Part shown: positions 1 to 64,000 of the stretch, piece after piece
How the letters are laid out: each line of letters opens with the position of its first letter
Position numbering within the stretch: the first letter of the stretch is position 1
From: Gammaproteobacteria bacterium
GTDB lineage: Bacteria; Pseudomonadota; Gammaproteobacteria; Ga0077536
DNA: 64,000 nucleotides
Assembly (NCBI GenBank): GCA_050184115.1
Contig: JBFXAQ010000001.1
Coordinates: 1,002,304 to 1,066,303 of the forward strand
Direction of reading: 5' to 3'
Notes under the pieces: generated by a model
What the model saw: only the letters and a program-made list of their open reading frames with translations
Told to the model about the DNA's origin: nothing
Database searches by the model: none
Translations under genes and position numbers: made by a program

Positions 1-1
1 C

Positions 2-709
2 GCCGTGCGTGGTCGTGACGCTGACGATTTCGACCAGGCCAACATTGCGGGGGTGGGGTGTTTCGCCCGCGCCGCGGTCGAGGTCATGTCGCGGCCGCGG
101 GTCGTACTGCTGTCATCGCTCGCCGCGAGCCGCCCCTGCCTCTCCGACTATGCTGCCAGTAAGCGCGCGGGTGAGGATGCACTCACCGCGGGTGCGGGGC
201 TGGAATGGGCGATCCTGCGCCCCCCCGCGGTCTATGGCCCCGGCGACCGCGAGATGCTGCCGCTGTTCACTGCCGTGCGGCACGGGCTGGCGCCGCGACT
301 CGGACCCCGAGGGCAACGCCTTGCGCTCCTGCACGTGGCCGATCTCGTCCGTGCCGTGCGGCTCGTGATCGAGCACTTCGAGGCTTGCCGCGGGCACACG
401 TTCGAGCTCGACGACGGTCATACCAAGGGCTACGACTGGAGCGAAATCGTCGCTCACGCGCGCGGTCGCCTGCCGGTTGCCCTGGTGCCCGTTCCGCGGC
501 TCGTGCTCGCCGCGATCGCGTGGGTCAACCTGCTGCTGGCGCGCGTGTTCGGTTACCTGCCCATGCTCACACCCGGCAAGGTCAACGAGCTTTCCGCTTC
601 CTGTTGGCTCTGCGATAATCAACCGCTCTCCGCGGCGACCGGTTGGCGCCCGCAAATCGCCCTGGGCGACGGCGTGAACGCCATGTTCGCGCCAACCACC
701 CACGAGTAG
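2..709 (+). CDS. NAD(P)-dependent epimerase/dehydratase, CerR-like ceramide reductase (5'-truncated at window edge)
   Basis: Frame open from position 2. Extended-SDR motifs YAASK (YxxxK) and ILRPPAVYGPGD, plus C-terminal PMLTPGKVNEL. Lies directly upstream of acp and spt, as CerR does in the Caulobacter ceramide locus. Confidence 0.75.
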   Translation, partial: AVRGRDADDFDQANIAGVGCFARAAVEVMSRPRVVLLSSLAASRPCLSDYAASKRAGEDALTAGAGLEWAILRPPAVYGPGDREMLPLFTAVRHGLAPRLGPRGQRLALLHVADLVRAVRLVIEHFEACRGHTFELDDGHTKGYDWSEIVAHARGRLPVALVPVPRLVLAAIAWVNLLLARVFGYLPMLTPGKVNELSASCWLCDNQPLSAATGWRPQIALGDGVNAMFAPTTHE

Positions 710-839
710 ACCGAGAGCCTGTGAAAAGAACTTCGCCACCGCTTCTCCCGCTATCGGGCGCCGGCAATGCCAGTAGCAGCGCGGGCGCCCGCGCGCGTCG
801 TCGGGTGTGGTGCCGGTCGGCCGCCGGGCAGACTCCCGC

Positions 840-1091
840 ATGGTGAAGCCGGCGCACGATGCCATCGTCAGGGACCTCGTCACGCTGCTGACGAAAACCC
901 TCGATCGACCGGCCCAGATGACCGCAGACACCGCCCTGATTGGCGATCTCGGACTCGAGTCGATCCAGGTGATCGAATACTTGTGTGAGGTCGAGGATCA
1001 CTTCGACCTCGCCATCGATGAAGACACCCTCGCCGACGTCAATACCGTCGGCGATCTCGCCGCGGTGGTCGCGCGCTTGCTTGCCGGGTGA
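840..1091 (+). CDS. Acyl carrier protein (83 aa), probably dedicated to Spt
   Basis: DLGLESIQVIE phosphopantetheine-serine motif, VEDHFDLAIDE and VNTVGDL; acidic and small. ATG at 840 preferred over the ORF-track start at 807. Confidence 0.9.
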   Translation: MVKPAHDAIVRDLVTLLTKTLDRPAQMTADTALIGDLGLESIQVIEYLCEVEDHFDLAIDEDTLADVNTVGDLAAVVARLLAG

Positions 1092-1352
1092 AACGCGGCG
1101 TCCACAGCAGCGGACGCGGATCGGGCATCAGGGACGAGCCTCCATGCGGCTGCGTCATCCGCTGGTGGCGCCGCGCGGCTTCTTCGCGCATGAACGGAGC
1201 GGCCCGCGCCGCGCACGTCCGGCCCGCCCGCGGTGGCGTTGTTCCACCGAACCCGACGAGAACCAGACCGTTTCGCGCGAGCGCTCGCATCGACGCTGCC
1301 GGCGCCGCGCGGCCATTTGCCCGCAGTCGAACGATTCCCAGGTGAAGCCGCC

Positions 1353-2552
1353 ATGAGCTTGTCCGAACGTTTCCGCTCCGCTGCCGCGACCCGCGACCTG
1401 CTCGCCGCGCTGCCGGTCAACCCCACCGATATCGTCATCGACGAGGTCCTGTCGGCGACCGAGGCGATGATCCGCGGTCGCCGTACCATCATGGCCGGGA
1501 CCAACAACTATCTCGGTCTGACTTTCGACGCGCAGTGCATCGAGGCCGGTCAACGGGCACTTGCCGAGTCCGGTACCGGCACCACGGGATCACGGATGGC
1601 CAATGGGACCTACCGTGCTCATCTCGAGCTCGAAGCCGAGCTCGCCGCGTTCTTCGGCATGCCTCACGCGATGGTCTTCTCGACCGGTTACGCCGCGAAC
1701 CTCGGCTCGCTGGTCGCACTGCTAGGTGAAGGCGACGCCGTATTGCTCGACTCCGAGGCCCATGCCAGCCTCTTCGACGGTTGCCGCATGAGCGGTGCTG
1801 ACATCTTCCGCTTCAAACACAACGACCCGGACGGACTGGCCAAGCGCCTGCGGCGCCTGGGCGAGCGTGCGCACGACGCCCTGATCGTGGTCGAGGGTTT
1901 GTACAGCATCCGCGGTGATTGCGCGCCGCTCACCGAGTACGCGGCGGTCAAAGCCGAACACGGCGGTTACCTGTTCGTCGACGAGGCACACTCGCTCGGC
2001 GTCTTCGGTGACGGGGGCCGCGGACTGGCCGAGGCCCAGGGTGTGCTCGAGCAGACCGACTTCGTGGTCGGCACGTTCAGCAAGAGCCTGGGTTCGATCG
2101 GCGGCTTCTGTGCCAGTCGCCACGCGGAACTCGGCCTGTTCCGTTACGCCAGTCGTCCCTACATCTTCACGGCTTCGCCCTGCCCGTCGGTCATCGCAAC
2201 CACGCGTGAGGCTCTGCGGCACGTTGCCAACCGTCCGGAACTGCGCACGCAGCTGTGGCGCAATGCGCAGCGTCTCTACGGCGCGCTCGAAGCGCTGGGA
2301 CTGCAGCTCGGCCCGCATGTCAGCCCGGTGGTCGGCGTCAGCTTTGCCGACCGCGCGATCGCCTTGCTCTGCTGGCAGAGCCTGCTCGACAGCGGCGTGT
2401 ACACCAACCTGATCCTGCCGCCGGCGGCGCCGGAGGGGGGCAGCCTCATTCGCGTCAGTGTCACCGCGGCGCACGACGATGCGCAGGTCGACGCCATCGT
2501 CGCCGCGTTCGACGACGCCGTACGTCGGCACCTGCCGGGCTGCGCGGCCTGA
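1353..2552 (+). CDS. spt: Serine palmitoyltransferase (PLP-dependent alpha-oxoamine synthase)
   Basis: GTNNYLGL, GSRMANGT, FSTGYAANLG, AHAS, DEAHS, GTFSKSLG (PLP lysine) and RPYIFTAS. Reads like Sphingomonas/Caulobacter Spt rather than BioF or Kbl. Adjacent to ACP and a CerR-like gene, with a bCerS-like gene in the locus. Confidence 0.85.
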   Translation: MSLSERFRSAAATRDLLAALPVNPTDIVIDEVLSATEAMIRGRRTIMAGTNNYLGLTFDAQCIEAGQRALAESGTGTTGSRMANGTYRAHLELEAELAAFFGMPHAMVFSTGYAANLGSLVALLGEGDAVLLDSEAHASLFDGCRMSGADIFRFKHNDPDGLAKRLRRLGERAHDALIVVEGLYSIRGDCAPLTEYAAVKAEHGGYLFVDEAHSLGVFGDGGRGLAEAQGVLEQTDFVVGTFSKSLGSIGGFCASRHAELGLFRYASRPYIFTASPCPSVIATTREALRHVANRPELRTQLWRNAQRLYGALEALGLQLGPHVSPVVGVSFADRAIALLCWQSLLDSGVYTNLILPPAAPEGGSLIRVSVTAAHDDAQVDAIVAAFDDAVRRHLPGCAA

Positions 2553-2553
2553 G

Positions 2554-3879
2554 TCATCCGCGCGTGTCGCGCCGCAGCGCGGCCCGCACCACCCACGCCG
2601 TCCCGCTCAGCATCACCAGGGACATCGTCAGCGCCGCGACGCCAGGACCGATGAGTCCCATCGACGGCGTCAACAGCACAAACAAGACGACGTAGAGCAG
2701 GGCCGCCAGCGCCTGCACACGCAGGCTGGCCCCGGCCCGCGAGAGGGTGTAGGCGGCCGGGCGCAGCGGCGCGGCGGCGAGTTCGACGGTGGCGGCGCCG
2801 ACCAGCCACGTCAGCAGTCCCGCGGCGGTGGCGTATTCCGCGCCGACGGTGACGCACAGGATGTCGGCGCCGAGCCAGGCCGCGAGGGCCGTGGCGAGCG
2901 CCGCCGGTAAGGCGAGGACGATGGCGACGGCCAGTGTCAGGCGTCCGAAACCGCGGTCGGCGCGGTGCTGTAAGCGTGCAAGGTCGGGGTAGATGGCCTG
3001 GCGTGCGAGCAGGGCGGGCTTGGCGACGACGTTGCCGAACTCGCGCGCGATGCGGAACAGCGCCGCGGCTTCCGCACCGAGCAGGCCACCCGCCAGGACC
3101 GTGCCCAGCGATTTCGGCACCACGTCGAGCGAGCTCTGCCAGTAGACGACGTGGAGGAAGCTCCAGATCCCGGGGTGGCGAGCGGCGGTGGCCCGCGGCG
3201 ACGCCCGGCCGCGCAGCAGTTCCCCACCGAGGCGGGACAGGGTGACCGACCAGCCGTAGCCCAGCATCATGACGTTCTGCAGAACCTGCGCGAGGGCCCA
3301 GACTGCCGCGATCGCCGGCACGGTGGGCGTGAACACCCAGGCGACCAGCGCCACGCCGACCAGTCGCGCACCGTTGCTCACGACCTGGGTCCGGGCGATC
3401 GCATCGAAGCGATCGAACACGCGCAAGGCGCCGCTCGCCGTACCCTGGCCGGAGGTCAGCAGCAGCAGGCTGTAGGCCATCGCGATCGGCGTGACCTCCG
3501 TCGACCACACACCGCACCAGGCCATCACCGGCGCACCTGCCACGCCGACCAGCGCACCCAGCAGGGCACTGCCGATATCGACCAGGGCGAGTGTGCGCAG
3601 GAGCTGCGCGAGGCCGCCGCGATCGCCATCGTCGTGGAGTGGCACGCCGTAGCGGATCACCGCTTCGAAGGGTTTGACGTTCATGACGCTGCGGATGATC
3701 AGCGTATACGCTTGGATCAGTGCCACTGTGCCGAAGTCGGCCGGGCCGAGCGCACGCGCGCTGAGCAGGGTGGCGGCGAGCGCCAGCACGCCGCCGGCGG
3801 CGCGCCCACCGAGCAGGGTCAGGAAGTTTCGCAACACGTTGCGCCACGCCGGCGTCGGCACGGGGACGGTCGCGTTCAT
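2554..3879 (-). CDS. Wzx/MATE-like flippase (polysaccharide biosynthesis protein family), about 441 aa
   Basis: Many hydrophobic segments; LSARALGPADFGTVAL N-terminal pattern; LLGAEAAALFRIA and IYPDLARL. ATG at 3879 overlaps the upstream stop (ATGA). Confidence 0.8.
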   Translation of the reverse strand: MNATVPVPTPAWRNVLRNFLTLLGGRAAGGVLALAATLLSARALGPADFGTVALIQAYTLIIRSVMNVKPFEAVIRYGVPLHDDGDRGGLAQLLRTLALVDIGSALLGALVGVAGAPVMAWCGVWSTEVTPIAMAYSLLLLTSGQGTASGALRVFDRFDAIARTQVVSNGARLVGVALVAWVFTPTVPAIAAVWALAQVLQNVMMLGYGWSVTLSRLGGELLRGRASPRATAARHPGIWSFLHVVYWQSSLDVVPKSLGTVLAGGLLGAEAAALFRIAREFGNVVAKPALLARQAIYPDLARLQHRADRGFGRLTLAVAIVLALPAALATALAAWLGADILCVTVGAEYATAAGLLTWLVGAATVELAAAPLRPAAYTLSRAGASLRVQALAALLYVVLFVLLTPSMGLIGPGVAALTMSLVMLSGTAWVVRAALRRDTRG

Positions 3880-4748
3880 CGAAATCCACCACGACGATAC
3901 AGGCGCCACAACACCGGCCAGCCGAACAGCAACGGGTGGCGGCGCTGCAGCGCGCTGGCCTCGACGCGTACGCCGCTGTGCCGCTCGACTTTCCACAGGA
4001 TGTAGTCGAGCGGCTCGTTGAAGGTGAAAGCGGCCTTGAACAGGCGGGCGACGGACAGCCACTTGCCGAGCGCGCGGCGCGCCCACCACGCACGCCGCGC
4101 CCGCGCGGGATCGGCCGCGCGGCGGCGCCAGTGCCCGGGCGTGGTTGCCGCGAGGCCGCACTCGGCGGCGAGCGCACCCGTCATGACCTCGAGCGCCGTG
4201 CCGTAGGCCGTCACGAGCTCGGCGCCGCGGGCGGGATCCTCGCTGCGCAACTCACAGCCATAGGTCAGAGTGAAGGCGGATCGCCACAGGTCCGTCGTCG
4301 TGAACGTCTCGCCGAGGAGCGGGACAGTTGCCTCGATCATGCGCCGCGCGGCGCTGCGCGCGGCAGCGTCGAGCCGGGTGCGCACACCATCGTCGCGCAC
4401 ATGCAGCACCATCACGGGTTGGGCGAAGCGCGCCCAGAAATAGGGATGGAAGCCGCGCGCGATGGCGCGTTCGAAGTGGCTCAAGGTGACGGTGGCGAAC
4501 TTCGCCGCTTCCGTACCGATGCCCGGGCCGGCGTGAAGGTGATAGACGTTCGGCGGCAGCAGGCGGTTGGCGATAGCCGCCAGCGGGGCGTGCAAGGCGG
4601 TGTAGTCGTCGAGCAGGACGTAGAAGTCGAGCACCGTGTCGCGCTTGCCACGCAGGTAGGAACCGTAGAGCACGACGGCGAGCACGCCGTCGCCGAAGCG
4701 CTCGCGGAGCAGGGTCGCGAAGCGTTGCGGCGCGTCGTCGTCAGCCAT
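3876..4748 (-). CDS. Nucleotidyltransferase-fold protein, Tam41/Mmp37-like putative (d)NMP-lipid transferase
   Basis: AVVLYGSYLRG...DFYVLLDD (GS plus DxD-type nucleotidyltransferase signature) and WARFAQP. Start overlaps the stop of the CDP-alcohol phosphotransferase by 8 nt. The specific family is inferred. Confidence 0.55.
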   Translation of the reverse strand: MADDDAPQRFATLLRERFGDGVLAVVLYGSYLRGKRDTVLDFYVLLDDYTALHAPLAAIANRLLPPNVYHLHAGPGIGTEAAKFATVTLSHFERAIARGFHPYFWARFAQPVMVLHVRDDGVRTRLDAAARSAARRMIEATVPLLGETFTTTDLWRSAFTLTYGCELRSEDPARGAELVTAYGTALEVMTGALAAECGLAATTPGHWRRRAADPARARRAWWARRALGKWLSVARLFKAAFTFNEPLDYILWKVERHSGVRVEASALQRRHPLLFGWPVLWRLYRRGGFR

Positions 4749-5925
4749 AGGCTTTGCGCGTGCCCGAGAAGCTGGCGTAGGCAGCGGGGTGGCGCGTCGC
4801 GGCATCGGGTTCGCTAAGCCACGATTCGAGGGGTGGTCCACCCAGGCGGACGAGTGCGGCCTGCGCCAGCCGTATGCCCATGATGGCCGTGCTGAGCGCG
4901 GTCCAACCTGCCACCGCGAGCAGGCCGAGGTCGGGACGGCCGACCATGGTCGGCAGGCTGAGCAGCACCAGGCAGGGATTGCGGCGCGCGGTGAACAAGC
5001 GGAAATAGGCGTCGAACGGCCGCCAGGCGAACAGGCTGCAGCGACCGAGGGCGTGGAACAGCGCTTCCAACAGGCGACCGCCGATGTAGCCGCCGACGAT
5101 CACCAGGTGCAGCACGGACAGCTCGATGCCGCCGACCGCCGGCAGACCCAGGCCCAGGCCCCACAACACGTACCAGTACGGTGGGTGGATGATGTCCATG
5201 CCGTGATCGAGGACGTGGCCGAGGGGGCTGCTCTGTACGGTGACACGCGCGAGCTTGCCGTCGACGGTGTCGAGCAGGGTCATGACCCAGCCGCTGAGCA
5301 GTCCTGCGACGTACTGCCCGTGATAGAACCAGGCGCACGAGCACAGCATGAGGACGACGCCGGTCAGGGTCACCATGTTGGGCGTCACGCCGGCCCGCGC
5401 GCACACGCCCACGAGATAGCGTGCCGGCCGCGGCCACCACCACTTGGTGACGAAATCGGTGATGCCCTTGTAGGCATTGCCGTACAGCAGTGATTCGAGT
5501 TCGTCACGGCGCGCGGCAGCGAGCGGTTCGAGCAGCGGTGGTGCGGTTTTGCGCAGGTGGCCGTCGAATGCTTCGAGCGCGGCCGGTTCCAGCAACACCA
5601 CGCCTGCCGGCAGTGTGTCGCTCGCCGGCCAGTTCGCCGCCACCACCTGCGCGGTCGCCGGTTCCAGCAGCGCTGCCGCAACCTGGCCGTCGGCGGGACA
5701 GGCCAGGGCCGCGCCGGGATGCGCGAGCAGGCCCTTGAACGTTCTGACTTCGAACAGGTAATCGGCGTGGATGAGCAGCACCTGGCTGGTGGTCGCGGGC
5801 AGTCTCGCGAGGTCGTCGAGGAGGGTGACACCGAGCCCACGAAGCTGGCGGGCGACACGCTCGCGCGCGTCCAGACCCCACAGTTCCAACGTGTTCGTAC
5901 CGATGATGCAGGCGGCGATCGTCAT
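4741..5925 (-). CDS. CDP-alcohol phosphatidyltransferase family protein with N-terminal soluble domain
   Basis: Complete signature DTVDGKLAR-x8-GHVLDHGMD (DxxDGxxAR...GxxxDxxxD), VTPNMVT, and membrane helices in the C-terminal half. Confidence 0.9.
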   Translation of the reverse strand: MTIAACIIGTNTLELWGLDARERVARQLRGLGVTLLDDLARLPATTSQVLLIHADYLFEVRTFKGLLAHPGAALACPADGQVAAALLEPATAQVVAANWPASDTLPAGVVLLEPAALEAFDGHLRKTAPPLLEPLAAARRDELESLLYGNAYKGITDFVTKWWWPRPARYLVGVCARAGVTPNMVTLTGVVLMLCSCAWFYHGQYVAGLLSGWVMTLLDTVDGKLARVTVQSSPLGHVLDHGMDIIHPPYWYVLWGLGLGLPAVGGIELSVLHLVIVGGYIGGRLLEALFHALGRCSLFAWRPFDAYFRLFTARRNPCLVLLSLPTMVGRPDLGLLAVAGWTALSTAIMGIRLAQAALVRLGGPPLESWLSEPDAATRHPAAYASFSGTRKAYG

Positions 5926-6010
5926 GCTATGCTGTTCGGCGTACAGGGTGAAAAAGCCAGCAATTATAGTGATTTAGTCGCGCCCGCGCCAAGCCGGCGC
6001 AGGGCACTCC

Positions 6011-6880
6011 ATGCGTTTCGTCCACTTGAGCGATCCCCATCTCAGCAGCCTCGCGGATTACCGTTACGCCGACGTTGCTGGCAAGCGCCGCCTCGGCATG
6101 CTGTCGTGGCATCGCCGCCGCCGCCGTCACCATCTGCGCGAGGTGCTCGACGCCCTGTGCGCCGCCGCGCTCGCCGAGCAGCCGGACCTCGTGCTCGTCA
6201 GCGGTGATTTCGTGCAGCTCGGCCTGGCCGGTGAGATCGCCGAGGCGCGGGCCTGGCTCGATGCCTTTGGTGCGGTGCCCGTGCGCATCGTGCCGGGCAA
6301 CCACGACTTCTACCAGCCGGACGCGCTCGCGCCCGCGTTGGCGGCCTGGGCGCCCTACCTCGGCCTCGCGGCGTCGGCCACGTCGGACGCCTTCCCGACC
6401 TGCCTCGAACGTGGTCCGTTGACGGTCATCGGGCTGTGCTCGGCGCAGCCGATGCCGTGGTGGTCCGCCGGCGGGGCGATCGGTGAGGCCCAGCTGCAAC
6501 GTCTCGACGGTCTGCTCGCGCGCAGTCGCGGCCGCTTGCGTTGCGTGATGCTGCACCACCCGCCGCAACCGGGGCAGTGCGCGCGGCGCAAGGCGCTCGC
6601 CGATGCGCACGTCCTCAGCCTGCTGCTCGAGCGCCACGCCGTTGAACTGGTCGTGCATGGTCACGTGCATCGTAACCGCGCCACCCGCCTCGGTCCGGTC
6701 ACGCGGGTCTTCGCGACAGCCTCCGCCTCCAATGCCGCGAGCCACGCACCCGCGTCCTACCGCGTGTTCGAATGCACGGCGGCGGGCGATGCGCGCTGGC
6801 AACTCGCCATGCGTCTGGTCTCCGTCGACCCCAGCGGCCGGGCGCGCGAAGTCGAGCGCGACAGTTGGACCGCGGGTTGA
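6011..6880 (+). CDS. Calcineurin-like metallophosphoesterase
   Basis: All five metal-binding motifs: SDPH, SGD, GNHD, LHHP, GHVH. No signal peptide evident. Confidence 0.9.
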   Translation: MRFVHLSDPHLSSLADYRYADVAGKRRLGMLSWHRRRRRHHLREVLDALCAAALAEQPDLVLVSGDFVQLGLAGEIAEARAWLDAFGAVPVRIVPGNHDFYQPDALAPALAAWAPYLGLAASATSDAFPTCLERGPLTVIGLCSAQPMPWWSAGGAIGEAQLQRLDGLLARSRGRLRCVMLHHPPQPGQCARRKALADAHVLSLLLERHAVELVVHGHVHRNRATRLGPVTRVFATASASNAASHAPASYRVFECTAAGDARWQLAMRLVSVDPSGRAREVERDSWTAG

Positions 6881-7939
6881 TCAGCCGAGACGTCGGATCG
6901 CGAGCACCGCCGCCGCCATCACCAGTATGGATGGCATGAGTGCTGTCAGCGCCGGGTCGAGCTGAAACAGCAGCGCGAGCTGCCCGGTGATGCGTTCGGC
7001 CAGGTAGAAGCCGATACCGATGACGCCGCCGACGACCGCGCGCAGCCCGGTCGAACGCGCGCGCACAGTCCCGGCAACCAGCGGCAGCCCGAGCAAGGCC
7101 ATGCCGAGCAGCGTCAGGGGCAGGCTCGCTTGTTGCCAGAAGCGCACCTCGTGCTCGCGGGTGTCGAGGCCCGCCCCGGCTGTTTCGTGCAGGTAGCGGT
7201 AGAGGTCGATCGGCGACAGGGCATGCGTCGGGCTGACCAGGGTCGAGATCTGATCGGGCGACAGGAAGCTCGCCCAGCGCAAGGTCTCGAGGTGACGGCC
7301 CGACACGGTCTCGCCGTCGATGATCCGTTCCTCGACGTCGTGCAACAACCAGGTGTGCGCGCCGAGGATGTCGGCGCGCACGGCAAGCAGCACGCGCGCG
7401 AGATGGTTGGCCTTGTCGACTTCGTAGATCTCGATGTCCGACGGGATGCGTCCGAACGCGACCTCGCCGACGCGAATGATGCGCTGGTCGCGCCGGCTCC
7501 AGAACTCCGCCCCGCCACGCGCCGTCTGTTCGAGCGTACGGGCGCGAAATTCCTGTGCCTGTCGTTCTGCCAGCGGGATGACGATGAACTGCAGGGTCAG
7601 GGCGAGCGCGACAAGGCCGCCGGCGATGGCGGCCAGGATGCCCCCGAGACGCCATCCCGACAGGCCGGCGGCCCGGATCGCCGTGAGCTCCTGGTGATTG
7701 GCGAGCAGGCCGAGCCCGAGCACCGAGCCGAGCAGCGTGCTGACGGGCAGCAGGTCGAGCAGGCGCGCCGGCGTCGTCAGGAGCATTACGGCGATGGCGT
7801 CGGCGGTGGTGAACGCGCCTTTGCCGACGTCCTCCAGTGCCTCGGCCAGGGCCAGGAAACTGAACAGGCTGAGCAGGATGGCCAGCGCGATGCCGGCGGC
7901 CTTGAGAAAATGCGCGGCAACGTAACGGGCAATCAGCAT
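6881..7939 (-). CDS. LptG-like (YjgP/YjgQ family) ABC permease paralogue
   Basis: MLIARYVAAHF start, PARLLDLLP, LANHQELTAIRAAGLS, a periplasmic beta-rich region, LSPIDLYRY and FWQQASLP. Start overlaps the lptF-like stop (TGATG). Confidence 0.85.
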   Translation of the reverse strand: MLIARYVAAHFLKAAGIALAILLSLFSFLALAEALEDVGKGAFTTADAIAVMLLTTPARLLDLLPVSTLLGSVLGLGLLANHQELTAIRAAGLSGWRLGGILAAIAGGLVALALTLQFIVIPLAERQAQEFRARTLEQTARGGAEFWSRRDQRIIRVGEVAFGRIPSDIEIYEVDKANHLARVLLAVRADILGAHTWLLHDVEERIIDGETVSGRHLETLRWASFLSPDQISTLVSPTHALSPIDLYRYLHETAGAGLDTREHEVRFWQQASLPLTLLGMALLGLPLVAGTVRARSTGLRAVVGGVIGIGFYLAERITGQLALLFQLDPALTALMPSILVMAAAVLAIRRLG

Positions 7940-8997
7940 CAGCGCAGACCGCCGCGTGCGCGTCGCCACCACGAGCCTAGAACGAGGGCGGCCGCCAGCA
8001 GGGCCGGCGCCCACCACAGGCCCGCCACCACCTGCTGTTCGACCCAGGTCCGATTGACGCCGAGCAGGTTGTAGTAGACCGCGTAGATGGCGACCGCCAG
8101 CGGCAGCCGCGCGAAGCGGCTCTCGCGTGGACGCTGATCGACCAGCATCAGCGCACAGGCAGCGAGCAACAGCGTCGACAAAGGCGTCGACAGGCGCCAG
8201 TGCAACTCGGCGCGATCGTCGTCATCGGGCGAGCCCAACAGTTGCAGCGTGGCGGCCGACTTGGTGCGATATTCGCGGTCGATAGGCCGTGTGGCGTCGA
8301 GCGACAAGGTCAGCTCGGCGAAGCGACCGAGCAGGTCGGGTGGGGCGTTGGCGACGAGAAACACGCTGGCCTCGTGCAGTATCAGGCGATGGGTGAGTGG
8401 TGTGGCGAAGGCGTCGAGCGTGGCGCGTGGGGCCGTGATGAGTTCGATGCCTTCAGACCCGCGGGTGCGAATGAACACGCCGCGCAGGGCGCCGCCATCA
8501 GCGCCGATGTGTTCGACGTAGACTGTACGAGCATCGTCTTCGTAGAGGTAGAAGCGCTGAGGCTTGATGCGATCGAGTTCGGATGCGCTCTCGGCTCGAT
8601 CCTTGAGCGCGAACAGGCGCTCGTAGGCCCACGGCCGGGCTTGCAGCGAGAGCACTGCGACCAGCGTCGCGAGCAGCGTACCGAGCAGCAGCAAGGGCCG
8701 GTGCAGGCGGCGGCGCGGTATGCCGCAGGCGCGCATGACGACCAGTTCGTTGTGCAGGTTGAGCCGCCCGCAACCGACGATGATGCCGAAGTAGAACGCC
8801 AGCGGCAGCAGGACTTCCAGCGCGATCACGGCCTTGTAGCCGGTCAGCTGCATGACCTCGGCAGCGTCGAGGAGCCCGCTGGCGGCGTCGGTGAGAAAGC
8901 GGGCCAGGTTGTAGGCGAGAAAGATCACCGTCAGTATGATGGCGACCGTCGCGGTGCTCGCGCCGATTTCGCGCATCAGGTATCGATCGATCAACAC
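7939..8997 (-). CDS. LptF-like (YjgP/YjgQ family) ABC permease paralogue
   Basis: GTG start giving (M)LIDRYLMREI; RLNLHNELVVMRACGI; AELHWRLSTPL; RPRESRF. Confidence 0.85.
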   Translation of the reverse strand: MLIDRYLMREIGASTATVAIILTVIFLAYNLARFLTDAASGLLDAAEVMQLTGYKAVIALEVLLPLAFYFGIIVGCGRLNLHNELVVMRACGIPRRRLHRPLLLLGTLLATLVAVLSLQARPWAYERLFALKDRAESASELDRIKPQRFYLYEDDARTVYVEHIGADGGALRGVFIRTRGSEGIELITAPRATLDAFATPLTHRLILHEASVFLVANAPPDLLGRFAELTLSLDATRPIDREYRTKSAATLQLLGSPDDDDRAELHWRLSTPLSTLLLAACALMLVDQRPRESRFARLPLAVAIYAVYYNLLGVNRTWVEQQVVAGLWWAPALLAAALVLGSWWRRARGGLR

Positions 8998-9030
8998 GGC
9001 AGAATGGCTGGCGATGAGGTGAGGGAGCCC

Positions 9031-9564
9031 GTGGGCAAAGCGTCCTATGATGGTCAGCGCACCCGTGCGGCGCAACTGCATGCGCGCCTCGTGCTGGCGC
9101 TCGTCGCGGCCCTGCTCGCACCGCGCGCCGGCGCCGCGGAGGCCGAGCCACCGCTGCGCGTGCGCGACGATACCGTGTTCATCCGCGCTCAACAGGCACG
9201 TCAGGCCGACGACGCATCAAGCCTGACCGTGAGCGGCGGGCTGTTCATGCGCAGCGGCGCGTGGACGGTGACCGCCGACCATGCCGTCATCAGCGGCCGC
9301 CTGCGCGACCCCGCGCGCATCGATGTCACCGGCGCGCCGGCGCGCATCCACGTCCAGGAAGGCGACGACGCCGAGGCATTCGAAGGCCAGAGCCAGCGTC
9401 TCGAGTTCGAACCGCGCGCCGAGGTCGTGCGCCTCGAGGGCGCGGCGCGCGTCGTCAAGGGCGGGCGCTCGGTCAGCAGCGAATCGATCAAGTACCTGCT
9501 CGATCGCGATACCTTTGCTGCCGGCACCGGCGGTCGCGTGCGGGTGGTGACGACGCCGCATTGA
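9031..9564 (+). CDS. LptA/OstA-like periplasmic beta-jellyroll protein
   Basis: C-terminal part of track ORF 8200..9564. GTG at 9031 follows a GAGG-GAG ribosome-binding sequence. Signal-peptide-like RLVLALVAALLAPRAGA; typical ITAD-like TVTADHAVI, LEGAARVVKGGRSVSSESIKYLLDRD and GRVRVV. Start is uncertain because it is only 33 nt from the divergent lptF-like start. Confidence 0.7.
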   Translation: MGKASYDGQRTRAAQLHARLVLALVAALLAPRAGAAEAEPPLRVRDDTVFIRAQQARQADDASSLTVSGGLFMRSGAWTVTADHAVISGRLRDPARIDVTGAPARIHVQEGDDAEAFEGQSQRLEFEPRAEVVRLEGAARVVKGGRSVSSESIKYLLDRDTFAAGTGGRVRVVTTPH

Positions 9565-9579
9565 GGCGTCGCGGCGGGC

Positions 9580-10338
9580 TCAGTTCGTGGCCGGTGTGCG
9601 TTGCCGCGCTGGTGGACACCAGCCGGCGACGATGCCGGCCGCGCGCTCGAGATCGGCGCGGTCGTCGATCTCGCCCCAACTGAGGCCGTCGATGGCGCAG
9701 GTGGTGACGATGTCCTCGCCTGCCAGGGTGTCGATTGCCGACAGGTACCACTGCTTGAGCCCACTGCCGTGGCGCATCATGAATTCGACCTGTTCGCGGA
9801 AGCGCTGCGCGCCATGGGCGTCGAAGTGCATCATGCCGATGGATTCGCCGGTGACGCGCTTGACGTCGAGTTGCTTGCCGACGCGGCGCAGGCGGCCATC
9901 CGCGACCACGACTTTCATGTCGTCCGCGTCGTAGCTCGGCTTGCTGTCGGTCACTAGCGTGATCGGCGCGCGCGCGCGGTCGTCGAGCAGGCGCTGCAGG
10001 ATCGCGGCCTCGAACAGCGTGTCGCCGTTGATGATGACGAAAGGCGCGGTCATCTCGTGGCGCGCGACCCAGCAGGTGCCGAGGTTGTCGCAGGCGGCGA
10101 AGAAGGGGTTGTAGAGCGCGCGGGCCGGTACGTCGTGCTGGCCCGCGACGATGGCATCGACGTAGTCGGCCCCGAAACCGGTCACCACCACCACCTCGTC
10201 GACCGCGCACTGGGCGATTTCGTGCAACTGCCATTCCAGCACCGCCCGTGCGCCCACCGCGAGCGCGGCCTTGGGGCGTTGTTCGGTCAAGGGCAATAGC
10301 CGCCGGCCCTGGCCGGCACTCAGGATGATTGCTTTCAT
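9580..10338 (-). CDS. Sugar-phosphate/phosphocholine-type cytidylyltransferase (NTP_transferase family)
   Basis: MKAIILSAGQGRRLLPLTEQRPK, INGDTLF, GESIG and WGEIDDRADL; LicC-like. In this locus it probably activates a head group. Confidence 0.8.
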   Translation of the reverse strand: MKAIILSAGQGRRLLPLTEQRPKAALAVGARAVLEWQLHEIAQCAVDEVVVVTGFGADYVDAIVAGQHDVPARALYNPFFAACDNLGTCWVARHEMTAPFVIINGDTLFEAAILQRLLDDRARAPITLVTDSKPSYDADDMKVVVADGRLRRVGKQLDVKRVTGESIGMMHFDAHGAQRFREQVEFMMRHGSGLKQWYLSAIDTLAGEDIVTTCAIDGLSWGEIDDRADLERAAGIVAGWCPPARQRTPATN

Positions 10339-10432
10339 GGTGGGGGACGGATTCCGCGAAAAAGCCGGCCCGGTGGCGCGGCGCGCGCGACTCTAACACG
10401 TTCGCGCGGGCGGTTCGACAGGTGGCGGTGAG

Positions 10433-11185
10433 TCACCGGCGCGCGGCGACCCGGCGGTTCCAGGCGGCGAGATTCTTCAGTGGGTCCTTGACGTAATGCG
10501 TCGCCTGCATGAGGCGCAGGATGCCGGCGTTGAACCAGGTGCCGACGGTGTCCATGGGGCGGTCGATGTCGATGAACAGTACGGCGCGGTACTCGGGCGT
10601 ATCGTTGCGCACCTCGTGTTCGTAGGTATCGTCGAAGATCACCGCCTCGCCTTCCCGCCAGTGGTAGATCTCGTCGTCGACGCGGATCCAGCAATGCTCG
10701 CGGTCGGCCGGGACGCGCAAGCCGAGGTGGCAACGGACCAGCGCGCGGGTCGGGCCGCGATGGGGCGGAATGTGATAGCCGGGCGCGAGGATCGAGAACC
10801 ACGCATTGAGCAGGCGCGGCAGGCTGGCGAGCAGGGCGGCGGTCTGGGGGCAGGCCGCGCAATTCTGCGCTACCGGCTGGCCGAAGATATAGAGCGCATA
10901 CGTCTTCCAGTGATCGCCCTTGGAGATCCGGTATTGGTCGGGCGAGATCTGGTGGAAGGCCGGGATGTCCTCGGGGTGAGTCCAGACCTGGTCGAACTCG
11001 CGACGTACACCCGGCCATGCCGCTTCGAGGCGCGGGACCCAGTCGAAGGTGTCGTTGGGCAGGACCGGGGCGGTGCCGATGAGCGAGTGGCGAGCCTGGA
11101 AATCGGTCACGGCGCGCAGGAACTGCTTGCCGGCGCGGTGAACCAGCGCGCGGCGCCAGCGGTAGAAAGCGGACGTGTCAGTCAT
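10433..11185 (-). CDS. Aspartyl/asparaginyl beta-hydroxylase family Fe(II)/2-oxoglutarate dioxygenase (LpxO-related)
   Basis: FSILAPGYHIPPHRGP, RCHLGL and FDDTYEHEVRN motifs. ATG at 11185 overlaps the upstream stop by 8 nt. Confidence 0.85.
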   Translation of the reverse strand: MTDTSAFYRWRRALVHRAGKQFLRAVTDFQARHSLIGTAPVLPNDTFDWVPRLEAAWPGVRREFDQVWTHPEDIPAFHQISPDQYRISKGDHWKTYALYIFGQPVAQNCAACPQTAALLASLPRLLNAWFSILAPGYHIPPHRGPTRALVRCHLGLRVPADREHCWIRVDDEIYHWREGEAVIFDDTYEHEVRNDTPEYRAVLFIDIDRPMDTVGTWFNAGILRLMQATHYVKDPLKNLAAWNRRVAARR

Positions 11186-11969
11186 GCGCCAGGATCCTCT
11201 CGGCAAGCGCGTGGTCGGCGGCCGAGTCGACGTCGACCGCGGCACGGGGTTCATCGATCGTGATGGCGGCGATCGCGGCGCCGGCGCGCGCCGACAGGCG
11301 GGCCAGGGCCTGCGCGCGGTCGAGGCGTCCGCCGAGGTAGCGCAGCAGGGTGCCGAAGCCGATCCCGTGCGCGATTCGCCAGGGTCGCTTGCGTTCGCGT
11401 TCGAGCGTGCGCCAGTAGGCGAGTGCGGTGAGCGCCCGCGGCGTGCGCAGCAGGAACAGGTTCGACCCGCAGCAGGCACCGTCGGCGAAGCGCAACAGGG
11501 TCCGTTGCGATTCCGGCCACGCCGCGTGGACGCGCGACCAGGGCACGAGGCCGATGACGACGTCCGCTGTGACCGCGGCCGCGCGCGTACAGAAGTCGTC
11601 GACGATGGCCGGGGTCAGCAGGGCGTGGTCGCCGGCGGTGAGCAACAGGGGAAAGCATTCGAGCGCGCTGGCGCCGACCATGGCGCTGGCCGAGGGACCG
11701 TCGGCGGGCGCCAGCCAGCGGTAATCGCCGGCCTCGAGCAGGCCACGCAGGCCGGCGTCGCCGGCGACGATGGCCGCCGCCGGCCCGACCACCACGCCGC
11801 CGGCGACGTGACGACTGGCGCGCAGCGCATCGAGCACCCTGGCCAGGCAGCTGCGGCCATGAACTTCCACCAGCACGCCGGCCGGCAGACCGTGGCTGCG
11901 CGCGAGTGCGTTACCGCCGGGACGCTCGCCGGCCAGGACCACCGCCCGCACCGATGGCGCGGCGCTCAT
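11178..11969 (-). CDS. MobA-like NTP transferase domain protein
   Basis: C-terminal part of track ORF 11178..13118: AVVLAGERPGG, LLTAGDHALL, GSNLF and AAVDVDSAADH. Confidence 0.75.
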   Translation of the reverse strand: MSAAPSVRAVVLAGERPGGNALARSHGLPAGVLVEVHGRSCLARVLDALRASRHVAGGVVVGPAAAIVAGDAGLRGLLEAGDYRWLAPADGPSASAMVGASALECFPLLLTAGDHALLTPAIVDDFCTRAAAVTADVVIGLVPWSRVHAAWPESQRTLLRFADGACCGSNLFLLRTPRALTALAYWRTLERERKRPWRIAHGIGFGTLLRYLGGRLDRAQALARLSARAGAAIAAITIDEPRAAVDVDSAADHALAERILAHD

Positions 11970-12055
11970 CCGTCGCCGTGCCGGCGGGGCGGTGCCGCGA
12001 CGGGAGCGTCGGGCAGGCCGGATCGGGAACGCGGGCACGAGCAGCGCACCGTCGT

Positions 12056-13198
12056 TCAGCCCAGGCTCTTGTCGTAGACCCGGTAGCGCTTGGTGACGTG
12101 GCCGCCGAGGGTCTCGATGATGTTCTTCATGGCCTCGTTCGATTCGAGGATCCACGACATCTCGACCTCTTCGAGGCCCTTGCGCAGGCCGGGGGCGCGC
12201 AGCGCCTCGACCACCGAGAGCGCGAGACCGGGTCCGTAGCGGGTGTTGTGCAGGCGGCGGCGCACACCCATCAGCGGGATGCGCGCGCTGCGCGGGTAAC
12301 CGAACTTGAGTCGCCGCAGGAGCTTGAGCCAGCCGCCGGGCCACAGTCGGCCGTCGAGATCGGCGATGCACTCGTTGACGTTCGGCAGCAGCACGATGAA
12401 GGCCACCGGTTCGCCCTTCATCTCCGCGATCTGGATGAAGTCGGGCGGGATGATCATCAGCATCTCGTGACCGATGGTGCGGAATTCGTGCGCGGTGAAT
12501 GGGACGAAGCCCCAGTTGTCGGCCCAGGCGTCGTTGAAGATGTCGCGCAGGATGTCGAGGTCGGCATCCTTGCGCCGCGGGTCCAGCGGGCGGATGGTGA
12601 CGTCGCGCTGCAGGCGTGCGTAGAGCGATCGCATCACCGGCGGCGGCTGGAAATCGGCCGGGATGAGGTAAGCGAACATGTCGGCGGCCTTGGTGTAGCC
12701 GAGCGTTTCGAGCGCCGGCCCGTAGAAGGGGCGCGCATGGGTCATCATGAAATACGGCGGCGTGTCGAAGCCCTCGACCAGCAGCCCCACTTCCTGGTTG
12801 ATGTTGAAGCCGAACGGTCCGCGCACGCGGCGCAAGCCGCGCGCGCGCAACCAATCCTCGGCGCTGCGTGTCAGCACGCCCAATACTTCGGCGTCGATAC
12901 CCTCGATGAAGCCGAAGAAACCGGTGTCGTCGGTGTGGCGTTCGAGGTGCAGGCGATCGACCTGGGCGGTGATGCGGCCGACCGCGCGGCCGTCGCGGTA
13001 GGCGACCCAGCCCTGCCAGTCGAGGTGCTCGAAGACCGGCTGCTTGGGTGCCAGGACCTCCTTCCGCTCCAGCAGCAGCGGCGGTACCCAGTGGGGATCG
13101 TCGCCGTAGATGGCCCACGGCACGCGCACGAAATCGTCGCGGGTACGGCGGTTGTCGACCGGGTGGAGGATGAGTCCGCCCGCGCGGTTCTGGGTCAT
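12056..13198 (-). CDS. GNAT-fold N-acyltransferase, bacterial ceramide synthase (bCerS)-like
   Basis: PWAIYGDDPHWVPPL, GFFGFIE, GLLVEGFDTPPYFMMTH, FNDAWADNWGFVPFT and EMSWILESN...KRYRVYDK match my recollection of the bCerS family. About 380 aa and in the spt locus. Confidence 0.8.
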   Translation of the reverse strand: MTQNRAGGLILHPVDNRRTRDDFVRVPWAIYGDDPHWVPPLLLERKEVLAPKQPVFEHLDWQGWVAYRDGRAVGRITAQVDRLHLERHTDDTGFFGFIEGIDAEVLGVLTRSAEDWLRARGLRRVRGPFGFNINQEVGLLVEGFDTPPYFMMTHARPFYGPALETLGYTKAADMFAYLIPADFQPPPVMRSLYARLQRDVTIRPLDPRRKDADLDILRDIFNDAWADNWGFVPFTAHEFRTIGHEMLMIIPPDFIQIAEMKGEPVAFIVLLPNVNECIADLDGRLWPGGWLKLLRRLKFGYPRSARIPLMGVRRRLHNTRYGPGLALSVVEALRAPGLRKGLEEVEMSWILESNEAMKNIIETLGGHVTKRYRVYDKSLG

Positions 13199-13325
13199 GG
13201 CGAGCCGTCCGGGGAGCCGGCAGCGGGCCGGCGAGGGCGCATGGTAGCCAACCGGCCGCGGCGAGGGAACCGCGTCACGGGCGGCTGACTTATACTGCGC
13301 GCACCATTCAAGCAGGGGAGTTGCG

Positions 13326-13772
13326 ATGAAGCCGAAAGTTGCGCAGGAATACGTCCAGGTGCAGGACCTCGAGTGGCAACCGTTCCCGGACGCCTTCTCC
13401 GAAGGTGGTATCCGCTGGAAGCTGCTGCACGTGTCGCCCGAGATGGGTGCGTGGACGGCTATCTTCGATTGCCCGGCGGGCTCGTCGTTCGCGCGGCACA
13501 TCCACGTAGGCCCTGGCGAGTACCTGCTGACCAAGGGCAAGATGGAGGTGCGCGGCGGTGTCGACGAGGGCGGCGCGACGGCGCTGGCGATGGGTTACGG
13601 CTACGAGTCCTGCAACGCCCGTCACGACAAGACCTACTTCCCCGTGCCGAGCGAGTTCTACATGACCTTCCTCGGCCCGCTGCAGTTCATCAACGAAGAC
13701 GGCAGCCCGGTAGCCGTGGTCGGCTGGGAACAGGCCCAGGACCTGTGGTCGGCACAAATCGGGGCGGCTTGA
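13326..13772 (+). CDS. dke1: Acetylacetone-cleaving beta-diketone dioxygenase (cupin)
   Basis: PFPDAFSEGGIRW, WTAIFDCPAGSSFARHIHVGPGEYLLTKGKMEVRGG and FYMTFLGPL closely resemble Acinetobacter Dke1 as I recall it. Three-His metal site (HIH plus RHD). Confidence 0.8.
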   Translation: MKPKVAQEYVQVQDLEWQPFPDAFSEGGIRWKLLHVSPEMGAWTAIFDCPAGSSFARHIHVGPGEYLLTKGKMEVRGGVDEGGATALAMGYGYESCNARHDKTYFPVPSEFYMTFLGPLQFINEDGSPVAVVGWEQAQDLWSAQIGAA

Positions 13773-13780
13773 ACGATGCG

Positions 13781-13804
13781 GCGCGCGATCCCGCGATCGC
13801 GCGC
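13781..13804. terminator. Hairpin between convergent dke1 and tRNA-Leu, possible bidirectional terminator
   Basis: Perfect 10-bp stem GCGCGCGATC-CCGC-GATCGCGCGC. No clear U-tract. Confidence 0.35.
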
Positions 13805-13916
13805 TGTAACCCGCCGTGCGGCACGCAGCACCGGGCATGCTGGAGGCGATCTTCACGCGCCGTCTGTGCGAGCGCGGTCGGCGCGCGGCAGCGGCAGGAA
13901 GTCATTCACGCAGTGG

Positions 13917-14003
<87 letters not shown>

Positions 14004-14042
14004 AAGAGGCGCGCAATCTACCCATTCGGCCTGAGCGAGTCA

Positions 14043-16238
14043 ATGCGTCGTAAACCACCCCGAACGCCCCGCGGCGAGGCGACCGAGTACGAGCACGTCG
14101 AGGACCTGCCCGGTCGCGACGACATCCTGCGCGCACTTGCCGCGTTGGCGGCGCCGAGCGATTTCGACGGCATTGCACGAGCGCTGGGTGTGACGCGCAA
14201 GGCGGCTCGCCGCGCACTGGAGCGGCGCATGGCCGCGATGACCCGGGATGGTCAGCTGGTGCGTACCCGCGGCGAACGTTACGGCCTGGCCGAGCGCATG
14301 GAACTGCTGCCGGGGCGCGTGCTCGCGCACCGCGACGGCTACGCCTTCGTACGCCCGGAAGCGGGCGGCGACGACATCTACCTCGCGCCGCGTGAAGCCT
14401 GCCGGACCCTGCACGGCGACAAGGTGCTGGTGCGTGTCGCGGGCTTCGATCGGCGCGACCGCCCCTATGGTCACCTGGTCGAGATCCTCGAACGTGCCCA
14501 CGAGCGGATCGTCGGGCGCTACTTCCGCGATCGCGGCTTCGGCCGGCTGGTGCCTGACAACCATCGTCTCAACCAGGACCTGATCATCCCGGCCGGTGCC
14601 GAGGGTGGTGCCCACGACGGCCAGATCGTCGTCGCCGTCATCGAACAGCAGCCCGAGCGCCACCAGCAGCCGGTCGGGCGCATTGTCGAGATCCTCGGCG
14701 AGCACATGGCGCCGGGCATGGAGATCGAGATCGCGCTGCGCAGCCATCACCTGCCGTGCGAATGGCCGGTCGAAACCGGGCGCGAGGCCGCACGCGTGAC
14801 ACAGCGTGTGTCTCCGGCGGAGCTGGCGCGGCGTCGCGATTTGCGCAGCCTCGCGTTGGTCACCATCGACGGCGCCGATGCCCGCGACTTCGACGACGCC
14901 GTGCACGCGCGGCGCACCGTCCACGGATTCGTCCTGACGGTGGCCATTGCCGATGTCGCGCACTATGTCCGCCCGGGGAGCGCGCTCGACGACGAAGCGC
15001 GGCGCCGCGGCACGTCGGTCTATTTCCCCGACCGCGTCATCCCCATGCTGCCCGAGGCGCTGTCGAACGGTATCTGCTCGCTGGTGCCGGACGAGGAACG
15101 CCTGGCGATGGTCTGCGAGCTGACCATCACCGGCACGGGCGAGGTCCGCCGCGCACGCTTCTTCGAGGCGGTGATCCGCTCGCATGCACGTCTCATCTAC
15201 ACCGACGTGCAGCGCTGGCGCGACGGCGATGCCGCCGCGCTGCCCGGGCTGGCGAGGGCAGTGGCCGACAACCTCGGCGTCCTCTACGACCTCTACGGAT
15301 GCTTGCGCGAAGCGCGCGAGGCACGCGGCGCGCTCGACATCGACACCGTTGAACCGCGCTTCCACTACGACGACGCCGGCAAGATCGCGCGCATCGAGGG
15401 CACGGTGCGCGTCGACGCCCACCGGCTGATCGAGGAATGCATGATCGCGGCGAACGTCGCCGCCGCGCGGCGCCTCGAGCGCAGCCGTGAACCCGCGCTG
15501 TACCGCGTGCACGACGTCCCGGCAGAGGACAAGGTCGAGGAACTCGGGCGCTTCCTCGGCGAACTCGGTCTCGGTGGCCACCTCGGCCAGGTGGCGACGC
15601 CGGAATCGTACGCGGCGGTGCTGGCGGTCGCCGCCGGTCGCGCCGATCAGCGCCTGGTCGAGACGGTCCTGCTGCGCAGCCTCAAACTGGCCGTCTACAG
15701 TCCGGACAACAGCGGGCACTTCGGCCTCGCGCTCGATGCATATACCCACTTCACCTCGCCCATCCGCCGCTATCCCGACCTCGTCGTCCATCGCGCATTG
15801 AAGGCGGTGCTTGGCGTCGGCGAGGGCGCCGAGCAGGCCCACATGGCCGAACTCGCCGAACATTGCTCGATGTGCGAGCGGCGTGCCGACGACGCGTCCC
15901 GCGACGTCATCGCCTGGCTCAAGTGCGAGTTCATGCAGGAGCGCATCGGTGAGACCTTCCCCGGCATCATTTCCGGAGTCGCGGAGTTCGGCGTGTTCGT
16001 CGAACTCGACGACATCTTCGTCGAGGGGCTCGTGCACGTCACCGAGCTACCCGGCGACTATTACCTCTACGATGCTGCGCGCCACGTGTTGCGCGGGCGG
16101 GCCAGCCACCGCGAGTTCCGTCTCGGCCAGGCGGTCGACGTCCGCCTGGCGCGGGTCGACCTCGACGAACGCAAGATCGATTTCACGCTCGCCGACGCCG
16201 CCGTGGAACGCGGTCGGCGCGGCCGTCGCCGGCGCTGA
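14043..16238 (+). CDS. rnr: Ribonuclease R
   Basis: HRDGYAF cold-shock domain, TIDGADARDFDDAV catalytic motif, HFTSPIRRYPDL and C-terminal S1 domain. Confidence 0.97.
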   Translation: MRRKPPRTPRGEATEYEHVEDLPGRDDILRALAALAAPSDFDGIARALGVTRKAARRALERRMAAMTRDGQLVRTRGERYGLAERMELLPGRVLAHRDGYAFVRPEAGGDDIYLAPREACRTLHGDKVLVRVAGFDRRDRPYGHLVEILERAHERIVGRYFRDRGFGRLVPDNHRLNQDLIIPAGAEGGAHDGQIVVAVIEQQPERHQQPVGRIVEILGEHMAPGMEIEIALRSHHLPCEWPVETGREAARVTQRVSPAELARRRDLRSLALVTIDGADARDFDDAVHARRTVHGFVLTVAIADVAHYVRPGSALDDEARRRGTSVYFPDRVIPMLPEALSNGICSLVPDEERLAMVCELTITGTGEVRRARFFEAVIRSHARLIYTDVQRWRDGDAAALPGLARAVADNLGVLYDLYGCLREAREARGALDIDTVEPRFHYDDAGKIARIEGTVRVDAHRLIEECMIAANVAAARRLERSREPALYRVHDVPAEDKVEELGRFLGELGLGGHLGQVATPESYAAVLAVAAGRADQRLVETVLLRSLKLAVYSPDNSGHFGLALDAYTHFTSPIRRYPDLVVHRALKAVLGVGEGAEQAHMAELAEHCSMCERRADDASRDVIAWLKCEFMQERIGETFPGIISGVAEFGVFVELDDIFVEGLVHVTELPGDYYLYDAARHVLRGRASHREFRLGQAVDVRLARVDLDERKIDFTLADAAVERGRRGRRRR

Positions 16239-17008
16239 TGGCCGAGCGTGACCTGGTCATCGGCGGCTGGCACGCCGTGCGCCTGGCCCTGGAACTCGCG
16301 CCGGACAGCGCGCTCGAGCTGTGGCTGCGTCAGGGCCACGAGGACGAGTCCGCTGACGCGCTGGCGGAGCAGGCACGGCGCTGTGGTGCTGCCGTGCAGC
16401 GCGTCGAGCCGCGCACGCTCGATCGCCTGTACGGCGACGAACGGCACCAGGGCGTGGTGCTGCGGCGGCGGCCGCCGGCGATGCACCCGCTCGACGACCT
16501 GCTGGCCCGGGGCTCGACCACGCCGCCTCTGCTGCTCGTGCTCGATGGGGTACAGGATCCGCGCAATTTCGGCGCCTGCCTGCGCGCCGCTGATGGCGCC
16601 GGCGTCGACGCGGTGATCTATCCGCGCGACAAGAGTGCGCCCCTGTCGAGCGTCGCCGCAAAGGCGGCGAGCGGCGCGCTCGACACCGTCGCGCTGGTGC
16701 CGGTGGCCAACCTCGCGCGCGCGCTCGATGCCGTGAAGACCGCCGGCGTGTGGGTGACCGGGACCGCCCACGATGCCGCACTCGATCTCTACGCCGCGGA
16801 GTTCACCGCACCGGCGGCGTTGGTGCTCGGTAACGAGGGCAGCGGGCTGCGTCGCCTGACCCGCGAGCGCTGCGATCATCTCGTCCGCATCCCGATGGCC
16901 GGCCGCGTACCCAGCCTGAACGTGGCCACGGCCGCCGCCGTCTGCCTGTTCGAGGTGCGACGGCAGCGACGGGTGGGAAGCGGCAGCGACCATCGACCGA
17001 GCGCGTAG
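16238..17008 (+). CDS. rlmB: 23S rRNA (guanosine-2251-2'-O)-methyltransferase RlmB
   Basis: HQGVV, LDGVQDPRNFGACLR, GNEGSG and SLNVA (SPOUT fold); follows rnr. Confidence 0.95.
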   Translation: MAERDLVIGGWHAVRLALELAPDSALELWLRQGHEDESADALAEQARRCGAAVQRVEPRTLDRLYGDERHQGVVLRRRPPAMHPLDDLLARGSTTPPLLLVLDGVQDPRNFGACLRAADGAGVDAVIYPRDKSAPLSSVAAKAASGALDTVALVPVANLARALDAVKTAGVWVTGTAHDAALDLYAAEFTAPAALVLGNEGSGLRRLTRERCDHLVRIPMAGRVPSLNVATAAAVCLFEVRRQRRVGSGSDHRPSA

Positions 17009-17143
17009 CGCGGTAGGTCCATGAATCAATGGGTTGCGGTTGACGGCACGGGCTCGCCCAGAACCCGCGCCGCGCCTCCGCCGCCGCCTTTGCACGGCGG
17101 GCGCCGGCAGCCTAGAATACGCGCCCCCGCAAGGGCCACAGAC

Positions 17144-17194
17144 CTCCTTGCTTCACCGCCAGGTCGGGAAGCTTCATATCCGTAAGGAGCGCCA
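17144..17194 (+). promoter_or_regulatory. rpsF leader, S6:S18-binding-type cis-regulatory RNA
   Basis: CTCCTTGC (17144-17151) can pair with GTAAGGAG (17182-17189), sequestering the Shine-Dalgarno. A CCG lies just 5' of the SD strand, as in known S6:S18 leaders. Candidate -10 TAGAAT at 17113-17118. Confidence 0.65.
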
Positions 17195-17656
17195 ATGAGG
17201 CACTATGAAATCGTGTTTCTGGTCCACCCTGACCAGAGCGAACAGGTCGGCGCGATGATCGAGCGCTACCGGTCGATGATCGAAGGCAGCAACGGCCAGA
17301 TCCACCGTCTCGAAGACTGGGGCCGGCGCCAGCTCGCCTACCCCATCAACAAGGTCCACAAGGCCCACTACGTACTCATGAACATCGAGTGCGACGCGGC
17401 CACCCTCAACGAACTGACCAGCGCGTTCCGTTTCAACGACGCCGTGCTGCGCAACCTCGTGGTCAAGCGGGAAGCGGCCGTCACCGAGCCGTCGCCGATC
17501 GCGCAGGCCAAGGACGAGCAGTCCGAGCGCGACGAGGAGCGCAATCGTCGCCAGCGCGAGCGTGACCGCGAACGCGGTTCGTCCGACTCCAACTCCGACA
17601 AGGCCGCCGACGGCGCCGCCGAGGCGGAAGACAAGACCGAAAGCGCGGAAGCGTAA
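17195..17656 (+). CDS. rpsF: 30S ribosomal protein S6
   Basis: [30 protein letters not shown]; charged C-terminal tail. Confidence 0.98.
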
Positions 17657-17680
17657 CGGCGTAACAGGAGAATCCAGAGC

Positions 17681-17905
17681 ATGGCCAAGTTTTTCCGGCG
17701 GCGTCGCTACTGCAAGTTCACGGCCGAGGGCGTCCAGGAGATCGACTACAAGGATCTCGCCACCCTCAAGGCCTACATCACCGAGAATGGGAAGGTCGTG
17801 CCGAGCCGCATCTCCGGCACCAAGGTGCGCTACCAGCGCCAGTTGGCGACGGCAGTGAAGCGGGCACGCTACCTGGCACTGCTGCCGTATTGCGATGCGC
17901 ACTAG
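17681..17905 (+). CDS. rpsR: 30S ribosomal protein S18
   Basis: [35 protein letters not shown]. Confidence 0.98.
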
Positions 17906-17924
17906 CCACTGACGGCGAATCGCC

Positions 17925-18839
17925 GTGCGCTTCCTCGCGCGGTTCGCCATGCGCGGGCCGTTCCAGGCGGCGGCGGTGGCGGCGGCGACCCTGCTCGGCG
18001 CCTTGTCGATCGGCATCCTGATCGTTCTCAGCGGGGCGACTGTCGGCCTCACGGCGCTGCGGCAGGGGTCGCGCGAAGGGCTGAAGATCATGGCGCTGGC
18101 GGCGAGTTTCATCGTCGCCGTGCGTTTCGGTCTCGGTTTGCCTGCGCAGCCGGTGCTGGTGCTCGGACTGGTGGTGTGGTTGCCGGCCTGGTTGATGGCG
18201 TTGAACCTGGCGCGCACGCAGCGCCAGGCCCTGCCGCTGATGATGATCGCGGCGCTGGTTGCGGCGTACGCCATCGCCATGCGACTCGGCGTCGGTGATG
18301 TCGACGCCTTCTGGGCTGCACGCCTGCGCGCCCTGTTCGACGCGTTGTCAGCCGAAGGCGGGCCGCGGCTGGGCACGGAGCAGGTCGCGATCATCGCCCA
18401 CCAGGTCCACCACTGGACCCTGGTCGCGATGTTCGCCCTGTTCGCCGCCACGATCCTGCTGGCGCGCTGGTGGCAGGGCGTGTTGTACAACCCCGGCGGT
18501 TTCGGCGCCGAGTTCCGCGAACTGCGCCTGCCCCGCCTGTTGCTGCCGCTGGCGGCGCTGAGCGGCGGCGGCATGCTGGCCGACCACGGTGGCATTGGCG
18601 GCTTCGCCATCGCCGGTGACGCTTTCGTGATCGTGGTGGTATTGTTCGCCTTCCAGGGTCTCGCGGTGATTCACCACCGTGCGCGCGTGGTGACGCTGGC
18701 CCGGGGCTGGTTGGTCGGGCTCTACGTGCTGCTCGCGCTGACGCCCCAGATCGTCGGCCCGGTGCTCGCCACTGCCGGCGTGGCCGACAGCGTCAGCGAC
18801 TTCCGCCGACTCGCGCCCCGCCGTGGAGGCGACGATTGA
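17925..18839 (+). CDS. DUF2232 (YybS-like) membrane protein
   Basis: Hydrophobic; LARWWQGVLYNPGGFGAEF motif; conserved position between rpsR and rplI. Confidence 0.8.
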   Translation: MRFLARFAMRGPFQAAAVAAATLLGALSIGILIVLSGATVGLTALRQGSREGLKIMALAASFIVAVRFGLGLPAQPVLVLGLVVWLPAWLMALNLARTQRQALPLMMIAALVAAYAIAMRLGVGDVDAFWAARLRALFDALSAEGGPRLGTEQVAIIAHQVHHWTLVAMFALFAATILLARWWQGVLYNPGGFGAEFRELRLPRLLLPLAALSGGGMLADHGGIGGFAIAGDAFVIVVVLFAFQGLAVIHHRARVVTLARGWLVGLYVLLALTPQIVGPVLATAGVADSVSDFRRLAPRRGGDD

Positions 18840-18947
18840 CGGGCTGCATCCCGCGACGACCCTGCGGAAGGCAGCCGTGAGAAGAATCCGGCACCGACGG
18901 CGGTGCCCTTGCTAACGCGCGGCCTTCCGCGCTCGAGGAAAGAAGCT

Positions 18948-19412
18948 ATGGACGTCATCCTGCTCGAAAAGATCCATCGTCTCGGTGCGCTCGGTGACCG
19001 CGTCACGGTCAGCGCCGGCTATGGCCGTAACTACCTCGTCCCGCAGCGCAAGGCGGTTCCGGCAACGCCGGACAACATCGCCCGCTTCGAGGAACAGCGC
19101 GCCGAACTCGAGCGCGCCCAGGCCGACGCCCTGGGGTCGGCGACCGCTCGTGCCGAAGCGCTCAAGGACATGGTCGTCACGGTGACCGCCAAGGCCGGCG
19201 CCGAAGGCAAGCTGTTCGGCTCGGTCGGCACCGCTGACATCGCCGACGCGGTGAATGCGGCCGGTGTGGCCATCGAGAAGCGTGAAGTACGCCTGCCCAA
19301 CGGCGCGCTGCGCGAGGTCGGCGACTTCGCCGTCGAAGTGCATCTGCATGCCGACGTCAATGCCGAGATCACCGTGCGCATCGTGGCCGAGGACGGCGTC
19401 GCCCAGGATTGA
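18948..19412 (+). CDS. rplI: 50S ribosomal protein L9
   Basis: [25 protein letters not shown]. Confidence 0.98.
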
Positions 19413-19541
19413 TGATGGTCTGGGCGCGCAGCCGCGACAGCGTGCCCGGAGCAGGGCATGCACGGCGTGCCGCGCGCCGCGCCGGTGTCGCGGCTCCCGC
19501 CGCGCCGCGCCTTCAATCTGCGGTCGCTCGCTGCTGAAGAC

Positions 19542-20936
19542 ATGGCACTCGACTCGCCCGCTCGTTTCGTTGCCGACCTCGCCACCGACGCGCTGAAGGT
19601 CCCGCCTCATTCCATCGAGGCCGAGCAGGCCGTGCTCGGCGGCCTGATGCTCGACAACGAGGCCTTCGTGCAGGTCTCGGAGAAGATCAGCGCCGACGAT
19701 TTCTACCGGCGTGATCACGGCAGCGTCTACAGCGCCGTGCAGCAGCTCGCCAATGACAACAAGCCGTTCGACGTCGTCACCGTCGCCGAGTGGCTGGACA
19801 GCCATGGCAGCCTCGCCGCGGTCGGCGGCATGAGCTACCTCGCGCAGCTCGCCGAGAACACGCCGAGTGCAGCCAACATCGCGGCCTACGCGGACATCGT
19901 GCGCCAGCGCGCGATCCTGCGCGAGCTGATCAGCGCCGGCACCCAGATCGCCGACAGCGCGTTTCGTCCCGAAGGGCGCAGCCCCGACGACCTGCTCGAC
20001 GCCGCCGAGAGCCTGGTGTTCGAGATCGCCGAGCGCGAGTCACGCGGACGGCGCGGGTTCCGTCCCATCAAGGAACTGCTGGTCGACGCCCTCGATCGCA
20101 TCGATTACCTGTTCCAGCGCGACAACCCGCTCACCGGGGTCGCCACCGGTTTCTACGATCTCGATCGCAAGACGGCCGGCCTGCAGAAGTCCGACCTCGT
20201 CATCATCGCCGGTCGGCCGTCGATGGGTAAAACGGCCTTCGCACTCAACCTCGCGCAGAACGCCGCCATCAAGGAAGAGTTGCCGGTCGCCATCTTCTCG
20301 ATGGAAATGCCGAGCGAGCAGCTCGCCATGCGCATGCTGTCCTCGCTCGGGCGCATCGATCAGCACAAGGTGCGCACCGGCAAGCTGTCGGACGACGACT
20401 GGCCGCGCCTGACCAGCTCGGTCGGCATGCTGAGCGAGGTCAAGCTGTTCATCGACGACACCCCGGCACTGAGTCCGGGCGACCTGCGCGCACGCTGCCG
20501 GCGGCTCGCCCGCGAACACGGGCTCGGCCTGATCGTCATCGACTACCTGCAGCTCATGCAGGTGGCCGGTACCAAGGAGAACCGTGCCACCGAGATTTCT
20601 GAGATCTCACGCTCGCTGAAAGCGCTGGCGAAGGAACTCGAGTGCCCGGTCATCGCGCTCTCACAGCTCAACCGCAGCCTCGAGCAACGTAACGACAAGC
20701 GCCCGGTGATGTCGGACCTGCGCGAATCCGGCGCCATCGAACAGGATGCCGACGTCATCATGTTCATCTACCGCGACGAGGTCTACAACGAGGACAGCAC
20801 CGACAAGGGCATCGCGGAGATCATCATCGGCAAGCAGCGCAACGGTCCCATCGGCACCTGCAAGCTGCGCTTCTTCGGCGAGTACACCCTGTTCGAGAAC
20901 CTCTCGCACGAGGGCTTCGGCGGGGACTACGAATGA
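19542..20936 (+). CDS. dnaB: Replicative DNA helicase
   Basis: PPHSIEAEQAVLG, AGRPSMGKT (Walker A), IDYLQL, QLNR and DLRESGAIEQDAD. No intein. Confidence 0.98.
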   Translation: MALDSPARFVADLATDALKVPPHSIEAEQAVLGGLMLDNEAFVQVSEKISADDFYRRDHGSVYSAVQQLANDNKPFDVVTVAEWLDSHGSLAAVGGMSYLAQLAENTPSAANIAAYADIVRQRAILRELISAGTQIADSAFRPEGRSPDDLLDAAESLVFEIAERESRGRRGFRPIKELLVDALDRIDYLFQRDNPLTGVATGFYDLDRKTAGLQKSDLVIIAGRPSMGKTAFALNLAQNAAIKEELPVAIFSMEMPSEQLAMRMLSSLGRIDQHKVRTGKLSDDDWPRLTSSVGMLSEVKLFIDDTPALSPGDLRARCRRLAREHGLGLIVIDYLQLMQVAGTKENRATEISEISRSLKALAKELECPVIALSQLNRSLEQRNDKRPVMSDLRESGAIEQDADVIMFIYRDEVYNEDSTDKGIAEIIIGKQRNGPIGTCKLRFFGEYTLFENLSHEGFGGDYE

Positions 20937-22000
20937 CGCGGCCCGCGCGGGCGATCATCGACCCGCAGGCCGCCCGCCACAACCTCGAGATCGTCCGCCG
21001 TCGCGCACCGGGCGCGCGCGTCATGGCCGTGATCAAGGCCGACGCCTACGGTCACGGCATTGCCCGCATGGCGCGCCTGTTCGGCGCTGCCGACGCATAC
21101 GCGGTGGCCTCGCTGGAGGAGGCGGTAGCCCTGCGCGAAGGCGGCGCGAGCAAATCCATCGTACTGCTCGAAGGGCCGTTCGAAGCTGCCGAGATTCCCA
21201 CCATCGTCGGCCTCGGCCTCGAGGTCGTGGTGCACACCGACGAACAGGTCGCGATGCTCAACGCAGCGCGTTGTCGCCTGCCGGTGTGGCTCAAGTTCGA
21301 CACCGGCATGCATCGCCTGGGTTTCGACCCGCGGCGCTTCGCCGAGGTGGTCGAGGCGGTACGCGATTGCGCTGCGCCGCTGCGCTTCATGACCCATTTC
21401 GCCAACGCGCATCGTCGTGGTGACGACAGCGTCGCCGCCCAGCACGCCCGCTTCGAGGCGATGCTCGGCGCCACGCCGGGTGAACGCAGCCTGGCGAATT
21501 CGGGCGCGCTGCTGACGCGTCCCGCCGCGCATGGTGACTGGGTGCGGCCCGGTCTCATGCTCTACGGCGTCTCGCCTCTCGACGACGTGCCGGCGGCGGA
21601 TCTCGATCTGCGCCCGGTCATGACGCTGCGCTCGCGCCTCATCGCCGTGCGCCGTGTGGCGGCCGGCGAGGCCGTCGGTTATGGCGGCGCCTTCGTGTGC
21701 CCGGAAGAGATGCCCGTGGGCGTGGTTGCCTACGGGTATGCCGACGGCTATCCGCGTCATGCGCGCACCGGTACCCCGGTGCTGGTGCGCGGCGTGCGCA
21801 CGCAGGTCATCGGTAATTGTTCGATGGACATGATGACCGTCGATCTGCGCCCGGTGCCGCAGGCTGTTTTCGGTGATCCGGTCACGCTATGGGGCGAGGG
21901 CCTTCCCGTCGAGGACGTCGCGCGCGCCTCGGACACCATTCCCTACGAACTCCTGTGCCGGGTACGCATGCGCGCCCATTACGCCGAGGGCACGCCTTGA
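20933..22000 (+). CDS. alr: Alanine racemase
   Basis: AVIKADAYGHG (PLP lysine), DTGMHRLG, VRPGLMLYG, GYADGYPR. Confidence 0.96.
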   Translation: MTRPARAIIDPQAARHNLEIVRRRAPGARVMAVIKADAYGHGIARMARLFGAADAYAVASLEEAVALREGGASKSIVLLEGPFEAAEIPTIVGLGLEVVVHTDEQVAMLNAARCRLPVWLKFDTGMHRLGFDPRRFAEVVEAVRDCAAPLRFMTHFANAHRRGDDSVAAQHARFEAMLGATPGERSLANSGALLTRPAAHGDWVRPGLMLYGVSPLDDVPAADLDLRPVMTLRSRLIAVRRVAAGEAVGYGGAFVCPEEMPVGVVAYGYADGYPRHARTGTPVLVRGVRTQVIGNCSMDMMTVDLRPVPQAVFGDPVTLWGEGLPVEDVARASDTIPYELLCRVRMRAHYAEGTP

Positions 22001-23361
22001 AAGCGAAGACCCAGTACCAGTGCCAGCAGTGCGGCGCGCTGGCGGCGAAATGGTCCGGCCAATGCGGCGAATGCGAGGCCTGGAACACGCTGGTGGAGAC
22101 GCGCGTCGAAGCGACGCCGGACAAGCGCCAGCGGTTCAGCGGCGGCGGTACGGCGCCCCGCGTGCAAACCCTGGGCGAGGTTGCCACCGAGGAGCAACCG
22201 CGCCTCGACACCGGGCTCGGCGAACTCAACCGCGTGCTCGGTGGCGGGCTGGTGGTCGGTTCGGTCGTCCTGCTCGGCGGTGATCCCGGCATCGGCAAGA
22301 CGACCCTGCTGCTGCAGAGCCTGGCGGCGACACGCGGCTTGAACGGTGTCGACGCGCTGTACGTCAGCGGCGAGGAATCGGCCGCGCAGATCGCGCTGCG
22401 CGCCGAGCGGCTCAAGCTGCCGGTGGCGGACCTCAAGCTTCTGACCGAAACCGATCTCGAACGCATCCTCGTTGAGGCCGCGCGGGTGAAGCCGGCGGTA
22501 CTCGTGATCGACTCGATCCAGACCGTCTACTCCGACGCGCTGCAATCACCGCCCGGCAGCGTCGGCCAGGTTCGCGAATGCGCCTCGCGACTGGTCGGTT
22601 TCGCCAAGAGCAGCGGCACCGCGCTGTATCTCATCGGGCATGTGACCAAGGACGGCAGCATCGCCGGCCCGCGCGTGCTCGAGCACATGGTCGACGCGAC
22701 GCTTTACTTCGAGGGCGACCCGGATGGTCGCTACCGCATGATCCGCGCGATCAAGAACCGCTTCGGCGCGGTCAACGAACTCGGTGTGTTCGCCATGAGC
22801 GACGCGGGCCTGCGTGAGATCGCCAACCCGAGTGCTATCCTGTTGTCCCGTCACGAAACCGCGGTGCCCGGCAGCGTGGTGATGGTCACGCGCGAGGGCA
22901 CGCGCCCGATGCTGGTCGAGGTCCAGGCCCTGGTCGACGAATCACAACTCGGCAACCCACGCCGCGTCACCGTCGGCCTGGACCAGAACCGCCTGTCGAT
23001 GCTGCTCGCCGTGCTCAACCGTCATGGCGGCGTGTCGACCGCGGGGTGCGACGTGTTCGCAAACATCGTCGGCGGTGTGCGGGTGACCGAGACCGGGGCC
23101 GATCTCGCGATCGTGCTCGCGGTGCTGTCCTCCCTGCGCGATCGGCCCTTGCCCAACGATCTCGTCGCTTTCGGCGAAATTGGCCTGGCCGGCGAGATCC
23201 GGCCCGTACCCGGCGGCCCGGAACGTCTGCGCGAAGCAGCCAAGCACGGCTTCCGCCGCGCTATCGTGCCGCGCGGCAACGTTCCCAAGCCCCTGCCCGA
23301 TGGCATCGAGGTAACCGTGGTGTCACGCCTCGGCGAAGCGTTGGAGGCGGCCCAGGGTTGA
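21997..23361 (+). CDS. radA: DNA repair protein RadA
   Basis: TTG start overlapping the alr stop; CQQC...CGEC zinc finger, GGDPGIGKT, KNRFG and Lon-like C-terminal domain. Confidence 0.97.
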   Translation: MKAKTQYQCQQCGALAAKWSGQCGECEAWNTLVETRVEATPDKRQRFSGGGTAPRVQTLGEVATEEQPRLDTGLGELNRVLGGGLVVGSVVLLGGDPGIGKTTLLLQSLAATRGLNGVDALYVSGEESAAQIALRAERLKLPVADLKLLTETDLERILVEAARVKPAVLVIDSIQTVYSDALQSPPGSVGQVRECASRLVGFAKSSGTALYLIGHVTKDGSIAGPRVLEHMVDATLYFEGDPDGRYRMIRAIKNRFGAVNELGVFAMSDAGLREIANPSAILLSRHETAVPGSVVMVTREGTRPMLVEVQALVDESQLGNPRRVTVGLDQNRLSMLLAVLNRHGGVSTAGCDVFANIVGGVRVTETGADLAIVLAVLSSLRDRPLPNDLVAFGEIGLAGEIRPVPGGPERLREAAKHGFRRAIVPRGNVPKPLPDGIEVTVVSRLGEALEAAQG

Positions 23362-23397
23362 GCGCGACCGGCGCGACCCTTCGTACCGCAGGTGCCC

Positions 23398-23429
23398 GAA
23401 ACGAAACGACCCCGCCGAGGCGGGGTCGT
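23398..23429 (-). terminator. Intrinsic terminator for the PEP-CTERM gene (possibly bidirectional with radA)
   Basis: 10-bp stem ACGACCCCGC-CGAG-GCGGGGTCGT (23406-23429), followed on the minus strand by TTCGTTT. Confidence 0.7.
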
Positions 23430-23459
23430 CATATCGCGATTGGCGAACGAGGTGTGCGA

Positions 23460-24335
23460 TCAGGCAGCCGCCGTGCTGCGGCGACGGCGCAGTCGTACGC
23501 CGACCAGGCCCAGTGCGACGATGGCCAGCGAGGCCGGCTCCGGCACGCTCTCGTTCGGCGGCGGCGGTGGGATGTCGGTGTAACAACCCGAGATCGAAGC
23601 GATCTTGAAGCGGTCGTTGCCGCCCGCAACCACGCCGTTGCCGTAGGTCGCTCCCATGTTGACGACTGCATCCATGACCGCGCCGACGGCCCAGAAGCTC
23701 GACGCGTAGTTGAGGATGTTGCCGTTGGTGACGGCCTCGAGGTCGAGGGAGCCGTTGACGTCGTTCTCGTCGTAGTCGAAGCTGCCGATGAGGTTCCAGC
23801 CGTTGGCGATCATGTTGGTGTAGGAGAAACCGTTGCTGCCCGGCGGGGTGTCGGGCCCCCACTCGGAGCCGGGCGGCACCGGCTCGAAAGCGAACAGCGA
23901 GAAGTCGGCATCGGTGCTCCACCAGCCCATCGAGATCTGGGAGATGGTGACCGGCGACTCGAACTCGAAGATCACGAGGTCGTAGCCACCCGAGTTGTCG
24001 AAGGCGTGGTAGGGCGAGCCTTCGCCACCGCTGCCCCAGTTGTTGTCGTAGTTGAGCGAGAGGTGATCCGCGCCGTAAATGGTCAGCGGCCGCGCGATGA
24101 AATTGCTGTAGTCGGTGTTCTGGTGATAACCCGTGGCGTCGACCGCGATGCCGGGCGGATTGGAATCCGGGTCGGTACTGGTGAAGTTCCAGTCGTAGCT
24201 CGTGCAGGTGGCGCCGCCACCGCCGCCGCCGCCGCCGCCATCACCGCAGTTGTTGTAGTTGTACCAGGCGTAGGAATTCGCAGCGAAAGCGAGGCAGAGC
24301 GCGCCGAGCGCGGATACCGTGATTTTCTTGTTCAT
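23460..24335 (-). CDS. PEP-CTERM exosortase-sorted surface protein (resembles the XDP1-type family)
   Basis: Signal peptide MNKKITVSALGALCLAFAANSYA; C-terminal VPEPASLAIVALGLVGVRLRRRR; core PYHAFDN...DLVIFEF...MGW...DADFS motif. Alternative start at 24344. Confidence 0.9.
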   Translation of the reverse strand: MNKKITVSALGALCLAFAANSYAWYNYNNCGDGGGGGGGGGATCTSYDWNFTSTDPDSNPPGIAVDATGYHQNTDYSNFIARPLTIYGADHLSLNYDNNWGSGGEGSPYHAFDNSGGYDLVIFEFESPVTISQISMGWWSTDADFSLFAFEPVPPGSEWGPDTPPGSNGFSYTNMIANGWNLIGSFDYDENDVNGSLDLEAVTNGNILNYASSFWAVGAVMDAVVNMGATYGNGVVAGGNDRFKIASISGCYTDIPPPPPNESVPEPASLAIVALGLVGVRLRRRRSTAAA

Positions 24336-24408
24336 GGATTTCATCCCATCGTCGAATCTGGTGCCGCCGGGCCCCGAGGGGGTATCCAGCGGGCATTGCG
24401 TTCTTGTG

Positions 24409-24424
24409 TGCAAAATCTGGGCCG
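24409..24424 (-). promoter_or_regulatory. sigma54 (-24/-12) promoter of the PEP-CTERM gene
   Basis: Minus strand reads CGGCCCAGATTTTGCA: GG-N10-GC with TTTTGCA, about 65-75 nt upstream of the start. An A/T tract (24426-24450) lies immediately upstream. Confidence 0.7.
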
Positions 24425-24498
24425 GAATATTTTTATTTTTGAATTTCATTCGGTTACGGAAATCGCTCTGTCTGCTGCAGACCCTCGTGCCCACGATC

Positions 24499-24515
24499 TG
24501 TAAATTCCATTGACA
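24499..24515. promoter_or_regulatory. Putative enhancer-binding-protein site (PEP-CTERM-box-like), copy 1
   Basis: TGTAAATTCCATTGACA, i.e. TGT-N11-ACA, about 75 nt upstream of the -24 element. Confidence 0.6.
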
Positions 24516-24854
24516 CCCTGTAGCTCGACAAAGCGTCGCGGGCCATGGCTGGCGACGACGCGAATCTTAGCCGGCGTGGGACCACCCAACCACCGAGCAG
24601 CCGACATTCGAGCCTCTTGTAACCAATCTTCACACCTCGTCCGCCCAGCGCATCTCGTTGCAAGCGCCCCGGATGGCTCCGCGAACGAAGACAACTCCTT
24701 GTTCCGGAACGTTTTATATCCACGTGACCGGGCGGGAATCGGGTACGGGACGAGATCGCCCGCCGCCAATCCCAGCCGCCTCCCGGGCCGGTACCGGAGC
24801 GCCACCGAGCCGTCCGTGGGCCGGTATTCCACGCGGCGCGCGCCGGTTCGCGCG

Positions 24855-24871
24855 TGTAAAGAATCCTGACA
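24855..24871. promoter_or_regulatory. Putative enhancer-binding-protein site, copy 2
   Basis: TGTAAAGAATCCTGACA: same TGTAAA-N6-TGACA pattern and orientation as copy 1, 356 nt away. Confidence 0.5.
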
Positions 24872-24882
24872 CCGGGAGTGGG

Positions 24883-27705
24883 TCAGGGGGCGCCGGCTGC
24901 GAGGTTGTCGCGTAGCGCGAGGGCTTGGGTGCGACTGGCGAAGGCGCGGCCGTTGGCCAGCGCATGCTCGACTTCCTGGCGCGCCTCGCCGGCGCGTCCG
25001 AGCTTGTCGAGGACGACGGCGAGGTGGTAGCGGATCTCGTTGTCGGCCGCGCGGCGCGCGACCGCCTCACGCAGGTATTTCAAGGCTTCTTCATGCGCGC
25101 CAGTCTGCGCGAGGATCCAGCCCAGCGTGTCGTTCAGGACCGGGTCCTGCGGGGCGATGCCGTAGCCTGAACGCGCGATTTCGAGCGCCTGTGCCGGGTC
25201 ACCGAGTTCGAGGTTCAGCAGGGCGAAATTGTTGAGCAGGGCGGCGTCCTTTGGGCGGGTCGCGACGAGTTCGGCGTAGAGCGCGCGGGCTTGCGCCAGG
25301 TCGCCCGCCTGGATCAGGTGCTCGCCGAGCGCGGCCTTGACCGAGATGTCGTCCGGATGCTGTTCGAGCCACCGTTCGAGGCGCTGGCGTGCTTCGTCCT
25401 GGCGCCCGGCAGCGGCGAGTGCGCGGTAGCCGCCGAGTGTGCCCTCGGTGGTCGGGCGGTGCGCGTTGGCCTGGTCGTAGTCGTCGAGCGCGGCAGCGTA
25501 ATCCTTCAGGCCGAGCGCGGCCTGGGCGCGAAACACGAAAGCCATTGCGAGGTCGGGATGCTCGGTTATCAGGGCCGAGGCGCGCTCGCGGGCTTGCGCG
25601 AAATCGCGCTTGGCCAGCGAGACCTCGACCTGTGCCAGCCGTACGCCAGTGTGCTCGGGGTTCTCTTGCAGCGCCTTGAACAGCGAGTACTCGGCGTCGG
25701 CGAATTGCCGGATGCGGATCTGGAAGGACGCCGTGCGCAATTGTCTGCCAGGGTCGAAGCCGGCCACCTGGGACATGTTCTTGAGCGCTGCGCGTGCGTC
25801 CTCGCGGCGGTCGAGACGCACCAGGACCGTGGCGAGCCGTTCCAGCACCTCGAAGTTGGTTTCGGCGCGGGCCTTCGCGCGCAGGGCGAGATCATAGGCT
25901 TTGTCGAGCTTGTTGTCGGCGAGGTAGAGGTCGTAGAGGTGGAACAGGGCGTCGAGCCCGGCCTTGCGCGGCCGTGCGGCGTCTTCGGCCAGTCGCAGGC
26001 CTTCGCGCTGGTCGCCCGCCGCCAGCGCGACACGGGACAGTTCCAGGATGACCTTGGAGTCGTCGGGCTTGACCGCGAGCAGCTGCTCCAAGCGCGCGCG
26101 GGCCGCATCGAGATTGCCGGTGCGCAGGTCGAGCTTGGCGAGGTTGATCGCGGCAGGGCGGAAATCAGGCTTTTCGGTGAGGATGCGCTCGAACACCGCG
26201 CGCGCCTCGGTCATCTCGTCGGCAGAGAACAAGGCGATGCCGAGCAGGTTGCCGAACACCGCGTTCGCGGGGTCGGTGGCAGCGAGTACGCGCGCCGCCT
26301 TGACCGCTTCATCGAGGCGATTCTGGCGCAGGTAGGTCACCACCAGGCCGATGCCGCCCTGGGCATCGGACGGATCCTCGGCGAAGGCCGCAGCGAGGTT
26401 GGACAGACCTTGTTCGACGCGACCGGCGCCGATGTTCAGCATCGCGAGGCGACCGCGCGCGGCCGCGGCGCTGTGTTTCTGTCCGGTGACGTCCTGGAGC
26501 AGGCTCGTGGCCTTGGTCTCGTAACCGCTGATGGCATAGGCCGTGGCCAGGAGCAGGCGCGCGCGGCCGTCGTTGGGCGCCAGGCTCGTCAGCGGTTCGA
26601 GCACCGGGATGGCCCGGCGCGCCGCGCCGAGCCGCAACAGGATGTCGCCGAGCGCCTTGCGTGCACCGACGTCGTTCGGCTGCTTGGCGATGTAGGCTTG
26701 CAGCGGCGCGGCCGCGGCCTCGTAACGCTGCAGGCCGTAGTTGGCCATGCCGAGGATGAGTTGCAGCGCCGGGTCGTCGCGAAATGCTTCCTCGTCGAGT
26801 GGCGTCAGTGCGGTGATCGCGACTTCCAGCGCGGCCCCGGCAGCCTCGAGATCGCCCGCGCGGGCGGCGATGACCGAGCGCAGGTAGGCCGCGCGCGGTT
26901 CCTGCGGAAATTCTTCGTCCAGGTAATCGAGATCGGGCATCGCGTCCGCGTCGCGGGCAAGGTCGATGAGCAGGCCGATGCGGGCGATGCGGACGTCGAG
27001 GTTGCGCGGTGTGAGTTCGAGTGCCTTGCCGTAGGCGTCGAGCGCGGCGGACGGTTCGCGCAAGGCATGCAGGACCGCGCCGTAGAGGCTCCAGGCCTGG
27101 CTGCTCTTGGGATGGCGGGTGACGGCATCGGCAACGATTTCACGCGCGGCGCGCGGCTCGTTCTCGTGCATCTCGAGGGTCGCGCGCGCCAGGCGTGCTT
27201 CCAGCAAATCGGGAACGCGGGCCTCCGCGCGTTCGATTTCCTCCTCCGCCTCGGCGGTATCGTGGCGCAGGAGATGGGCCTGGGCGCGCAACGCGTGCAC
27301 GTGGGCGGCGGTGGCATCGGCGAGGCCGTCCGGCTTGAGTTCCACGAGGACCCGCGCGGCCTTGCGCTGCAACAGCAGGGCATCGCCGAGCAGCGGCAGC
27401 ACCAGCCCGCGATCGGCGCCGGCGGCGAGTGCCGTGCGCAGCGAGTCTTCCGCGGCGAGTCCGAGCGACTGTTCGAGGTAGATGCGACCGGCCAGGATCA
27501 GCGACGGCAGGTGATTGGGGTCGGCCTGCAGGGCGTTCTTGAGTTCGATGATCGCTTCGAGCGCCTGATCCTGGGCTTCGTACTGGATGGCTTTCTCGTG
27601 GAACCCGGCGGCGCTGTCCGGCGCGAGCGCGGCGTGGGCCGCGAACGGCACGCCGCAGCTCAGCGCGCCGAAGAGTAGCAACCATGTGGCGGTACGGTTG
27701 GACAT
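24883..27705 (-). CDS. PEP-CTERM system TPR-repeat protein, PrsT-like (940 aa)
   Basis: Signal peptide; AIIELKNALQADP N-terminal motif; TPR-like helices throughout; LNDTLGWIL near the C-terminus; adjacent to a PEP-CTERM gene. Confidence 0.8.
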   Translation of the reverse strand: MSNRTATWLLLFGALSCGVPFAAHAALAPDSAAGFHEKAIQYEAQDQALEAIIELKNALQADPNHLPSLILAGRIYLEQSLGLAAEDSLRTALAAGADRGLVLPLLGDALLLQRKAARVLVELKPDGLADATAAHVHALRAQAHLLRHDTAEAEEEIERAEARVPDLLEARLARATLEMHENEPRAAREIVADAVTRHPKSSQAWSLYGAVLHALREPSAALDAYGKALELTPRNLDVRIARIGLLIDLARDADAMPDLDYLDEEFPQEPRAAYLRSVIAARAGDLEAAGAALEVAITALTPLDEEAFRDDPALQLILGMANYGLQRYEAAAAPLQAYIAKQPNDVGARKALGDILLRLGAARRAIPVLEPLTSLAPNDGRARLLLATAYAISGYETKATSLLQDVTGQKHSAAAARGRLAMLNIGAGRVEQGLSNLAAAFAEDPSDAQGGIGLVVTYLRQNRLDEAVKAARVLAATDPANAVFGNLLGIALFSADEMTEARAVFERILTEKPDFRPAAINLAKLDLRTGNLDAARARLEQLLAVKPDDSKVILELSRVALAAGDQREGLRLAEDAARPRKAGLDALFHLYDLYLADNKLDKAYDLALRAKARAETNFEVLERLATVLVRLDRREDARAALKNMSQVAGFDPGRQLRTASFQIRIRQFADAEYSLFKALQENPEHTGVRLAQVEVSLAKRDFAQARERASALITEHPDLAMAFVFRAQAALGLKDYAAALDDYDQANAHRPTTEGTLGGYRALAAAGRQDEARQRLERWLEQHPDDISVKAALGEHLIQAGDLAQARALYAELVATRPKDAALLNNFALLNLELGDPAQALEIARSGYGIAPQDPVLNDTLGWILAQTGAHEEALKYLREAVARRAADNEIRYHLAVVLDKLGRAGEARQEVEHALANGRAFASRTQALALRDNLAAGAP

Positions 27706-27828
27706 CGTGTACCTAGCGGCAGTCGTGGAGGAGCACTTTACCAGACCGCTTGAGACGCTCGTGACGCGGGGTTGTTCCGCAGCGCGCATTGACCATCGTT
27801 CACGATCACGCGGGACGTGCGCACGAGG

Positions 27829-29121
27829 TCACTGGTCGGCGTCGGCCTGCGTCGCGGCGCCACGCTCGCCGAGCAGCGTCAGGCGCGCCGTCTTCACCGA
27901 CTTCTCCAGCGTCTGCACGATCTCGATGGTCATGTCACCGATGCGGAACGTGGTGCCGGTAATCGGGATGTCCTCGAGGGTCTCCAGGATCAGACCGTTG
28001 ATGGTCTTCGGCCCGTCACTCGGCAGATCGAAGCCGTAGGCGCGGTTGATCTCTCGGATATTGGCGCTGCCGTCGACGAGGAAGCTGCCGTCGGCCTGTG
28101 GGTAGACGTCGCGCACGTAGAGCTGGGGATCGGTGGTGAACTCGCCGATGACCTCCTCCAGCAGGTCTTCGAGCGTAACAAGACCGACGAAATCCCCGTA
28201 CTCGTCGACGACGAAGGCGATGCGCTGACGTGCCTTCTGAAAATTGAGGAGCTGAACGTAGAGATCGGTCGTCATCGGCACGAAATACGGCTCGAGCAGG
28301 ATGCCGCGAAGATCGTCGAGGTCGAATTCGTCCGAGCGCAGCAGCCGGGCCACGCGCCGCATGTGCAGAACTCCGACGACGTTGTCGAGGTTGCCCTCGT
28401 AACACGGCACCCGCGTGTGATGGCAGGTCACGAGCTGCTCGAGGATGTCGCTCCACTCGTCTTCGAGGTTGATACCGTAGACCTCGCCGCGCGGCACCAT
28501 GATGTCCTCGACCGTCACGTTCTCGAGGTCGAGGATGCCGAACAGCATCTCGCGGTGCTTGTGCGGGATCATCGCACCGGCTTCCTTGACCACCGTGCGC
28601 AGTTCCTCGCGGCTCAGCGCGTCGACCGCGCCGCCCTGGGGATTGATGCCGAACAGCGACAGGGTGCCGTTCGAGATCTGGTTGAGCAGCCAGACCAGCG
28701 GGTAGAGCAGCCACATCAGCAGGCCGAGCAAGCGCGAGGAAGGGAAGGCGATGCGTTCGGGGTGCAGGGCGGCGAGGGTCTTGGGCAGGACTTCGGCGAA
28801 CACCAGCACCACGGCGGTCAGGAGCAGGGTCGAGGCGATGAGGCCGCTCTCGCCCACCAGGTGCAAGGTCAGCAGCGTGCAGATCTGCGCCGCCAGGATG
28901 TTGACGAAGTTGTTGCCGAGCAGGATGAGACCGATCAGGCGATCCGGGCGCTCGAGCAGCGCCAGCGCGCGCCGTGCGCCGCCGTGCTCGCGCTCGGCGA
29001 GATGCTTCAGGCGATAGCGGTTGAGCGCCATCATCGCCGTCTCCGAGCTGGAGAAATAAGCCGAGGCCCCGATCAGGGCGAACAGCGCGGCGAACAGGGC
29101 GAGAACGGGAAAGTCGTCCAT
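27829..29121 (-). CDS. HlyC/CorC (CNNM) family membrane protein, YfjD-like
   Basis: FSSSETAMM, LILLGNNFVNI, FAEVLPKT (DUF21), tandem CBS domains (VVDEYGDFVGLVTLEDLLEE) and CorC_HlyC C-terminus. Confidence 0.92.
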   Translation of the reverse strand: MDDFPVLALFAALFALIGASAYFSSSETAMMALNRYRLKHLAEREHGGARRALALLERPDRLIGLILLGNNFVNILAAQICTLLTLHLVGESGLIASTLLLTAVVLVFAEVLPKTLAALHPERIAFPSSRLLGLLMWLLYPLVWLLNQISNGTLSLFGINPQGGAVDALSREELRTVVKEAGAMIPHKHREMLFGILDLENVTVEDIMVPRGEVYGINLEDEWSDILEQLVTCHHTRVPCYEGNLDNVVGVLHMRRVARLLRSDEFDLDDLRGILLEPYFVPMTTDLYVQLLNFQKARQRIAFVVDEYGDFVGLVTLEDLLEEVIGEFTTDPQLYVRDVYPQADGSFLVDGSANIREINRAYGFDLPSDGPKTINGLILETLEDIPITGTTFRIGDMTIEIVQTLEKSVKTARLTLLGERGAATQADADQ

Positions 29122-29130
29122 GGGCCGCGC

Positions 29131-29931
29131 TCAGGCGCGGTTGAGGATCAACTCGAGGGCGATCTTCGAGCCGAAGAAGCCGAGTGCCAGGAGGCAGGTG
29201 CCGCCGATGACGTACTTGACGGCATGGCGGCCGCGCCAGCGCCGCCAGCGGCGACCGGCGAGCAGCACCGCGAAGGTCAGCCAGGCAAGGCCCGAGAAGA
29301 CGATCTTGTGGGCGAGATGCTGGCCGCGAACGTCCTCGATGTAGAACACGCCGAGCGCGAGGCCCACGCTGAGCAGCACGAAGGCGATGCCGGTGAGTTG
29401 GAACATGGTCTGCTCCATCACGGTCAGCGGCGGCAGGAAGTTCATCACCGGGTGATGGGACTTGAGACGGTGCTCGGCGACTGCGTAGTAAAGCGCTTGC
29501 ACGGCGGCGATGGCGAACAGGGCGTAGGCGACCAGCGACAAGGCGATATGCAGCGCGATGCCGGGGGCGTGTTCCTGGATGATATGCGGGTGCGAGAAGG
29601 CCAGCGACAGCGCCACGACCACCGCGGCAAAGGGCAGGATGACGACGGCGAGACTGGCCACCGGCCGTCGCGTCGTGGCGAGGACGGTGATGACCGCGAT
29701 CAGCCACGCGACCAGCGAAGCCGCGGTGAAGATGCCGAAGTTGAAACCCTGCGCGGTGAACGTCATCGGGTAGAGCGCGAGCGCGTGGGCGGCGAGCGCG
29801 CCGAAGGCGAGGAAGACGGTCGGTGAGCGCAGGGTGTTGCCGCCCGCAGCGGCGAGGGTCCCGGTCGACGAGCGGAGCGCGACCGTGACATAGAGCACGA
29901 TGGCGACGAGCCCGAACAGGACGATGTTCAT
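29131..29931 (-). CDS. Cytochrome c assembly (CcsA/YpjD-like) inner membrane protein
   Basis: Multiple TM helices; LHIALSLVAY, LPPLTVME, HKIVFS, GFFGSK; divergent from ffh as in enterobacteria. Confidence 0.85.
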   Translation of the reverse strand: MNIVLFGLVAIVLYVTVALRSSTGTLAAAGGNTLRSPTVFLAFGALAAHALALYPMTFTAQGFNFGIFTAASLVAWLIAVITVLATTRRPVASLAVVILPFAAVVVALSLAFSHPHIIQEHAPGIALHIALSLVAYALFAIAAVQALYYAVAEHRLKSHHPVMNFLPPLTVMEQTMFQLTGIAFVLLSVGLALGVFYIEDVRGQHLAHKIVFSGLAWLTFAVLLAGRRWRRWRGRHAVKYVIGGTCLLALGFFGSKIALELILNRA

Positions 29932-30048
29932 GAAGGCGCGGGGGCAACCATGGGAGGCGAGATGATGGCATAATTGCTGCCCCTTATGAAGCGCGCGGCA
30001 GTCCGCGGCGCGCTCGGCTCAAATGCGGTTAATCCGAGCAAATTCAGC

Positions 30049-31413
30049 ATGTTCCAGAATCTCACCCAGCGCCTAGGCGAGGTCGTCAAGAATCTCTCGG
30101 GGCGCGCGCGCCTGACCGAGGAGAACATCGACGAGACGCTGCGCGAGGTGCGTGTCGCGCTGCTCGAGGCTGACGTCGGTCTCGACGTCATCAAGGACTT
30201 TCTCGCCGCCGTGCGTGAGCGCGCCATCGGCCAGGAAGTGATTGGTACGCTGACGCCCGGCCAGGCCTTCATCCGCGTCGTGCGCGACGAGCTGACGGCC
30301 TTGATGGGCACGGCCAACAGCGCGTTGGATCTCGCCGCACAGCCACCGGTGGTGGTGCTGATGGCCGGCCTGCAGGGCTCGGGTAAGACGACCACGGCGG
30401 CCAAGCTCGCGCGGCGCCTGATGAGCGCCGAGGGCAAGCAGGTCGGCGTGGTCAGCTGCGACGTGCATCGACCCGCCGCCATCGAGCAGCTGCGGGTGCT
30501 CGCTGCCGAGATCGGCGCCAATCACTACCCCAGCGACACCAGCAAGCGCGTCGAGGACATCGCCACCGCCGCACTGACTGCGGCGCGGCGCGCGCAGGAC
30601 GACGTCCTCATCGTCGACACCGCCGGGCGTCTCGCCATCGACGGCGAGATGATGGACGAGATCAAACGCCTGCACGCTGCGGTCAACCCGCACGAAACGC
30701 TGTTCGTCATCGACAGCATGATGGGCCAGGACGCCGTCGCGACGGCGCGCGCCTTCAACGAGGCGTTGCCGTTGACCGGGGTCGTGCTGACCAAGAGTGA
30801 CGGCGACGCCCGTGGCGGCGCCGCGCTGTCGGTGCGCCGGATCACGGGCAAACCGATCAAGTTCCTCGGTACAGGCGAGAAGACCGACGCGCTGGAGCCT
30901 TTCCATCCCGACCGCATGGCTTCGCGTATCCTCGGCATGGGCGACGTGCTGTCGCTGATCGAGGAAGTCGAGCAGAAGGTCGACCAGGACAAGGCGCTCA
31001 AGGTCGCCGAGAAGCTCAAGAAGGGTAAGGGCTTCGATTTGCAGGACTTCCGCGACCAGCTCGACCAGATGGCCAACATGGGCGGCATGCAGGCCCTGCT
31101 CGGCAAGCTGCCGGGCATGAGCGGGTTGCCCGACAACGTCAAGAGCCAGGTCAACGACGGCGAACTCAAGCGCCTCGGCGCCATCATCGACTCCATGACG
31201 CCGCACGAGCGCCAGTTCCCGGCCGTCATCAAGGCTTCGCGCAAGCGCCGCATCGCGGCCGGCTCCGGCACCCAGGTGCAGGACGTCAACCGCCTGCTCA
31301 AGCAGTTCGACCAGATGCAGAAGATGATGAAGAAGCTGTCGAAGAAGGGCGCGCTGAAGAACATGATGCGCGGCATGCGCGGGCAGCTGCCGCCCGGTTT
31401 TCCCATGCAATGA
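30049..31413 (+). CDS. ffh: Signal recognition particle protein
   Basis: MFQNLTQRL, GLQGSGKTTT, DTAGR, TKSDGDARGGAALS and Met-rich M domain. Confidence 0.98.
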   Translation: MFQNLTQRLGEVVKNLSGRARLTEENIDETLREVRVALLEADVGLDVIKDFLAAVRERAIGQEVIGTLTPGQAFIRVVRDELTALMGTANSALDLAAQPPVVVLMAGLQGSGKTTTAAKLARRLMSAEGKQVGVVSCDVHRPAAIEQLRVLAAEIGANHYPSDTSKRVEDIATAALTAARRAQDDVLIVDTAGRLAIDGEMMDEIKRLHAAVNPHETLFVIDSMMGQDAVATARAFNEALPLTGVVLTKSDGDARGGAALSVRRITGKPIKFLGTGEKTDALEPFHPDRMASRILGMGDVLSLIEEVEQKVDQDKALKVAEKLKKGKGFDLQDFRDQLDQMANMGGMQALLGKLPGMSGLPDNVKSQVNDGELKRLGAIIDSMTPHERQFPAVIKASRKRRIAAGSGTQVQDVNRLLKQFDQMQKMMKKLSKKGALKNMMRGMRGQLPPGFPMQ

Positions 31414-31444
31414 CCCGCCGCGCAGGGCCGGGTGAGGATTCGCC

Positions 31445-33739
31445 ATGACCACTGCTGACGACAACCTGTCCCGCCGCGCGCTCGAATACCACCAGCTGCC
31501 GCGCCCCGGCAAGGTCGAGATCGCGCCGACCAAGCCGCTCGCCAACCAGAACGATCTCGCGCTGGCCTACTCGCCGGGCGTCGCCGCGCCGTGCGAGGCC
31601 ATCGCCGCCGACGCCAACGCGGCGCCGCTCTACACCAACCGCGGCAACCTCGTCGCCGTCATCACCAACGGCACGGCGGTGCTCGGGCTCGGCCCCATCG
31701 GCCCGCTGGCGGCGAAGCCCGTGATGGAAGGCAAGGCGGTCCTGTTCAAGAAGTTCGCCGGCATCGACGTCTTCGACATCGAGATCAACGAGACCGATCC
31801 GGACGCACTGGTCGACATCATCGCCAGCCTCGAGCCGAGCTTCGGCGGTATCAACCTCGAGGACATCAAGGCACCGGAATGCTTCTTCGTCGAGCAGAAG
31901 CTCAAGGACCGCGTGCAGATCCCGGTCTTCCACGACGACCAGCACGGCACCGCGATCATCGCCGCCGCCGCCATCCTCAACTGGCTGGAACTGGCCGGGC
32001 GGCGCATCGAGGAGGTACGCCTGGTGGCTTCCGGTGCCGGTGCCGCCGCCATCGCCTGCCTGCGCCTGCTCGACAGCCTGGGCCTGCCGCGTGACAACAT
32101 CATCGTCAGCGATCGCGCCGGGGTGATCTACGAAGGCCGCGTCGAGGAGATGGACGAGCACAAGGCCTTCTTCGCCCGCACCACGCCGCACCGGACGCTC
32201 GCCGAGGCCATCGTCGGCGCCGACATCTTTCTCGGGCTCTCGGCTGGCGGCGTGCTCACGGGCGAGATGGTGGCGACGATGGCCGACAAGCCGCTCATCC
32301 TGGCGCTGGCCAACCCAACGCCCGAGATCATGCCGGAGCTGGCGCGCGCGGCGCAGCCGGACGCCGTCATCGCCACCGGGCGCTCCGACTATCCCAACCA
32401 GGTCAACAACGTCCTCTGCTTCCCCTACCTCTTCCGCGGTGCGCTCGACGTGGGCGCCACCACCATCACCGAGGAGATGAAGCTGGCCTGCGTCCAGGCG
32501 CTGGCGCGCCTGACCCGCCAGGAAGCCTCGGACGTGGTGGTCGCGGCCTATGGCGGCGAGGAACTGCGCTTCGGTCCCGACTACCTGATTCCGAAGCCCT
32601 TCGACCCGCGGCTCATCACCGAGCTCGCGCCGGCGGTGGCCGAGGCGGCGATGCGCTCCGGCGTGGCGACGCGTCCGATCGAGAACCTGCGCGAGTACCG
32701 CGACCAGCTGTCGAAGTTCGTCTTCCAGTCGGTGCTGTTGATGCGACCGCTGTACGCCCGGGCCAAGGCCGAGCGCAAGCGCCTCGCCTACGCCGACGGC
32801 GAAGACCCGACCGTGCTGCGCGCGGTGCAGACGGTGGTCGACGACGGCCTCGCCCTGCCCATCCTGATCGGGCGGCCGCGGGTCATCGGCAAGCGCGTCC
32901 GCGAACTCGGCTTGCGCATGAAGGCGGGCGTCGACTTCGAGGTCGTCAACACCGAGTCCGATCGCCGTTACCGCGAATACGCCGAGGCCTACCACGGCAT
33001 CATGGGGCGCCGCGGCGTGTCCTTGCAGGACGCGCGCGACGTCATGCGCTCGAACACCACCGTGATCGCCTCGATGATGGTGCGACGGGGCGCCGCCGAC
33101 GCCATGCTGTGCGGCATGGTCGGCGAGTACCACGACCACCTCGTGCACGTGCGCCAGCTCCTCGGCGCACGCGACCCGCGTCTCGACATGGCGTCGATGA
33201 ACGTGCTGGTGCTGCGCAAGGGCACCTATTTCCTCTGTGACGCCTACGTCCACGACCAGCCCGACGCCACGCAGATCGCGCACATGACCCTGCTCGCCGC
33301 CGAGCAGGTGCGGCGCTTCGGGCTCGCTCCCAAGGTCGCGCTGTTGTCGCATTCCAATTTCGGCACCACCAACGCGCCGAGCGCGGTGCGCATGCGCGAG
33401 GCGCTCGGGCTGATCCGCGAACTCGCGCCGGAGCTCGAAATCGACGGCGAGATGCAGGCCGATGCCGCGCTCGTCCCCGCCATCCGCGACAAGGCACTGG
33501 CCGATTGCCGTCTCGACGGCCAGGCCAACCTGCTGGTGATGCCGAGCATGGATGCGGCGAACATCACGCTCAACCTGCTGACGGTGCTCGGCGAGGGGGT
33601 CGCGGTCGGCCCGATCCTGCTCGGCTGTCGTTACCCGGCACACATCCTTACGCCCTCGGCGACGGTGCGGCGGGTGATCAATCTCAGCGCGCTGGCGGTG
33701 GTCGACGCGCAGATCGCGGCGACCGCGGAAGTGTCCTGA
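31445..33739 (+). CDS. maeB: NADP-dependent malic enzyme with phosphotransacetylase-like domain
   Basis: [46 protein letters not shown] and C-terminal PTA-like domain (DGEMQADAA). Confidence 0.96.
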
Positions 33740-33751
33740 CCAGAGAGGCTT

Positions 33752-34300
33752 TCAGTCCTGCGCGGCCAGCGGGCGACCGGCGTTGTCGCGGCCGTGGGCG
33801 TTGACGAAGGCGTCGAGCAGGGTGTCGACGTAGCCGTAGACGGCTTTCAGATCGGATGGGTTGAGGATGCCGTGCTGGCCTTCCGACCACACCTCGCTCG
33901 AAGCGTAGCTGCTGCCAGTGGCATCGAGCGGGACCTTGCGCTTGAGTCGCAGCGACACGGCGTAGAAATACATCGAGTACTGGTCGCGGTTGGTGGTCAG
34001 CTTGACCAGCAGCTGGGCGGCATCGGGCTGCGTGCGCGCGGTGGTGGCGTCGACCACGGGCAGGCCGTAAGCGGCGAGCCGCGCCTCGACGCGCTGGCGC
34101 ATCTCCTCGGTGGTCAGGCCGTAACGGGCGAACTCGTCGGCGATCCCTTCGACGGCGACCTGGACCCGCCCGATTCCGGCCAGGGCGTTGGCGCTGAACT
34201 CGTCCGCCGCCCGTGCGGTCACGACCGTGACGAGCAGCAGCACCAGTGCGAGCGTGCGCGACGCGTGCAGGAACACGGCGGGGGACTTGCGATCGTTCAT
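33752..34300 (-). CDS. Exported hypothetical protein (182 aa)
   Basis: C-terminal part of track ORF 33752..34711. ATG at 34300 overlaps the dsbB stop (ATGA); signal peptide LALVLLLVTVVTARA. Confidence 0.7.
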   Translation of the reverse strand: MNDRKSPAVFLHASRTLALVLLLVTVVTARAADEFSANALAGIGRVQVAVEGIADEFARYGLTTEEMRQRVEARLAAYGLPVVDATTARTQPDAAQLLVKLTTNRDQYSMYFYAVSLRLKRKVPLDATGSSYASSEVWSEGQHGILNPSDLKAVYGYVDTLLDAFVNAHGRDNAGRPLAAQD

Positions 34301-34830
34301 GGTGAATCTCCTCGGAGCGCGCCCGGCGGCCTGCGCAGGCGGTGGACGATGGCGGCGAGATGCATCGCGAGCAGGCCGGCGAAGCAGGCCAGCGACCATT
34401 CCGCGATCGAGCCACCGAGGAAGGTCCAGTCGACGCTGGCGCACTCGCCGGTGCCGCGCAGCGCCTTCTTGATGACCTCCGCGAGCGGCCACATCTCGAG
34501 CATGTATTCGAGCCCGGGGCCGCAGGCCGGGACCTGGTCCTCCGGCAGGTGTTGCAGCCACACCTGGCGCGCGGCGATGGCGCCGCCGACGGTGGCGGCC
34601 ACGGCGGCGAGCGTGCCGTAGGCGATCGCGCCGCGATCCCGCGGACCATGCAGTGCGCCGAGCAGCGCGACCAGCCCGACGGCCATGAAACACAGGCGCT
34701 GGAAGATGCACATCGGGCAGGGTTCGAGACCGTCGTGGAATTGCAGGTAGTAGCCGAAGCCGAGCAGGCCGGCGCAGGTCAGCGCGGTGGCGGCGAACAG
34801 CAGGCGGGGGTTGAACAGGGTCGTCAGCAC
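34297..34830 (-). CDS. dsbB: Disulfide bond formation protein B
   Basis: LEPCPMCIFQR (CxxC), ARQVWLQHLP, PACGPG...GECA second Cys pair; four TM helices. Confidence 0.93.
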   Translation of the reverse strand: MLTTLFNPRLLFAATALTCAGLLGFGYYLQFHDGLEPCPMCIFQRLCFMAVGLVALLGALHGPRDRGAIAYGTLAAVAATVGGAIAARQVWLQHLPEDQVPACGPGLEYMLEMWPLAEVIKKALRGTGECASVDWTFLGGSIAEWSLACFAGLLAMHLAAIVHRLRRPPGALRGDSP

Positions 34831-34848
34831 GGCCGGCTTCCAGGGCGG

Positions 34849-35892
34849 TCAGGGTGTCGCATTGTACTCGTCGACGTCGTTACCGGCCCGCATGTGCCCG
34901 GCGACGCCGCGCAGGAAGGCGACCAGGCGTGGCTCACACCAGTAATCGTGACGCCACGGCGACGCGCCGCCGATGAAGGCGACGTGACCGCCGCCGCGGG
35001 TGAGTTCGAGGGTGACCGGCGGGCCGAGCTCGTTGGCACGCGGGATCGCGCTCGCTGGGACGAAAGGATCGTCCTCGGCCTGCACGACGAGCGTCGGTAC
35101 GCGGATCGCGTGCAGGAAGGACCGGCAGCTCGAGCGCGCGTAGTAGTCGTGGACATCGCGGAAGCCGTGCAGCGGCGCTGTCACGGCGTCGTCCCAGGTC
35201 CAGAACGTGGCGTGGCGGGGGACATCGGCCGGTCGCAGCGGACCCTCACCATCACTGAACTTGGCGCGGTACTTGCGCTGCATGCTGGTGACGAGCTGGC
35301 GCTGGTAGAGGCGCGAGAAGCCGCGCCCGAGGCGATCGGCGCAGGCGGCGAGGTCGAAGGGCACCGAGACCGCGGCCGCCGCGCGCAGGGGCGCGGTCGT
35401 ACCGAGTTCGCCCAGCCACTTGAGCAGGACGTTACCGCCGAGCGAGTAGCCGATGGCGGCGAAGGGTGGTGTGCCCATGCGCTGCGTGAGGGTGTCGACC
35501 AAATGGGCGAGGTCACCGGTATCACCGGAGTGGTAGCTGCGCGCGAGGCGGTTCGGCATGCTGCCGCAGCCACGGAATTGCATCAGGACGCCGCGGAATC
35601 CGCCGCGCTCGAGCAATGCCAGCACCGCACGAGCATAGCGCGAGGTATGGCTGCCCTCGAGGCCGTGCAGCACGATCACCAGTGGCGCGTCGCGCGGCGG
35701 CGTCCAGGCGAGGTCGACGAAGTCGCCGTCCGGCAATTCGAGGCGCTCGAAGGCGAGTTCGAGCGGCGGGACACGTCGCCACAGGCTGGCCCAGATCGTC
35801 GGCAGGTGGGGCCCGGGCAGCCAGCGCGAGGACGCAAAATCGTCGCGGCGGACGACCCGTCCGTGCGCGGGCGACGAAGCGTCAGTCGACAA
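34849..35892 (-). CDS. YheT family alpha/beta hydrolase
   Basis: VLHGLEGS, FRGCG, SYHSGDTGD, GYSLGG nucleophile elbow, EDDPF, GGHVAF. The TTG start at 35892 is uncertain. Confidence 0.88.
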   Translation of the reverse strand: MSTDASSPAHGRVVRRDDFASSRWLPGPHLPTIWASLWRRVPPLELAFERLELPDGDFVDLAWTPPRDAPLVIVLHGLEGSHTSRYARAVLALLERGGFRGVLMQFRGCGSMPNRLARSYHSGDTGDLAHLVDTLTQRMGTPPFAAIGYSLGGNVLLKWLGELGTTAPLRAAAAVSVPFDLAACADRLGRGFSRLYQRQLVTSMQRKYRAKFSDGEGPLRPADVPRHATFWTWDDAVTAPLHGFRDVHDYYARSSCRSFLHAIRVPTLVVQAEDDPFVPASAIPRANELGPPVTLELTRGGGHVAFIGGASPWRHDYWCEPRLVAFLRGVAGHMRAGNDVDEYNATP

Positions 35893-36799
35893 CCGCGGTC
35901 GGCGCCCGCTCGAGGATGCGGCAGGCCAGGTCCGGGCGCGTGGCGGGCGCGACCAGAGTGGCGTCGACATCGAGCACCGCGAGGGCTTCCCAGGTACCGG
36001 CCAGCGCTACCGCGTCCACCACGGTGGCGCGCGGGGCGTCACCGTCGGCGTCGACCAGGCGATCGCCCGGCGCGAGCGCCTGTGCGCTGGCGAGCCGGGC
36101 CAGTCGTCGCTTGACGCTGCCGCGATAGCGCACCCGCGCGACGATCTCCTGGCCGGGATAGCAACCCTTGTCGAAGCTCACACCGCGCCCGCGGTCGAGA
36201 TCGAGTTCCTGCGGCAGGAACTGGTCGGCGGTCGCAGGGCCAAGGCGCGGCCGTCCGCGCCGGATGGCGTCGAGTCGTGCCGTGGCGGGCCCGACGGCAG
36301 CGGCCGGCAGGGTCGGCCAGCAGTCGGTGATCGCCTGCTGCGGGCCGAGGTACCAGCACAGTTCGCCTTCGCGGGCGACCACGAGGCCGGTTGCCGCCGC
36401 GGGTGCGAGCCCGCTCGTGCGGATGCCGGCCCAACTCGCGCCGAGATCCTCGACCTCGACCTGCGAACGCAGCACGTACATGCGCAGCCGGCGCACGAGG
36501 TCGTCGGCCTGGGCCGGGTCGACGAGCAGGACGAAGCCGTCGTCGACCGCGAGCACCGTGGGCGCGAACAGCACGCGGCCTTTGGGCGAACACCATGCGG
36601 TCAGCACGGCGTCGCCTGAGGACAGGGTGCGCAGATCGGCGGCGAACTGGGCGTGGAGGAAGGCACGCGCATCGGCGCCGCGCACGGCGACGATGGCGAG
36701 ATCGAGCGGGCTTTTCAGTGCATCGCCGGGCGCGGTGTCGGCGGTGGCCTCGCACCACGTGTCGCCGGCGAGTTGGCGCCAGAAGTCGTCCGCGTTCAT
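35882..36799 (-). CDS. ygfZ: Folate-binding Fe-S cluster repair protein YgfZ
   Basis: GADARAFLHAQ, PKGRVL, LRMYVLRSQV and signature FDKGCYPGQEIVAR. Confidence 0.92.
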   Translation of the reverse strand: MNADDFWRQLAGDTWCEATADTAPGDALKSPLDLAIVAVRGADARAFLHAQFAADLRTLSSGDAVLTAWCSPKGRVLFAPTVLAVDDGFVLLVDPAQADDLVRRLRMYVLRSQVEVEDLGASWAGIRTSGLAPAAATGLVVAREGELCWYLGPQQAITDCWPTLPAAAVGPATARLDAIRRGRPRLGPATADQFLPQELDLDRGRGVSFDKGCYPGQEIVARVRYRGSVKRRLARLASAQALAPGDRLVDADGDAPRATVVDAVALAGTWEALAVLDVDATLVAPATRPDLACRILERAPTAVVD

Positions 36800-37047
36800 C
36801 GCGACGCGCGGCTGTCAGCGAGGATGCGCTCGACCCAGGCGGCGAGCACGCCGTCGTCGGGCAGGCCACGCCCGGTGAACCAGGCGTAGAGGTCCATGTC
36901 GCTCGAATCGAGGAAGCGTTCGAAGCTGCTGAGTTCGGCGTCGTCGAGCCCGCCGGCATGCTGCGCGACCCAGGGTTCGAGCAGCATGTCGAGCTCGCGC
37001 ATGCCGCGGCGGCAGCGCCAGCGCAGGCGGTTACGACGCGCGCTCAC
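36796..37047 (-). CDS. sdhE: Succinate dehydrogenase flavinylation factor SdhE
   Basis: LRWRCRRGMRELDMLL (RGxxE motif), DLYAWF. Confidence 0.93.
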   Translation of the reverse strand: MSARRNRLRWRCRRGMRELDMLLEPWVAQHAGGLDDAELSSFERFLDSSDMDLYAWFTGRGLPDDGVLAAWVERILADSRASR

Positions 37048-37050
37048 CGC

Positions 37051-37833
37051 TCACAGGGCGCGCGCGACCATCATCTTCTTGATCTCGGCGATGGCCTTGG
37101 CGGGATTGAGACCCTTGGGGCAGGTCTTCGCGCAGTTCATGATGGTGTGGCAGCGGTAGAGACGGAACGGGTCCTCGAGTTCGTCGAGGCGTTCACCGGT
37201 GGCCTCGTCGCGGCTGTCGACCAGCCAGCGGTAGGCCTGCAGCAGGATGGCGGGACCGAGGTAGCGCTCACCGTTCCACCAGTAGCTCGGGCAGCTGGTC
37301 GAGCAGCAGGCGCACAGGATGCATTCGTAGAGCCCGTCGAGCTTCTCGCGTTCCTCGACCGACTGCAGTCGCTCCTTGTCCGGTGGCGCCGGCGTCTGCG
37401 ACTGCAGCCACGGCTTGATCGAGGCGTACTGGGCATAGAAGTGCGTGAGATCCGGCACGAGATCCTTGAGCACGCTCATGTGCGGCAACGGGTAGATCTT
37501 GACGTCGCCGTCGATGTCCTCGATGGCCTTGGTACAGGCCAGCGTGTTGGTGCCGTCGATGTTCATCGCGCACGAACCGCAGATGCCCTCGCGGCACGAG
37601 CGCCGGAAGGTCACCGTGGGGTCGATCTCGTTCTTGATGTAGATGATGGCGTCGAGCACCATCGGCCCGCACTTGTCGAGATCGATGCGGTAGTGGTCGA
37701 CGCGCGGGTTCTCGCCGCTGTCCGGGTCCCAGCGATAGACCGAGAAGGTGCGCGAGCGCTTGGCGCCCTGGGCATGGTCGTAGGCCTTGCCCTGGCCGAT
37801 GGTCGAGTTCTTGGGGAGGGAAAAGTTCGCCAT
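37051..37833 (-). CDS. sdhB: Succinate dehydrogenase iron-sulfur subunit
   Basis: [39 protein letters not shown]. Confidence 0.98.
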
Positions 37834-37851
37834 GGGTCGTACTCGTCCGGC

Positions 37852-39642
37852 TTAGTAAACGCGTTTCTTCGGCGGCACGACGTCGACGTCGTCGCTCAAG
37901 GTGTACATGTGCACCGGGCGGTAGTCGAACTTGACCGCACCGTCTTCGCCGAGCCACGTGAGGGTGTGTTTCATCCAGTTCTCGTCGTCGCGATCCGGGT
38001 AGTCCTCGCGCGCGTGCGCGCCGCGACTCTCGGTGCGGTTGGCGGCAGCAGCAATGCTGACCATGGCGCAGCCGAGCAGGTTGTCGAGTTCGAGCGTCTC
38101 GAGCAGGTCGGTGTTCCACTTCAGCGAGCGATCGCTGACCTTGACCTTGGGGAAGGCGGCGAAGGTCTCGGCGAGTTTGACCTTGCCTTCCTCGAGCACG
38201 TCGCCGGTGCGGAACACCGCGGCATAGTTCTGCATGGTGCGCTGCATGTCGAGGCGCAGCTTCGCAGTCGGTTCGCTGCCGTCGGCATGGCGCAGCTTGT
38301 CCAGGCGTGAGAGCACGCGGTCGACGGCGTCGTTGTCGAGCGTCGGGTGGGACTGGTTGCGGACGATCTCGGCCGAGCAGCGCTTGGCCGCGGCACGGCC
38401 GAAGACGACGAGGTCGAGCAGGGAGTTCGAGCCGAGGCGGTTGGCGCCGTGTACCGACACGCAGGCGGCTTCGCCGATGGCCATGAGTCCCGGCACCACG
38501 GCATCGGGGTTGCCGTCCTTCAACGTCACCACTTCACCGTGGTAGTTGGTCGGGATACCGCCCATGTTGTAGTGCACGGTCGGCAGCACCGGGATGGGCT
38601 CCTTGGTGACGTCGACACCGGCGAAGATCGCGGCCGACTCGGCGATGCCGGGCAGGCGCTTGTTGATGACATCGGCGCCGAGGTGCTCGAGATGCAGGTG
38701 GATGTGATCCTGCATGGTGCCGACACCGCGACCCTCGCGGATTTCGATCGTCATCGAGCGCGAGACGACGTCGCGCGAAGCGAGGTCCTTGGCGTTCGGC
38801 GCGTAGCGCTCCATGAAGCGTTCGCCGTTGGAATTGGTCAGGTAGCCGCCCTCGCCACGCACACCCTCGGTGATGAGGCAGCCGGCGCCGTAGATGCCGG
38901 TGGGATGGAACTGGATGAATTCCATGTCCTGCAGCGGCAGGCCGGCGCGCAGCACCATGCCGTTGCCGTCGCCGGTGCAGGTGTGGGCCGAAGTGCAGGA
39001 GAAATAGCTGCGGCCGTAGCCGCCGGTGGCGAGCACCACGCTGTGGGCGCGGAACAGGTGCAGCGTGCCGTCCTCGAGATTCCAGGCGATGACGCCGCGG
39101 CACACGCCGTCCTTGTCCATCACGAGGTCGACGGCGAAGTACTCGATGAAGAACTCGGCGTCGTGCTTGAGCGACTGCTGGTAGAGCGTGTGCAGGATGG
39201 CGTGGCCGGTACGGTCGGCAGCCGCGCAGGTGCGCTGGGCGATGCCTTCGCCGAAGTTGGTGGTCATGCCGCCGAACGGACGCTGGTAGATCTTGCCGGC
39301 CTCGGTGCGCGAGAACGGCACACCGTAGTGTTCGAGCTCGATCACGGCGGGAATGGCCTCGCGGCACATGTACTCGATGGCGTCCTGGTCGCCGAGCCAG
39401 TCGGAGCCCTTGACGGTGTCGTACATGTGCCAGCGCCAGTCGTCCGGCCCCATGTTGCCGAGCGCGGCGCTCATGCCGCCCTGGGCGGCGACCGTGTGAC
39501 TGCGGGTCGGGAACACTTTGGTGATGCAGGCCGTGGCGAGGCCTTCCGCCGCCATGCCGAAGGTCGCGCGCAGGCCGGCGCCGCCGGCGCCGACGACGAC
39601 GACGTCGTACTTGTGTTCGATGAGGTTGTATTCAGCAGGCAT
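37852..39642 (-). CDS. sdhA: Succinate dehydrogenase flavoprotein subunit
   Basis: [16 protein letters not shown] (FAD histidine), [26 protein letters not shown]. Confidence 0.98.
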
Positions 39643-39654
39643 GGAGGGTTCCCG

Positions 39655-40038
39655 TCACGCGGATCCGAAGGAAATCTTGAGCACGGCGACGACGCCGAGC
39701 AGGGCGCCGAAGGCGAGACCGAGCTTCATCGCGACGAGCAGCGCCACCTTGACCAGGTCGTCGTGGAAGTAGTCTTCGATGACGACCTGGAGCCCGAGCT
39801 TGGCGTGGTAGAAGACGGCGACGAGCAGCGCGATCAGCAGTGCGGCGACCAGCGGCGAGCCGATCCAGGCAACCAGCGTGGCGTGGTCGTCGTGCATGTG
39901 GGTGAGCAGCGCGTTCACGAACCACAGGGACAGCGGCACGATGGCGATGGCGGTGAGGCGCTGGTGCAACCAGTGATGGGCACCGCTCTTGGCGGAGCCG
40001 AGGCCGCGCACGCGGCCGAGCGGGCTGCGCAGGCTCAT
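39655..40038 (-). CDS. sdhD: Succinate dehydrogenase membrane anchor subunit D
   Basis: GLGSAKSGAHHWLHQRLTA, HAKLGLQVVIEDY. Start overlaps the sdhC stop. Confidence 0.95.
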   Translation of the reverse strand: MSLRSPLGRVRGLGSAKSGAHHWLHQRLTAIAIVPLSLWFVNALLTHMHDDHATLVAWIGSPLVAALLIALLVAVFYHAKLGLQVVIEDYFHDDLVKVALLVAMKLGLAFGALLGVVAVLKISFGSA

Positions 40039-40424
40039 GCGGCACCTCCCTGCGCGATCACGCAGGCCCAGGTCAGGAGCGTGAGGACGACGGCCGCGGC
40101 GATGACGGCGTAGCCGGTCTTGTAGACGGTGTCGAGGTCGAAGCCCCGGCCGGTGTCCCACAGCAGGTGACGAAGGCCGTTGGCGAGGTGGTAATAGAAA
40201 GCGAAGGTCCAGCCGAACAGCACGATTTGCGTTGGCAACGCGCCGAGGCAGCGCTGCGCTTCGGCATAGGCGACCGGACCGCCGGCCGCTGCCACCAGCC
40301 AGTACAGGATCATCACCGTGCCGACGGCGAGGAACACGCCGCTGATGCGGTGGGAGATGGAGAGCACCGAGGTCAGCTGCGGGCGGTACACCTGCAGATG
40401 CGGTGACAAGGGATTGTTGGCCAT
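40035..40424 (-). CDS. sdhC: Succinate dehydrogenase cytochrome b556 subunit C
   Basis: NPLSPHLQVY, SISHRISG, HLANGLRHLLWD. Confidence 0.95.
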   Translation of the reverse strand: MANNPLSPHLQVYRPQLTSVLSISHRISGVFLAVGTVMILYWLVAAAGGPVAYAEAQRCLGALPTQIVLFGWTFAFYYHLANGLRHLLWDTGRGFDLDTVYKTGYAVIAAAVVLTLLTWACVIAQGGAA

Positions 40425-40497
40425 AGGCGTGTCGTTCGCTGTCAAGAATTGCTCAGGCGATGCGCCGCCGACCCGCCGTGCGGGCATCCGCGGGGCA

Positions 40498-40674
40498 TCA
40501 GAAGTCGATGCACCGACCCTTGCGCTCCCAGTCGCCGTAGCGGGTCGGTTCGAGACCCTTGGGGCCGCCGATTTCGCGCGGTCGTGGCGGCTCGTCCGGC
40601 GGTGTCGCCGGCGCTGCTGCGGAATCGTCGGCCGCCGGGCCCTGCTGGTCCGTTCGCTGGTCTTTCGAGTTCAT
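40498..40674 (-). CDS. DUF1674 / SDHAF4 (Sdh8)-like small protein, 58 aa; not in the ORF track
   Basis: Hand translation: MNSKDQRTDQQGPAADDSAAAPATPPDEPPRPREIGGPKGLEPTRYGDWERKGRCIDF. The C-terminal EIGGPKGLEPTRYGDWERKGRCIDF is the family signature. Immediately upstream of sdhC. Confidence 0.9.
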   Translation of the reverse strand: MNSKDQRTDQQGPAADDSAAAPATPPDEPPRPREIGGPKGLEPTRYGDWERKGRCIDF

Positions 40675-40722
40675 AGGGGGCGTGGTTGCGGCGGGCCCAC
40701 GGACGCCGCCGTATGGGCGGGT

Positions 40723-40751
40723 AGTATCTTTTCGCGGCGTGGGAATTTCAA
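40723..40751 (-). promoter_or_regulatory. sigma70-type promoter for DUF1674-sdhCDAB
   Basis: Minus strand TTGAAA-N17-GATACT. Confidence 0.55.
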
Positions 40752-40808
40752 GCGCACGCCGGTGCCGTTATCCTCCCCAGCTCGCTGCCTCGCGCCAGGG
40801 AAGGACAC

Positions 40809-41267
40809 GTGGCCGGATTCGACAGTCCTGTTCATCTCGCGTTTTCTACGTCGCGCCGCTGGGCGCGGATCGTCCTGCTCGCGCACGTGCTCGTGCTCGG
40901 TCTGGCCTGGCTCGCCCTGCCGGCGGCGGATGCACGGCTGGCGGCGAGCGTACTCGTCTGCGCGAACCTCGGTGCCGGCGTGTATCGACGACGCGTGCCA
41001 GCGGCACGGGACGCGGTCGCCGTGCTGCGTACCCGCGACGGCCGCTGGCGGGTGACCCGTCGCAACGGCCAGGTCATCGGCGCGTCGCTCGTCGGCGTAC
41101 CGTTCGTGCAAGCCTGGTTGACGGTGTTCCGCCTGCGCGCCGAGGACGGTGCGGTGCATGCTGTCGTCCTGCTCGACGACAACGCCCCGGCCGCGCCCTG
41201 GCGCCGCCTGCGCGTGCACCTGCGCTTGCCGCGCGACGACGGCACCGCGCTCGGCCGCGACACATGA
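40809..41267 (+). CDS. YgfX/CptA-like inner membrane protein
   Basis: Two N-terminal TM helices and a beta-rich C-terminus ending VLLDDNA...WRRLRVHLR; AAGGA ribosome-binding site; close to sdhE and ygfZ. Confidence 0.6.
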   Translation: MAGFDSPVHLAFSTSRRWARIVLLAHVLVLGLAWLALPAADARLAASVLVCANLGAGVYRRRVPAARDAVAVLRTRDGRWRVTRRNGQVIGASLVGVPFVQAWLTVFRLRAEDGAVHAVVLLDDNAPAAPWRRLRVHLRLPRDDGTALGRDT

Positions 41268-41336
41268 CGGTACTCCGGCAGCGCCGGTCGGCATCGCGGG
41301 CCGCGTGATCGCGCACCGTCGCGGGCGGGCGCCAGG

Positions 41337-42173
41337 TCAACCGACGTAACGCGTACGCCAGGCGATGAAGAGCTTGTCCACCGGGGTTGCCTCGACCCGC
41401 CGTTCGAGCACTGCGGCACCGTCGGCCAGGGTCAGGGCGGTGGCGCGCAGCACGAGGCGCGCACCCGTCACCGCCAGGCGGGCGTGGCGGCGCTGGTGGC
41501 GCGGCAGCGCGGCGATGGCGGCGACGAGTCGATCGCGGCGCGTGGTGAGCGTGTCGCTGACGAGTGCGCCCAGCGCCGTCGTCCGCCGCGCATCGCGTAC
41601 CTGGCCGGCGCTCAGGCCATGACGCGCGAGCGTGGCGTGATCGAAAGGGAGTGGGCCGGCCTGGCGCTGTGCGCGCAGTTCGAGGACGGCGCGCAGCAGC
41701 TCGGTATCGACCGCGATCGCCCGCACCGTCGCATCGGCGAGGGCGAGACGCGGCGTGGCGAGGCGCGCCAGCCGTTGGGCGAAATCGCCGTGCAGGGCGT
41801 CGAACCACGCGCGCAGGGCATCCTCGTCGCCACGTTCCGTTGCCGACAACGCGTCGTTCAAGCGTTCGACGAGGCCGAGGCAGGTCTCGCGCCACGCCGG
41901 TTCACGCGCGAACAGCGGCTGCAGCGCCTGCGTCAGTACGTGGCGCGGCGCGCTGCCGTCGGCGCGCGCGAGCTCGTCATGCCACCAGGCCAGCTTGACG
42001 TGGGCCACGCCGCGATCGCTGCAGCTCGCCGGGATCGCCAGCAGTTCAGCGCGCAGGGCTGCCGCCGCGCGCAAGGTCTCGCGCAGCGCGGGCCGGTGAT
42101 AGAGGCTCGCGTAGTAGAAATCGCTGCCTGGTGCGCGCGCCGGGTGGAGGGTGTCGGCGGCGGCCGTGCTCAC
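41337..42173 (-). CDS. Squalene/phytoene synthase-fold protein lacking DDxxD motifs
   Basis: GSDFYYASL, ALRAEL, VAHVKLAWWHDEL, KLFIAW. GTG start overlaps the gph stop. Confidence 0.7.
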   Translation of the reverse strand: MSTAAADTLHPARAPGSDFYYASLYHRPALRETLRAAAALRAELLAIPASCSDRGVAHVKLAWWHDELARADGSAPRHVLTQALQPLFAREPAWRETCLGLVERLNDALSATERGDEDALRAWFDALHGDFAQRLARLATPRLALADATVRAIAVDTELLRAVLELRAQRQAGPLPFDHATLARHGLSAGQVRDARRTTALGALVSDTLTTRRDRLVAAIAALPRHQRRHARLAVTGARLVLRATALTLADGAAVLERRVEATPVDKLFIAWRTRYVG

Positions 42174-42826
42174 AGCCACGCGAGAACATCCGCGACCTGT
42201 TCGATGCACGCCGTCGCGCCCCAGCGCGCGGGTTCGTCACCCGGCGCGAGGTAGCCGTAGAGGGCAACCAGCACCGCCATGCCGGCGGCCCGCGCGGCGA
42301 TGACGTCGCGTTCGGCGTCACCGACGTAGAGGCACGCCGCGGCCGGCACGCCAAGGGCCTCGGCTGCCGCCAGCAGCGGGTCGGGGTGCGGCTTGGCGCG
42401 CGGCGTGGTGTCGCCGCTGACGACACAGGCCGCGCGGCGATCGAGCGCGAGCGCGGCGAGCAGCGGCGTGGTCAGCCAGCCGGGCTTGTTGGTCACGATG
42501 CCCCACGCCAGGCCGCGCGCCTCGAGGGTGTCGAGCACCGCGGCCATGCCCGGGAACAGGCGCGACTCGACGGCGACTTCGGCGTGGTAGGCGTCCAGCA
42601 GGCGCTGGCGACGGGCTTCGAACTCCGCCGAGCCGGGTGCGTAGGCGTAGCCGAGCCGGACCAGCGCCGTGCTGCCGTGGGAGACGTGCGGACGGATGGT
42701 GGCGAAGGGCAGCGGAGCGAGGCCGTCGTCGGCGAGCACGCGGTTGAGGGCTCGGGCGAGGTCCGGCGCGGTATCGAGCAGGGTACCGTCGAGGTCGAAC
42801 AGGACCGCGCGGGACGAGGTCGTCAT
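42170..42826 (-). CDS. gph: Phosphoglycolate phosphatase (HAD family)
   Basis: LFDLDGTLLDT, VTNKP, KPHPDP, YVGDAERDV; coupled to ubiG. Confidence 0.88.
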   Translation of the reverse strand: MTTSSRAVLFDLDGTLLDTAPDLARALNRVLADDGLAPLPFATIRPHVSHGSTALVRLGYAYAPGSAEFEARRQRLLDAYHAEVAVESRLFPGMAAVLDTLEARGLAWGIVTNKPGWLTTPLLAALALDRRAACVVSGDTTPRAKPHPDPLLAAAEALGVPAAACLYVGDAERDVIAARAAGMAVLVALYGYLAPGDEPARWGATACIEQVADVLAWL

Positions 42827-43536
42827 GGCGCCGCGTCGCGGCGCAGGTGGACGAGGTAGTTGACGCCGGGTTCGCGGACCACGCGCGCACGCCGCGTGAA
42901 CGGGTTGTAGAGCATGCCGCTGACGTCGAGCACGGCAAGCCCGCGCCGGCGCGCGGCGGCGGCCAGTTCCGAAGGCCGCACGAAACGGTTGTAGTCGTGG
43001 GTGCCGCGCGGCACCAGGCCGAGCACGTATTCCGCCGCGACGACGCCGAGTGCATAGGCGCGCGCCGTGCGGTTCAAGGTCGACACGAACAGGCTGCCGC
43101 CGGGCGCCAGCAGCGCGGCGCAGTCGGCGAGCAGGGCGTCGGCGTCGGGGACGTGCTCGACCAGTTCCATGCAGGTGACGACGTCGAAGCGGCCCGCTGC
43201 CTCCTGCGCAAGGTCGGCCGAGAGCAGCACGCGGTAATCGATGACGAGGCCGCCCTGCGCGGCGTGCTCGCGGGCGACCGTGATCAATTCGGGGCTGGCA
43301 TCGATGGCCGTCACCTGCGCGCCGGCACGCGCCAGCGCTTCGCTGAGCAGGCCGCCGCCGCAGCCGATGTCGGCAACGCGGGCGCCGGCGAGAGTGACGC
43401 GGTCGCCCACGTAACGGAGGCGACAGGGGTTGATGTCGTGAAGGGTGCGACTGGCGCCGTCCGGCTCCCACCAACAAGCCGCCAGGGCGGCGAAGTTGTC
43501 ACGTTCGGACGGATCGAGATTGACCTGGAGCGGCAT
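42823..43536 (-). CDS. ubiG: Ubiquinone biosynthesis O-methyltransferase
   Basis: WWEPDG..TLHDINP, DIGCGGGLLSE, TCMELVEHVPD, LVPRGTHDY. Confidence 0.96.
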   Translation of the reverse strand: MPLQVNLDPSERDNFAALAACWWEPDGASRTLHDINPCRLRYVGDRVTLAGARVADIGCGGGLLSEALARAGAQVTAIDASPELITVAREHAAQGGLVIDYRVLLSADLAQEAAGRFDVVTCMELVEHVPDADALLADCAALLAPGGSLFVSTLNRTARAYALGVVAAEYVLGLVPRGTHDYNRFVRPSELAAAARRRGLAVLDVSGMLYNPFTRRARVVREPGVNYLVHLRRDAAP

Positions 43537-43581
43537 GGCGCGGATGTTACCGGCCCGCCGCGCGGACGCAAGCCGGGGACT

Positions 43582-45252
43582 TCAGTTGGCCAGGACGCGT
43601 AGGACCCGGAAGCCGGTGTAGGCGTCGGCGGTGTCGGCGGCGAGCGCCGCGCGCGCGGCCGAACGGAGCGCACCGGCGTCGTCGGCGTAGGAGCCGCCGC
43701 GCACCACGCGCAGGGCGCCCTCGCCGCGGCGTACGCTGCCGTCGGCAGGCGCGCCGGCATGGTCGTCGAACCAACTGTCGGCGACCCATTCACGCACGTT
43801 GCCGGCCATGTGATAGAGACGAAAAGCGTTGCCGTCCAGGCTGCGGTCGTTCGCCGCGAGCGGGCGCCCGTTCGCCCCACCGTGGCCGAAACGGGCGTCG
43901 TCGGGTGCGAGCTGGTCGCGTCCGGAGGGATAGGCCGCCGTCGATCCCGCGCGCGCGGCGAACTCCCACTCCGCTTCGCTCGGCAGGCGATACTCCGCGC
44001 CGGTGAGTTCAGACAACCACGCGGCGTAGTCGCGGGCCAGGTACCAGTTGACGTTGACCGCCGGCAGCGCCGGTTCCGGCCAGGGTTGTACCGGGCAGTT
44101 GCGGCCGGTGTCCGCGCAGTAGCGCGCGAGTTCGGCCGCGCTGATCTCGAACATGCTGAGCGCGAAGGGGTCGCTGATGTCGACGGCATGACGCGGGGTT
44201 TCGTGTGCGCCTTCGCCGCCCATGTCGAACTGCCCGGCCGCGACGACCACGAGCGCCGGGCCACGGAAGGCATCGCCGACGACGTCGATACAGAACGGGA
44301 GGGCGGCGCCGACCAGGTCCCGGCTGCAATTGCTGCGCGCGGGTACCGACGACGGCGTGGTTGCCGGCGACGCATCCACGGGCGTTGGCGCGGCCAGTGC
44401 GCGCCGCGGTTCCAGCGGCAACGGACGGGCGGCCACCGCACCGGGCTCCGCGGGCGCCGGCAGGGCGGCGCCTTCGGGCGCGGCGCTCGGCACGTCGGTG
44501 TCGCGCGCCGTATCGTCGGCGGCAGGCGTCTCCAGCGGGTCGCCGTCCGGCTGCCGGCTGCGCGCTTCGTGCCATTCGCGTCGCGCGCGCTCGAGGCGGG
44601 CATCGTCGATGGCGAGACGGTCGGCGAAGTCGAGCAGGCGCTCCTGGGCATCGAGGGCGTCGCGTGGATCACCGAGATCCATCAACGCCGTTTCGCCCGC
44701 GATCTGCGCGAGGACGGCATCACCGAGACGGCGCAGCGCGCCGTGTTCGACCAGTTCGGCCCGCGCCGCAGCATCGAGGTCCTGCCACTCGGCGACGAAG
44801 CCGTTCAAGCTGTCCAGGTTCCACACGTTGACGGCGAGGAAACGTGCCACAGGGTCGGGTGCCGGGGCCGTCTCGTGCTGGGCAGCGGCGGGTGAAGCGG
44901 CCGGTGCGGGCGCGGCCGCCGGCCGCCACAGCCACCAGCCGATGCCGATGGCGGCGCAGAGCGCGACGATCACCACGGCGAGCAGCGGGCCGCGTCCGCC
45001 CGCGGCGGCGTTGGTCCCTAGATCGGCGGCAACCGCGGGGATGATTTCCTGGGTGGTGTCGCCCTCGTCGTCCTCGTAGGGAAACACCGTTGGTGATTCG
45101 GGCGCCGGCGCGGAGAAAGGCACGAGTTCACGCTCGCCGGCCACGACGGCGCCGATCAGCTCGCGCCGTTGCAGGCGATAGGCCTCGCGGTCGATGTCGC
45201 CGACCGCGTAGCCACGCGACAGGCCGCGCAACGTGTCCTTGCTCTGCGCCAC
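43582..45252 (-). CDS. Single-pass membrane protein with C-terminal FGE-sulfatase/SUMF1-like domain (556 aa)
   Basis: TM LLAVVIVALCAAIGIGWWLW; GPALVVVAAGQFDMG, YRLPSEAEWEFAARAG, YHMAGNVREWVAD, VVRGGSY, GFRV. No FGE catalytic Cys motif. Confidence 0.88.
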   Translation of the reverse strand: MAQSKDTLRGLSRGYAVGDIDREAYRLQRRELIGAVVAGERELVPFSAPAPESPTVFPYEDDEGDTTQEIIPAVAADLGTNAAAGGRGPLLAVVIVALCAAIGIGWWLWRPAAAPAPAASPAAAQHETAPAPDPVARFLAVNVWNLDSLNGFVAEWQDLDAAARAELVEHGALRRLGDAVLAQIAGETALMDLGDPRDALDAQERLLDFADRLAIDDARLERARREWHEARSRQPDGDPLETPAADDTARDTDVPSAAPEGAALPAPAEPGAVAARPLPLEPRRALAAPTPVDASPATTPSSVPARSNCSRDLVGAALPFCIDVVGDAFRGPALVVVAAGQFDMGGEGAHETPRHAVDISDPFALSMFEISAAELARYCADTGRNCPVQPWPEPALPAVNVNWYLARDYAAWLSELTGAEYRLPSEAEWEFAARAGSTAAYPSGRDQLAPDDARFGHGGANGRPLAANDRSLDGNAFRLYHMAGNVREWVADSWFDDHAGAPADGSVRRGEGALRVVRGGSYADDAGALRSAARAALAADTADAYTGFRVLRVLAN

Positions 45253-45303
45253 GCTAGCCTTGCTCCACGTACATGGTTCGCGGTGTTCCGGCGTACACGC
45301 TCA

Positions 45304-48300
45304 TCAGCTGAGGTCCATGACGACGCGGAAGCCGGTTGCCTCGTCGGCCTGGCCGTCGTGGTTCTTCTCCAGCGTGATGTCGCACTTGCTGAAGGTGTCC
45401 TCGAAGGCGCCGCCGCGGGCGACGACGCCGCTGCCGGAGGTCACCCATTCCTGGACGTTACCGACGTAGTTGTACAGGCCCCAGCCGTTCGGCTTGCCGG
45501 TGTTGACGCCCATCGTGCCCTGGCCCTTGAGCAATTGGCCGTTCTGTTCGAGGCGGCAGTTGTAGTCCTTCTTCGGCTGATCGCCGGCGGCCTCGGCAGC
45601 GTAGGTCCACTCGGCGATGGTGGGCAGGCGGAACTTCTCTCCGGTGCGTTCGGACAGCCACGCGACGTAGGCCTGGGCTTCCTCGACCGAAATGCCGGTG
45701 ATCGGCTGGCGTGCTTCCACGCCGCGGCGCGGTTCACAGCTCTTGCTCAGCACGCAGTAGCGGTTGTAATCGCCCACCGCGACCTCGAATTTGCCGATGG
45801 CGAAGGCCTTGTCGACGCCACTGCCCTTGGGCACGACCACCATGGTCGGGCCGCGCTGGTTGCCCGACACGAAGTAGAAACAGGTGCCCTTCTGGCGTTT
45901 GCCGTGCCCGGCGAGACGGGCCTCGCACGGGTCGGTAGCCGGCAGCGGCGGCGCGATCGGCCGGTCTCCGGTGTCGGTTGCGGTCCCGCCGGTGTCCGTC
46001 GGATGGAGCTTGGCCACCACGCGCGCGTGCTCCTTGCGGAACGTGCCGCTGTCCGCCCATACCGACAGGGCCTTCTCCATCGTCGCCAGAGCATCCTCGT
46101 AGGCGCCGGCCGTGTATTGCTTCTTGTAGGTGTCGAACAATTCCTTGGCGTCGCCGACGCGGGCGTTGAAAGTCGCCTTGAGGCGCACGATGTCCGGATG
46201 CTCGGCCTCGGACTCGTTGGCCTTCTTGAGCAGCTCGCGCGCCTCGCCGAGCATGGCCTTGTCCATGGCCGCGTTGACCTCGGCGGCGTAGCGCGATGGC
46301 GGCACTTCGAGCTTGACCAGTTCGATGGCGGCGATGAGCTGGTTGCCGGCGAACAACTCCTTCGCCTGCTCGATGACCGAGTTGGCGCCGGTGCCGGCGG
46401 ATTCCTTGAGGCCTTCGAGGCGCTGGCCCAGCGCTTGTGCCCACTGGCCCTCCGAGCGGCTGAAGACGCCCGGGTCGAGGACCTGGACTTCGGAGATCTT
46501 CGACATCACCTCGCCGAGGTCGAAGTTGCCGCCGCGCGCGAAGATCTTCTCGAGATCCTGCTTGTTGCCGTCGACGGTGTAGTCGCGCACGGCGTTCTTG
46601 CAGTCGAGCCGCTCCGGCTGCAGCTCGGCGCAGGCCTTGGCGAAACGCAGCGCGGCCGCGAAATCGGTCGCGGCGGCGCGTTGCGTGGCGAGCTTGTAGT
46701 AGGCCGCCGCGAGCATGCGTGGCGCCTCCTTCTCGACGAACGCGTCCTGCGTGTCACCCAACTCGACGCGCAGCGCGTCGAGGGTCTTCTGCGCGGCGAC
46801 GACGTCGTTGGCGCGGGCCTGGGTCTGGAAGGTCTCCTTGAGGCCGTCGACACGCGCGAGGCGCGCCTGTTCGGCCTGCTCACGCTCGAACGCCTCGGTC
46901 GCCGCGGCCAGGGCCGCGCGTTCGTCGGCGAGACCGGGCGCATCGGGTGCGAAGCGTTCGGCGTCGGCGAGCAGGTTGGCGCCCTCCGCGAAACGCTGTT
47001 CGCCGCGCATGGCGGTCGCGCGTTCGATGTAGGTCTGTGCGATGCGCCGACCGTTTTCGGCCAGCCACGGGTCGCCCGGCTCACCGAGCGCGATGATGTC
47101 CTCCATCTTCTGGCGCACGCTGGCACGCCAGTCGCGGTCGGCGGTCGGTTCCTGCAGCAGCTGCTCGATGTCGCGCTTGGCGTCGGCGACGAGCTTCTTC
47201 TCCTGTTCGACGACGAACTGCCGGCGGGAGTCCTCGAGCGACGCCAGGCTTGTCGCGAGCTCGTTCGCCCCGGGCAGGTCGATCAGGGCACGACGGGTGA
47301 CGTCCACGGCATCGTCCCACCGGTCGGCTTCGCCCATGCGGCGCGCGCCGTCGTTGATCGCCTGCGCCAGTGTGCCGCGCAACTCGTCGATGGCGGCGCT
47401 GCCCGGATTGAGCGCGGCGAGTTCTTCGAGGCCGGCCAGGGCCTGGTCGTAGGCGGCCGGTTCGAGTCCGAGGGTGCCGATCTGGGCGCGCACTTCGGCG
47501 AGGCGTTGGTCGAAGCGCGACTGGCGCTGCGCCCGCGCCGCCGTCCGCGCGGCGTCGTCGAGACCGCGCTCGGCCGCGACCCGGGCCTGTTCGGCGCCGA
47601 CGAGCGCGGTGACGTTGTCGCGCGGGGCGACCGCGACAGCCGCCGCCAAGGCCTGGTCGGCGGCGTCATAGCGGCCATCGTCGCGCGCCCCGTAGGCGCG
47701 TTGCAGCAGGGCCATCGCGACCTGGTCGCGCGCGTTCTGGGTGCGCACGTTGCGCGGCGCGATGGCGGCCAGGCGCTGGAGTGCCTGTTCGGCCTGCGGC
47801 GTGACTTCGCCACTGGCCACCGCCGCGGTGACGGCATTGCGCTCCGTGCTCACGGTGCCGTCGAACTGGACGCCGAGCGCGGCGGCGCGGGCGTTGAGTT
47901 CGTGCAGGCCGAGGCCACGCAGCAGGGACTTGAAGTCGCCACCCATCAGGGCGCTCTTGCCCCAGGCCTTGCTGCTCTCGAGTGCGGCGAGGTCCTTGAC
48001 CGCGAGCGGTTGCACCGTCGTGCGCAACTTCTCCAGCAACTCGTTGCCGGGATCGGCGCGGGCGAGATCGGCGATGGCACCGGCGACATCGACGTAGGCC
48101 GCGAGGCCTTCGTCCGAGTCCTCGGCCTGCTGGATGGCGGCAATCGCGGTCAGGATGCGCGCACGGGTCTGCGCGCGGTCGCGGGCGCCCGCAATCTTGT
48201 CGGTGAGGTTGGCGAGGTTGGCACTGTCGGGGATCAGGCCTAGACCGATCTGGCCGAGTTCGTCGGCGTAATCGTAGTCCTCGTTCTCGAGCGCGGTGTT

Positions 48301-50256
48301 GATGGCCGTGGCGTAGGCGCCGGGAATGCGGCGGTCGGTCAGCATGGCGTGCTTCGGATCGACCTGGCGCACCACGTTCATCGCGTCGAAGATGTCGTCT
48401 TCGCCGTCGACCGCGAGCAGGGCGCCATTCTCCAACGCCGTGTTGAACTTCTCGAACTGCTCGTTGAACAGCCGGTTCTCCGACTCCTGGATGTCGCGCT
48501 CGAGATCGGCGAGCACGCTCGAGTCCTTGTACACCGCCGACAATGCCTTGGCCTGTTCGACCGTCCGGCGTGCGCCGGTGAAGTCGAACTGTCCCTTGTC
48601 GACGGCGAACTGGGCGCGCGCGCGCCCTTCGAAGTAGCCGATGATCTCGTCCTTGGCCGCGGTGAAGATGCGGTCGCGCTTGTCCGCCGCGATGTCGTCG
48701 GTGGTGAGGTTGCCCAGCATGGTCTCGATCTGCGCCGCATCGCCCGATTTCGCCATCGCGATGCGGGCTTCGATGTCGCGGTTCTCGAGGTAGTTCTTGG
48801 CCGGGAAGAAACCCGCGATGATGACCAGGGCGGTGATCGCCGGCACCATGACGAAGGGGTTCTTCCACGGCGAGGTCGCGCCCTCGAATTCCTCGAGGAA
48901 CTGCCCGGTGCTCTGGCTGCGTCCTGCGCGCTCGAATGCCAGGCCGCGCTGCAGGCCCCGCCACTGCTTGCGCGTGAGGCCCTTGACCGGTTCTGGCGAG
49001 AGGCCGGCGTCACGCGCCTTGTTGGCCGGGATCTTGTTGAACGGGTGCTTGCCCGTGAGCAGTTCGTAGGCGACGCAGGCCAGCGCGTAGATGTCGTCGC
49101 GCGGATCGGGTTCCTCGCCCTCCAGCATCTCGAGACTGGCATAGGCCGGGGTCAGCGCGCCGAGTTTGCCTGGATCGAAGATGGTCGTCTCGCCCTCGGC
49201 CGCGCCCGGCGCCTTGACCGCGCGTGCGATGCCGAAATCGAGCACCTTCATCTGACCTTCCTTGGTGATGAAGCAGTTGCCGGGCTTGAAGTCCGAATGG
49301 ACGATGCTGCGGTCGTGGGCGTAGACGAGCGCGTTGCCAAGGCCCTGGACCATCGGGAACGCTTCGGCGAAGGGCAGCCCGCCCTTGGGCTTGACGACCT
49401 TCTTGATGAAGTCGTTCAGGGGCTCACCGTCGAGCACTTCCATGACGAGGAAAGCGAGGCCGTCCTCGGTCTGGTCGAAGTCATAGACGGTCGCGATGTT
49501 GGGGTGGGCGAGCTTCTGCTGGCGGCTCGCTTCGCGCTGCAGGGCGATGAAGGAATCGGGATGCTGCTTGAAATCCTCGTTGAGGACTTTCAGTGCGACT
49601 TCCGGTTTCTTGTCCTTGGCCCGGACCTTGATGAGATCCCTGCCGAGGTAGACCGCGCCCATGCCGCCCTGGCCGAGCACCTTGGTCAGTTCGAAACGGC
49701 CGCGCAGCACGCCGCCCGGTCCGAGGCGCGTAGTTGCCGCACCGGGCTCGGGTTTTGCCCAGTCGGTGCCGGTCTGGCCGGTATCGGTGCCACCGCTCGG
49801 CCACGACGAGCCGGTCTGGGTGCCGCTGTCCGAGCCGAGGTCGAAATCGATGCCGGTGGTGTGGCCGGACATCGGCGTCGCGGCAGCGGTGCCGTCGACG
49901 ATCTCGGTGGCGTCGTCGCCGGGCGGGGCGGTGCGTTCGACCCGCGTTGCGTCGTAGTTGTTGCCGGAGGTGATGTCGAGGATGCCGGTGTCGTCGCCGT
50001 CGCCCGCGTACTGCGTGCGTTCGTCGTCCTGGCCGCCGAGCGGCGCGGCTTCCACGTGACGCGCGACGCAGGCCCGCAAGCGCGCGTAGGTTTCGGTGTC
50101 GATGACGTCCTCGGTGACCGCCTGCTTGAGCTGGTCCATGATGGCGACCGCGGCCTGTGGCTTCTTGCGCAGCAGCTTGTCGATGTTCCCGGCGACCGAA
50201 TCGAACTCGATTTCGCGGCGCGACAGGCGCTCCAGTGTGGTCTTGAAATCAGCCAT
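45304..50256 (-). CDS. Membrane Ser/Thr (Hanks-type) protein kinase with long extracytoplasmic helical region and C-terminal FGE/SUMF1-like domain (1650 aa)
   Basis: LGQGGMGAVY, VALKVL, HSDFKPGN, KVLDFGIAR, DDIYALAC; one TM (FVMVPAITALVIIAGFF, about 48800-48860); C-terminal FRLPTIAEW, YVGNVQEWV, RGGAF, GFRV. Confidence 0.92.
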   Translation of the reverse strand: MADFKTTLERLSRREIEFDSVAGNIDKLLRKKPQAAVAIMDQLKQAVTEDVIDTETYARLRACVARHVEAAPLGGQDDERTQYAGDGDDTGILDITSGNNYDATRVERTAPPGDDATEIVDGTAAATPMSGHTTGIDFDLGSDSGTQTGSSWPSGGTDTGQTGTDWAKPEPGAATTRLGPGGVLRGRFELTKVLGQGGMGAVYLGRDLIKVRAKDKKPEVALKVLNEDFKQHPDSFIALQREASRQQKLAHPNIATVYDFDQTEDGLAFLVMEVLDGEPLNDFIKKVVKPKGGLPFAEAFPMVQGLGNALVYAHDRSIVHSDFKPGNCFITKEGQMKVLDFGIARAVKAPGAAEGETTIFDPGKLGALTPAYASLEMLEGEEPDPRDDIYALACVAYELLTGKHPFNKIPANKARDAGLSPEPVKGLTRKQWRGLQRGLAFERAGRSQSTGQFLEEFEGATSPWKNPFVMVPAITALVIIAGFFPAKNYLENRDIEARIAMAKSGDAAQIETMLGNLTTDDIAADKRDRIFTAAKDEIIGYFEGRARAQFAVDKGQFDFTGARRTVEQAKALSAVYKDSSVLADLERDIQESENRLFNEQFEKFNTALENGALLAVDGEDDIFDAMNVVRQVDPKHAMLTDRRIPGAYATAINTALENEDYDYADELGQIGLGLIPDSANLANLTDKIAGARDRAQTRARILTAIAAIQQAEDSDEGLAAYVDVAGAIADLARADPGNELLEKLRTTVQPLAVKDLAALESSKAWGKSALMGGDFKSLLRGLGLHELNARAAALGVQFDGTVSTERNAVTAAVASGEVTPQAEQALQRLAAIAPRNVRTQNARDQVAMALLQRAYGARDDGRYDAADQALAAAVAVAPRDNVTALVGAEQARVAAERGLDDAARTAARAQRQSRFDQRLAEVRAQIGTLGLEPAAYDQALAGLEELAALNPGSAAIDELRGTLAQAINDGARRMGEADRWDDAVDVTRRALIDLPGANELATSLASLEDSRRQFVVEQEKKLVADAKRDIEQLLQEPTADRDWRASVRQKMEDIIALGEPGDPWLAENGRRIAQTYIERATAMRGEQRFAEGANLLADAERFAPDAPGLADERAALAAATEAFEREQAEQARLARVDGLKETFQTQARANDVVAAQKTLDALRVELGDTQDAFVEKEAPRMLAAAYYKLATQRAAATDFAAALRFAKACAELQPERLDCKNAVRDYTVDGNKQDLEKIFARGGNFDLGEVMSKISEVQVLDPGVFSRSEGQWAQALGQRLEGLKESAGTGANSVIEQAKELFAGNQLIAAIELVKLEVPPSRYAAEVNAAMDKAMLGEARELLKKANESEAEHPDIVRLKATFNARVGDAKELFDTYKKQYTAGAYEDALATMEKALSVWADSGTFRKEHARVVAKLHPTDTGGTATDTGDRPIAPPLPATDPCEARLAGHGKRQKGTCFYFVSGNQRGPTMVVVPKGSGVDKAFAIGKFEVAVGDYNRYCVLSKSCEPRRGVEARQPITGISVEEAQAYVAWLSERTGEKFRLPTIAEWTYAAEAAGDQPKKDYNCRLEQNGQLLKGQGTMGVNTGKPNGWGLYNYVGNVQEWVTSGSGVVARGGAFEDTFSKCDITLEKNHDGQADEATGFRVVMDLS

Positions 50257-50364
50257 GAATTCCGTCTCCGCGCACGTCGTGGTGCGCCAGGTAAGCGTCG
50301 CCGCTGCGAGCGGCCGTGATGCCCGGGCCGCCGGTGACGGCCATGCTGATGCCTGTCTGCGTGC

Positions 50365-51093
50365 TCATGCCGCGGCGACCTCCACGACGCAGACCGTCAC
50401 ATTGTCGATGGCGCCCCGTTCGAGGGTCAGGTCGACCAGCGCACGCGCCGCTTCGGCCGGGGTGCCAGAGGCGAGCAGGCGCGCGATCTCGGGGTCCTTG
50501 ACGTGCTTGTCGAGACCGTCCGAACACAGCAGGAAACGGTCGCCGCCGGCCAGCTCGTACATGTCCATTTCCATTGCCAGCGAGTCGGTGACGCCGACCG
50601 CGCGCGTCACCATGTTGCCCGACGGGTGTCCCTCCGCCTCGCTGCGATCGATCAACCCCTTCTCGATGTAGGCCTCGATCTGCGTGTGGTCGGTGGTCAG
50701 CTGGTTGAACTCGCCGTCCCGCAGGCGATAGAGGCGGCTGTCGCCGGCCCACATCGTCACGGCATGGCGCCCGCGCATGAGCAGGATCACGACGGTGCTG
50801 CCACTGGTCTGGTTGTGCGCGTTGGCGACCTCGAACAGCCGCGCATTGACGTGCATGACGGCGTCTTCGACCTGGTCGACCAGCGGGGCCAGATCGTCCC
50901 CCAGGGTCAGCTTGCCGAGCGAATTGACGATGAGCTGGCTGGCGAGGTCGCCCGCCGAGTGGCCGCCCATGCCGTCGGCGACCACCCACAGGCCGTCGCC
51001 GCAGCGCTCCAGGCCGGAGTCCTCGTTCAGCTTGCGGACCTTGCCGACGTCGGAAATCAATGCCGACGTCCAGCTGAAGGGCTTGTCGCTCAT
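50365..51093 (-). CDS. PP2C-family Ser/Thr phosphatase (Stp1/PppA-like)
   Basis: DVGKVRKLNED, VADGMGGH, WAGDSRLY, LCSDGL, DNVT. ATG at 51093. Confidence 0.93.
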   Translation of the reverse strand: MSDKPFSWTSALISDVGKVRKLNEDSGLERCGDGLWVVADGMGGHSAGDLASQLIVNSLGKLTLGDDLAPLVDQVEDAVMHVNARLFEVANAHNQTSGSTVVILLMRGRHAVTMWAGDSRLYRLRDGEFNQLTTDHTQIEAYIEKGLIDRSEAEGHPSGNMVTRAVGVTDSLAMEMDMYELAGGDRFLLCSDGLDKHVKDPEIARLLASGTPAEAARALVDLTLERGAIDNVTVCVVEVAAA

Positions 51094-51187
51094 AACGTCC
51101 AGTCTTGCAGTCACTTCGGTTCGCGGTGCCCGCTCGCCGGACCGTACGCGGCGGCGCGGAAAGCTCCCTGGCCCGGCAGGTCGTGCA

Positions 51188-52087
51188 TCACCCGTCCGTC
51201 TTGAAATGCACGATTTCCTGCGGGTTCTCCGCGAACGAACGGCCGAGGCTGATCTTGCCGCTGCCGGTGAGGGGCATCTCCTCACGGCGCAGGAAGGCCT
51301 CGCTGCCATCGCAGAAGACATACGTGCCGTTGGTGCTCTGATCGATGATGAAGAACTTGCCCCGGCGGTGTTCGACGCGCACGTGCTGGCGCGAGGCGAG
51401 GGCTTCGGCCACGGCGATGTCGGCGGTCTTGCTGCGCCCCAGCACGACCTGGCTGCGTTCGGCGTCGACGGTAACGCGGTCATCGTGGTAGCGCAGGTCG
51501 AGCTGCGCGCGGTTGATCGGTTCGGGGATGACCCCGGTCGACATGCGCGTGACGTCTTCCTGCTGCCACAGCACTTCGAAGATGTCCATCGTCTCTTTCT
51601 TGCCCTTGACGGGCGCCCGGTCGATGAAGCGCGAGCTGGCCTTGAGGATCGGCGGCAGCTCGTCGATGGTCGACTGGGTGGTGATGATCTGGCCGGCCTT
51701 GGCCATCGAGGCCATGCGCGCGGCGACGTTGACCGCATCGCCGAAGACGTCACCCGCCTCCAGGATGGCCGGACCGTGATGGAGGCCGATACGGATGGCG
51801 AGCGAGATCTGACCGGCCGAGGGGCTTTCGACCACCTCGTCCTCCAGCATCTCGTGCATCTCGCAGGCGGCCGAGACCGCGCTCTCGGCGGTCGGGAAGG
51901 TGCACATGAGCTCGTCGCCGATGGTCTTGATGACCGAGCCGCCGTGGCGCTTGGTGACGTCCGTCAGCACCTGCAGGCAACTCGCCACCTGGGCCCGCGC
52001 CGGCCCATCGCCCAGGACCTCGTACAGGCGCGTACTGCCGCTGATGTCCGCGAACACGATGGTCAGGTGGGTCGTTTTGGGGGCCAT
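51188..52087 (-). CDS. Class III adenylate cyclase fused to a C-terminal FHA domain
   Basis: VFADISGST, IKTIGDELM, RIGLHHG, GDVFGDAVNVAARM: metal Asp pair, ATP-specifying Lys/Asp and Asn/Arg all present. FHA motifs LGRS, SRQH, STNGTYV. Confidence 0.92.
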   Translation of the reverse strand: MAPKTTHLTIVFADISGSTRLYEVLGDGPARAQVASCLQVLTDVTKRHGGSVIKTIGDELMCTFPTAESAVSAACEMHEMLEDEVVESPSAGQISLAIRIGLHHGPAILEAGDVFGDAVNVAARMASMAKAGQIITTQSTIDELPPILKASSRFIDRAPVKGKKETMDIFEVLWQQEDVTRMSTGVIPEPINRAQLDLRYHDDRVTVDAERSQVVLGRSKTADIAVAEALASRQHVRVEHRRGKFFIIDQSTNGTYVFCDGSEAFLRREEMPLTGSGKISLGRSFAENPQEIVHFKTDG

Positions 52088-52190
52088 GCAGAAACCCGGT
52101 CGCGTCCTCGGGATGATCGGTCAGCTGGGTGCTCGAGCGGCCGCGCGAGGGACGCGGTCGACAGGGGCGGCCAAGGTCGGCGTGCGCTGA

Positions 52191-52219
52191 AGTTTATGGA
52201 ACAAGTCTCTATACATCAA
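52191..52219 (-). promoter_or_regulatory. sigma70-type promoter for the cyclase-phosphatase-kinase-FGE operon
   Basis: Minus strand TTGATG-N17-TAAACT within an A/T-rich patch about 100 nt upstream of the cyclase ATG. Confidence 0.55.
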
Positions 52220-52355
52220 CACGTTTCTGGCCGCGACGGCGAAGGGCGGGCGACCGGATCGGAACGTTCGCGCGGCGCCGCGCGCGATGTGCGCGAGTGT
52301 CCGGGCGCGTTACACTGCGCGCCGCCGGCGATGGACCAACAGAAGGAATTCGAAC

Positions 52356-53366
52356 ATGCGGTTGATACCTGTGCTCGGGGCGGTGGCGCTCGGCGCTCTG
52401 CTGATTCTCATCGGTGCGTTCGGTGCCCGTTGGTTGGGCCCGTCCGACGCCGAGGGCACGGTCGAACTCGTCGACAAGCCGGCAGCGCCGGCGCCGACGA
52501 CGGCTTTCGAGGCCCATATCGACGTCGACGCATTGCGCGAGCTGCTGGCCGTGCTGCCGGCGCAACAGCGCGCCCAGATCCTCGATGACGCCGATAACTT
52601 CGCCAAGTTCGTCGAGCAGGAGACGGTCAACCAGGCGGTCCTGGCGGCGGCCTACGCCAACGGCGCGGATCGCAACGAGGCTATCCAGGTACTGATGCAT
52701 CGCGCTGGCCAGCGGGTGCTGGCGGAGGCCTATCTCAACCAGGTGGTGCGCGGCAATCTCGACCCGGCGTTCCCGTCGGACGAGCAGGTGCGCGAAGCCT
52801 ACGACAAGAACCCGGACGCCTTCCGCGTGCCGCGACGCATGCACATCTGGCAGATCTTCCTGCCCTATGGCGATGGCGAAGACGCGGCCAAGCGCAAGCA
52901 GGCCAGCGAACTCGCCAAGCGGCTCGTCGCCGACCTGCGCGCCGGCAAGACCACCTTCGAAGCGGCGGCGAAGCAATATTCCGGGCACCAGCAGAGCCGC
53001 CTCAACGAGGGCTACATGGGGCTGATCCGGGTCGACGAAATGTTGCCGGCAGTGGCGGGTACGGCGGAGGCCTTGCCGGTCGACGGCATCAGCGATCCCA
53101 TCGAAACCGCCGACGGACTCCATATCATCAAGCGCGGACAGGCCATCGAATCCGAGATGCTGGCCTTCGAGGCCATCGAACCGCAGGTCCGCGAGCGTCT
53201 GCGCCGTGAGGCCGCGCTGAAAATCCGCCAGGCGGCGTTGGAGAAGATTGCCGCGGAGTTTCCCGTCGACCGCGGCGACGGCGACGCGGCGGCCTGGCGA
53301 GCGGCCCTCGAGGACCAGCCGGCCGCAACGGCCGCGAACCCCGCTGCTCCCGCAAGCGAGCCGTAG
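52356..53366 (+). CDS. Parvulin/PpiC-type peptidyl-prolyl isomerase (PrsA/SurA-like foldase), N-terminally anchored
   Basis: Hydrophobic N-terminus; EQVREAYDKNPDAF, HIWQIFL, FEAAAKQYS, GYMG, ISDPIETADGLHIIK; AAGGA ribosome-binding site. Confidence 0.85.
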   Translation: MRLIPVLGAVALGALLILIGAFGARWLGPSDAEGTVELVDKPAAPAPTTAFEAHIDVDALRELLAVLPAQQRAQILDDADNFAKFVEQETVNQAVLAAAYANGADRNEAIQVLMHRAGQRVLAEAYLNQVVRGNLDPAFPSDEQVREAYDKNPDAFRVPRRMHIWQIFLPYGDGEDAAKRKQASELAKRLVADLRAGKTTFEAAAKQYSGHQQSRLNEGYMGLIRVDEMLPAVAGTAEALPVDGISDPIETADGLHIIKRGQAIESEMLAFEAIEPQVRERLRREAALKIRQAALEKIAAEFPVDRGDGDAAAWRAALEDQPAATAANPAAPASEP

Positions 53367-53462
53367 CACGACTGCACCACCACGGTGCGGCAAGCCGTGC
53401 GCGCGGTTCGGGCGGTCAAGTTTGTTGCGCTGCGGAGTTCGCGGGCAGGGGCAATTTCGCGT

Positions 53463-53492
53463 TTGCTGGCAAGGCGTTTGCGTGGGTATACT
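53463..53492 (+). promoter_or_regulatory. Candidate tpsB promoter (overlapping sigma54-like and sigma70-like readings)
   Basis: TGGCAAGGCGTTTGC (53467-53481) is GG-N10-GC. TTGCTG-N18-TATACT (53463-53492) overlaps it. Confidence 0.45.
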
Positions 53493-53572
53493 CCGCCGCT
53501 GAGGGCGGATAGCTCTTGGACCGGATGGGTTCCAGGGGATTCAGGGAGTTAGGGGGACAACGTAGATTGCTC

Positions 53573-55549
53573 ATGCGAATCGGAGCCACCTACCGCTGGG
53601 CGCGTGATCGCCATCGTCCCGGATGCCTGAGCGCCGTCCTGCTGCTCGCCGCCACGACCACGAGCCATGCCGCCTTCATCGAGGCACCGGACGCGGTGCG
53701 GCCGGGTGCCGTCCGCCCCGGTACGGGCAACGCCGTGCAGATCGCCGATCGCTCCGCCCTGCCGATTCCGTCGCGCCCCGGTGCCCTGCGCCCCGGCGAC
53801 GGCGCCGATTTCGAAGTCAACGACACCTCGCTCGCACAGCTGGCGGACCTGCCGGACGCGGCGCGCCCCGGTGCCATCCGGCCAGGCGAGGACCGCAAGC
53901 TGATCCCGCCGGAACCGCCCGCGGAACCCTTGTTCGAAGTGCCGCCCGTGGCCGATCGCCCGTTGGAGATCGACGAGGGCGAGCTCATCGAGGTATCCAG
54001 TTTCGTGCTCACCGGCGCGCAGGATCGGCCGGAATTCGATATCGAGCTCAGCGCCGTGCAGGGCATCGTCGACGCCGCGTTGGCCGATCGGCCCGACGGC
54101 TTCACCGTCGGCCGCCTGCAGGAAGTCGCTGACGAGGTCACCAAGTATTACCGCGAGCACGGTCTGATCCTGGCCCAGGCTTTCGTGCCCGTGCAGACAG
54201 TGGAAGACGGCGCGGTCAAGTTGCAGGTCATGGAAGGCCTGCTCGGGCGGGTCGTCACCGAGGGCAACGAACTCTACAGCGCGGAAGTGCTCGAAGCGCC
54301 GTTCCGCTCACTCGTCGGACAACCGATCACCAAGGACGCAACCGAGTCGGCCCTGCTGCGGGTTTCGGACCTGCCGGGCCAGTCGTCATTCGGCGTGTTC
54401 CAGCCGGGTATCGAGGTCGGCACCGCCGACATGGTCGTCAAGGTGCAGGACGAGGACCGCCTGGAGCTGGCCTTGCGCGCGGACAACCACGGCATCAGCG
54501 AGACCGGTCAGAACCGCTACCTCGGCAAGGTGACCTGGAACAATCCGCTCGGCCAGGGCGATCGTCTCGATGTCACCGCGCAGCACACCGCGGTCCCGGA
54601 CAACACGTTCTTCTACGCCGTCGACTACGAAGTGCCGGTGACGGGTCTCTACGACAGCGTCTTCAACATCGGCATCAGCCGCAACCAGTTCGACGTCGGC
54701 GGGCAGTTCCGCGACTCCGACATCTACAGTGATATCCGCAACTATTACGTCGCGCTCAGCAACGACCTCATCCGCGGCCGCCTGATGAATCTCAGCGTCG
54801 GTGCGCGCTTGTCGAAGAAGCGCAGCGGCACCAAGTCCTTCGGCCGCGGCGTCAGCATCGACAGCCTCACGGTTGCCGCGTTCGAACTCAACTTCGACAA
54901 CGTCGACGCCCGCTTCGGCGGCCTCAACGCGGCCTATTTCGAGATCGCGCACGGCTTCAACGATTTCCTCGGCGCCATGGGCAAGACGCCGGCGTCGATC
55001 CAACCGTCGCGCCAGAGCGGCACTGGCGAGTTCGCCGTGGGTGAATTCAACAAGGTGTTCCTCAGTGCGTCGCGGTTCCAGTCGCTGACGCCGCTGTGGG
55101 AGAAACTCGACAACCACAACCTGCTGCTCACCTTCGAAGCGATGTGGTCACCCGACCTCCTCGTGCCGCTCGAGCAGTACAGCGTCGGCGGTCCGAACAA
55201 CGTGCGCGGTTATCGTCCGACCGAGCAATTGTTCGACCGCGCCCTGTTCGCCTCCCTCGAATGGATCATCAATGCCCCGTTCATCGCCGATGCGCCGGCT
55301 TTCGGCAATCGCACCTGGGGTGAATTGATGCAGTTTTCAATCTTTTACGATTGGTCCACGGGCCAGTTGAACAGTGCGCTGCCGACGGAGAAGCAATCCG
55401 AACGCTTCAACGCCATCGGTTTTGCCCTCTCGTTCAACAACCCGAAGGTCTTTTCGAGCAAGCTCACGATCGCCACGCCGGTGGGCAGCCCACGCCCGGA
55501 GAACGACAAACGACCGCAATACTGGGTCGATTTGAACTTCTTCTTCTGA
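53573..55549 (+). CDS. ShlB/FhaC/HecB family two-partner secretion transporter (TpsB)
   Basis: Signal peptide; POTRA (LQEVADEVTKYYREHGLILAQAFVPVQ); ADNHG, NNPLGQGD, GGPNNVRGY (VRGY motif); C-terminal Phe. Confidence 0.93.
   Translation: MRIGATYRWARDRHRPGCLSAVLLLAATTTSHAAFIEAPDAVRPGAVRPGTGNAVQIADRSALPIPSRPGALRPGDGADFEVNDTSLAQLADLPDAARPGAIRPGEDRKLIPPEPPAEPLFEVPPVADRPLEIDEGELIEVSSFVLTGAQDRPEFDIELSAVQGIVDAALADRPDGFTVGRLQEVADEVTKYYREHGLILAQAFVPVQTVEDGAVKLQVMEGLLGRVVTEGNELYSAEVLEAPFRSLVGQPITKDATESALLRVSDLPGQSSFGVFQPGIEVGTADMVVKVQDEDRLELALRADNHGISETGQNRYLGKVTWNNPLGQGDRLDVTAQHTAVPDNTFFYAVDYEVPVTGLYDSVFNIGISRNQFDVGGQFRDSDIYSDIRNYYVALSNDLIRGRLMNLSVGARLSKKRSGTKSFGRGVSIDSLTVAAFELNFDNVDARFGGLNAAYFEIAHGFNDFLGAMGKTPASIQPSRQSGTGEFAVGEFNKVFLSASRFQSLTPLWEKLDNHNLLLTFEAMWSPDLLVPLEQYSVGGPNNVRGYRPTEQLFDRALFASLEWIINAPFIADAPAFGNRTWGELMQFSIFYDWSTGQLNSALPTEKQSERFNAIGFALSFNNPKVFSSKLTIATPVGSPRPENDKRPQYWVDLNFFF
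53687..53887 (+). repeat. Three imperfect RPGA[V/L/I]RPG peptide repeats in the TpsB N-terminus
   Basis: PDAVRPGAVRPG (53687-53722), PSRPGALRPG (53768-53797), PDAARPGAIRPG (53852-53887). Confidence 0.9.
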
Positions 55550-55571
55550 GCGGGCACTCGACCCGTCGGCG

Positions 55572-55599
55572 GGGTGCACGGTTGCTGGGCCGTGCACCC
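55572..55599 (+). terminator. Hairpin after tpsB (terminator or processing site)
   Basis: Perfect 10-bp stem GGGTGCACGG-N8-CCGTGCACCC, 22 nt after the stop. No U-tract. Confidence 0.4.
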
Positions 55600-55670
55600 G
55601 CATGGTCACCGGGTGGTGCGTAGCACCGCTTTCGCAGGCGCGTGACATTCGCGAGGTAGTGGAAATCCGG

Positions 55671-55714
55671 TGTGAAGTGATTCACGGACCCGCCAACTAC
55701 CTGATAACTAAACT
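55671..55714 (+). promoter_or_regulatory. CRP-family binding site plus -10 element (class II CRP-type promoter) upstream of tpsA
   Basis: TGTGA-AGTGAT-TCACG (55671-55686) matches TGTGA-N6-TCACA at 9 of 10 positions. TAAACT at 55709-55714 puts the site centre at about -42. GGAGG ribosome-binding site at 55761-55765. Confidence 0.7.
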
Positions 55715-55776
55715 GGCCCGACTTCAGAAACGGGCGCGCGGCGCATCGAGTGCGCCAGCCGGAGGGTGTTGACGTC

Positions 55777-58700
55777 ATGAGCAGCCGTCATTTCGAGCCG
55801 AACGCGGCAGGGACGAATGGGCCCGCCAGTTCACTGAACCCGCTGTCACGCGCAGTCCGTCTCGCCCTTGTGCCGGGCGTGGTCCTGGGCCTCGGACCGC
55901 AAGCGGTCGTCGCCGGGCCGACCGGTGGCCAGGTGCGCGCCGGCCAGGCGGCCATCACCCAGAGCGGGCCGGTCACCACCATCTCCCAGCAGTCCGCGAG
56001 GGCTGCACTCGACTGGCAGAGCTTCAACGTCGCCAAGCACGAGACCGTCCAGTTCCAGCAACCCAGCGCACGCGCCGCCACCCTCAACCGCATCTTCGAC
56101 CAGAACCCGAGCGAGATCTTCGGCCAGGTCAAGGCCAACGGCCGCGTCGTGTTGATGAATCCCAATGGGGTGTTCTTCAAGCCCGGCGCGCGGGTCAACG
56201 TCGGCAGCCTGGTGGCCGGCGCCATGCAGGTCGGCATCGACGACTTCATGCGCGGCAGCTACAGCCTGGAGGCGTTGAAGAACGCCGGCGGGCGGGTCGT
56301 CAACCAGGGCACCATCGAAGCCACCGACGGCGACGTCGCCCTGGTCGGCACCAGCGTTGCCAACGAGGGCGTCATCGTCGCCACCGCCGGGCGCGTGCAG
56401 CTCGCCGCCGGTGAGAAGGTCACGGTCGACTTCGACGGGGACGGCTTGCTGCGTTTCACCGTCGACGAGGCGGTGCTCGAAAATGCCAAGGCGATTGACG
56501 ACCAGGTTGCCAACACCGGGCAGATCGTCGCCGAGGGTGGCGACGTGCTCATCACCGCCAGCGCCGCCGACGGCGTGTTCAAGAACGCCATCAACAACAG
56601 CGGTGTCATCCGCGCCGGGCGGGTGGAGAACCGCGGTGGCAAGGTCATGCTGGTCGGCATGGGGCCGGGGGCGTCGGTGCTCAACACCGGGCAGATCGAT
56701 GCTTCCGCGGCCGACGCCATGAGCAGTGGCGGCGCGGTGCGAGTGAGCGCGGCGAACATCTCCAATGTCGGCGACATGCGTGCCGACGCGGTTGGTGGCG
56801 AAGGCGGCTCCGTGCACCTCCTGTCGACGAATACCACGCTCAACAGCGGCACGATTTCGGCCACCAGCGCGAGCGGTCACGGTGGCGAGGCACGGGTCCT
56901 CGGCGACAAGGTCGGCGTGGTCGGCGAGGCGGTGGTCGACGTCAGTGGCGCCACCGGCGGCGGCGAAGCGCTGATCGGCGGTGACTACCAGGGCAGCAAT
57001 CCGGACATCGCCAACGCACGGGTGACCGTCGTCGGCGCACAGGCCCGCATCGACGCCAGCGCCACAGGCGACGGCGACGGCGGCAAGGTCATCGTGTGGG
57101 CGGATGGCACCACGCGTTATGCAGGCACGATCGAGGCGCGCGGCGGCGCCGACGGCGGCGATGGTGGGTTCGCCGAGGTATCGGGCAAGAATCACCTGGA
57201 TTTCGAGGGTGACGCCGATCTCTCCGCGCCGCAAGGCGCGACTGGCCGCCTGCTGCTCGATCCGAAGGATATCCTCGTCGCGGATGTCGACCCGGGTCCG
57301 GCCGACAACACGATCGTCGACGCCACGGACCTCGCGGACTTCGGCGATCAATTCACCGATGTGCCGGACGAGAGCAGCTTCATTTCGACAGCGAACCTCG
57401 TCACCCTGCTCGACAGCGCCGATGTCATTCTGAAGGCGAACAACGACATCACCATCGACGACGCCGTCGACGCATCGGGCAATGGCAACGACCATGGTCT
57501 CGACCTCGCGGCCGGCCGCAGCATCGCCGTCAATGCCGATGTCACGCTGCGCGGCGGATTCAGCGCCACCGCCAATTCGGACGACGCCGCGGTCGTCACC
57601 GCCCAGCGAGACGCCGGCGCCGGCGCCTTCACCATGGCCGATGGCGTGACCATCGATACGACCGCCGGAGCCGCGCCCGGTAATATCGACATCACGGTCG
57701 CCGCCGGTGCCGGTGGCGGGCAGACATCCGGCGACATCACCCTCGCCAACCTCGATGCCGGTACCGCCACGGTCACCATTGCGCAGGATGGCAAGACCGA
57801 CGGCAGCGACATCGTTCGCACGGCCACGTCACAGATCACCGCAGATACGCTCGCTCTCAGCGTCAGCGATGCGCTCAACGCTTCGGGCGCCATCGGCGCC
57901 ACGGGTGTCGGCAACGCCATCGCGACTGACGTCGCCACGCTCACCGCATCGACCGTGCAGGGCGGAATCTACGTCACCGAGGCGAATGACCTGGCGGTCG
58001 GCGCCGCCGGCGTGACGACGGGCGGTACCGCGGCGGGCGAAATCGTGTTGACCGCGGGCGGTACGCTCACCCTCGGCGGCGACATCGATTCCACGGACGC
58101 GCCGATCACGCTGACCGCGGGCAATCTCGTGAACGCCGCGAATGCCATCGATGCTGGTACGAACACGGTCAAGCTCGTCGCCAACAGTGGCAACGCGATG
58201 AGCATCAACGGCGCCAGCGCGTTCGACGTCTCGACGGCCGAGGTCGCGGCCATCACGGCCGGCACGTTGCACTTCCAGACGCTGGGCGCGACGGACGACA
58301 TCTCGATCGAGAACACGAATTTCGGCGTCAGAAACGTGAAGCTCGAGAGCGCGCGGGACATTCTCGACGAAACGCCTGGCGACGACACCACGGACGCGAC
58401 CCAGGTTACGACCACGGGCACCCTGACGCTCGATGCCGGCCGCAATATCGGCAGCGGTACGGATGGCCTGGCCGACCTCGACATCGCCGGGGCTACCGCC
58501 GTCACCATCCTCGCCGGCGGCAGTGTCGATCTGAACACCTCCACGGCGTTCAACAGCTTCTCGGGAACGTTCAGCCCGGTGGCAGATGCGGTCGACGTGA
58601 ATATCACCGGTAGTACGATTATCGATATCGACGAGACCGGCAATCAGCTGCAGATCAACAGCATCAACGATGCCGCGCTCACCGTCCAAATCGCATCGTT

Positions 58701-61700
58701 GGACAGCGGTATCGTGCTGAACAATGCCGCCACGGACGCCGTCGTCGCCGCGGGAGTCACGCTGATCGCAGGTAACGGCGCGATCGTCGATACCGCCGAC
58801 ACGACCAACGGCGTCGCCATCTTGACCGATGGGCCGGTGCTGCTCAGCGGGACGTCAATCGGTGTCAACGACACGGATCAGCTCGATCTCTCAGCACCCA
58901 CCGGCCCGGTGCTCTTGCAAACCTCGACCTCCGGCGACCAGTTCATCAGCAGCGGCAACGGCCTGACGACAACCGGAGCGGGTGTCTCGGGTGGCGCTAC
59001 CGGTAATGTCAGCCTGACGACCACGGCAGGTGACATCACGCTTACTAATGGCGTCAACGTTGCGGTCAAGGGTGCAACGGTCACGCTGGACTCCGCGGGG
59101 GCGATCGCCGATTCAGACAGCGCGTTCGCTGCGATCGAGACCGACGGACAGATACTGCTCAAGGCAGGCGGCAACGTCGGTGCGAACGGTGGGAACCCCC
59201 TGAACATCGCGTCGACCAACCCCGGCACAACGACGGCCCTGCTGGACGTCGACAACGCCGGCAGCGGCGACGTCTTCGTCGCGAGCAGTGGGGCTTTGAA
59301 CCTGGTCGACGGCGATGCGGATACCGTGGCGCTGGCGACCGGCGGTGGCGCCATCAGCGCGAGCAGTCCCCTGACAATCAGCAACACGGTCAATCTGACT
59401 GCGGGGACGACCTTCACGGCCGGCAACAGCGGCACTGCGGGTGACGATCTCACCATCAACGCTGCAGTTACGCTCGATAACGATGTCGATGGCGAACTTC
59501 TCACGTTCGTCGCCGGCGAGAACATCGTCTTCGGCGCGACGGGTTCGATCGATACCACGCTCGGCGCGGCCAGGCATGCGGTCACGTTGACGGCCGACAA
59601 CGAGGGTGCGAAGACCGGAACCATCGGCGAATCGGTTGCCGACGCGCATACCCTGGTCACGACCGGTGCATTGACCATGACTGCGGGGAGCATCGGCGCA
59701 GCAGGTGCGAACCCCGCCATCGACATCGACGCCACCAGTCTCGCCGCCTCGGCCACCGGCGGCGGGATTTTCGTCATCGAAACTGACGCCGGCGGTGACG
59801 GGCTGGACATCGCCGGTACCGGCCTCGCTACCGCGGGCGGTGATATCGAACTGACCGTGCAGGGTGGTGGACTTACCGACTCGGCGGGCATCGAGACTTT
59901 CAACGCGGGTAGCGACGGCGGCGACGTCACGCTGAACGTCATCGGTGTAATCGATCTCAGCGAGACGATCGATGCCCGTGGCGCGCCGAGCATCGACGTC
60001 GATGCGTCCGCCGGTGGCAATGTCTCGGTGACTGGTTCGTTGACCGTCACCTTGGGGCAGATTTTTACCGATGGCGGTACCGCGATCGATATCACGGGTG
60101 ATACCAACGCATCGGCGGGTGGTAATGCCGGCAACGTGACCATCGTTGCGGCGAGCGACCTCGTGACCGGCACGATCAGCGCCGTTGGCGGTAACGCGGC
60201 CGCCGCGGCAGGCGACCTGGCGGACGGGGCGGTGGGTGGGGCCGGCGGCAACGTCAGCCTGACCGCGACCGATGGCAGCATCGTGGTCGCCGGCATCAAT
60301 GCCTCGGCGGGTGCCAGTGCGAGCGCCACCGGCGCCGCGGCCGGTGCCAACGCTGGTACGGTCACCGTGCTGGTGGACAACGCGGATGCCGACCGCGACA
60401 TCACCCTGAACGGCGCCGTCAATGCCGTTGGCGGAACGGCTGTGCGCGCCGCCACCGGCGGTACGGGTGGCAACGTCGTCTTGCGTGTCGAGGATGACGA
60501 GGCCAATGGCAGCGGTTCGGTCGCCATTGTCTCGGTCAACGCTGCCGGTGGTGCGGCCACTACCGCGGCCGGCACCGGCGGCGCGGCCGGCGACGTCGAG
60601 CTGACCTCGCTCGGCGGCGCGAACGCGATCACATTGAACGGTCTTGTTTCCGCGCTCGGCGGCTCGAATACCGCGGCCCGGGGCGCCGACGGCACCGTCA
60701 CGCTGACGGCCGATGGCATCGTCGATGTCGGGGCGGACGGCGCCACGAAAGTCGCGGCTGGCACACTCGTTCTCAGCGCCGCCCAGTTCGGGACGGCAAC
60801 GGGCAATTCCGCTGCGCACATCGACGTCACCAACCTCGATCTCACGACCCAGACAGCGGATTCGTTCATTACCGAAGTCGACACCGTCACGCTCGACGGC
60901 CTCAACCTGCAGAGCAATTTCCAAAGCGACGGCGGCAATCTCACGCTGACCGTGCAGACGGGCAATCTGACCAGCGATACGAACGTGGAAACCCAGGGTG
61001 CAGTCGACGGCGGCGATCTCGCGATCACCGTTCAGGCCGGCAATATCGATCTGGCCGCGCGTACGCTCTTGACCGCAGGTACAGCGGCCGTAGGCGATGC
61101 CAACGGGGGTAACGCCGGTTCGATCAACCTCGTCGCCAGTGGTTCCGTGGCCGTCGATGAACTCGACGCCAGCGGCGGTGATGGCCTCGATGGGGCCAAC
61201 GACGGCACGGCGCGGGCCGGCGGCAGCGGCAACAGCGTCACGGTCAATGCCGGCACCACGATCGCGGTGACGACCGTGAATACTTTCGGCGGCGGCGCCG
61301 ACGTAACCCCGGGAGACGGCGTCGGGGCAGCCGGCGGCGCCGGTGGTAGCGCCACTCTCAGTGCGACAAACGGGGCGATCACCGTAACCTCGGTGACCAC
61401 CTCGGCCGGCGCCAGTGCGGCCGACGGCGTCGACATAGACGGTAGCGACGCTGGCGATATCGTCCTCTCGATCACGGGCGCGAACGCCGGCGGGCGCAAT
61501 ATCAGCGTCGGTGGTGCGCTCACCGCGGTCGGCGGCGCGGCCGCCGGTGGCGGCGGCGAAACCGGTGGCGACGGCGGCAGCGTGTCCGTCAGCGTCGCGG
61601 GCGCCGGTGGTGGCGCCGGCTCGGTCAGTGTCGCCAACGTCACCACCGACGGTGGTGCGGGCGCGACTGCCGGCACTGCCGCGCCCATCGCGCTTACGGC

Positions 61701-64000
61701 GCTGGGGGCCACCGGTAACGTCAACCTGGCCAGCAACCTGTCGGCACTCGGCGCCAGCAGCCCGCTCGGCACGATCACCCTGACCGCCGGCACCGGCGGC
61801 GGTGCCATCAACGTCGGCGGGTCGGTGGCCAGTATCGAGACCAGCGATGCGAACGTCGATTTCGTCGGGCCGGTCTTCTTGAACAACACCGGTACGCTGA
61901 CCGTGAATACGGGAACGGGCGCCGGCGATATCACGTTCTCCGATACGCTGACCGGAGGATCCGCCAACCGCAACCTGACGCTCACTGCTGGCACGGGCAA
62001 TATCCATTTCACAGGCCAGCTGACCGGCGGCGCGAACAAGATTCGCGCGCTGACCATCTCGTCGGCACGCAATGTAACGGCCGATGCTGACATCAATGTG
62101 CGCAGCTTCACGCAGACCACGGGTACCGGGACCACGTTGCTGACCGGGGCACTCGTCGCCCAGGCCCGAGACGGCGCGGCACCGACCGGAGTGTCGATCA
62201 CCAACACCGCGATCGACGTGCAGAACGGCATCGACACTGCCGGCGCAGCCAGCGACACCCTCAACAACCGTACGGGCGGCAATATCACCCTCAATGCAAC
62301 GGCGACCACACTGACCATCGCCGGCGCGGTCAACTCGGCCGGTGCGGCCGCGGTGACGAGTGGCGCCGGAGGTGCAGGGGGCACGGTCAACCTGACGGCG
62401 AACACCTCCTTCGCCAGCAGCGGGACCATCACGACTACCGGCGGTGGTGGGCGTACGGCGACAGGAGGCATCGGCGGCAACGTCACGATCAACGCCAACG
62501 GCCTCACCGTGGGCGCCGGGGTGACCAGCAGTGGCGGCAACAACCTGAGCGGCAATGGCGACGGCGGCGCCGCAGGCACCATCACGCTCAATGGCGGCAC
62601 CGGCGCAGTCAATCTCAACGCGGCCCTGGTCGCGGCGGGCGGCAATTCCTCGACCACCGGCGGTACCGACGATGGTAACGGCGGCACTGTTTCGATTACC
62701 GCTGGTACCTCTATCGTCGTCGACACCACGGCGGCTGCGATCACGACCACGGGAGGGAGCGGCAACGACGCGGCGGACGGCGGGGCCGTGAATTTCGTCA
62801 GCCCGGTGGTACTCGCCGGCGACGGTACCTTCACGATCAACACTTCGGGCGACGCGGCCAGCGCGGTGGGTTCAGTCGCGTTCCAGTCCACGCTCGACGG
62901 CGATGGTGCCGGCGCGGCCGAAGCATTGACGATTACGGCCGGCGGCGGCGATGTTCAGTTCCTGAGGAACGTCGGCAATGGAAATGTGCTCGGCGCAGTA
63001 CTGATCAACAGCGCACGGAATGTGACCTTCGGCGATCCGGTCAACCCGGGCGCGGAGACATTCAAGGTCGGGTCACTCACACAGCTGGCCGGAACCGGCA
63101 CCACGCGGTTCGACGGTCGCACTGGGTTCACGTCGACTGATAACAATGCCCCGACGCTGGGTTTGTTCAACGTGGTGATCGGCAATGGACTGAGCATTAC
63201 GGCAGATAGCATAGAGATCAACGACAGCATCCGTGTCGATACCGGCGATATCGTGCTTGTTTCCGCGAACGACGTGGTTGTTTCGACTGCAGGGATGACG
63301 CCCGGTGGTGCTTCCAGCGTGCGTAATCGCGACGTCTACGCGGTCGACGGTAACATCACCACTGACGTGGCCAATGGCTCTGGCGACACGACTCTGCAAG
63401 ACTCCGGCACGGACCCGGTTAATCCAGATAATGGGTTGAATACACGTTTGGTCGCGGGAGGTTCGGGAGGAGCGATTTCCGCGGACAATGCCGATCTGGG
63501 GACGAATTTGAATGACGTGACTTGGCCGCATCTGGTCGGCGCTCTCGTCGAACTCCTCTACCACCAGACTCTCTATTTGGGTAGTGACACCGCTGGACTG
63601 GGTGGCGACGTATTCCCCGTAACGTTCCACCTTGACGACCAAGGGCTCCGCGACAGCATCAATGCGAATGGCCTGTCCGTGTTCCGCACCGATACCGGTG
63701 ACATCGTCCTCGACATGGCGAGCGATTTCGACCTGGATTTCGGCGGGACCGCAACCCTGCGGCTCATCGCGGACAACGGAAACATCCTCGACAACAGCGA
63801 TGACGTCGCGGTAACGGGCAGCGGCGACGGTATCGCGTTTCACGCCGGTTTCGACGGCACGTTGCTCGATCTGTTCGCGCCGAATGGAACGATAGGCCTT
63901 GCGACGGGAACGCTCGATCATCTGGCCGCTACCCTGAACAACACGACTCCGACCTTGACGGTCGACGCTACCGACATCGCGGTGTCCACTGCGAGTGCGG
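55777..64000 (+). CDS. Giant filamentous haemagglutinin-like TpsA exoprotein (>2740 aa, 3'-truncated at window edge); not in the ORF track
   Basis: ATG at 55777 after GGAGG. Hand translation gives a signal peptide, then GPTGGQV, LDWQSFNV, LNRI, NGRVVLMNPNGV (TPS domain), GGFAEVSGK...LLLDP (about 57170-57265) and Gly/Ala/Thr/Asn-rich beta-helix repeats. The same frame still reads as coding at 63601-63840, and no terminated ORF from this start is listed in the track. Confidence 0.93.
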   Translation, partial: MSSRHFEPNAAGTNGPASSLNPLSRAVRLALVPGVVLGLGPQAVVAGPTGGQVRAGQAAITQSGPVTTISQQSARAALDWQSFNVAKHETVQFQQPSARAATLNRIFDQNPSEIFGQVKANGRVVLMNPNGVFFKPGARVNVGSLVAGAMQVGIDDFMRGSYSLEALKNAGGRVVNQGTIEATDGDVALVGTSVANEGVIVATAGRVQLAAGEKVTVDFDGDGLLRFTVDEAVLENAKAIDDQVANTGQIVAEGGDVLITASAADGVFKNAINNSGVIRAGRVENRGGKVMLVGMGPGASVLNTGQIDASAADAMSSGGAVRVSAANISNVGDMRADAVGGEGGSVHLLSTNTTLNSGTISATSASGHGGEARVLGDKVGVVGEAVVDVSGATGGGEALIGGDYQGSNPDIANARVTVVGAQARIDASATGDGDGGKVIVWADGTTRYAGTIEARGGADGGDGGFAEVSGKNHLDFEGDADLSAPQGATGRLLLDPKDILVADVDPGPADNTIVDATDLADFGDQFTDVPDESSFISTANLVTLLDSADVILKANNDITIDDAVDASGNGNDHGLDLAAGRSIAVNADVTLRGGFSATANSDDAAVVTAQRDAGAGAFTMADGVTIDTTAGAAPGNIDITVAAGAGGGQTSGDITLANLDAGTATVTIAQDGKTDGSDIVRTATSQITADTLALSVSDALNASGAIGATGVGNAIATDVATLTASTVQGGIYVTEANDLAVGAAGVTTGGTAAGEIVLTAGGTLTLGGDIDSTDAPITLTAGNLVNAANAIDAGTNTVKLVANSGNAMSINGASAFDVSTAEVAAITAGTLHFQTLGATDDISIENTNFGVRNVKLESARDILDETPGDDTTDATQVTTTGTLTLDAGRNIGSGTDGLADLDIAGATAVTILAGGSVDLNTSTAFNSFSGTFSPVADAVDVNITGSTIIDIDETGNQLQINSINDAALTVQIASLDSGIVLNNAATDAVVAAGVTLIAGNGAIVDTADTTNGVAILTDGPVLLSGTSIGVNDTDQLDLSAPTGPVLLQTSTSGDQFISSGNGLTTTGAGVSGGATGNVSLTTTAGDITLTNGVNVAVKGATVTLDSAGAIADSDSAFAAIETDGQILLKAGGNVGANGGNPLNIASTNPGTTTALLDVDNAGSGDVFVASSGALNLVDGDADTVALATGGGAISASSPLTISNTVNLTAGTTFTAGNSGTAGDDLTINAAVTLDNDVDGELLTFVAGENIVFGATGSIDTTLGAARHAVTLTADNEGAKTGTIGESVADAHTLVTTGALTMTAGSIGAAGANPAIDIDATSLAASATGGGIFVIETDAGGDGLDIAGTGLATAGGDIELTVQGGGLTDSAGIETFNAGSDGGDVTLNVIGVIDLSETIDARGAPSIDVDASAGGNVSVTGSLTVTLGQIFTDGGTAIDITGDTNASAGGNAGNVTIVAASDLVTGTISAVGGNAAAAAGDLADGAVGGAGGNVSLTATDGSIVVAGINASAGASASATGAAAGANAGTVTVLVDNADADRDITLNGAVNAVGGTAVRAATGGTGGNVVLRVEDDEANGSGSVAIVSVNAAGGAATTAAGTGGAAGDVELTSLGGANAITLNGLVSALGGSNTAARGADGTVTLTADGIVDVGADGATKVAAGTLVLSAAQFGTATGNSAAHIDVTNLDLTTQTADSFITEVDTVTLDGLNLQSNFQSDGGNLTLTVQTGNLTSDTNVETQGAVDGGDLAITVQAGNIDLAARTLLTAGTAAVGDANGGNAGSINLVASGSVAVDELDASGGDGLDGANDGTARAGGSGNSVTVNAGTTIAVTTVNTFGGGADVTPGDGVGAAGGAGGSATLSATNGAITVTSVTTSAGASAADGVDIDGSDAGDIVLSITGANAGGRNISVGGALTAVGGAAAGGGGETGGDGGSVSVSVAGAGGGAGSVSVANVTTDGGAGATAGTAAPIALTALGATGNVNLASNLSALGASSPLGTITLTAGTGGGAINVGGSVASIETSDANVDFVGPVFLNNTGTLTVNTGTGAGDITFSDTLTGGSANRNLTLTAGTGNIHFTGQLTGGANKIRALTISSARNVTADADINVRSFTQTTGTGTTLLTGALVAQARDGAAPTGVSITNTAIDVQNGIDTAGAASDTLNNRTGGNITLNATATTLTIAGAVNSAGAAAVTSGAGGAGGTVNLTANTSFASSGTITTTGGGGRTATGGIGGNVTINANGLTVGAGVTSSGGNNLSGNGDGGAAGTITLNGGTGAVNLNAALVAAGGNSSTTGGTDDGNGGTVSITAGTSIVVDTTAAAITTTGGSGNDAADGGAVNFVSPVVLAGDGTFTINTSGDAASAVGSVAFQSTLDGDGAGAAEALTITAGGGDVQFLRNVGNGNVLGAVLINSARNVTFGDPVNPGAETFKVGSLTQLAGTGTTRFDGRTGFTSTDNNAPTLGLFNVVIGNGLSITADSIEINDSIRVDTGDIVLVSANDVVVSTAGMTPGGASSVRNRDVYAVDGNITTDVANGSGDTTLQDSGTDPVNPDNGLNTRLVAGGSGGAISADNADLGTNLNDVTWPHLVGALVELLYHQTLYLGSDTAGLGGDVFPVTFHLDDQGLRDSINANGLSVFRTDTGDIVLDMASDFDLDFGGTATLRLIADNGNILDNSDDVAVTGSGDGIAFHAGFDGTLLDLFAPNGTIGLATGTLDHLAATLNNTTPTLTVDATDIAVSTASA

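Follow-up and report, generated by a model that had tools for sequence, protein, structure and literature searches.

A seven-gene region of the window, the 64-kb stretch of DNA analysed here as a whole, reads with somewhat better than even probability as one functional unit, in which a cAMP switch gated by phosphothreonine is joined to a two-partner secretion (TPS) system. The best-supported reading leads from phosphothreonine (pThr) through an FHA-cyclase and cAMP-CRP to tpsA, with every step and its sign predicted from sequence; the observations concern gene content, topology, intact residues, conserved synteny, co-occurrence of an operator with the cyclase, and homology to modules linked to T6SS. 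A kinase with a stalk of ~990 aa and a non-catalytic FGE-like end, together with a single-pass partner, would sense the state of the envelope, possibly of TpsB/TpsA. The active kinase would autophosphorylate acidic-Thr-x-hydrophobic motifs in its N-terminal linker, and perhaps the tail of the partner. Docking of the cyclase FHA domain on these phosphothreonines would concentrate or dimerise the cyclase and change cAMP synthesis, and a PP2C phosphatase would presumably reset the phosphothreonine signal. Via a CRP-family regulator encoded elsewhere, cAMP would then act at a class II operator near -41.5 of a dedicated tpsA promoter, while TpsB and a parvulin would be transcribed separately, from the divergent region.

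Independent gene calls and Pfam annotation of the source contig (JBFWTC010000001.1) resolved seven genes in two divergent runs, listed with the proposed regulatory elements in Table 1. The leftward run comprises the cyclase-FHA, PP2C, kinase-FGE and membrane FGE protein genes, the rightward run comprises the PPIase, TpsB and TpsA genes, and 268 bp (52088-52355) lie between them. An earlier note on this DNA had described these seven genes, their divergent arrangement and a CRP-like box, all of which were recovered where it had placed them. It had also reported that tss genes do not occur here; none was found in the 64-kb window, with no T6SS core cluster at or beside the kinase, and the remaining genes are housekeeping (ubiG, gph, sdhCDAB, dsbB, malic enzyme, ffh, radA, alr, dnaB, rpsF/rpsR/rplI, rnr and lptFG). 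An Rfam scan of the sequence returned a single tRNA and no other RNA family. An assembly artefact or MAG chimera was rejected because the gene order is the same in over 60 independent assemblies, complete long-read chromosomes among them. The cluster belongs to uncultured Gammaproteobacteria, and the system occurs in no fewer than 66 species-level genomes, which come from sediment, groundwater, activated sludge and symbionts. Every cyclase-linked locus retrieved is from a metagenome-assembled genome, and none of these loci belongs to a cultured carrier.

Table 1 Coordinates of the genes and proposed regulatory elements in the window.
Feature	Position	Strand	Description
Single-pass membrane partner (FGE2)	43582-45252	-	556 aa; Pfam FGE-sulfatase E=1.6e-39
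Kinase-FGE	45304-50256	-	1650 aa; Pfam Pkinase E=9e-35, FGE-sulfatase E=6e-19
PP2C-type Ser/Thr phosphatase	50365-51093	-	242 aa; Pfam PP2C, PP2C_2
Cyclase-FHA	51188-52087	-	299 aa; Pfam Guanylate_cyc residues 4-166, FHA residues 214-257
Predicted sigma-70 promoter, cyclase operon	52191-52219	-	TTGATG, 17 nt, TAAACT; putative, read from the sequence
Parvulin-type PPIase	52356-53366	+	336 aa; Pfam Rotamase, Rotamase_2, Rotamase_3
TpsB outer-membrane transporter	53573-55549	+	658 aa; Pfam POTRA_2 E=1e-11, ShlB E=3e-26
CRP-type operator TGTGAAGTGATTCACG	55671-55686	.	1 mismatch to TGTGA-N6-TCACA; 91 nt before tpsA ATG
Predicted -10 element TAAACT of tpsA promoter	55709-55714	+	putative, read from the sequence; predicted TSS ~55720
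tpsA, 5' part	55777-64000	+	2741 open codons, runs past window end; TPS domain aa 48-296

The first gene of the leftward run encodes a soluble class III adenylate cyclase with a C-terminal FHA domain. All class III residues are present: the metal-binding D14 and D58, the adenine-specifying K54 and D113, and the transition-state N120 and R124, whose roles are established knowledge for this cyclase family. The pThr-binding residues of the FHA domain are G217-R218, S232-R233, H235 and N253-G254-T255. The listed residues of both domains are invariant in 16 homologues (67-100% identity), with R233 present in at least 90%, and the best PDB matches of the cyclase are class III cyclases, including Ma1120 and 3mr7, in which the K and D are aligned. 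These intact and invariant catalytic and pThr-binding residues speak for the FHA-cyclase reading of the earlier note. The predicted promoter of its operon lies inside an element of ~40 bp, GAAGTTTATGGAACAAGT.CTAT.CATCAA, that is kept in three related loci (L085, L086 and L091), in which the flanks have diverged. A scan with consensus models detected neither of the two proposed promoters and no terminator. The cyclase-FHA/PP2C pair is widespread without kinase or TPS, often beside ubiG, and is therefore not dedicated to TPS; loci L021, L031, L047, L057 and L065 carry cyclase-FHA, PP2C and ubiG with neither kinase nor TPS. Around distant kinase-less cyclase-FHA homologues, Pfam annotation of 150 neighbouring ORFs identified no T6SS genes and PP2C as the sole recurrent neighbour.

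The kinase is a bitopic Hanks-type Ser/Thr kinase with one TM segment (aa 465-487). Its N-terminus consists of a conserved helical domain (aa 1-75) and a Thr-rich linker (aa 76-188; nt 49693-50031) with the motifs ERTQY, DATRV and DATEI, followed by the kinase domain at aa 189-413, in which the catalytic loop reads HSD and is non-RD. The periplasmic part contains a helical region of ~990 aa and then a C-terminal FGE-like domain (aa 1481-1646). Across the orthologues, [DE]xT[QEV]-hydrophobic motifs, as defined after inspection of the alignment, number 89 in 11.9 k aa of kinase N-terminal regions versus 5 in 78.8 k aa elsewhere; T6SS-linked kinase homologues also carry them. The phosphatase matches NCBIfam Stp1_PP2C_phos with E=1.7e-59, which is under the equivalog cut-off, and its gene adjoins that of the cyclase in nearly all related loci.

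The partner protein, FGE2, has a TM segment at ~aa 88-108, a periplasmic FGE-like domain at aa 332-552, and a cytoplasmic N-terminus containing the helical motif LRGLSRGYAVGDIDREAYRLQRRELI and the Thr motifs PTVF and DTTQEI. Its best PDB match is PvdO (5hha), a non-FGE, and its FGE domain shares 53% identity with the one in the T6SS-linked partner of locus L167. The earlier note had drawn an analogy between this separate FGE protein and TagR. The analogy holds here to the extent that the FGE domain is periplasmic, but the domain is confined to the subclade of the window: in most cyclase-type loci the FGE2 orthologues are ~245 aa long and consist of the N-terminal module and the TM segment, with no FGE domain. 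The FGE motif regions of the window proteins, RGGSYADDAGALRSAARA and RGGAFEDTFSKCD, have no Cys pair after the RGGS motif. A catalytic FGE acting on TpsA was rejected, as the FGE domains do not have the catalytic Cys pair and TpsA, which contains no Cys, cannot be an FGE substrate.

Both hallmarks of type Vb secretion are present in the rightward run: a TpsB with POTRA_2 and ShlB domains and an adjacent TpsA with a TPS domain. TpsB carries a signal peptide, and its N-terminal part contains the repeat RPGA.RPG three times (nt 53699-53722, 53774-53797 and 53864-53887). Although locally strong, the hairpin after tpsB lies in a region without overall significance (z = -1.37). The TPS domain of TpsA was identified by Pfam (TPS, E=8.5e-34) and TIGR01901, with EtpA, HMW1 and HxuA nearest in the PDB. 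The protein is Cys-free and rich in Gly, Ala, Thr, Val and Asp, with C-terminal repeats of ~100 aa, and Pfam recognised no further domain beyond TPS, including Fil_haemagg repeats, FHA-1/FHA-2 repeats and pretoxin or toxin domains. The gene call of 3034 aa is cut off not by a stop codon but by a scaffold gap of 10 N within a tandem repeat; the next "gene", of 1926 aa, continues TpsA, which is therefore at least about 4,960 aa long. Within the portion of tpsA inside the window, no DNA tandem repeats were detected. The homologues returned for the TpsA N-terminus were all fragments, none longer than 867 aa, and a separate search with the 213-aa repeat piece that follows the scaffold gap gave no match. 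In every locus with 10 kb of flank, the TpsA orthologue is longer than 3200 aa. Complete orthologues in L122 (1800 aa), L125 (1028 aa) and L163 (2100 aa) contain TPS only, plus DUF5649 in L163; housekeeping genes lie downstream of tpsA in L122, and genes without Pfam matches in L125. For the complete orthologues a CDI toxin system (CdiBAI) was set aside, as they contain no VENN or toxin domain; the C-terminus of the window copy lies outside the window and beyond the scaffold gap. The PPIase, which has an N-terminal hydrophobic segment (aa 1-27) and so is membrane-anchored or exported, is a candidate periplasmic chaperone for TpsA. It is found in almost all cyclase-type loci and is missing from T6SS-type loci.

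The CRP-type box before tpsA is the sole match with at most one mismatch in the window and is not significant taken alone (0.85 expected per 64 kb), whereas its conservation in related loci is highly significant. Its centre lies near -41.5 or -42.5 from the predicted TSS, consistent with class II geometry, and low-GC relatives have exactly 18 nt between the box and an extended -10 element, TGnTAnnAn (24/72 loci). The tpsB-tpsA spacer holds 15 of the 27 boxes in 1.18 Mb of related loci and 30 of the 47 in 1.27 Mb, the latter equivalent to 1.56 per kb versus 0.013 per kb (~120-fold). A box with at most one mismatch is present in 29 of 72 spacers versus 0.4 expected from shuffles. With up to two mismatches allowed, it was found in 20/32 loci with cyclase and TPS versus 0/16 TPS loci without the cyclase (Fisher p = 2e-5, phylogeny ignored), these box counts, like the synteny counts below, not being phylogenetically independent. 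The other 12 of the 32 loci have no box with fewer than three mismatches, and many retain the TGTGA half-site. The box of the earlier note is thus conserved, with predicted class II geometry, and confined to loci with the FHA-cyclase. A tblastn search with an E. coli CRP query identified no crp gene in the window or within 10 kb of the loci examined (2.6 Mb).

A search for co-occurrence of cyclase-FHA, kinase-FGE and TpsB/TpsA across genomes, a check proposed in the earlier note, was positive. In loci seeded on TpsB and having enough flank, the cyclase lies alongside in 66/69 and the FGE-domain kinase in 60/62. Seeding on the cyclase gave 42 loci with informative flanks, divided into 17 with kinase and TpsB, 3 with kinase only, none with TpsB only and 22 with neither. 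This synteny spans 36-71% GC, with cyclase identity down to 41% and TpsB identity to about 40%. Chance does not explain why these genes lie together. Because ubiG adjacency within the clade is about as conserved as TPS adjacency, some of this synteny may still come from inheritance rather than selection.

Homologous PP2C/kinase-FGE/FGE modules were identified in other genomes directly after fha-tssK-tssL-tssM-tagF, where they take the place of PpkA/PppA/TagR, often followed by the same TpsB/TpsA subfamily, giving the order tagF-PP2C-kinase-FGE protein-TpsB-TpsA in a single direction. Bona fide Fha is encoded in the homologous loci L167 and L236. Three cultured bacteria, Simiduia litorea KMM 9504, Endozoicomonas arenosclerae and Parendozoicomonas callyspongiae, have this T6SS-linked TPS arrangement. 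Kinase-FGE adjoins the same TpsB/TpsA subfamily in 37 cyclase loci, 13 T6SS loci and 6 loci with neither, and 9 T6SS-linked and 3 cyclase-linked kinase loci are without TPS. In a neighbour-joining, midpoint-rooted kinase tree drawn without support values, the cyclase-linked kinases form one clade among the T6SS-linked ones, and TPS association occurs on both sides of the cyclase/T6SS split. These data agree with the proposal of the earlier note that T6SS parts have been re-wired. The same note had held that homologous operons lying mainly beside T6SS genes, or without any TPS genes, would count against it; T6SS-adjacent operons do exist (22 of 80 kinase homologues lie in or next to T6SS core clusters), but they are not the main form and often include TPS.

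Since relatives of the kinase are found inside T6SS clusters, the system looks like a re-wired secretion-control pathway, and we rate the region as a variant of the threonine-phosphorylation pathway. The frequent adjacency of T6SS-linked modules to the same TpsB/TpsA subfamily makes the kinase-TPS link older than the cyclase link. The claim that tpsA is the cAMP output stands in so far as the box co-occurs with the cyclase, but the TPS pair stays by the kinase in loci without cyclase and box (the 13 T6SS and 6 TPS-only loci above). The pair is therefore not merely a cAMP output and may be an input to the kinase, and cAMP control of tpsA is not the whole reason for the linkage.

It is a real, if tentative, possibility that the TPS pair is mainly an input, with TpsB and the TpsA filament, together with the FGE domains and stalk, forming a trans-envelope sensor of contact or damage, like TagQ/TagR upstream of PpkA. 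The kinase would then drive whichever pThr reader is available, a T6SS Fha or the FHA-cyclase, the cAMP output would be global and the box would serve as feedback, all of which is compatible with the pThr-cAMP-tpsA reading. The three output contexts of kinase-FGE beside one TPS subfamily, the one-direction gene order of T6SS-type loci and the TPS association on either side of the split in the kinase tree speak for such an input, and a periplasmic stalk of this length may be long enough to reach the outer membrane. In addition, TagR is an FGE-family periplasmic activator of PpkA that is anchored by an outer-membrane protein (PMC13584744). Contact of an FGE domain with TpsB or TpsA is nevertheless conjecture, the 12 kinase loci without TPS indicate that the kinase can work alone, and a dedicated, conserved CRP promoter on tpsA suits an output role at least equally. 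A more specific and slightly more doubtful proposal is that the TpsA filament and TpsB pore act as a trans-envelope antenna for contact or envelope damage, signalling via the FGE domains and helical stalk to a PpkA-like kinase. The ancestral target would have been the T6SS via Fha, as still in Simiduia, Endozoicomonas, Ectothiorhodospiraceae-like MAGs and others; in the lineage of the window the reader would have been replaced once by the FHA-cyclase, giving contact-to-cAMP signalling with CRP positive feedback on tpsA.

It is unlikely that the locus reflects inherited gene order with no dedicated circuit, such that tpsA belongs to a global CRP regulon (catabolite or starvation), cAMP comes from another cyclase and the pThr-cyclase operon is unrelated. 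The cluster does lie in a housekeeping region with similarly conserved ubiG adjacency, the five loci with cyclase-FHA, PP2C and ubiG have neither kinase nor TPS, and no local CRP gene was found; against this, the synteny persists across the GC and identity ranges given above, the kinase, partner, PPIase and TPS genes are present or missing together, and generic catabolite control would not predict the complete absence of the box from the 16 TPS loci without the cyclase. Binding of the box by a CRP-family protein unresponsive to cAMP, with the cyclase product acting on another receptor, is slightly less likely still. An example would be a Clp-like c-di-GMP-responsive regulator as in Xanthomonadales relatives, and Clp in Xanthomonas recognises the same consensus as the TGTGA-N6-TCACA box. 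Several carriers are annotated as Steroidobacter or Steroidobacteraceae-like Gammaproteobacteria, and the search for a CRP-family gene in the window and the loci examined was negative, but the box co-occurs strictly with an adenine-specific cyclase, and the Steroidobacter-type loci coincide exactly with the set that has neither cyclase nor box. Similarly improbable, finally, is post-translational control in which the kinase and phosphatase gate TpsA secretion by phosphorylating a secretion component and cAMP is incidental. Homology of the module to T6SS-linked PpkA/PppA-type modules would suit it; however, TpsB, TpsA and the parvulin are all extracytoplasmic, with signal peptides or anchors, so that none of them is a cytoplasmic kinase substrate, and the sole FHA reader of the locus is fused to the cyclase. 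The pThr-cAMP-tpsA reading is retained as the best supported of those considered.

The closest described pathway is the TagQRST-PpkA-PppA-Fha1 pathway of the P. aeruginosa H1-T6SS, which has in common with the window a bitopic Hanks kinase whose sensor region is periplasmic, a PP2C that antagonises it, a pThr reader with an FHA domain and a periplasmic FGE-family (COG1262) accessory. In that pathway the FHA domain occurs with T6SS_FHA_C (TagH/Fha1) and the output is apparatus assembly, whereas in the window the sole FHA domain is fused to Guanylate_cyc, there are no tss genes and the predicted output is transcriptional via cAMP. PpkA has a von Willebrand-type domain; the window kinase, unlike PpkA, carries its own FGE domain. 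No equivalent of TagQ, TagS or TagT was found in the window, and the likeness of FGE2 to TagR is one of FGE/COG1262 family assignment, TagR being listed as a COG1262 protein (PMC13584744). Fusions of Ser/Thr kinases with FGE-like (DUF323) domains have been catalogued in Chlamydia (PMC1262709). The PknB/PknG-GarA/OdhI systems of Actinobacteria resemble the window in having acidic-Thr-x-hydrophobic phospho-sites for an FHA reader, but there the reader regulates metabolic enzymes, and none is known to be cyclase-fused or secretion-linked. The GarA phospho-site is ETTSVF.

The TPS genes of the window share an Omp85-type TpsB with POTRA, a TPS-domain TpsA, a very large repetitive passenger and an adjacent parvulin with Bordetella FhaB/FhaC (Par27), ETEC EtpBAC and Haemophilus HMW1. 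Unlike that of known large TPS adhesins, the passenger matches no Pfam family, and the genes run PPIase-tpsB-tpsA, tpsA having a predicted CRP-type promoter of its own. We know of no described TPS system to which a Hanks kinase operon is coupled. In P. aeruginosa surface sensing, Pil-Chp acts through CyaB, cAMP and Vfr with positive feedback. The window would be comparable in function, leading from an envelope or surface signal through cAMP from a class III cyclase and a CRP-family factor to surface-structure genes; its input is nevertheless a Hanks kinase/PP2C/FHA set with a soluble FHA-fused cyclase, whereas that of P. aeruginosa is a chemosensory histidine-kinase system.

Literature searches yielded no paper describing a kinase/PP2C/FHA-cyclase architecture with TPS, and the gene cluster is apparently undescribed. 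If the proposed reading is true, it would be, to our knowledge, the first case of a Hanks-type kinase/PP2C pair controlling a second messenger via an FHA-fused adenylate cyclase, the first type Vb secretion system tied to threonine phosphorylation, and the first documented T6SS control module re-used for another output. As the T6SS-linked form occurs in three cultured strains, the kinase-TPS link is open to direct testing. For the many T6SS clusters without TagQRST, the system would also suggest a candidate for the step that precedes their PpkA-like kinases.

All seven genes of the two divergent runs that the earlier note had read from the sequence were recovered by Pfam and by independent gene calls (contig JBFWTC010000001.1, assembly GCA_050248045.1; a gammaproteobacterial MAG, ~68% GC), and the CRP-type operator (box) that it had placed before tpsA is present as well. 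Its statement that the window lacks tss genes also holds; the other window genes are housekeeping genes. Separately, ~25 kb from the cluster (window 23460-27705, minus strand) lie genes for a protein with a weak PEP-CTERM sorting-domain match and a 940-aa TPR protein, and the parvulin of the cluster weakly matches EpsD-type PPIases of exosortase systems (E = 1.7e-7).

Features of the cluster, in window coordinates
Feature	Position	Orientation	Basis
Partner, membrane protein, 556 aa, FGE-like domain	43582-45252	leftward	Pfam + independent gene calls
Kinase, 1650 aa, C-terminal FGE-like domain	45304-50256	leftward	Pfam + independent gene calls
PP2C	50365-51093	leftward	Pfam + independent gene calls
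Cyclase-FHA	51188-52087	leftward	Pfam + independent gene calls
Conserved ~40-bp element GAAGTTTATGGAACAAGTCTCTATACATCAACA	52183-52230
Putative sigma-70 promoter, TTGATG-17-TAAACT	52219-52191	minus strand
Parvulin PPIase	52356-53366	rightward	Pfam + independent gene calls
TpsB	53573-55549	rightward	Pfam + independent gene calls
TpsB repeats (aa 43-105)	53699-53887
GC-rich stem GCGGGGUGCACGGUUGCUGGGCCGUGCACCCGC	55569-55601
CRP-type box TGTGAAGTGATTCACG	55671-55686		read from sequence
TpsA	55777 to window end	rightward	Pfam + independent gene calls

Three scans, seeded with cyclase-FHA, TpsB and the kinase, covered one genome per GTDB species; counts across loci are not phylogenetically independent, and the cyclase-type loci fetched were all from MAGs. 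The co-occurrence of cyclase-FHA, kinase-FGE and two-partner secretion (TPS) genes, for which the earlier note had proposed a neighbourhood search, was borne out with the TpsB seed (109 relatives, 80 kept): where flanks were long enough, the cyclase was found in 66 of 69 loci and the kinase in 60 of 62, over 36 to 71% GC and cyclase identities down to 41%. Two TpsB-seeded loci, L150 and L163, keep the kinase and lack the cyclase. The cyclase-FHA seed yielded 80 loci, and at a cyclase identity of at least ~57% nearly all have PPIase, TpsB and TpsA divergent from cyclase, PP2C, kinase-FGE, partner and ubiG. Where both flanks were informative (n = 42), kinase and TpsB accompanied the cyclase in 17 loci, the kinase only in 3, TpsB only in 0 and neither in 22. 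More distant cyclase-FHA genes are solitary or paired with PP2C, often near ubiG; PP2C was their only recurrent partner in a Pfam census of 150 neighbours, which contained no T6SS families. An assembly artefact was ruled out, as the order recurs in more than 60 independent assemblies, complete chromosomes included.

Within the clade, ubiG adjacency is about as conserved as TPS adjacency. In the window ubiG begins 45 bp past the partner gene (43537-43581) and is co-directional with it. Most related loci also have ubiG behind the signalling operon, and it lies behind cyclase-PP2C even in loci without the kinase; it may be co-transcribed with the operon. A cyclase-PP2C-kinase-FGE operon also occurs in Marinospirillum celere DSM 18438 (L046:47-4922) and in L044, with no TPS genes in the ~4.9 kb upstream flank; a co-directional ORF of >1,400 aa that encodes a bactofilin domain precedes the operon there. 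A perfect CRP box just upstream of the cyclase gene (L046:4562) suggests autoregulation of that operon.

The earlier note had proposed that T6SS control parts are re-wired in the cluster, and relatives of the kinase agree with this. In L150 and L167, Fha (FHA + T6SS_FHA_C), an ORF without Pfam match, TssK, TssL, TssM and TagF are followed by homologous PP2C, kinase-FGE and FGE protein genes and then by TpsB and TpsA, all co-directional. The run into the giant TpsA spans L167:362-20918 (DRNU01000008.1) and recurs in L168, L170, L171, L176, L180, L204 and L233. In the kinase-seeded scan, with matches ranked by similarity to the L150/L167 kinase, the gene lay beside cyclase and TPS in 37 loci, T6SS and TPS in 13, T6SS only in 9, TPS only in 6 (mainly Steroidobacter) and cyclase only in 4 (three with too little upstream flank); 11 kinases were alone or on short contigs. 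One cyclase-only locus, L235, has the PPIase and no TpsB match. T6SS and TPS are combined in the cultured Simiduia litorea KMM 9504, Parendozoicomonas callyspongiae and Endozoicomonas arenosclerae. By Pfam, the Simiduia locus (L236, NZ_AP031497.1:2545770-2566654) has Fha divergent from kinase-FGE, TpsB and TpsA; in this and the other cultured-strain loci, L240 and L241, T6SS genes diverge from a short (~850 aa) kinase-FGE followed by TpsB and giant TpsA. A neighbour-joining tree of kinase domains, midpoint-rooted and without support values, grouped the cyclase-linked kinases, with few exceptions, into a single clade amid varied T6SS- and TPS-linked kinases.

The signalling proteins keep intact functional residues. 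The cyclase carries the class III metal-binding pair D14 and D58, the adenine-specifying K54 and D113, and N120 and R124, and its FHA domain retains the GR, SxxH and NGT phosphothreonine-binding residues; all are invariant among homologues in a set reaching down to 67% identity. Among solved structures, class III cyclases such as Ma1120 come nearest to it. The kinase is bitopic, with a cytoplasmic N-terminus and kinase domain, a single TM (465-487) and ~1,160 periplasmic residues, mostly Ala/Glu-rich and presumably helical, that end in the FGE-like domain. A conserved N-terminal helical domain of ~75 aa precedes a disordered linker in which an acidic-Thr-x-hydrophobic motif is present 1 to 8 times (DATEI, DSTVF, DATQV and similar); the motif resembles known FHA ligands such as the ETTSVF of GarA. 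Matches to the strict pattern number 89 in 11.9 k residues of kinase N-terminal regions versus 5 in 78.8 k elsewhere, an enrichment that is indicative only, as the pattern was set after viewing the alignment; 48 of 59 kinase orthologues have at least one strict copy. T6SS-linked and TPS-only kinases share this motif-bearing feature, and the cytoplasmic tail of the partner, which in most cyclase-type loci is only ~245 aa without an FGE domain, has comparable motifs (PTVF and DTTQEI in the window). In true FGEs a Cys pair comes after RGGS; both FGE-like domains lack it. Because of this, their relationship to PvdO (their best structural relative by sequence) and the complete absence of Cys from TpsA, they are predicted to be binding domains; a role as modifying enzymes was rejected on the Cys evidence.

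The box is concentrated before tpsA. Spacers between tpsB and tpsA hold 15 of 27 boxes (at most 1 mismatch, 1.18 Mb) in cyclase-seeded loci and 30 of 47 in TpsB-seeded loci, or 1.56 per kb versus 0.013 per kb elsewhere; 29 of 72 spacers carry one, versus 0.4 expected from shuffles. Low-GC relatives have an extended -10 element, TGnTAnnAn, exactly 18 nt after the box, and the window has TAAACT at the equivalent place. This fixed spacing puts the box centre at about -41.5, a class II position, relative to the predicted tpsA start. Where the full box is missing, the TGTGA half-site is usually retained at the equivalent place. Enrichment, spacing and half-site conservation together predict that tpsA has its own conserved promoter, dependent on a CRP-family factor. 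A tblastn search with E. coli CRP found no CRP-like gene in the window or in 2.6 Mb of fetched loci. The box also tracks the cyclase: with up to 2 mismatches it was found in 20 of 32 cyclase+TPS spacers, 0 of 11 T6SS+TPS spacers and 0 of 5 TPS-only spacers (Fisher p = 2e-5, kinship of loci ignored). MAGs labelled Legionellales (L033:2270-2370; L153:5677-5777; L158) carry four tandem CRP-type boxes, 23-31 bp apart, ahead of tpsA instead of one.

The cyclase operon seems, from its sequence, to have an ordinary sigma-70 promoter, enclosed by a ~40-bp element of the divergent spacer that is conserved in L085, L086 and L091 between diverged flanks. Directly after the tpsB stop lies a 13-pair stem, interrupted by one single-base bulge, which may insulate tpsA transcription from tpsB; it has no U-tract, and the surrounding region folds no better than shuffles (z = -1.37).

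At its N-terminus the PPIase bears an anchor or signal. TpsB carries a signal peptide, and its N-terminal periplasmic extension, ahead of the POTRA region, holds three RPGA(V/L/I)RPG repeats; its relatives have a single copy (LPDxARPGAVRP), and T6SS-linked and Steroidobacter TpsBs have TPGG(V/A)QP at the equivalent place. The parvulin or the FGE domains might dock at these repeats. In TpsA the TPS domain, closest to EtpA, HMW1 and HxuA, is the sole recognised domain. Public calls split tpsA ('3034 aa' and '1926 aa') at a 10-N scaffold gap within ~100-aa repeats, ~890 bp past the right end of the window (21307-21316 of L082, a stretch reaching beyond it). The first call ends in the gap and the second carries on with the repeat in which the first breaks off, so tpsA is a single ORF of no fewer than ~4,960 codons, with further repeats missing in the gap. 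TpsA exceeds 3,200 aa in TpsB-seeded loci wherever 10 kb of flank is present. Complete, shorter orthologues showed no toxin/immunity signature, and an adhesin role is only a default reading for this TpsA, whose C-terminus lies beyond the scaffold gap. DUF5649 repeats occur in a Steroidobacter TpsA (L163:11834-18136) and in a 1309-aa protein beside a lone cyclase-FHA gene (L053:4710-8639), which hints that cyclase-FHA genes adjoin large repeat proteins in other arrangements too.

The observed parts list, intact functional residues, conserved linkage and operator-cyclase co-occurrence are best read as a phosphothreonine-gated cAMP switch, for which the course and sign of the signal and the nature of the stimulus are inferred. 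An envelope signal would activate the kinase, which would autophosphorylate its own linker, and the FHA-cyclase would dock on the linker phosphothreonines. Since class III cyclases are active as dimers, clustering could plausibly activate the docked cyclase. The resulting rise in cAMP would let cAMP-CRP act at the class II tpsA promoter, and PP2C would reset the switch.

The TPS pair may, tentatively and without excluding this switch, also lie on the input side of the kinase. By analogy, such an arrangement would parallel TagQ/TagR upstream of PpkA, and it carries substantial weight because kinase-TPS linkage is independent of the cyclase. Less likely than either of these are purely inherited synteny combined with global CRP control, a CRP-family regulator that does not respond to cAMP, and direct post-translational gating of secretion.

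Kinase-FGE fusions were catalogued earlier (PMC1262709), and TagR is a COG1262 protein (PMC13584744). The cluster is predicted to work in the manner of the T6SS threonine-phosphorylation pathway, with which it shares ancestry, but it lacks the TagH-type Fha and the tss genes, two defining features of that pathway. It is a bona fide member of type Vb secretion, although its TpsA is unusual and its regulatory neighbour has no known precedent. No description was found of the kinase/PP2C/FHA-cyclase operon or its TPS link, nor of TPS genes attached to PpkA-type or T6SS threonine-phosphorylation modules; most subscription journals lay outside the search, so this absence is not proof. The most parsimonious history would start from an old kinase-TPS(-T6SS) unit whose phosphothreonine reader was swapped once for the FHA-cyclase, the CRP operator on tpsA and the parvulin gene being acquired along with it. 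The cultured strains of L236, L240 and L241 are usable as experimental models of the kinase-TPS link.

Follow-up and report, generated by a model that had tools for sequence, protein, structure and literature searches.

Cross-talk between eukaryote-like serine/threonine kinases and cyclic nucleotides is poorly documented in bacteria. The locus described here, which lies in a window of 64,000 nucleotides (the whole stretch of DNA that was analyzed), raises the question whether one small protein could connect the two, since a class III cyclase domain and an FHA domain are joined in a single polypeptide whose gene adjoins those of a receptor kinase, a phosphatase and a secretion system for a giant adhesin. 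This neighborhood makes it probable that the cyclase-FHA protein converts a signal from the kinase into cAMP, and the evidence for the individual steps is considered in the following sections.

Domain layout and catalytic residues of the cyclase-FHA protein

The cyclase-FHA gene occupies positions 51188 to 52087 of the minus strand (stop codon included) and encodes 299 amino acids. The coordinates had been given in a sequence-only reading of this DNA, and on the minus strand they match an open reading frame that opens with ATG. The start codon is supported by M1, which is nearly invariant (at least 90 % conserved) in an alignment of 59 relatives, and the length lies between 286 and 308 residues in all but one of the best 120 relatives. 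The protein is composed of a short-arm, class IIIc-like adenylyl cyclase catalytic domain (residues 4–175, positions 51563–52078, minus strand), assigned from Pfam, phmmer searches of the PDB, Foldseek and conservation; an interdomain linker (residues 176–194, positions 51506–51562, minus strand) that is predicted to be disordered, with a pLDDT below 50 at residues 176–190; and a C-terminal FHA domain (residues 195–299, positions 51191–51505, minus strand), assigned from Pfam, alignments with FHA domains of known structure and residue invariance. Pfam reports Guanylate_cyc (PF00211) at residues 4–166 (E 1.7e-20; 73.9 bits, cut-off 21.9) and FHA (PF00498) at residues 214–257 (E 2e-10; 41.4 bits, cut-off 20.7), and both matches are far beyond chance. 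The AF2 model contains two globular domains (mean pLDDT 86.3, pTM 0.56). A search for membrane segments by 19-residue Kyte-Doolittle hydropathy found none in the cyclase-FHA protein, whose peak mean is 0.88 compared with 2.27 for the single transmembrane segment of the neighboring kinase; this agrees with the earlier claim that such a segment is absent, and the protein is predicted to be soluble.

The motifs on which the sequence-only reading relied are all present, namely VIKTIGDELM, which holds K54 and D58, and AGDVFGDAVNVAARM, which holds D113, N120 and R124, as well as G217-R218, S232-R-Q-H235 and N253-G254 of the FHA domain. The metal-binding aspartates D14 (in FADISGST) and D58 (in KTIGDE) align with those of 3mr7 and Ma1120, the matches of the catalytic domain in a phmmer search of the PDB. 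The K/D/A triad of Ma1120, whose exchange for E, G and Y has been used to switch this adenylyl cyclase towards GTP, corresponds in the alignment to K54, D113 and A123, and the KDA>EGY mutant has structures of its own. D14, K54, D58, D113, N120 and R124 are invariant among close relatives and are kept in 133 to 139 of 141 diverse relatives (D14 in 138, D58 in 139, the specificity pair K54 and D113 in 136 and 135, N120 in 135, R124 in 133). Following the numbering of mammalian adenylyl cyclases, we take N120 and R124 to be transition-state residues and K161-G-K163 to be the phosphate-binding hairpin. These positions are invariant in 59 close relatives; in a wider set of 119 sequences K161 is found in 117 and the others in all, and in the diverse set K161 occurs in 106 sequences (Arg in another 26) and K163 in 115 (Arg in another 14). 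Across the 141 diverse relatives, strong purifying selection acts on all catalytic residues.

In sequence and fold, the catalytic domain is closest to the short-arm class IIIc cyclases Ma1120 of Mycobacterium avium, Rv1900c/LipJ and Rv1264, with phmmer E values of 1e-16 to 2e-8. Foldseek aligned the model with Ma1120 at a target TM of 0.85–0.88, and its E values for Ma1120, Rv1900c, CyaB and CyaC range from 1e-13 to 1e-10; pLDDT is mostly 84–96 across the catalytic domain, which has the catalytic palm fold. As in the mycobacterial cyclases, only a short segment separates GxHxGP from the specificity aspartate, and the cyclase-FHA protein keeps the canonical N-x3-R spacing, which is shifted by two residues in Ma1120. 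The regulatory parts differ: Ma1120-Cat has none, LipJ carries an alpha/beta-hydrolase and Rv1264 a pH-sensing N-domain, and an FHA domain occurs in none of them. The match to the Ma1120 triad and the conservation of the catalytic set support the earlier view that this is an intact class III cyclase of ATP type. A fused double cyclase-FHA unit in one family member and tandem gene pairs at three loci fit a dimeric working unit; for a dimer that makes cAMP they are only suggestive.

The gene neighborhood and its conservation

On the minus strand, the cyclase-FHA gene is followed by the gene of a PP2C-type serine/threonine phosphatase (242 aa, 50365–51093; Pfam PP2C_2 and PP2C, E 7.7e-11; NCBIfam Stp1/IreP-type, E 1.7e-59) and by that of a receptor Hanks-type serine/threonine kinase (1650 aa, 45304–50256; Pkinase, E 9.4e-35), both assignments being backed by synteny. 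The kinase is composed of a helical N-terminal module, a threonine-rich segment (residues 76–185), the kinase domain (residues 189 to about 460), a single transmembrane segment recognized by hydropathy (residues 468–486), a long extracytoplasmic repeat region and an FGE-sulfatase domain (residues 1481–1646). With its G-loop GQGGMG, VALK, HSDFKPGN and DFG it is apparently active, as is the co-encoded phosphatase. Downstream of the kinase gene, a further minus-strand gene conserved in synteny (43582–45252) encodes a membrane-anchored protein with an FGE-sulfatase domain (556 aa, transmembrane segment at about residues 90–108; Pfam and hydropathy); a homology between its N-terminal part and that of the kinase was considered and dropped (BLASTP E 0.065, not significant). 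The divergent plus-strand genes encode a parvulin-type peptidyl-prolyl isomerase (52287–53366; Pfam Rotamase and synteny), a TpsB outer-membrane transporter of the ShlB/FhaC type (53516–55549; Pfam ShlB and POTRA_2), the exact starts of both being uncertain, and TpsA (55777–64000), a giant exoprotein that carries a TPS secretion domain at its N-terminus and whose reading frame exceeds the end of the window and is stop-free from 55708 for more than 2,700 codons within it.

The sequence-only reading had placed the cyclase-FHA gene first in an operon with the kinase and the phosphatase. The gene order stands, neighboring genes being 94 and 108 nt apart, and an operon is suggested by this order and by a search for terminator-like sites in the two gaps, which found none. 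A promoter and terminator scan yielded nothing of use, since its sole terminator-like match in the cluster fell within the coding sequence of PP2C and its counts did not reach those expected from shuffled sequence; an Rfam search of 43–56 kb gave no match.

The order cyclase-FHA, PP2C, kinase is kept in 27 to 29 of 29 close loci, and the cluster of these three genes and the FGE-sulfatase gene, with the divergent parvulin, TpsB and TpsA genes, is fixed in the lineage; it is chromosomal, syntenic and tied to the secretion system in dozens of genomes. The phosphatase gene lies downstream of the cyclase gene in all 29 close loci, the kinase is near it in 27 of them, and TpsB adjoins the module in 24; with a different gene order it is also found at loci L038, L087 and L106. 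Among 62 distant loci (40–54 % identity), where neighbor frequencies are read against an assumed genome background, PP2C was found in 10 and a kinase within about 6 kb, in several gene orders, in 20, being absent within this distance from the other two thirds. A Hanks kinase is the only recurrent neighbor of the cyclase-FHA gene across the family. Fusions of the protein to a kinase or a PP2C phosphatase, which would have served as a Rosetta stone, were also sought; what the longer family members contain instead are duplicates of the cyclase or of the cyclase-FHA unit.

Predicted phosphothreonine recognition and its proposed coupling to cAMP synthesis

The FHA domain contains G217, R218, S232, R233, H235 and S251-T-N253-G-T255, and the five canonical phosphothreonine-binding residues are invariant in all 141 diverse relatives. 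Its motifs GR, SRxH and SxNGT align with both FHA domains of Rv1747 and with those of OdhI and GarA, Rv1747 being the nearest FHA protein of solved structure by sequence, followed by GarA and OdhI; in the AF2 model the domain forms a beta-sandwich of 10 strands (pLDDT 91–95). The proposal that the residues for phosphothreonine binding are retained is thus borne out by invariance and alignment, which support a role as putative phosphothreonine reader.

Three candidate ligands were chosen by conservation only. The first is T180 in the linker motif D178-x-T180-R-M-S-T184 (codon at 51548–51550), a candidate ligand supplied by the protein itself. T180 is present in 119 of 119 close and 137 of 141 diverse relatives, despite the low pLDDT of residues 176–190, and this conservation is what suggests that it may be phosphorylated. 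The residue at +3 is not consistently hydrophobic, and that at +2 is so in the diverse set. Docking of the linker onto the FHA domain was looked for in the AF2 model and none was seen, linker pLDDT being below 50 and pTM 0.56. The second candidate, a possible pT-x-x-I docking ligand, is the tail motif PTVFPYxDDEGD-T-T-Q-E-I of the FGE-sulfatase protein, conserved in an alignment of 18 orthologues, and the third is the N-terminal threonine-rich segment of the kinase.

The reading of the cyclase-FHA protein as a converter of phosphothreonine into cAMP, already put forward in the sequence-only reading, is the best one, because the ATP-type residues are intact, the FHA residues invariant, the protein soluble by prediction and the order with kinase and PP2C kept; its support is comparative. 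In its full form, that of a soluble homodimer-type cyclase gated by threonine phosphorylation, with the kinase as writer, PP2C as eraser and a likely CRP-family output at tpsA, we hold it to be slightly favored, with a probability of roughly 0.55. The course of events that we infer is as follows. An envelope signal would be sensed by the large extracytoplasmic region of the kinase, and the activated kinase would phosphorylate a threonine that is then bound by the C-terminal FHA domain. The leading candidate for this acceptor is T180 of the enzyme's own linker, which may be read in trans by the partner subunit, so that the binding of phosphorylated T180 would bring or lock the catalytic domains into a productive head-to-tail dimer; dimerization of Chk2 through its FHA domain and phosphorylated T68 offers a parallel. 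An increase in cAMP would follow, and PP2C would return the switch to its initial state. If this holds, the linker threonine would act as a phospho-switch across the whole family, in more than 1,000 soluble bacterial adenylyl cyclases.

Alternatively, as the sequence-only reading had suggested in outline, the FHA domain may dock on phosphothreonines of a partner, either in the threonine-rich segment or the activation loop of the kinase or in the FGE-sulfatase tail, and thereby cluster the cyclase at the membrane and raise local dimer formation and cAMP. Residues 76–185 of the kinase contain 16 % threonine, compared with 5.8 % overall, and include the conserved motifs DDATEI, TTGIDFDL and TGTDW; the acidic tail motif GD-T-T-Q-E-I(I/L/M) has the hydrophobic +3 residue that FHA domains classically prefer, and within the close subfamily the genes of the cyclase-FHA protein, the kinase and the FGE-sulfatase protein are kept together. 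However, the partner motifs are confined to this subfamily whereas T180 is family-wide, and many family members have neither gene next to them, so that we regard localization by docking as possible but rather unlikely, and rank the own-linker explanation at least as high. The two are compatible with each other.

A second alternative draws on GarA and OdhI, the nearest FHA matches after Rv1747. Phosphorylated T180 or T184 might fold in cis onto the FHA domain of the same chain and switch off either the enzyme or the interaction of the FHA domain with a partner, in which case the kinase would lower and PP2C raise cAMP. Cis closure of phosphorylated GarA and OdhI is established and is also cited in PMC6733907, and the approximately 15 residues between T180 and the first FHA strand would suffice for it. 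The sequence does not tell cis from trans, but the double unit fused in one protein and the paired tandem genes suggest that regulation acts on the dimer, and such autoinhibition appears improbable. GarA and OdhI resemble the cyclase-FHA protein in that they bind a phosphothreonine of their own flexible extension, for which T180 is the candidate here; they differ in that their self-ligand is N-terminal, and the FHA domains of GarA, OdhI and Rv1747 are stand-alone or attached to a transporter, without a cyclase.

A CRP-type box upstream of tpsA and related systems

For the predicted cAMP, a likely output in this lineage is a CRP-family activator acting at tpsA. A CRP-type palindrome, TGTGAAGTGATTCACG, lies upstream of this gene (55671–55686, plus strand), and a -10-like TAAACT at 55709–55714 puts its center near -42, the distance of class II promoters. 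Taken by itself, the window would be expected by chance to contain one site with no more than one mismatch, as it does. In 12 orthologous loci as well as the window, a box with no more than two mismatches is located 84–110 nt upstream of tpsA, a thirteenth locus has a perfect box at 140 nt, and the box is the only invariant island in the alignment of the tpsA intergenic regions (mean identity 41 %). The box was absent from the rearranged loci L038, L087 and L106, and none was found in the divergent cyclase/parvulin promoter. A 5' hairpin noticed by eye after the tpsA -10 was rejected, as RNAalifold gave no consensus pairs. Neither a CRP homologue (phmmer with E. coli CRP) nor any other cNMP-binding reading frame (the same search and jackhmmer with the cNMP domain) was found in the window, and by phmmer and jackhmmer cNMP-binding genes adjoin the cyclase-FHA gene in four of 108 loci, all of them distant, which are too few to give strong support. 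CRP-type boxes can also be recognized by regulators insensitive to cAMP, for example Clp of Xanthomonas. We only tentatively propose a dedicated sensory circuit for two-partner secretion, in which the kinase, through its repeat and FGE-sulfatase ectodomain and with the FGE-sulfatase protein as a helper, would sense the envelope or the state of TpsA and the signal would pass via phosphothreonine and cAMP to a CRP-family activator that drives tpsA from a class II promoter.

That the protein is instead a defense-type, Pycsar-like or other non-cAMP cyclase, or a catalytically silent FHA adaptor, is very improbable: PADLOC gave PycC matches (best E 1e-11) and the kinase matches the PD-T4-6 and MAD6 models through its kinase domain, but the PycC matches are weak and exceeded by the Pfam class III match (E 1.7e-20), the K/D/A triad is shared with Ma1120, an adenylyl cyclase, the catalytic residues are strongly constrained by purifying selection, the window contains no adjacent gene for a cNMP-binding effector, such as one in which this domain is combined with a TM or TIR domain, and the cluster is chromosomal, syntenic and secretion-linked.

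Early domain surveys (Pallen et al. 2002; Ohmori and Okamoto 2004) reportedly list cyanobacterial proteins with FHA and class III cyclase domains, Synechocystis Cya1 being an example. Their domain order is reportedly the reverse, with the FHA domain N-terminal, and we know of no demonstrated role for this domain. In Pseudomonas aeruginosa, the receptor Hanks kinase PpkA, the PP2C phosphatase PppA and the FHA protein Fha1 are encoded beside a type VI secretion system (T6SS) and control it. The present locus likewise combines a kinase, a PP2C phosphatase and an FHA protein next to secretion genes. These, however, are of type Vb (TpsB/TpsA), and T6SS families were sought among the scanned neighbors without a match, the genes found being those of parvulin, TpsB and TpsA; moreover, unlike Fha1, the FHA protein bears an enzymatic domain, and its predicted effect is on a second messenger and transcription rather than on machine assembly.

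As a mechanistic precedent for the gating of a nucleotide cyclase by an FHA domain, the literature searched offers only DgcB of Bdellovibrio, an FHA-GGDEF diguanylate cyclase activated by a phosphothreonine peptide of its own flexible tail (PMC6733907). Both proteins join an FHA domain to a nucleotide cyclase, which is dimer-dependent in DgcB and predicted to be so here, and have a phosphatase encoded nearby. DgcB makes c-di-GMP through a GGDEF domain, has an N-terminal FHA domain and uses T14 of an N-terminal tail as ligand, for which T180 of the linker would be the candidate counterpart, whereas Pfam finds a class III domain followed by a C-terminal FHA domain here. The kinase of DgcB is not adjacent to its gene, in contrast to the clustered kinase of the present locus, where kinase, phosphatase, candidate phospho-acceptor, candidate docking motifs and putative transcriptional output all lie within 20 kb and are conserved in dozens of genomes. 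The same literature contained no study of the FHA-adenylate cyclase architecture or of a link between TPS and serine/threonine kinases, and no description of a relay from a Hanks kinase via cAMP and CRP to type Vb secretion; in papers that had looked promising, "adenylate cyclase" referred only to a two-hybrid assay or "FHA" to filamentous haemagglutinin.

The architecture itself is not rare, and databases already label family members as adenylate/guanylate cyclase or FHA protein. At E ≤ 1e-30 the family comprises 1,197 clusters, nearly all of about 300 amino acids. Its members are found in Gamma-, Beta- and Deltaproteobacteria, Ignavibacteriota and Calditrichia, wastewater organisms such as Accumulibacter among them, and with a family of this size and spread, a result on one member would serve to annotate many genes.

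Domain architecture and catalytic site

The cyclase-FHA gene (51188-52087, minus strand, ATG start) encodes a 299-aa protein. Pfam assigns residues 4-166 to a class III cyclase (E 1.7e-20) and residues 214-257 to an FHA domain (E 2e-10), and every motif quoted in the sequence-only reading was found in the protein. The reported lack of a TM segment also holds, with a hydropathy peak of 0.88 (19-residue mean) versus 2.27 at the one TM of the kinase encoded nearby. AF2 modelling on an alignment of 59 relatives (mean pLDDT 86.3) gave two well-defined domains connected by a linker modelled as disordered (residues 176-190 with pLDDT <50).

The best-supported reading, put forward before database searches, is that of a putative phosphothreonine-to-cAMP converter whose gene is the first of a kinase and phosphatase cluster. 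Domain architecture, conserved catalytic and binding residues, synteny and a conserved DNA box are directly established; for all biochemical steps, we infer a relay from kinase to cAMP in which the kinase and the PP2C phosphatase would gate a soluble adenylyl cyclase activity, the FHA domain would read phosphothreonine (most probably T180 on the other subunit, alternatively a membrane partner), and cAMP would feed a CRP-type promoter of the adjoining two-partner secretion system in this lineage. The protein joins known kinds, namely FHA-gated nucleotide cyclases and Hanks kinase/PP2C/FHA triads beside secretion systems, and founds no new category; the relay is of moderate interest because the entire circuit is compact and testable.

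Of the solved structures, 3mr7 and the Ma1120 adenylyl cyclase of Mycobacterium avium come nearest to the cyclase domain, ahead of Rv1900c/LipJ and Rv1264 (Foldseek target TM 0.85-0.88). Specificity residues were located by comparing the alignments to wild-type Ma1120 and to its 'KDA to EGY' specificity-switch mutant, both available in the PDB. K54, D113 and A123 are the alignment partners of the mutated K, D and A and thus form an ATP-type triad. The metal-binding residues D14 and D58, N120 and R124 with their canonical i/i+4 spacing, and the K161-G-K163 hairpin are likewise retained. The catalytic residues are invariant or almost so in 119 close relatives, and D14, K54, D58, D113, N120 and R124 are kept in 133-139 of 141 diverse relatives (representatives of 50%-identity clusters), which bears out the claim of an intact ATP-type site; signs of a degenerate or pseudo-cyclase were not seen in the catalytic domain. 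The stretch from GxHxGP to the specificity Asp is short, as in the short-arm mycobacterial enzymes. Weak PADLOC matches to Pycsar/PycC (best E 1e-11) were ascribed to homology among class III cyclases in general; a Pycsar-type effector was not found near the gene.

The protein is not an isolated fusion. When 1.84 billion cluster representatives were searched exhaustively, 1,197 proteins matched at E<=1e-30, the best 150 of which are nearly all full-length (about 300 aa) with 40-63% identity. Genome matches stem from uncultured Gammaproteobacteria, Deltaproteobacteria, Magnetococcales, Hyphomicrobiaceae, Ignavibacteriota, Calditrichia and Betaproteobacteria (Accumulibacter, Rhodoferax, Sideroxydans, Methyloversatilis, Sulfuricella), the locus closest to the window being that of an activated-sludge gammaproteobacterial MAG (L001, 96% identity). 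Database labels read merely 'adenylate/guanylate cyclase domain-containing' or 'FHA domain-containing', and a literature search for the architecture found no study.

Predicted phosphothreonine recognition and dimerization

The FHA loops G217-R218, S232-R233-x-H235 and S251-T-N253-G-T255 align with those of Rv1747 FHA-1 and FHA-2, OdhI and GarA, and G217, R218, S232, R233, H235 and N253 are invariant in all 141 diverse relatives. The phosphothreonine-binding residues are thus kept, as had been proposed, and the domain should be a functional phosphothreonine reader.

Three candidate ligands are suggested by conserved motifs. The linker motif D178-x-T180-R-M-S-T184 next to the FHA domain is conserved despite the disorder modelled for its segment, T180 occurring in 119/119 close and 137/141 diverse members, and is best read as a candidate phospho-acceptor, for which the Bdellovibrio FHA-GGDEF enzyme DgcB, activated by a phosphopeptide of its own tail (PMC6733907), is a direct precedent. 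In the FGE-sulfatase protein encoded in the cluster, the cytoplasmic tail (within the N-terminal ~90 residues) contains an acidic motif that is conserved, PTVFPYxDDEGD-T-T-Q-E-I(I/L/M). Its +3 residue is hydrophobic, and the motif, which resembles a pT-x-x-I FHA ligand, is a candidate docking site. Finally, the low-complexity segment preceding the kinase domain (kinase residues 76-185; 49702-50031, minus strand; 16% Thr versus 5.8% in the whole protein) contains the conserved islands DDATEI, TTGIDFDL and TGTDW, possible autophosphorylation or docking sites.

A natural single-chain fusion of two cyclase-FHA units (family member P0121) and tandem gene pairs in three related loci (L054 6995-9391, L098 5605-7900, L105 5798-7864) are taken as evidence for a predicted dimeric unit. 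The second copy in L054 reads KTIVNE and has lost the second metal Asp, a possible sign of asymmetric pseudo-heterodimers akin to mammalian C1/C2.

The kinase and phosphatase gene cluster

Downstream of the cyclase-FHA gene, the genes for PP2C (51093-50365, after a 94-nt gap), a 1650-aa Hanks kinase (50256-45304, 108-nt gap) and the 556-aa FGE-sulfatase protein with one TM (45252-43582, 51-nt gap) follow on the same minus strand, and a terminator scan found no terminator-like sites in the three gaps, in agreement with the proposed operon. In the kinase, a Thr-rich N-terminal segment precedes the kinase domain, whose catalytic motifs are readable; a single TM (residues 468-486), about 1,150 extracytoplasmic residues and a C-terminal FGE-sulfatase domain complete the protein.

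Among 29 close loci (>=58% identity), the kinase is present in 27, PP2C in 29 and TpsB in 24; the corresponding numbers for 62 distant loci (40-54% identity with sufficient flank) are 20, 10 and 3. Clustering of the ORFs around the distant loci recovered kinase and PP2C as the sole recurrent real families. Since a proteobacterial genome encodes few Hanks kinases, the kinase linkage would be a large enrichment over this assumed background.

The cluster has housekeeping genes at its flank: a methyltransferase and HAD phosphatase pair (42170-43581, minus strand) directly downstream of the FGE-sulfatase gene, and succinate dehydrogenase genes (37054-40670, minus strand), including those for the flavoprotein (37855-39654) and the cytochrome b subunit (40038-40670). 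It is therefore chromosomal and on no obvious mobile element.

Two-partner secretion genes and the CRP-type box

Divergent from the cyclase cluster and co-conserved with it are genes for a parvulin-type PPIase, TpsB and TpsA (52287-64000, plus strand). TpsA is a giant exoprotein whose stop-free frame of >2,700 codons runs past the window end, its C-terminus lying outside. The PPIase may act as a periplasmic chaperone of TpsA, a role that Par27 plays for Bordetella FHA (filamentous haemagglutinin). The secretion link recurs in other gene orders in three distant loci (L087, L106, L038), the first two reading cyclase-FHA, kinase, TpsB, TpsA on a single strand.

The tpsB-tpsA intergenic region contains the CRP-type palindrome TGTGAAGTGATTCACG (TGTGAA-N4-TTCACG; 55671-55686), the sole site with <=1 mismatch from TGTGA-N6-TCACA in the 64-kb window. 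With 0.85 such sites expected per window, a lone match is at chance level; what gives the box weight is its conservation. Twelve orthologous loci and the window have a box with <=2 mismatches 84-110 nt ahead of tpsA, and in a thirteenth locus, L029, a perfect box lies at 140 nt (orthologous box positions: L001, L002, L011-L016, L019, L023, L029, L032); 10 of 21 sites with <=1 mismatch in the window and 1.4 Mb of loci fall at this position. The box and a -10-like TAnnAT 22 nt downstream (55709-55714) are the only invariant islands in the intergenic alignment (41% mean identity). By this spacing, the centre of the box falls near -42, as in class II CRP-dependent promoters, and a class II activator-dependent promoter is accordingly predicted upstream of tpsA.

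The box fits cAMP as the putative product and tpsA as the putative target. This fit has three limits: some CRP-family proteins do not sense cAMP, no CRP homologue was found encoded in the window, and the rearranged loci lack the box. Cyclic nucleotide-binding neighbours occur in four distant loci in all and are anecdotal: an MscS-type channel carrying a cNMP-binding domain, encoded immediately upstream of cyclase-FHA (L082 5249-6928, L095 5394-6986), and a CRP orthologue plus a cNMP-binding/rhodanese protein nearby (L087 1739-2407 and 4423-5469; L106 1764-2396 and 4387-5397).

A perfect 10-bp inverted repeat, GGGTGCACGG N8 CCGTGCACCC (55572-55599), without a T-run, lies 23 nt past the tpsB stop and could be a transcript-end or processing hairpin dividing tpsB from the tpsA promoter. 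In the rearranged Pseudomonadales-type loci L087 (~6915-6960) and L106 (~6925-6970), a shared, conserved stretch, AAACGGTGGAAAAyAGCsGC..CACGCTATATTCTT, just upstream of cyclase-FHA may represent a promoter or operator unlike the CRP-type box.

Follow-up and report, generated by a model that had tools for sequence, protein, structure and literature searches.

A conserved, predicted CRP-type operator at a putative internal tpsA promoter in a two-partner secretion cluster with an FHA-fused adenylate cyclase of its own

Class II promoters of E. coli, of which galP1 is an example, have the CRP site centred at -41.5, and CRP sites that lie on one helix face can give synergistic class I + class II activation. 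The G2 and G4 pairs of TGTGA are contacts of the CRP recognition helix, and the dyad TGTGA-N6-TCACA is common to CRP, Vfr, Clp and GlxR; Clp-like factors of the Xanthomonas type are released from DNA by c-di-GMP. A dedicated cAMP circuit whose parts are linked in the genome is known from Sinorhizobium meliloti, where it runs through cyaD1/cyaD2/cyaK, Clr and smc02178. The CyaC-Clr system of S. meliloti has also been described (PMC10463352). The closest documented case to the locus presented here is the exlBA two-partner secretion operon of P. aeruginosa, which Vfr-cAMP activates directly (PMC7049718; also Berry et al. 2018, its reference 12). The exlBA site precedes exlB and drives the whole operon, and it is specific to one species, being absent from other Pseudomonas (PMC7049718). 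At the level of protein phosphorylation, the type VI secretion system of P. aeruginosa is served by the threonine-phosphorylation pathway PpkA-PppA-Fha1 (PMC5995506).

The DNA analysed here, referred to throughout as the window, is a stretch of 64,000 nucleotides that ends within tpsA (55777..64000, plus strand). The TpsA product carries a TPS secretion domain (PF05860, residues 48-296, by Pfam) and, where the gene is complete, on contig JBFWTC010000001.1 of GCA_050248045.1, is 3034 aa long. Immediately upstream, tpsB (53573..55549, plus strand) encodes a 658-aa outer-membrane transporter in which Pfam recognizes POTRA_2 (PF08479) and ShlB (PF03865). A TpsB with POTRA domain and ShlB/FhaC barrel, adjoining a TpsA with an N-terminal TPS domain, is what identifies a two-partner secretion system, and both were found. 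The PPIase-tpsB-tpsA arm opens with a gene for a membrane-anchored PPIC-type peptidyl-prolyl isomerase (336 aa; 52356..53366, plus strand). Transcribed away from this arm are four minus-strand genes, which encode a protein that joins a class III adenylate cyclase domain (residues 4-166) to an FHA domain (residues 214-257; 51188..52087, by Pfam and alignment), a PP2C Ser/Thr phosphatase that is likewise a member of the cluster (242 aa; 50365..51093), a receptor Hanks-type Ser/Thr kinase (1650 aa; 45304..50256) and a second membrane-anchored FGE-sulfatase-domain protein (556 aa; 43582..45252), also a conserved cluster member. In the kinase, the catalytic domain spans residues 189-413 and a single transmembrane segment is predicted at 468-486; its long outer part terminates in an FGE-sulfatase-like domain.

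By tblastn, relatives with TpsB identities as low as 43% preserve the arrangement kinase - PP2C - cyclase-FHA / divergent PPIase - TpsB - TpsA, and more distant ones have the kinase, PP2C and tpsBA without the cyclase and PPIase. As a cluster of seven genes (window 43582-64000) it is conserved in order and orientation in the related loci L001-L017, L054 and L063-L073, from uncultured Gammaproteobacteria, and loci picked by their cyclase contain the same cluster wherever they are intact. The cyclase-FHA protein is the best-conserved member, at 82-96% identity in L001, L002, L003, L005 and L006 as compared to 67-87% for TpsB. A literature search returned no description of an FHA-cyclase/kinase/PP2C/TPS cluster or of a similarly placed FHA-fused bacterial adenylate cyclase.

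Several further features of these loci may be recorded. IS elements (DDE_Tnp_1, IS1595 family) sit between the cyclase and the PPIase/tpsB arm in L065 (1556-6391) and L066 (1-6405), where the cluster is broken. In the long-read assemblies L063/L064 (3555-5506), L069 and L072, the tpsB, tpsA or kinase gene is split into at least two called genes, likely through frameshift errors or as pseudogenes. Ahead of the POTRA domain, TpsB residues ~36-105 (window 53680-53890) hold three (D)A(V/A)RPGA(V/L/I)RPG-like copies, and several residues of this region are invariant in the seven closest homologues. The remaining window is ordinary chromosome (sdhCDAB, ffh, rplI, dsbB etc.) and includes a single tRNA gene (13920-14003, minus strand); Rfam matched nothing else in the window at gathering score.

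Within the 227-nt gap between tpsB and tpsA lies a predicted CRP-family operator, TGTGAAGTGATTCACG (55671..55686, assigned to neither strand), which we call from its match to the consensus together with the orthologous boxes described below; with its immediate flanks it reads GGTGTGAAGTGATTCACGG (55669-55687). Two inverted 5-bp half-sites, TGTGA and TCACG, are separated by exactly 6 bp (AGTGAT) and match TGTGA-N6-TCACA at 9/10 positions, and the same 6-bp spacing recurs in orthologues that score 8-10/10. A sequence-only reading of the window had reported this near-consensus box as intergenic, and the sequence and coordinates confirm it; all coordinates and features in that reading were correct, its sole weak point being the statistics of one match. 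In the 64-kb window there is one match with at most one mismatch, compared with 0.85 expected by chance at the window's composition, and 62 of 100 shuffles of the window contained at least one such match. One match per 64 kb is the chance level, so the window by itself proves nothing, and the repeat might be a functionless chance match or, as it could fold into a 5-bp stem with a 6-nt loop, a small RNA hairpin in a tpsB-tpsA read-through transcript. The statistical weight of the box comes from its place and its conservation rather than from its mere presence.

Orthologous loci were gathered with TpsB, 7 from a one-genome-per-species scan and 54 more from a metagenome scan with a TpsB alignment; each gap was delimited by the tpsB stop and the tpsA start, and its best match to TGTGA-N6-TCACA was scored. 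Boxes of at least 9/10 were present in 14 of 37 orthologous tpsB-tpsA gaps, compared with 0.14 expected from 2000 dinucleotide-preserving shuffles (maximum 2), where the loci counted are not phylogenetically independent and represent roughly 6-8 independent lineages. Over the 535 kb of sequence scanned, 26 boxes of at least 9/10 fell just downstream of tpsB and only 9 elsewhere (~530 kb); these 9 belong to promoter regions in distant, low-GC loci that have tpsB next to fha, tssJ, tssK and tssL. Five low-GC loci (L038, L040, L043, L044 and L046, at ~2800-5900 in each; TpsB 33-35%) have tpsBA beside tagH/fha, tssJ, tssK and tssL, and carry 9-10/10 boxes between the fha/tpsB starts and upstream of tssJ.

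By clade, the box is identical to that of the window in clade A (L001, TpsB 87% identical; 9/10), scores 9/10 in clade B (L010 and L011, 60%) and 9-10/10 in clade C (L012-L015, 44-46%), and is a 10/10 match in L033 and L035 (38%). Clade D (L016, L017, L018 and L021, 43-45%) has four tandem CRP-type boxes in each locus, spaced 23, 31 and 31 bp (L016 5740-5840, L017 5698-5797, L018 2234-2334, L021 2434-2534), with the three promoter-proximal boxes three helical turns apart on the same helix face. Clades in which TpsB is only 43-60% identical keep the box, and the rest of the gap is unalignable. Conservation upstream of orthologous tpsA genes, the check that the sequence-only reading had proposed, thus came out positive across clades and down to 43% TpsB identity. 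A second, independent sample of 8 loci, taken through cyclase-FHA homologues, added six further lineages with 8-10/10 boxes at the same place, the gaps carrying TGTGAATTGGTTCACG, TGTGAAGTACTTCACG and TGTGACTCGGTTCACA (9-10/10) and three 8/10 versions.

The box is degenerate or missing in some of the nearer relatives. L005 (TpsB 71%) retains 7/10, the left half being kept and the right half lost, and L002, L003, L006, L008 and L054 (70-76%) have no box and have lost the -10 too. Within this group, the subclade formed by L002 (7731-7854), L006 (11818-11941) and L054 keeps GATGCGAAGTGCCGACAG at the corresponding place, which looks like a decayed box, with 4/5 of the left half present, the right half lost and the -10 absent.

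Where the box is kept, the constraint on it is narrowly focused. In an alignment of clades A, B and C the only invariant columns, the terminal ATG aside, are box positions. Window and L001 are 57% identical at fourfold-type tpsB sites and ~92% identical over 55657-55719, and the upstream half of the gap is unalignable between them. In a symmetrised matrix of 25 non-redundant sites, G2, G4, A5, T12, C13 and C15 are invariant (50/50), T1 is the least constrained position (41/50) and the six spacer bases vary freely. The single mismatch of the window falls on this outer, least constrained base, and in the high-GC clades the right half-site ends in G. Low-GC loci have A/T-rich flanks, with AAA/TTT added; measured against the E. 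coli CRP consensus, which we used for the motif comparison, TGTGATCTAGTTCACA is one base off the core.

This pattern fits a protein-bound dyad and not an RNA stem, since a stem would show compensatory changes and the half-sites keep their sequence instead, with the loop free to vary. The conservation is moreover far above chance, and a 5-bp stem is marginal. An Rfam search of the tpsB-tpsA gap gave no match at E<=1, and a known RNA family there was accordingly rejected. Judged by these comparisons, an RNA hairpin or a chance match is highly improbable and already close to refuted. By computation, the box is under strong purifying selection, in the high-GC clades at a fixed distance from a conserved -10, and within the cluster it is specific to the tpsA promoter. 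A search for boxes of at least 8/10 in the cyclase-PPIase and PPIase-tpsB gaps of the window found none, and the same two gaps in 14 relatives held only four 8/10 matches (L006, L054, L012 and L016); CRP boxes at other cluster promoters were rejected, none reaching 8/10 in the window's clade. The PPIase-tpsB gap contains a possible tpsB promoter, TTGCTG-N18-TATACT (window 53464-53493), too weak for the consensus scan.

The position of the box relative to the putative tpsA promoter is equally regular. The hexamer TAAACT (55709..55714, plus strand), 22 nt past the box, is the predicted -10, and a TAnnnT hexamer stands 21-22 nt past the box in 12/12 high-GC orthologous loci (TAAACT, TAACAT, TAAAAT, TAGGAT in three cases, TAAGAT, TACGAT, TACCAT and TAGGCT). 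At the -35 position, as read from the sequence, CGGACC (55685..55690, plus strand) matches TTGACA at only 3/6 bases and is overlapped by the box. The -10 predicts a transcription start at 55720..55722 (plus strand), which puts the box centre (55678.5) at -41.5 to -43.5; the sequence-only reading had placed it about 42 nt upstream of the start implied by TAAACT, and the coordinates agree, giving 41.5-43.5 nt. With the start so predicted, the box is at the class II CRP position, near -41.5 and over a weak -35, a geometry that we claim for the high-GC clades only. The likely -10 in clade C is TGnTAACAA-like and 21 nt past the box, and in clade D a possible -10 lies 24-26 nt from the proximal box. 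A consensus sigma-70 promoter scan called no tpsA promoter, a miss that we attribute to the poor -35; it is expected of an activator-dependent promoter and was not counted against one. Farther downstream, a Shine-Dalgarno sequence, GGAGGG (55761..55766, plus strand), precedes the tpsA ATG (55777) by 10 nt. Folding also predicts a pair of small, GC-rich hairpins where the putative 5' leader begins (55716..55756, plus strand; 55716-55735 and 55740-55756), which are of low significance, being no better than shuffles, and have comparable counterparts in L001, L005 and L010.

Our preferred reading, to which we assign a probability of roughly 0.7, is that the box is a functional CRP-family operator ~41.5 bp upstream of the start of the promoter in the gap, driving tpsA by class II activation. 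A CRP-family dimer on the box, presumably the host CRP or a Vfr orthologue, would overlap the poor -35 (CGGACC), contact RNA polymerase and activate transcription. High-level TpsA would then be made only with the ligand-loaded factor, the ligand most likely being cAMP. No such site accompanies the genes for TpsB, the PPIase and the signalling proteins, so that only the cargo gene would be wired in this way.

The same kind of protein might conversely lower tpsA expression as a repressor or roadblock, for instance by blocking polymerases that read through from tpsB. Read-through transcripts must cross the box in L063 and L072, where it starts 9-17 nt past the tpsB stop, the four tandem boxes of clade D could form a repressive array, and the tpsA start on which the geometry depends is itself predicted. 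Repressor sites, however, usually cover the -10 or the start, whereas a conserved TAnnnT exactly 21-22 nt downstream of the box combined with a poor -35 is the signature of class II activation, and the 31-bp tandem spacing, three helical turns, fits synergistic class I + class II activation. We consider repression quite unlikely, and expect the effect of the bound factor to be activation.

The sequence-only reading had also argued for a separate tpsA promoter from a hairpin past tpsB, and this argument does not hold up. The gap does contain a strong GC-rich stem, GGGGTGCACGG/CCGTGCACCC, at about 55569-55601 (plus strand), at best a doubtful terminator, with no T run. The terminator scan made no terminator-like call at this hairpin, the region past tpsB folds no better than shuffles (z = -1.2), the sequence of the hairpin is not conserved, and the short distance from tpsB stop to box in L063 and L072 leaves no room for one; we reject it as a terminator. 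The conserved -10 is better evidence for an independent tpsA transcript. From the position of the box in L063 and L072 we also gather that read-through from tpsB probably occurs, and the tpsA promoter is best seen as an internal one that adds to any such read-through. In relatives that lack the box, read-through is probably the sole route to tpsA expression. Two other candidates in the gap were discarded, a small upstream ORF or start-stop at the box (ATGTGA / GTGTGA) and a 29-codon ORF in L002 and L006, neither of which is conserved among the loci.

The second part of the earlier proposal concerned an adenylate cyclase gene 3.6 kb from the box. Such a gene is indeed present, its start being 3584 bp from the box, and its 299-aa product has Guanylate_cyc and FHA domains; among solved structures, those nearest to it by alignment are the minimal mycobacterial cyclase Ma1120 and PDB entry 3mr7. 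The metal-binding aspartates correspond to D14 and D58, the substrate-specifying residues to K54 (motif KTIGD) and D113 (motif DVFG) and the transition-state residues to N120 and R124, and R99 is also present. All seven residues (D14, K54, D58, R99, D113, N120 and R124) are the same in every one of 120 homologues, and so are the FHA motifs GR, SR..H and NGT, which bind phosphothreonine. The cyclase-FHA homologues form more than 120 clusters at 64-100% identity, all ~300 aa long and all from uncultured Gammaproteobacteria. In class III cyclases a K/D pair goes with ATP and an E/C pair with GTP, and on the strength of its K54/D113 pair the 299-aa protein is an adenylate cyclase predicted to make cAMP.

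The box tends to accompany this gene. Of the 22 distinct loci that have both the cyclase and an intact gap, 13 show a box of at least 9/10, three show one of 8/10 at the corresponding place, one shows a box of 7/10 and five show none; of the 12 that lack the cyclase and extend far enough upstream, 1 shows a box. The co-occurrence favours a functional link between cyclase and box, with the qualification that the loci are not independent. In the box-less loci the cyclase is intact throughout, at 82-84% identity in L002, L003, L006 and L054 and 59% in L008. In L074 (5833-8648), the PPIase, cyclase-FHA and PP2C are kept and the kinase and tpsBA are absent; this locus, from the same study as the window, occupies the corresponding chromosomal site, with the same flanks (methyltransferase, HAD hydrolase, SQS_PSY, sdh). 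Since the five box-less loci and L074 retain the cyclase, it would appear to have outputs besides the tpsA promoter. The direct connection from local cAMP source to secreted protein that the sequence-only reading had drawn is an inferred one: the tracking of box and cyclase and the K54/D113 pair speak for it, and the five box-less relatives with a cyclase, together with L074 without tpsBA, weaken it. Nor does genomic neighbourhood prove a private circuit, given that cAMP is diffusible and that CRP usually regulates globally.

The regulator itself would come from elsewhere in the genome. The observation that the window contains no CRP gene was borne out by a tblastn search, in which CRP of E. 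coli, Vfr of P. aeruginosa and Clp of X. campestris found no homologue at E<=1 in the window or in 74 related loci, and by Pfam scans of 20 window ORFs, including all 11 in the CRP size range of 169-267 aa, which found no cNMP-binding or HTH_Crp domain. A CRP gene nearby is thereby ruled out within this scope. A CRP-family binder might then answer to a signal other than cAMP, as a Clp-like protein released by c-di-GMP or a cGMP-responsive one would, and the neighbouring cyclase would be irrelevant to the promoter. The consensus shared by CRP, Vfr, Clp and GlxR is compatible with this, as are the five relatives with a cyclase and without a box and the nature of the host, a member of an uncultured high-GC gammaproteobacterial group whose 120 best SdhA matches, reaching down to 83% identity, include no named relative. 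Members of the CRP family are furthermore known to differ in cAMP dependence (review, PMC4005916). Against such a binder, the linked cyclase has the adenine-type K/D pair and not the guanylate-type E/C pair, the box tracks the cyclase (13/22 plus four degenerate boxes, vs 1/12), and the low-GC sites are almost identical to the E. coli cAMP-CRP consensus, A/T flanks included. We regard a non-cAMP signal as unlikely, and on our preferred reading of a class II operator the ligand would be cAMP, to which the FHA-adenylate cyclase 3.6 kb away presumably contributes.

How the cyclase might itself be controlled is suggested by its neighbours, and it is probably gated through its FHA domain by the adjacent receptor Ser/Thr kinase and PP2C. 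More tentatively, and with less confidence than doubt, we speculate that the seven-gene cluster is a self-contained, previously undescribed circuit in which a phospho-threonine mark set by kinase and PP2C would act through the FHA-cyclase, cAMP and the host CRP on tpsA. In such a relay the receptor Hanks kinase, with its large periplasmic part including the FGE-sulfatase-like domain, would be opposed by the PP2C phosphatase, the FHA domain of the minimal adenylate cyclase would read the phospho-threonine, and the giant cargo would be made only while the kinase is active. The relay would have been passed on vertically within a widespread, uncultured lineage of Gammaproteobacteria, and was possibly derived from the threonine-phosphorylation pathway of type VI secretion.

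Overall, the box first noted in the window is confirmed as an observation, and its interpretation as a tpsA-activating CRP site is supported as far as sequence comparison allows. The element is of a standard kind, a predicted CRP-type class II operator; what is new is how deeply it is conserved at the internal promoter of a cargo gene, and that it is associated with a module of FHA-adenylate cyclase, kinase and phosphatase. A single near-consensus CRP match means little, and here it has become a phylogenetic footprint across whole orders of uncultured Gammaproteobacteria. If the parts cooperate, the locus would offer a testable case of cross-talk between eukaryote-like Ser/Thr phosphorylation and bacterial cAMP-CRP transcription control, as well as a first way into the regulation of a protein family so far seen only in metagenomes; the relay, if true, would lead from Ser/Thr phosphorylation to cAMP and be dedicated to a secretion system. 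The sites are near the E. coli consensus, so that the circuit can be rebuilt in E. coli without culture of the host.

Set beside the known systems, the locus most resembles exlBA in having a CRP-family consensus site directly upstream of the core promoter at a two-partner secretion locus; for exlBA, PMC7049718 reports that the site is required for expression and responds to cAMP. The two differ in that the present site occupies the tpsB-tpsA gap, would act on the cargo gene alone, is kept over clades of 43-87% TpsB identity and belongs to a cluster with its own adenylate cyclase, whereas exlBA is without a linked cyclase. The likeness to E. coli class II promoters is in the 16-bp TGTGA-N6-TCACA dyad over a weak -35, 21-22 bp ahead of the -10, and that to tandem-site class III promoters in the extra sites of clade D, 31 bp apart on the same helix face; here, by contrast, the start and the contacts with RNA polymerase are predicted, and the right outer base is G in the high-GC clades. 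As in S. meliloti, class III adenylate cyclases are linked in the genome to a target promoter with a CRP-type box, but clr lies inside the S. meliloti module and no regulator gene is nearby here, where the cyclase is instead FHA-fused and flanked by a Hanks kinase and PP2C. Finally, like PpkA-PppA-Fha1, the locus encodes a receptor Ser/Thr kinase, a PP2C and an FHA protein together beside a secretion system, and its distant tpsBA relatives adjoin fha, tssJ, tssK and tssL of type VI secretion. In the type VI pathway the FHA protein acts post-translationally, on the machine; here the fusion of FHA domain and adenylate cyclase points to an output at the level of transcription, through cAMP-CRP.
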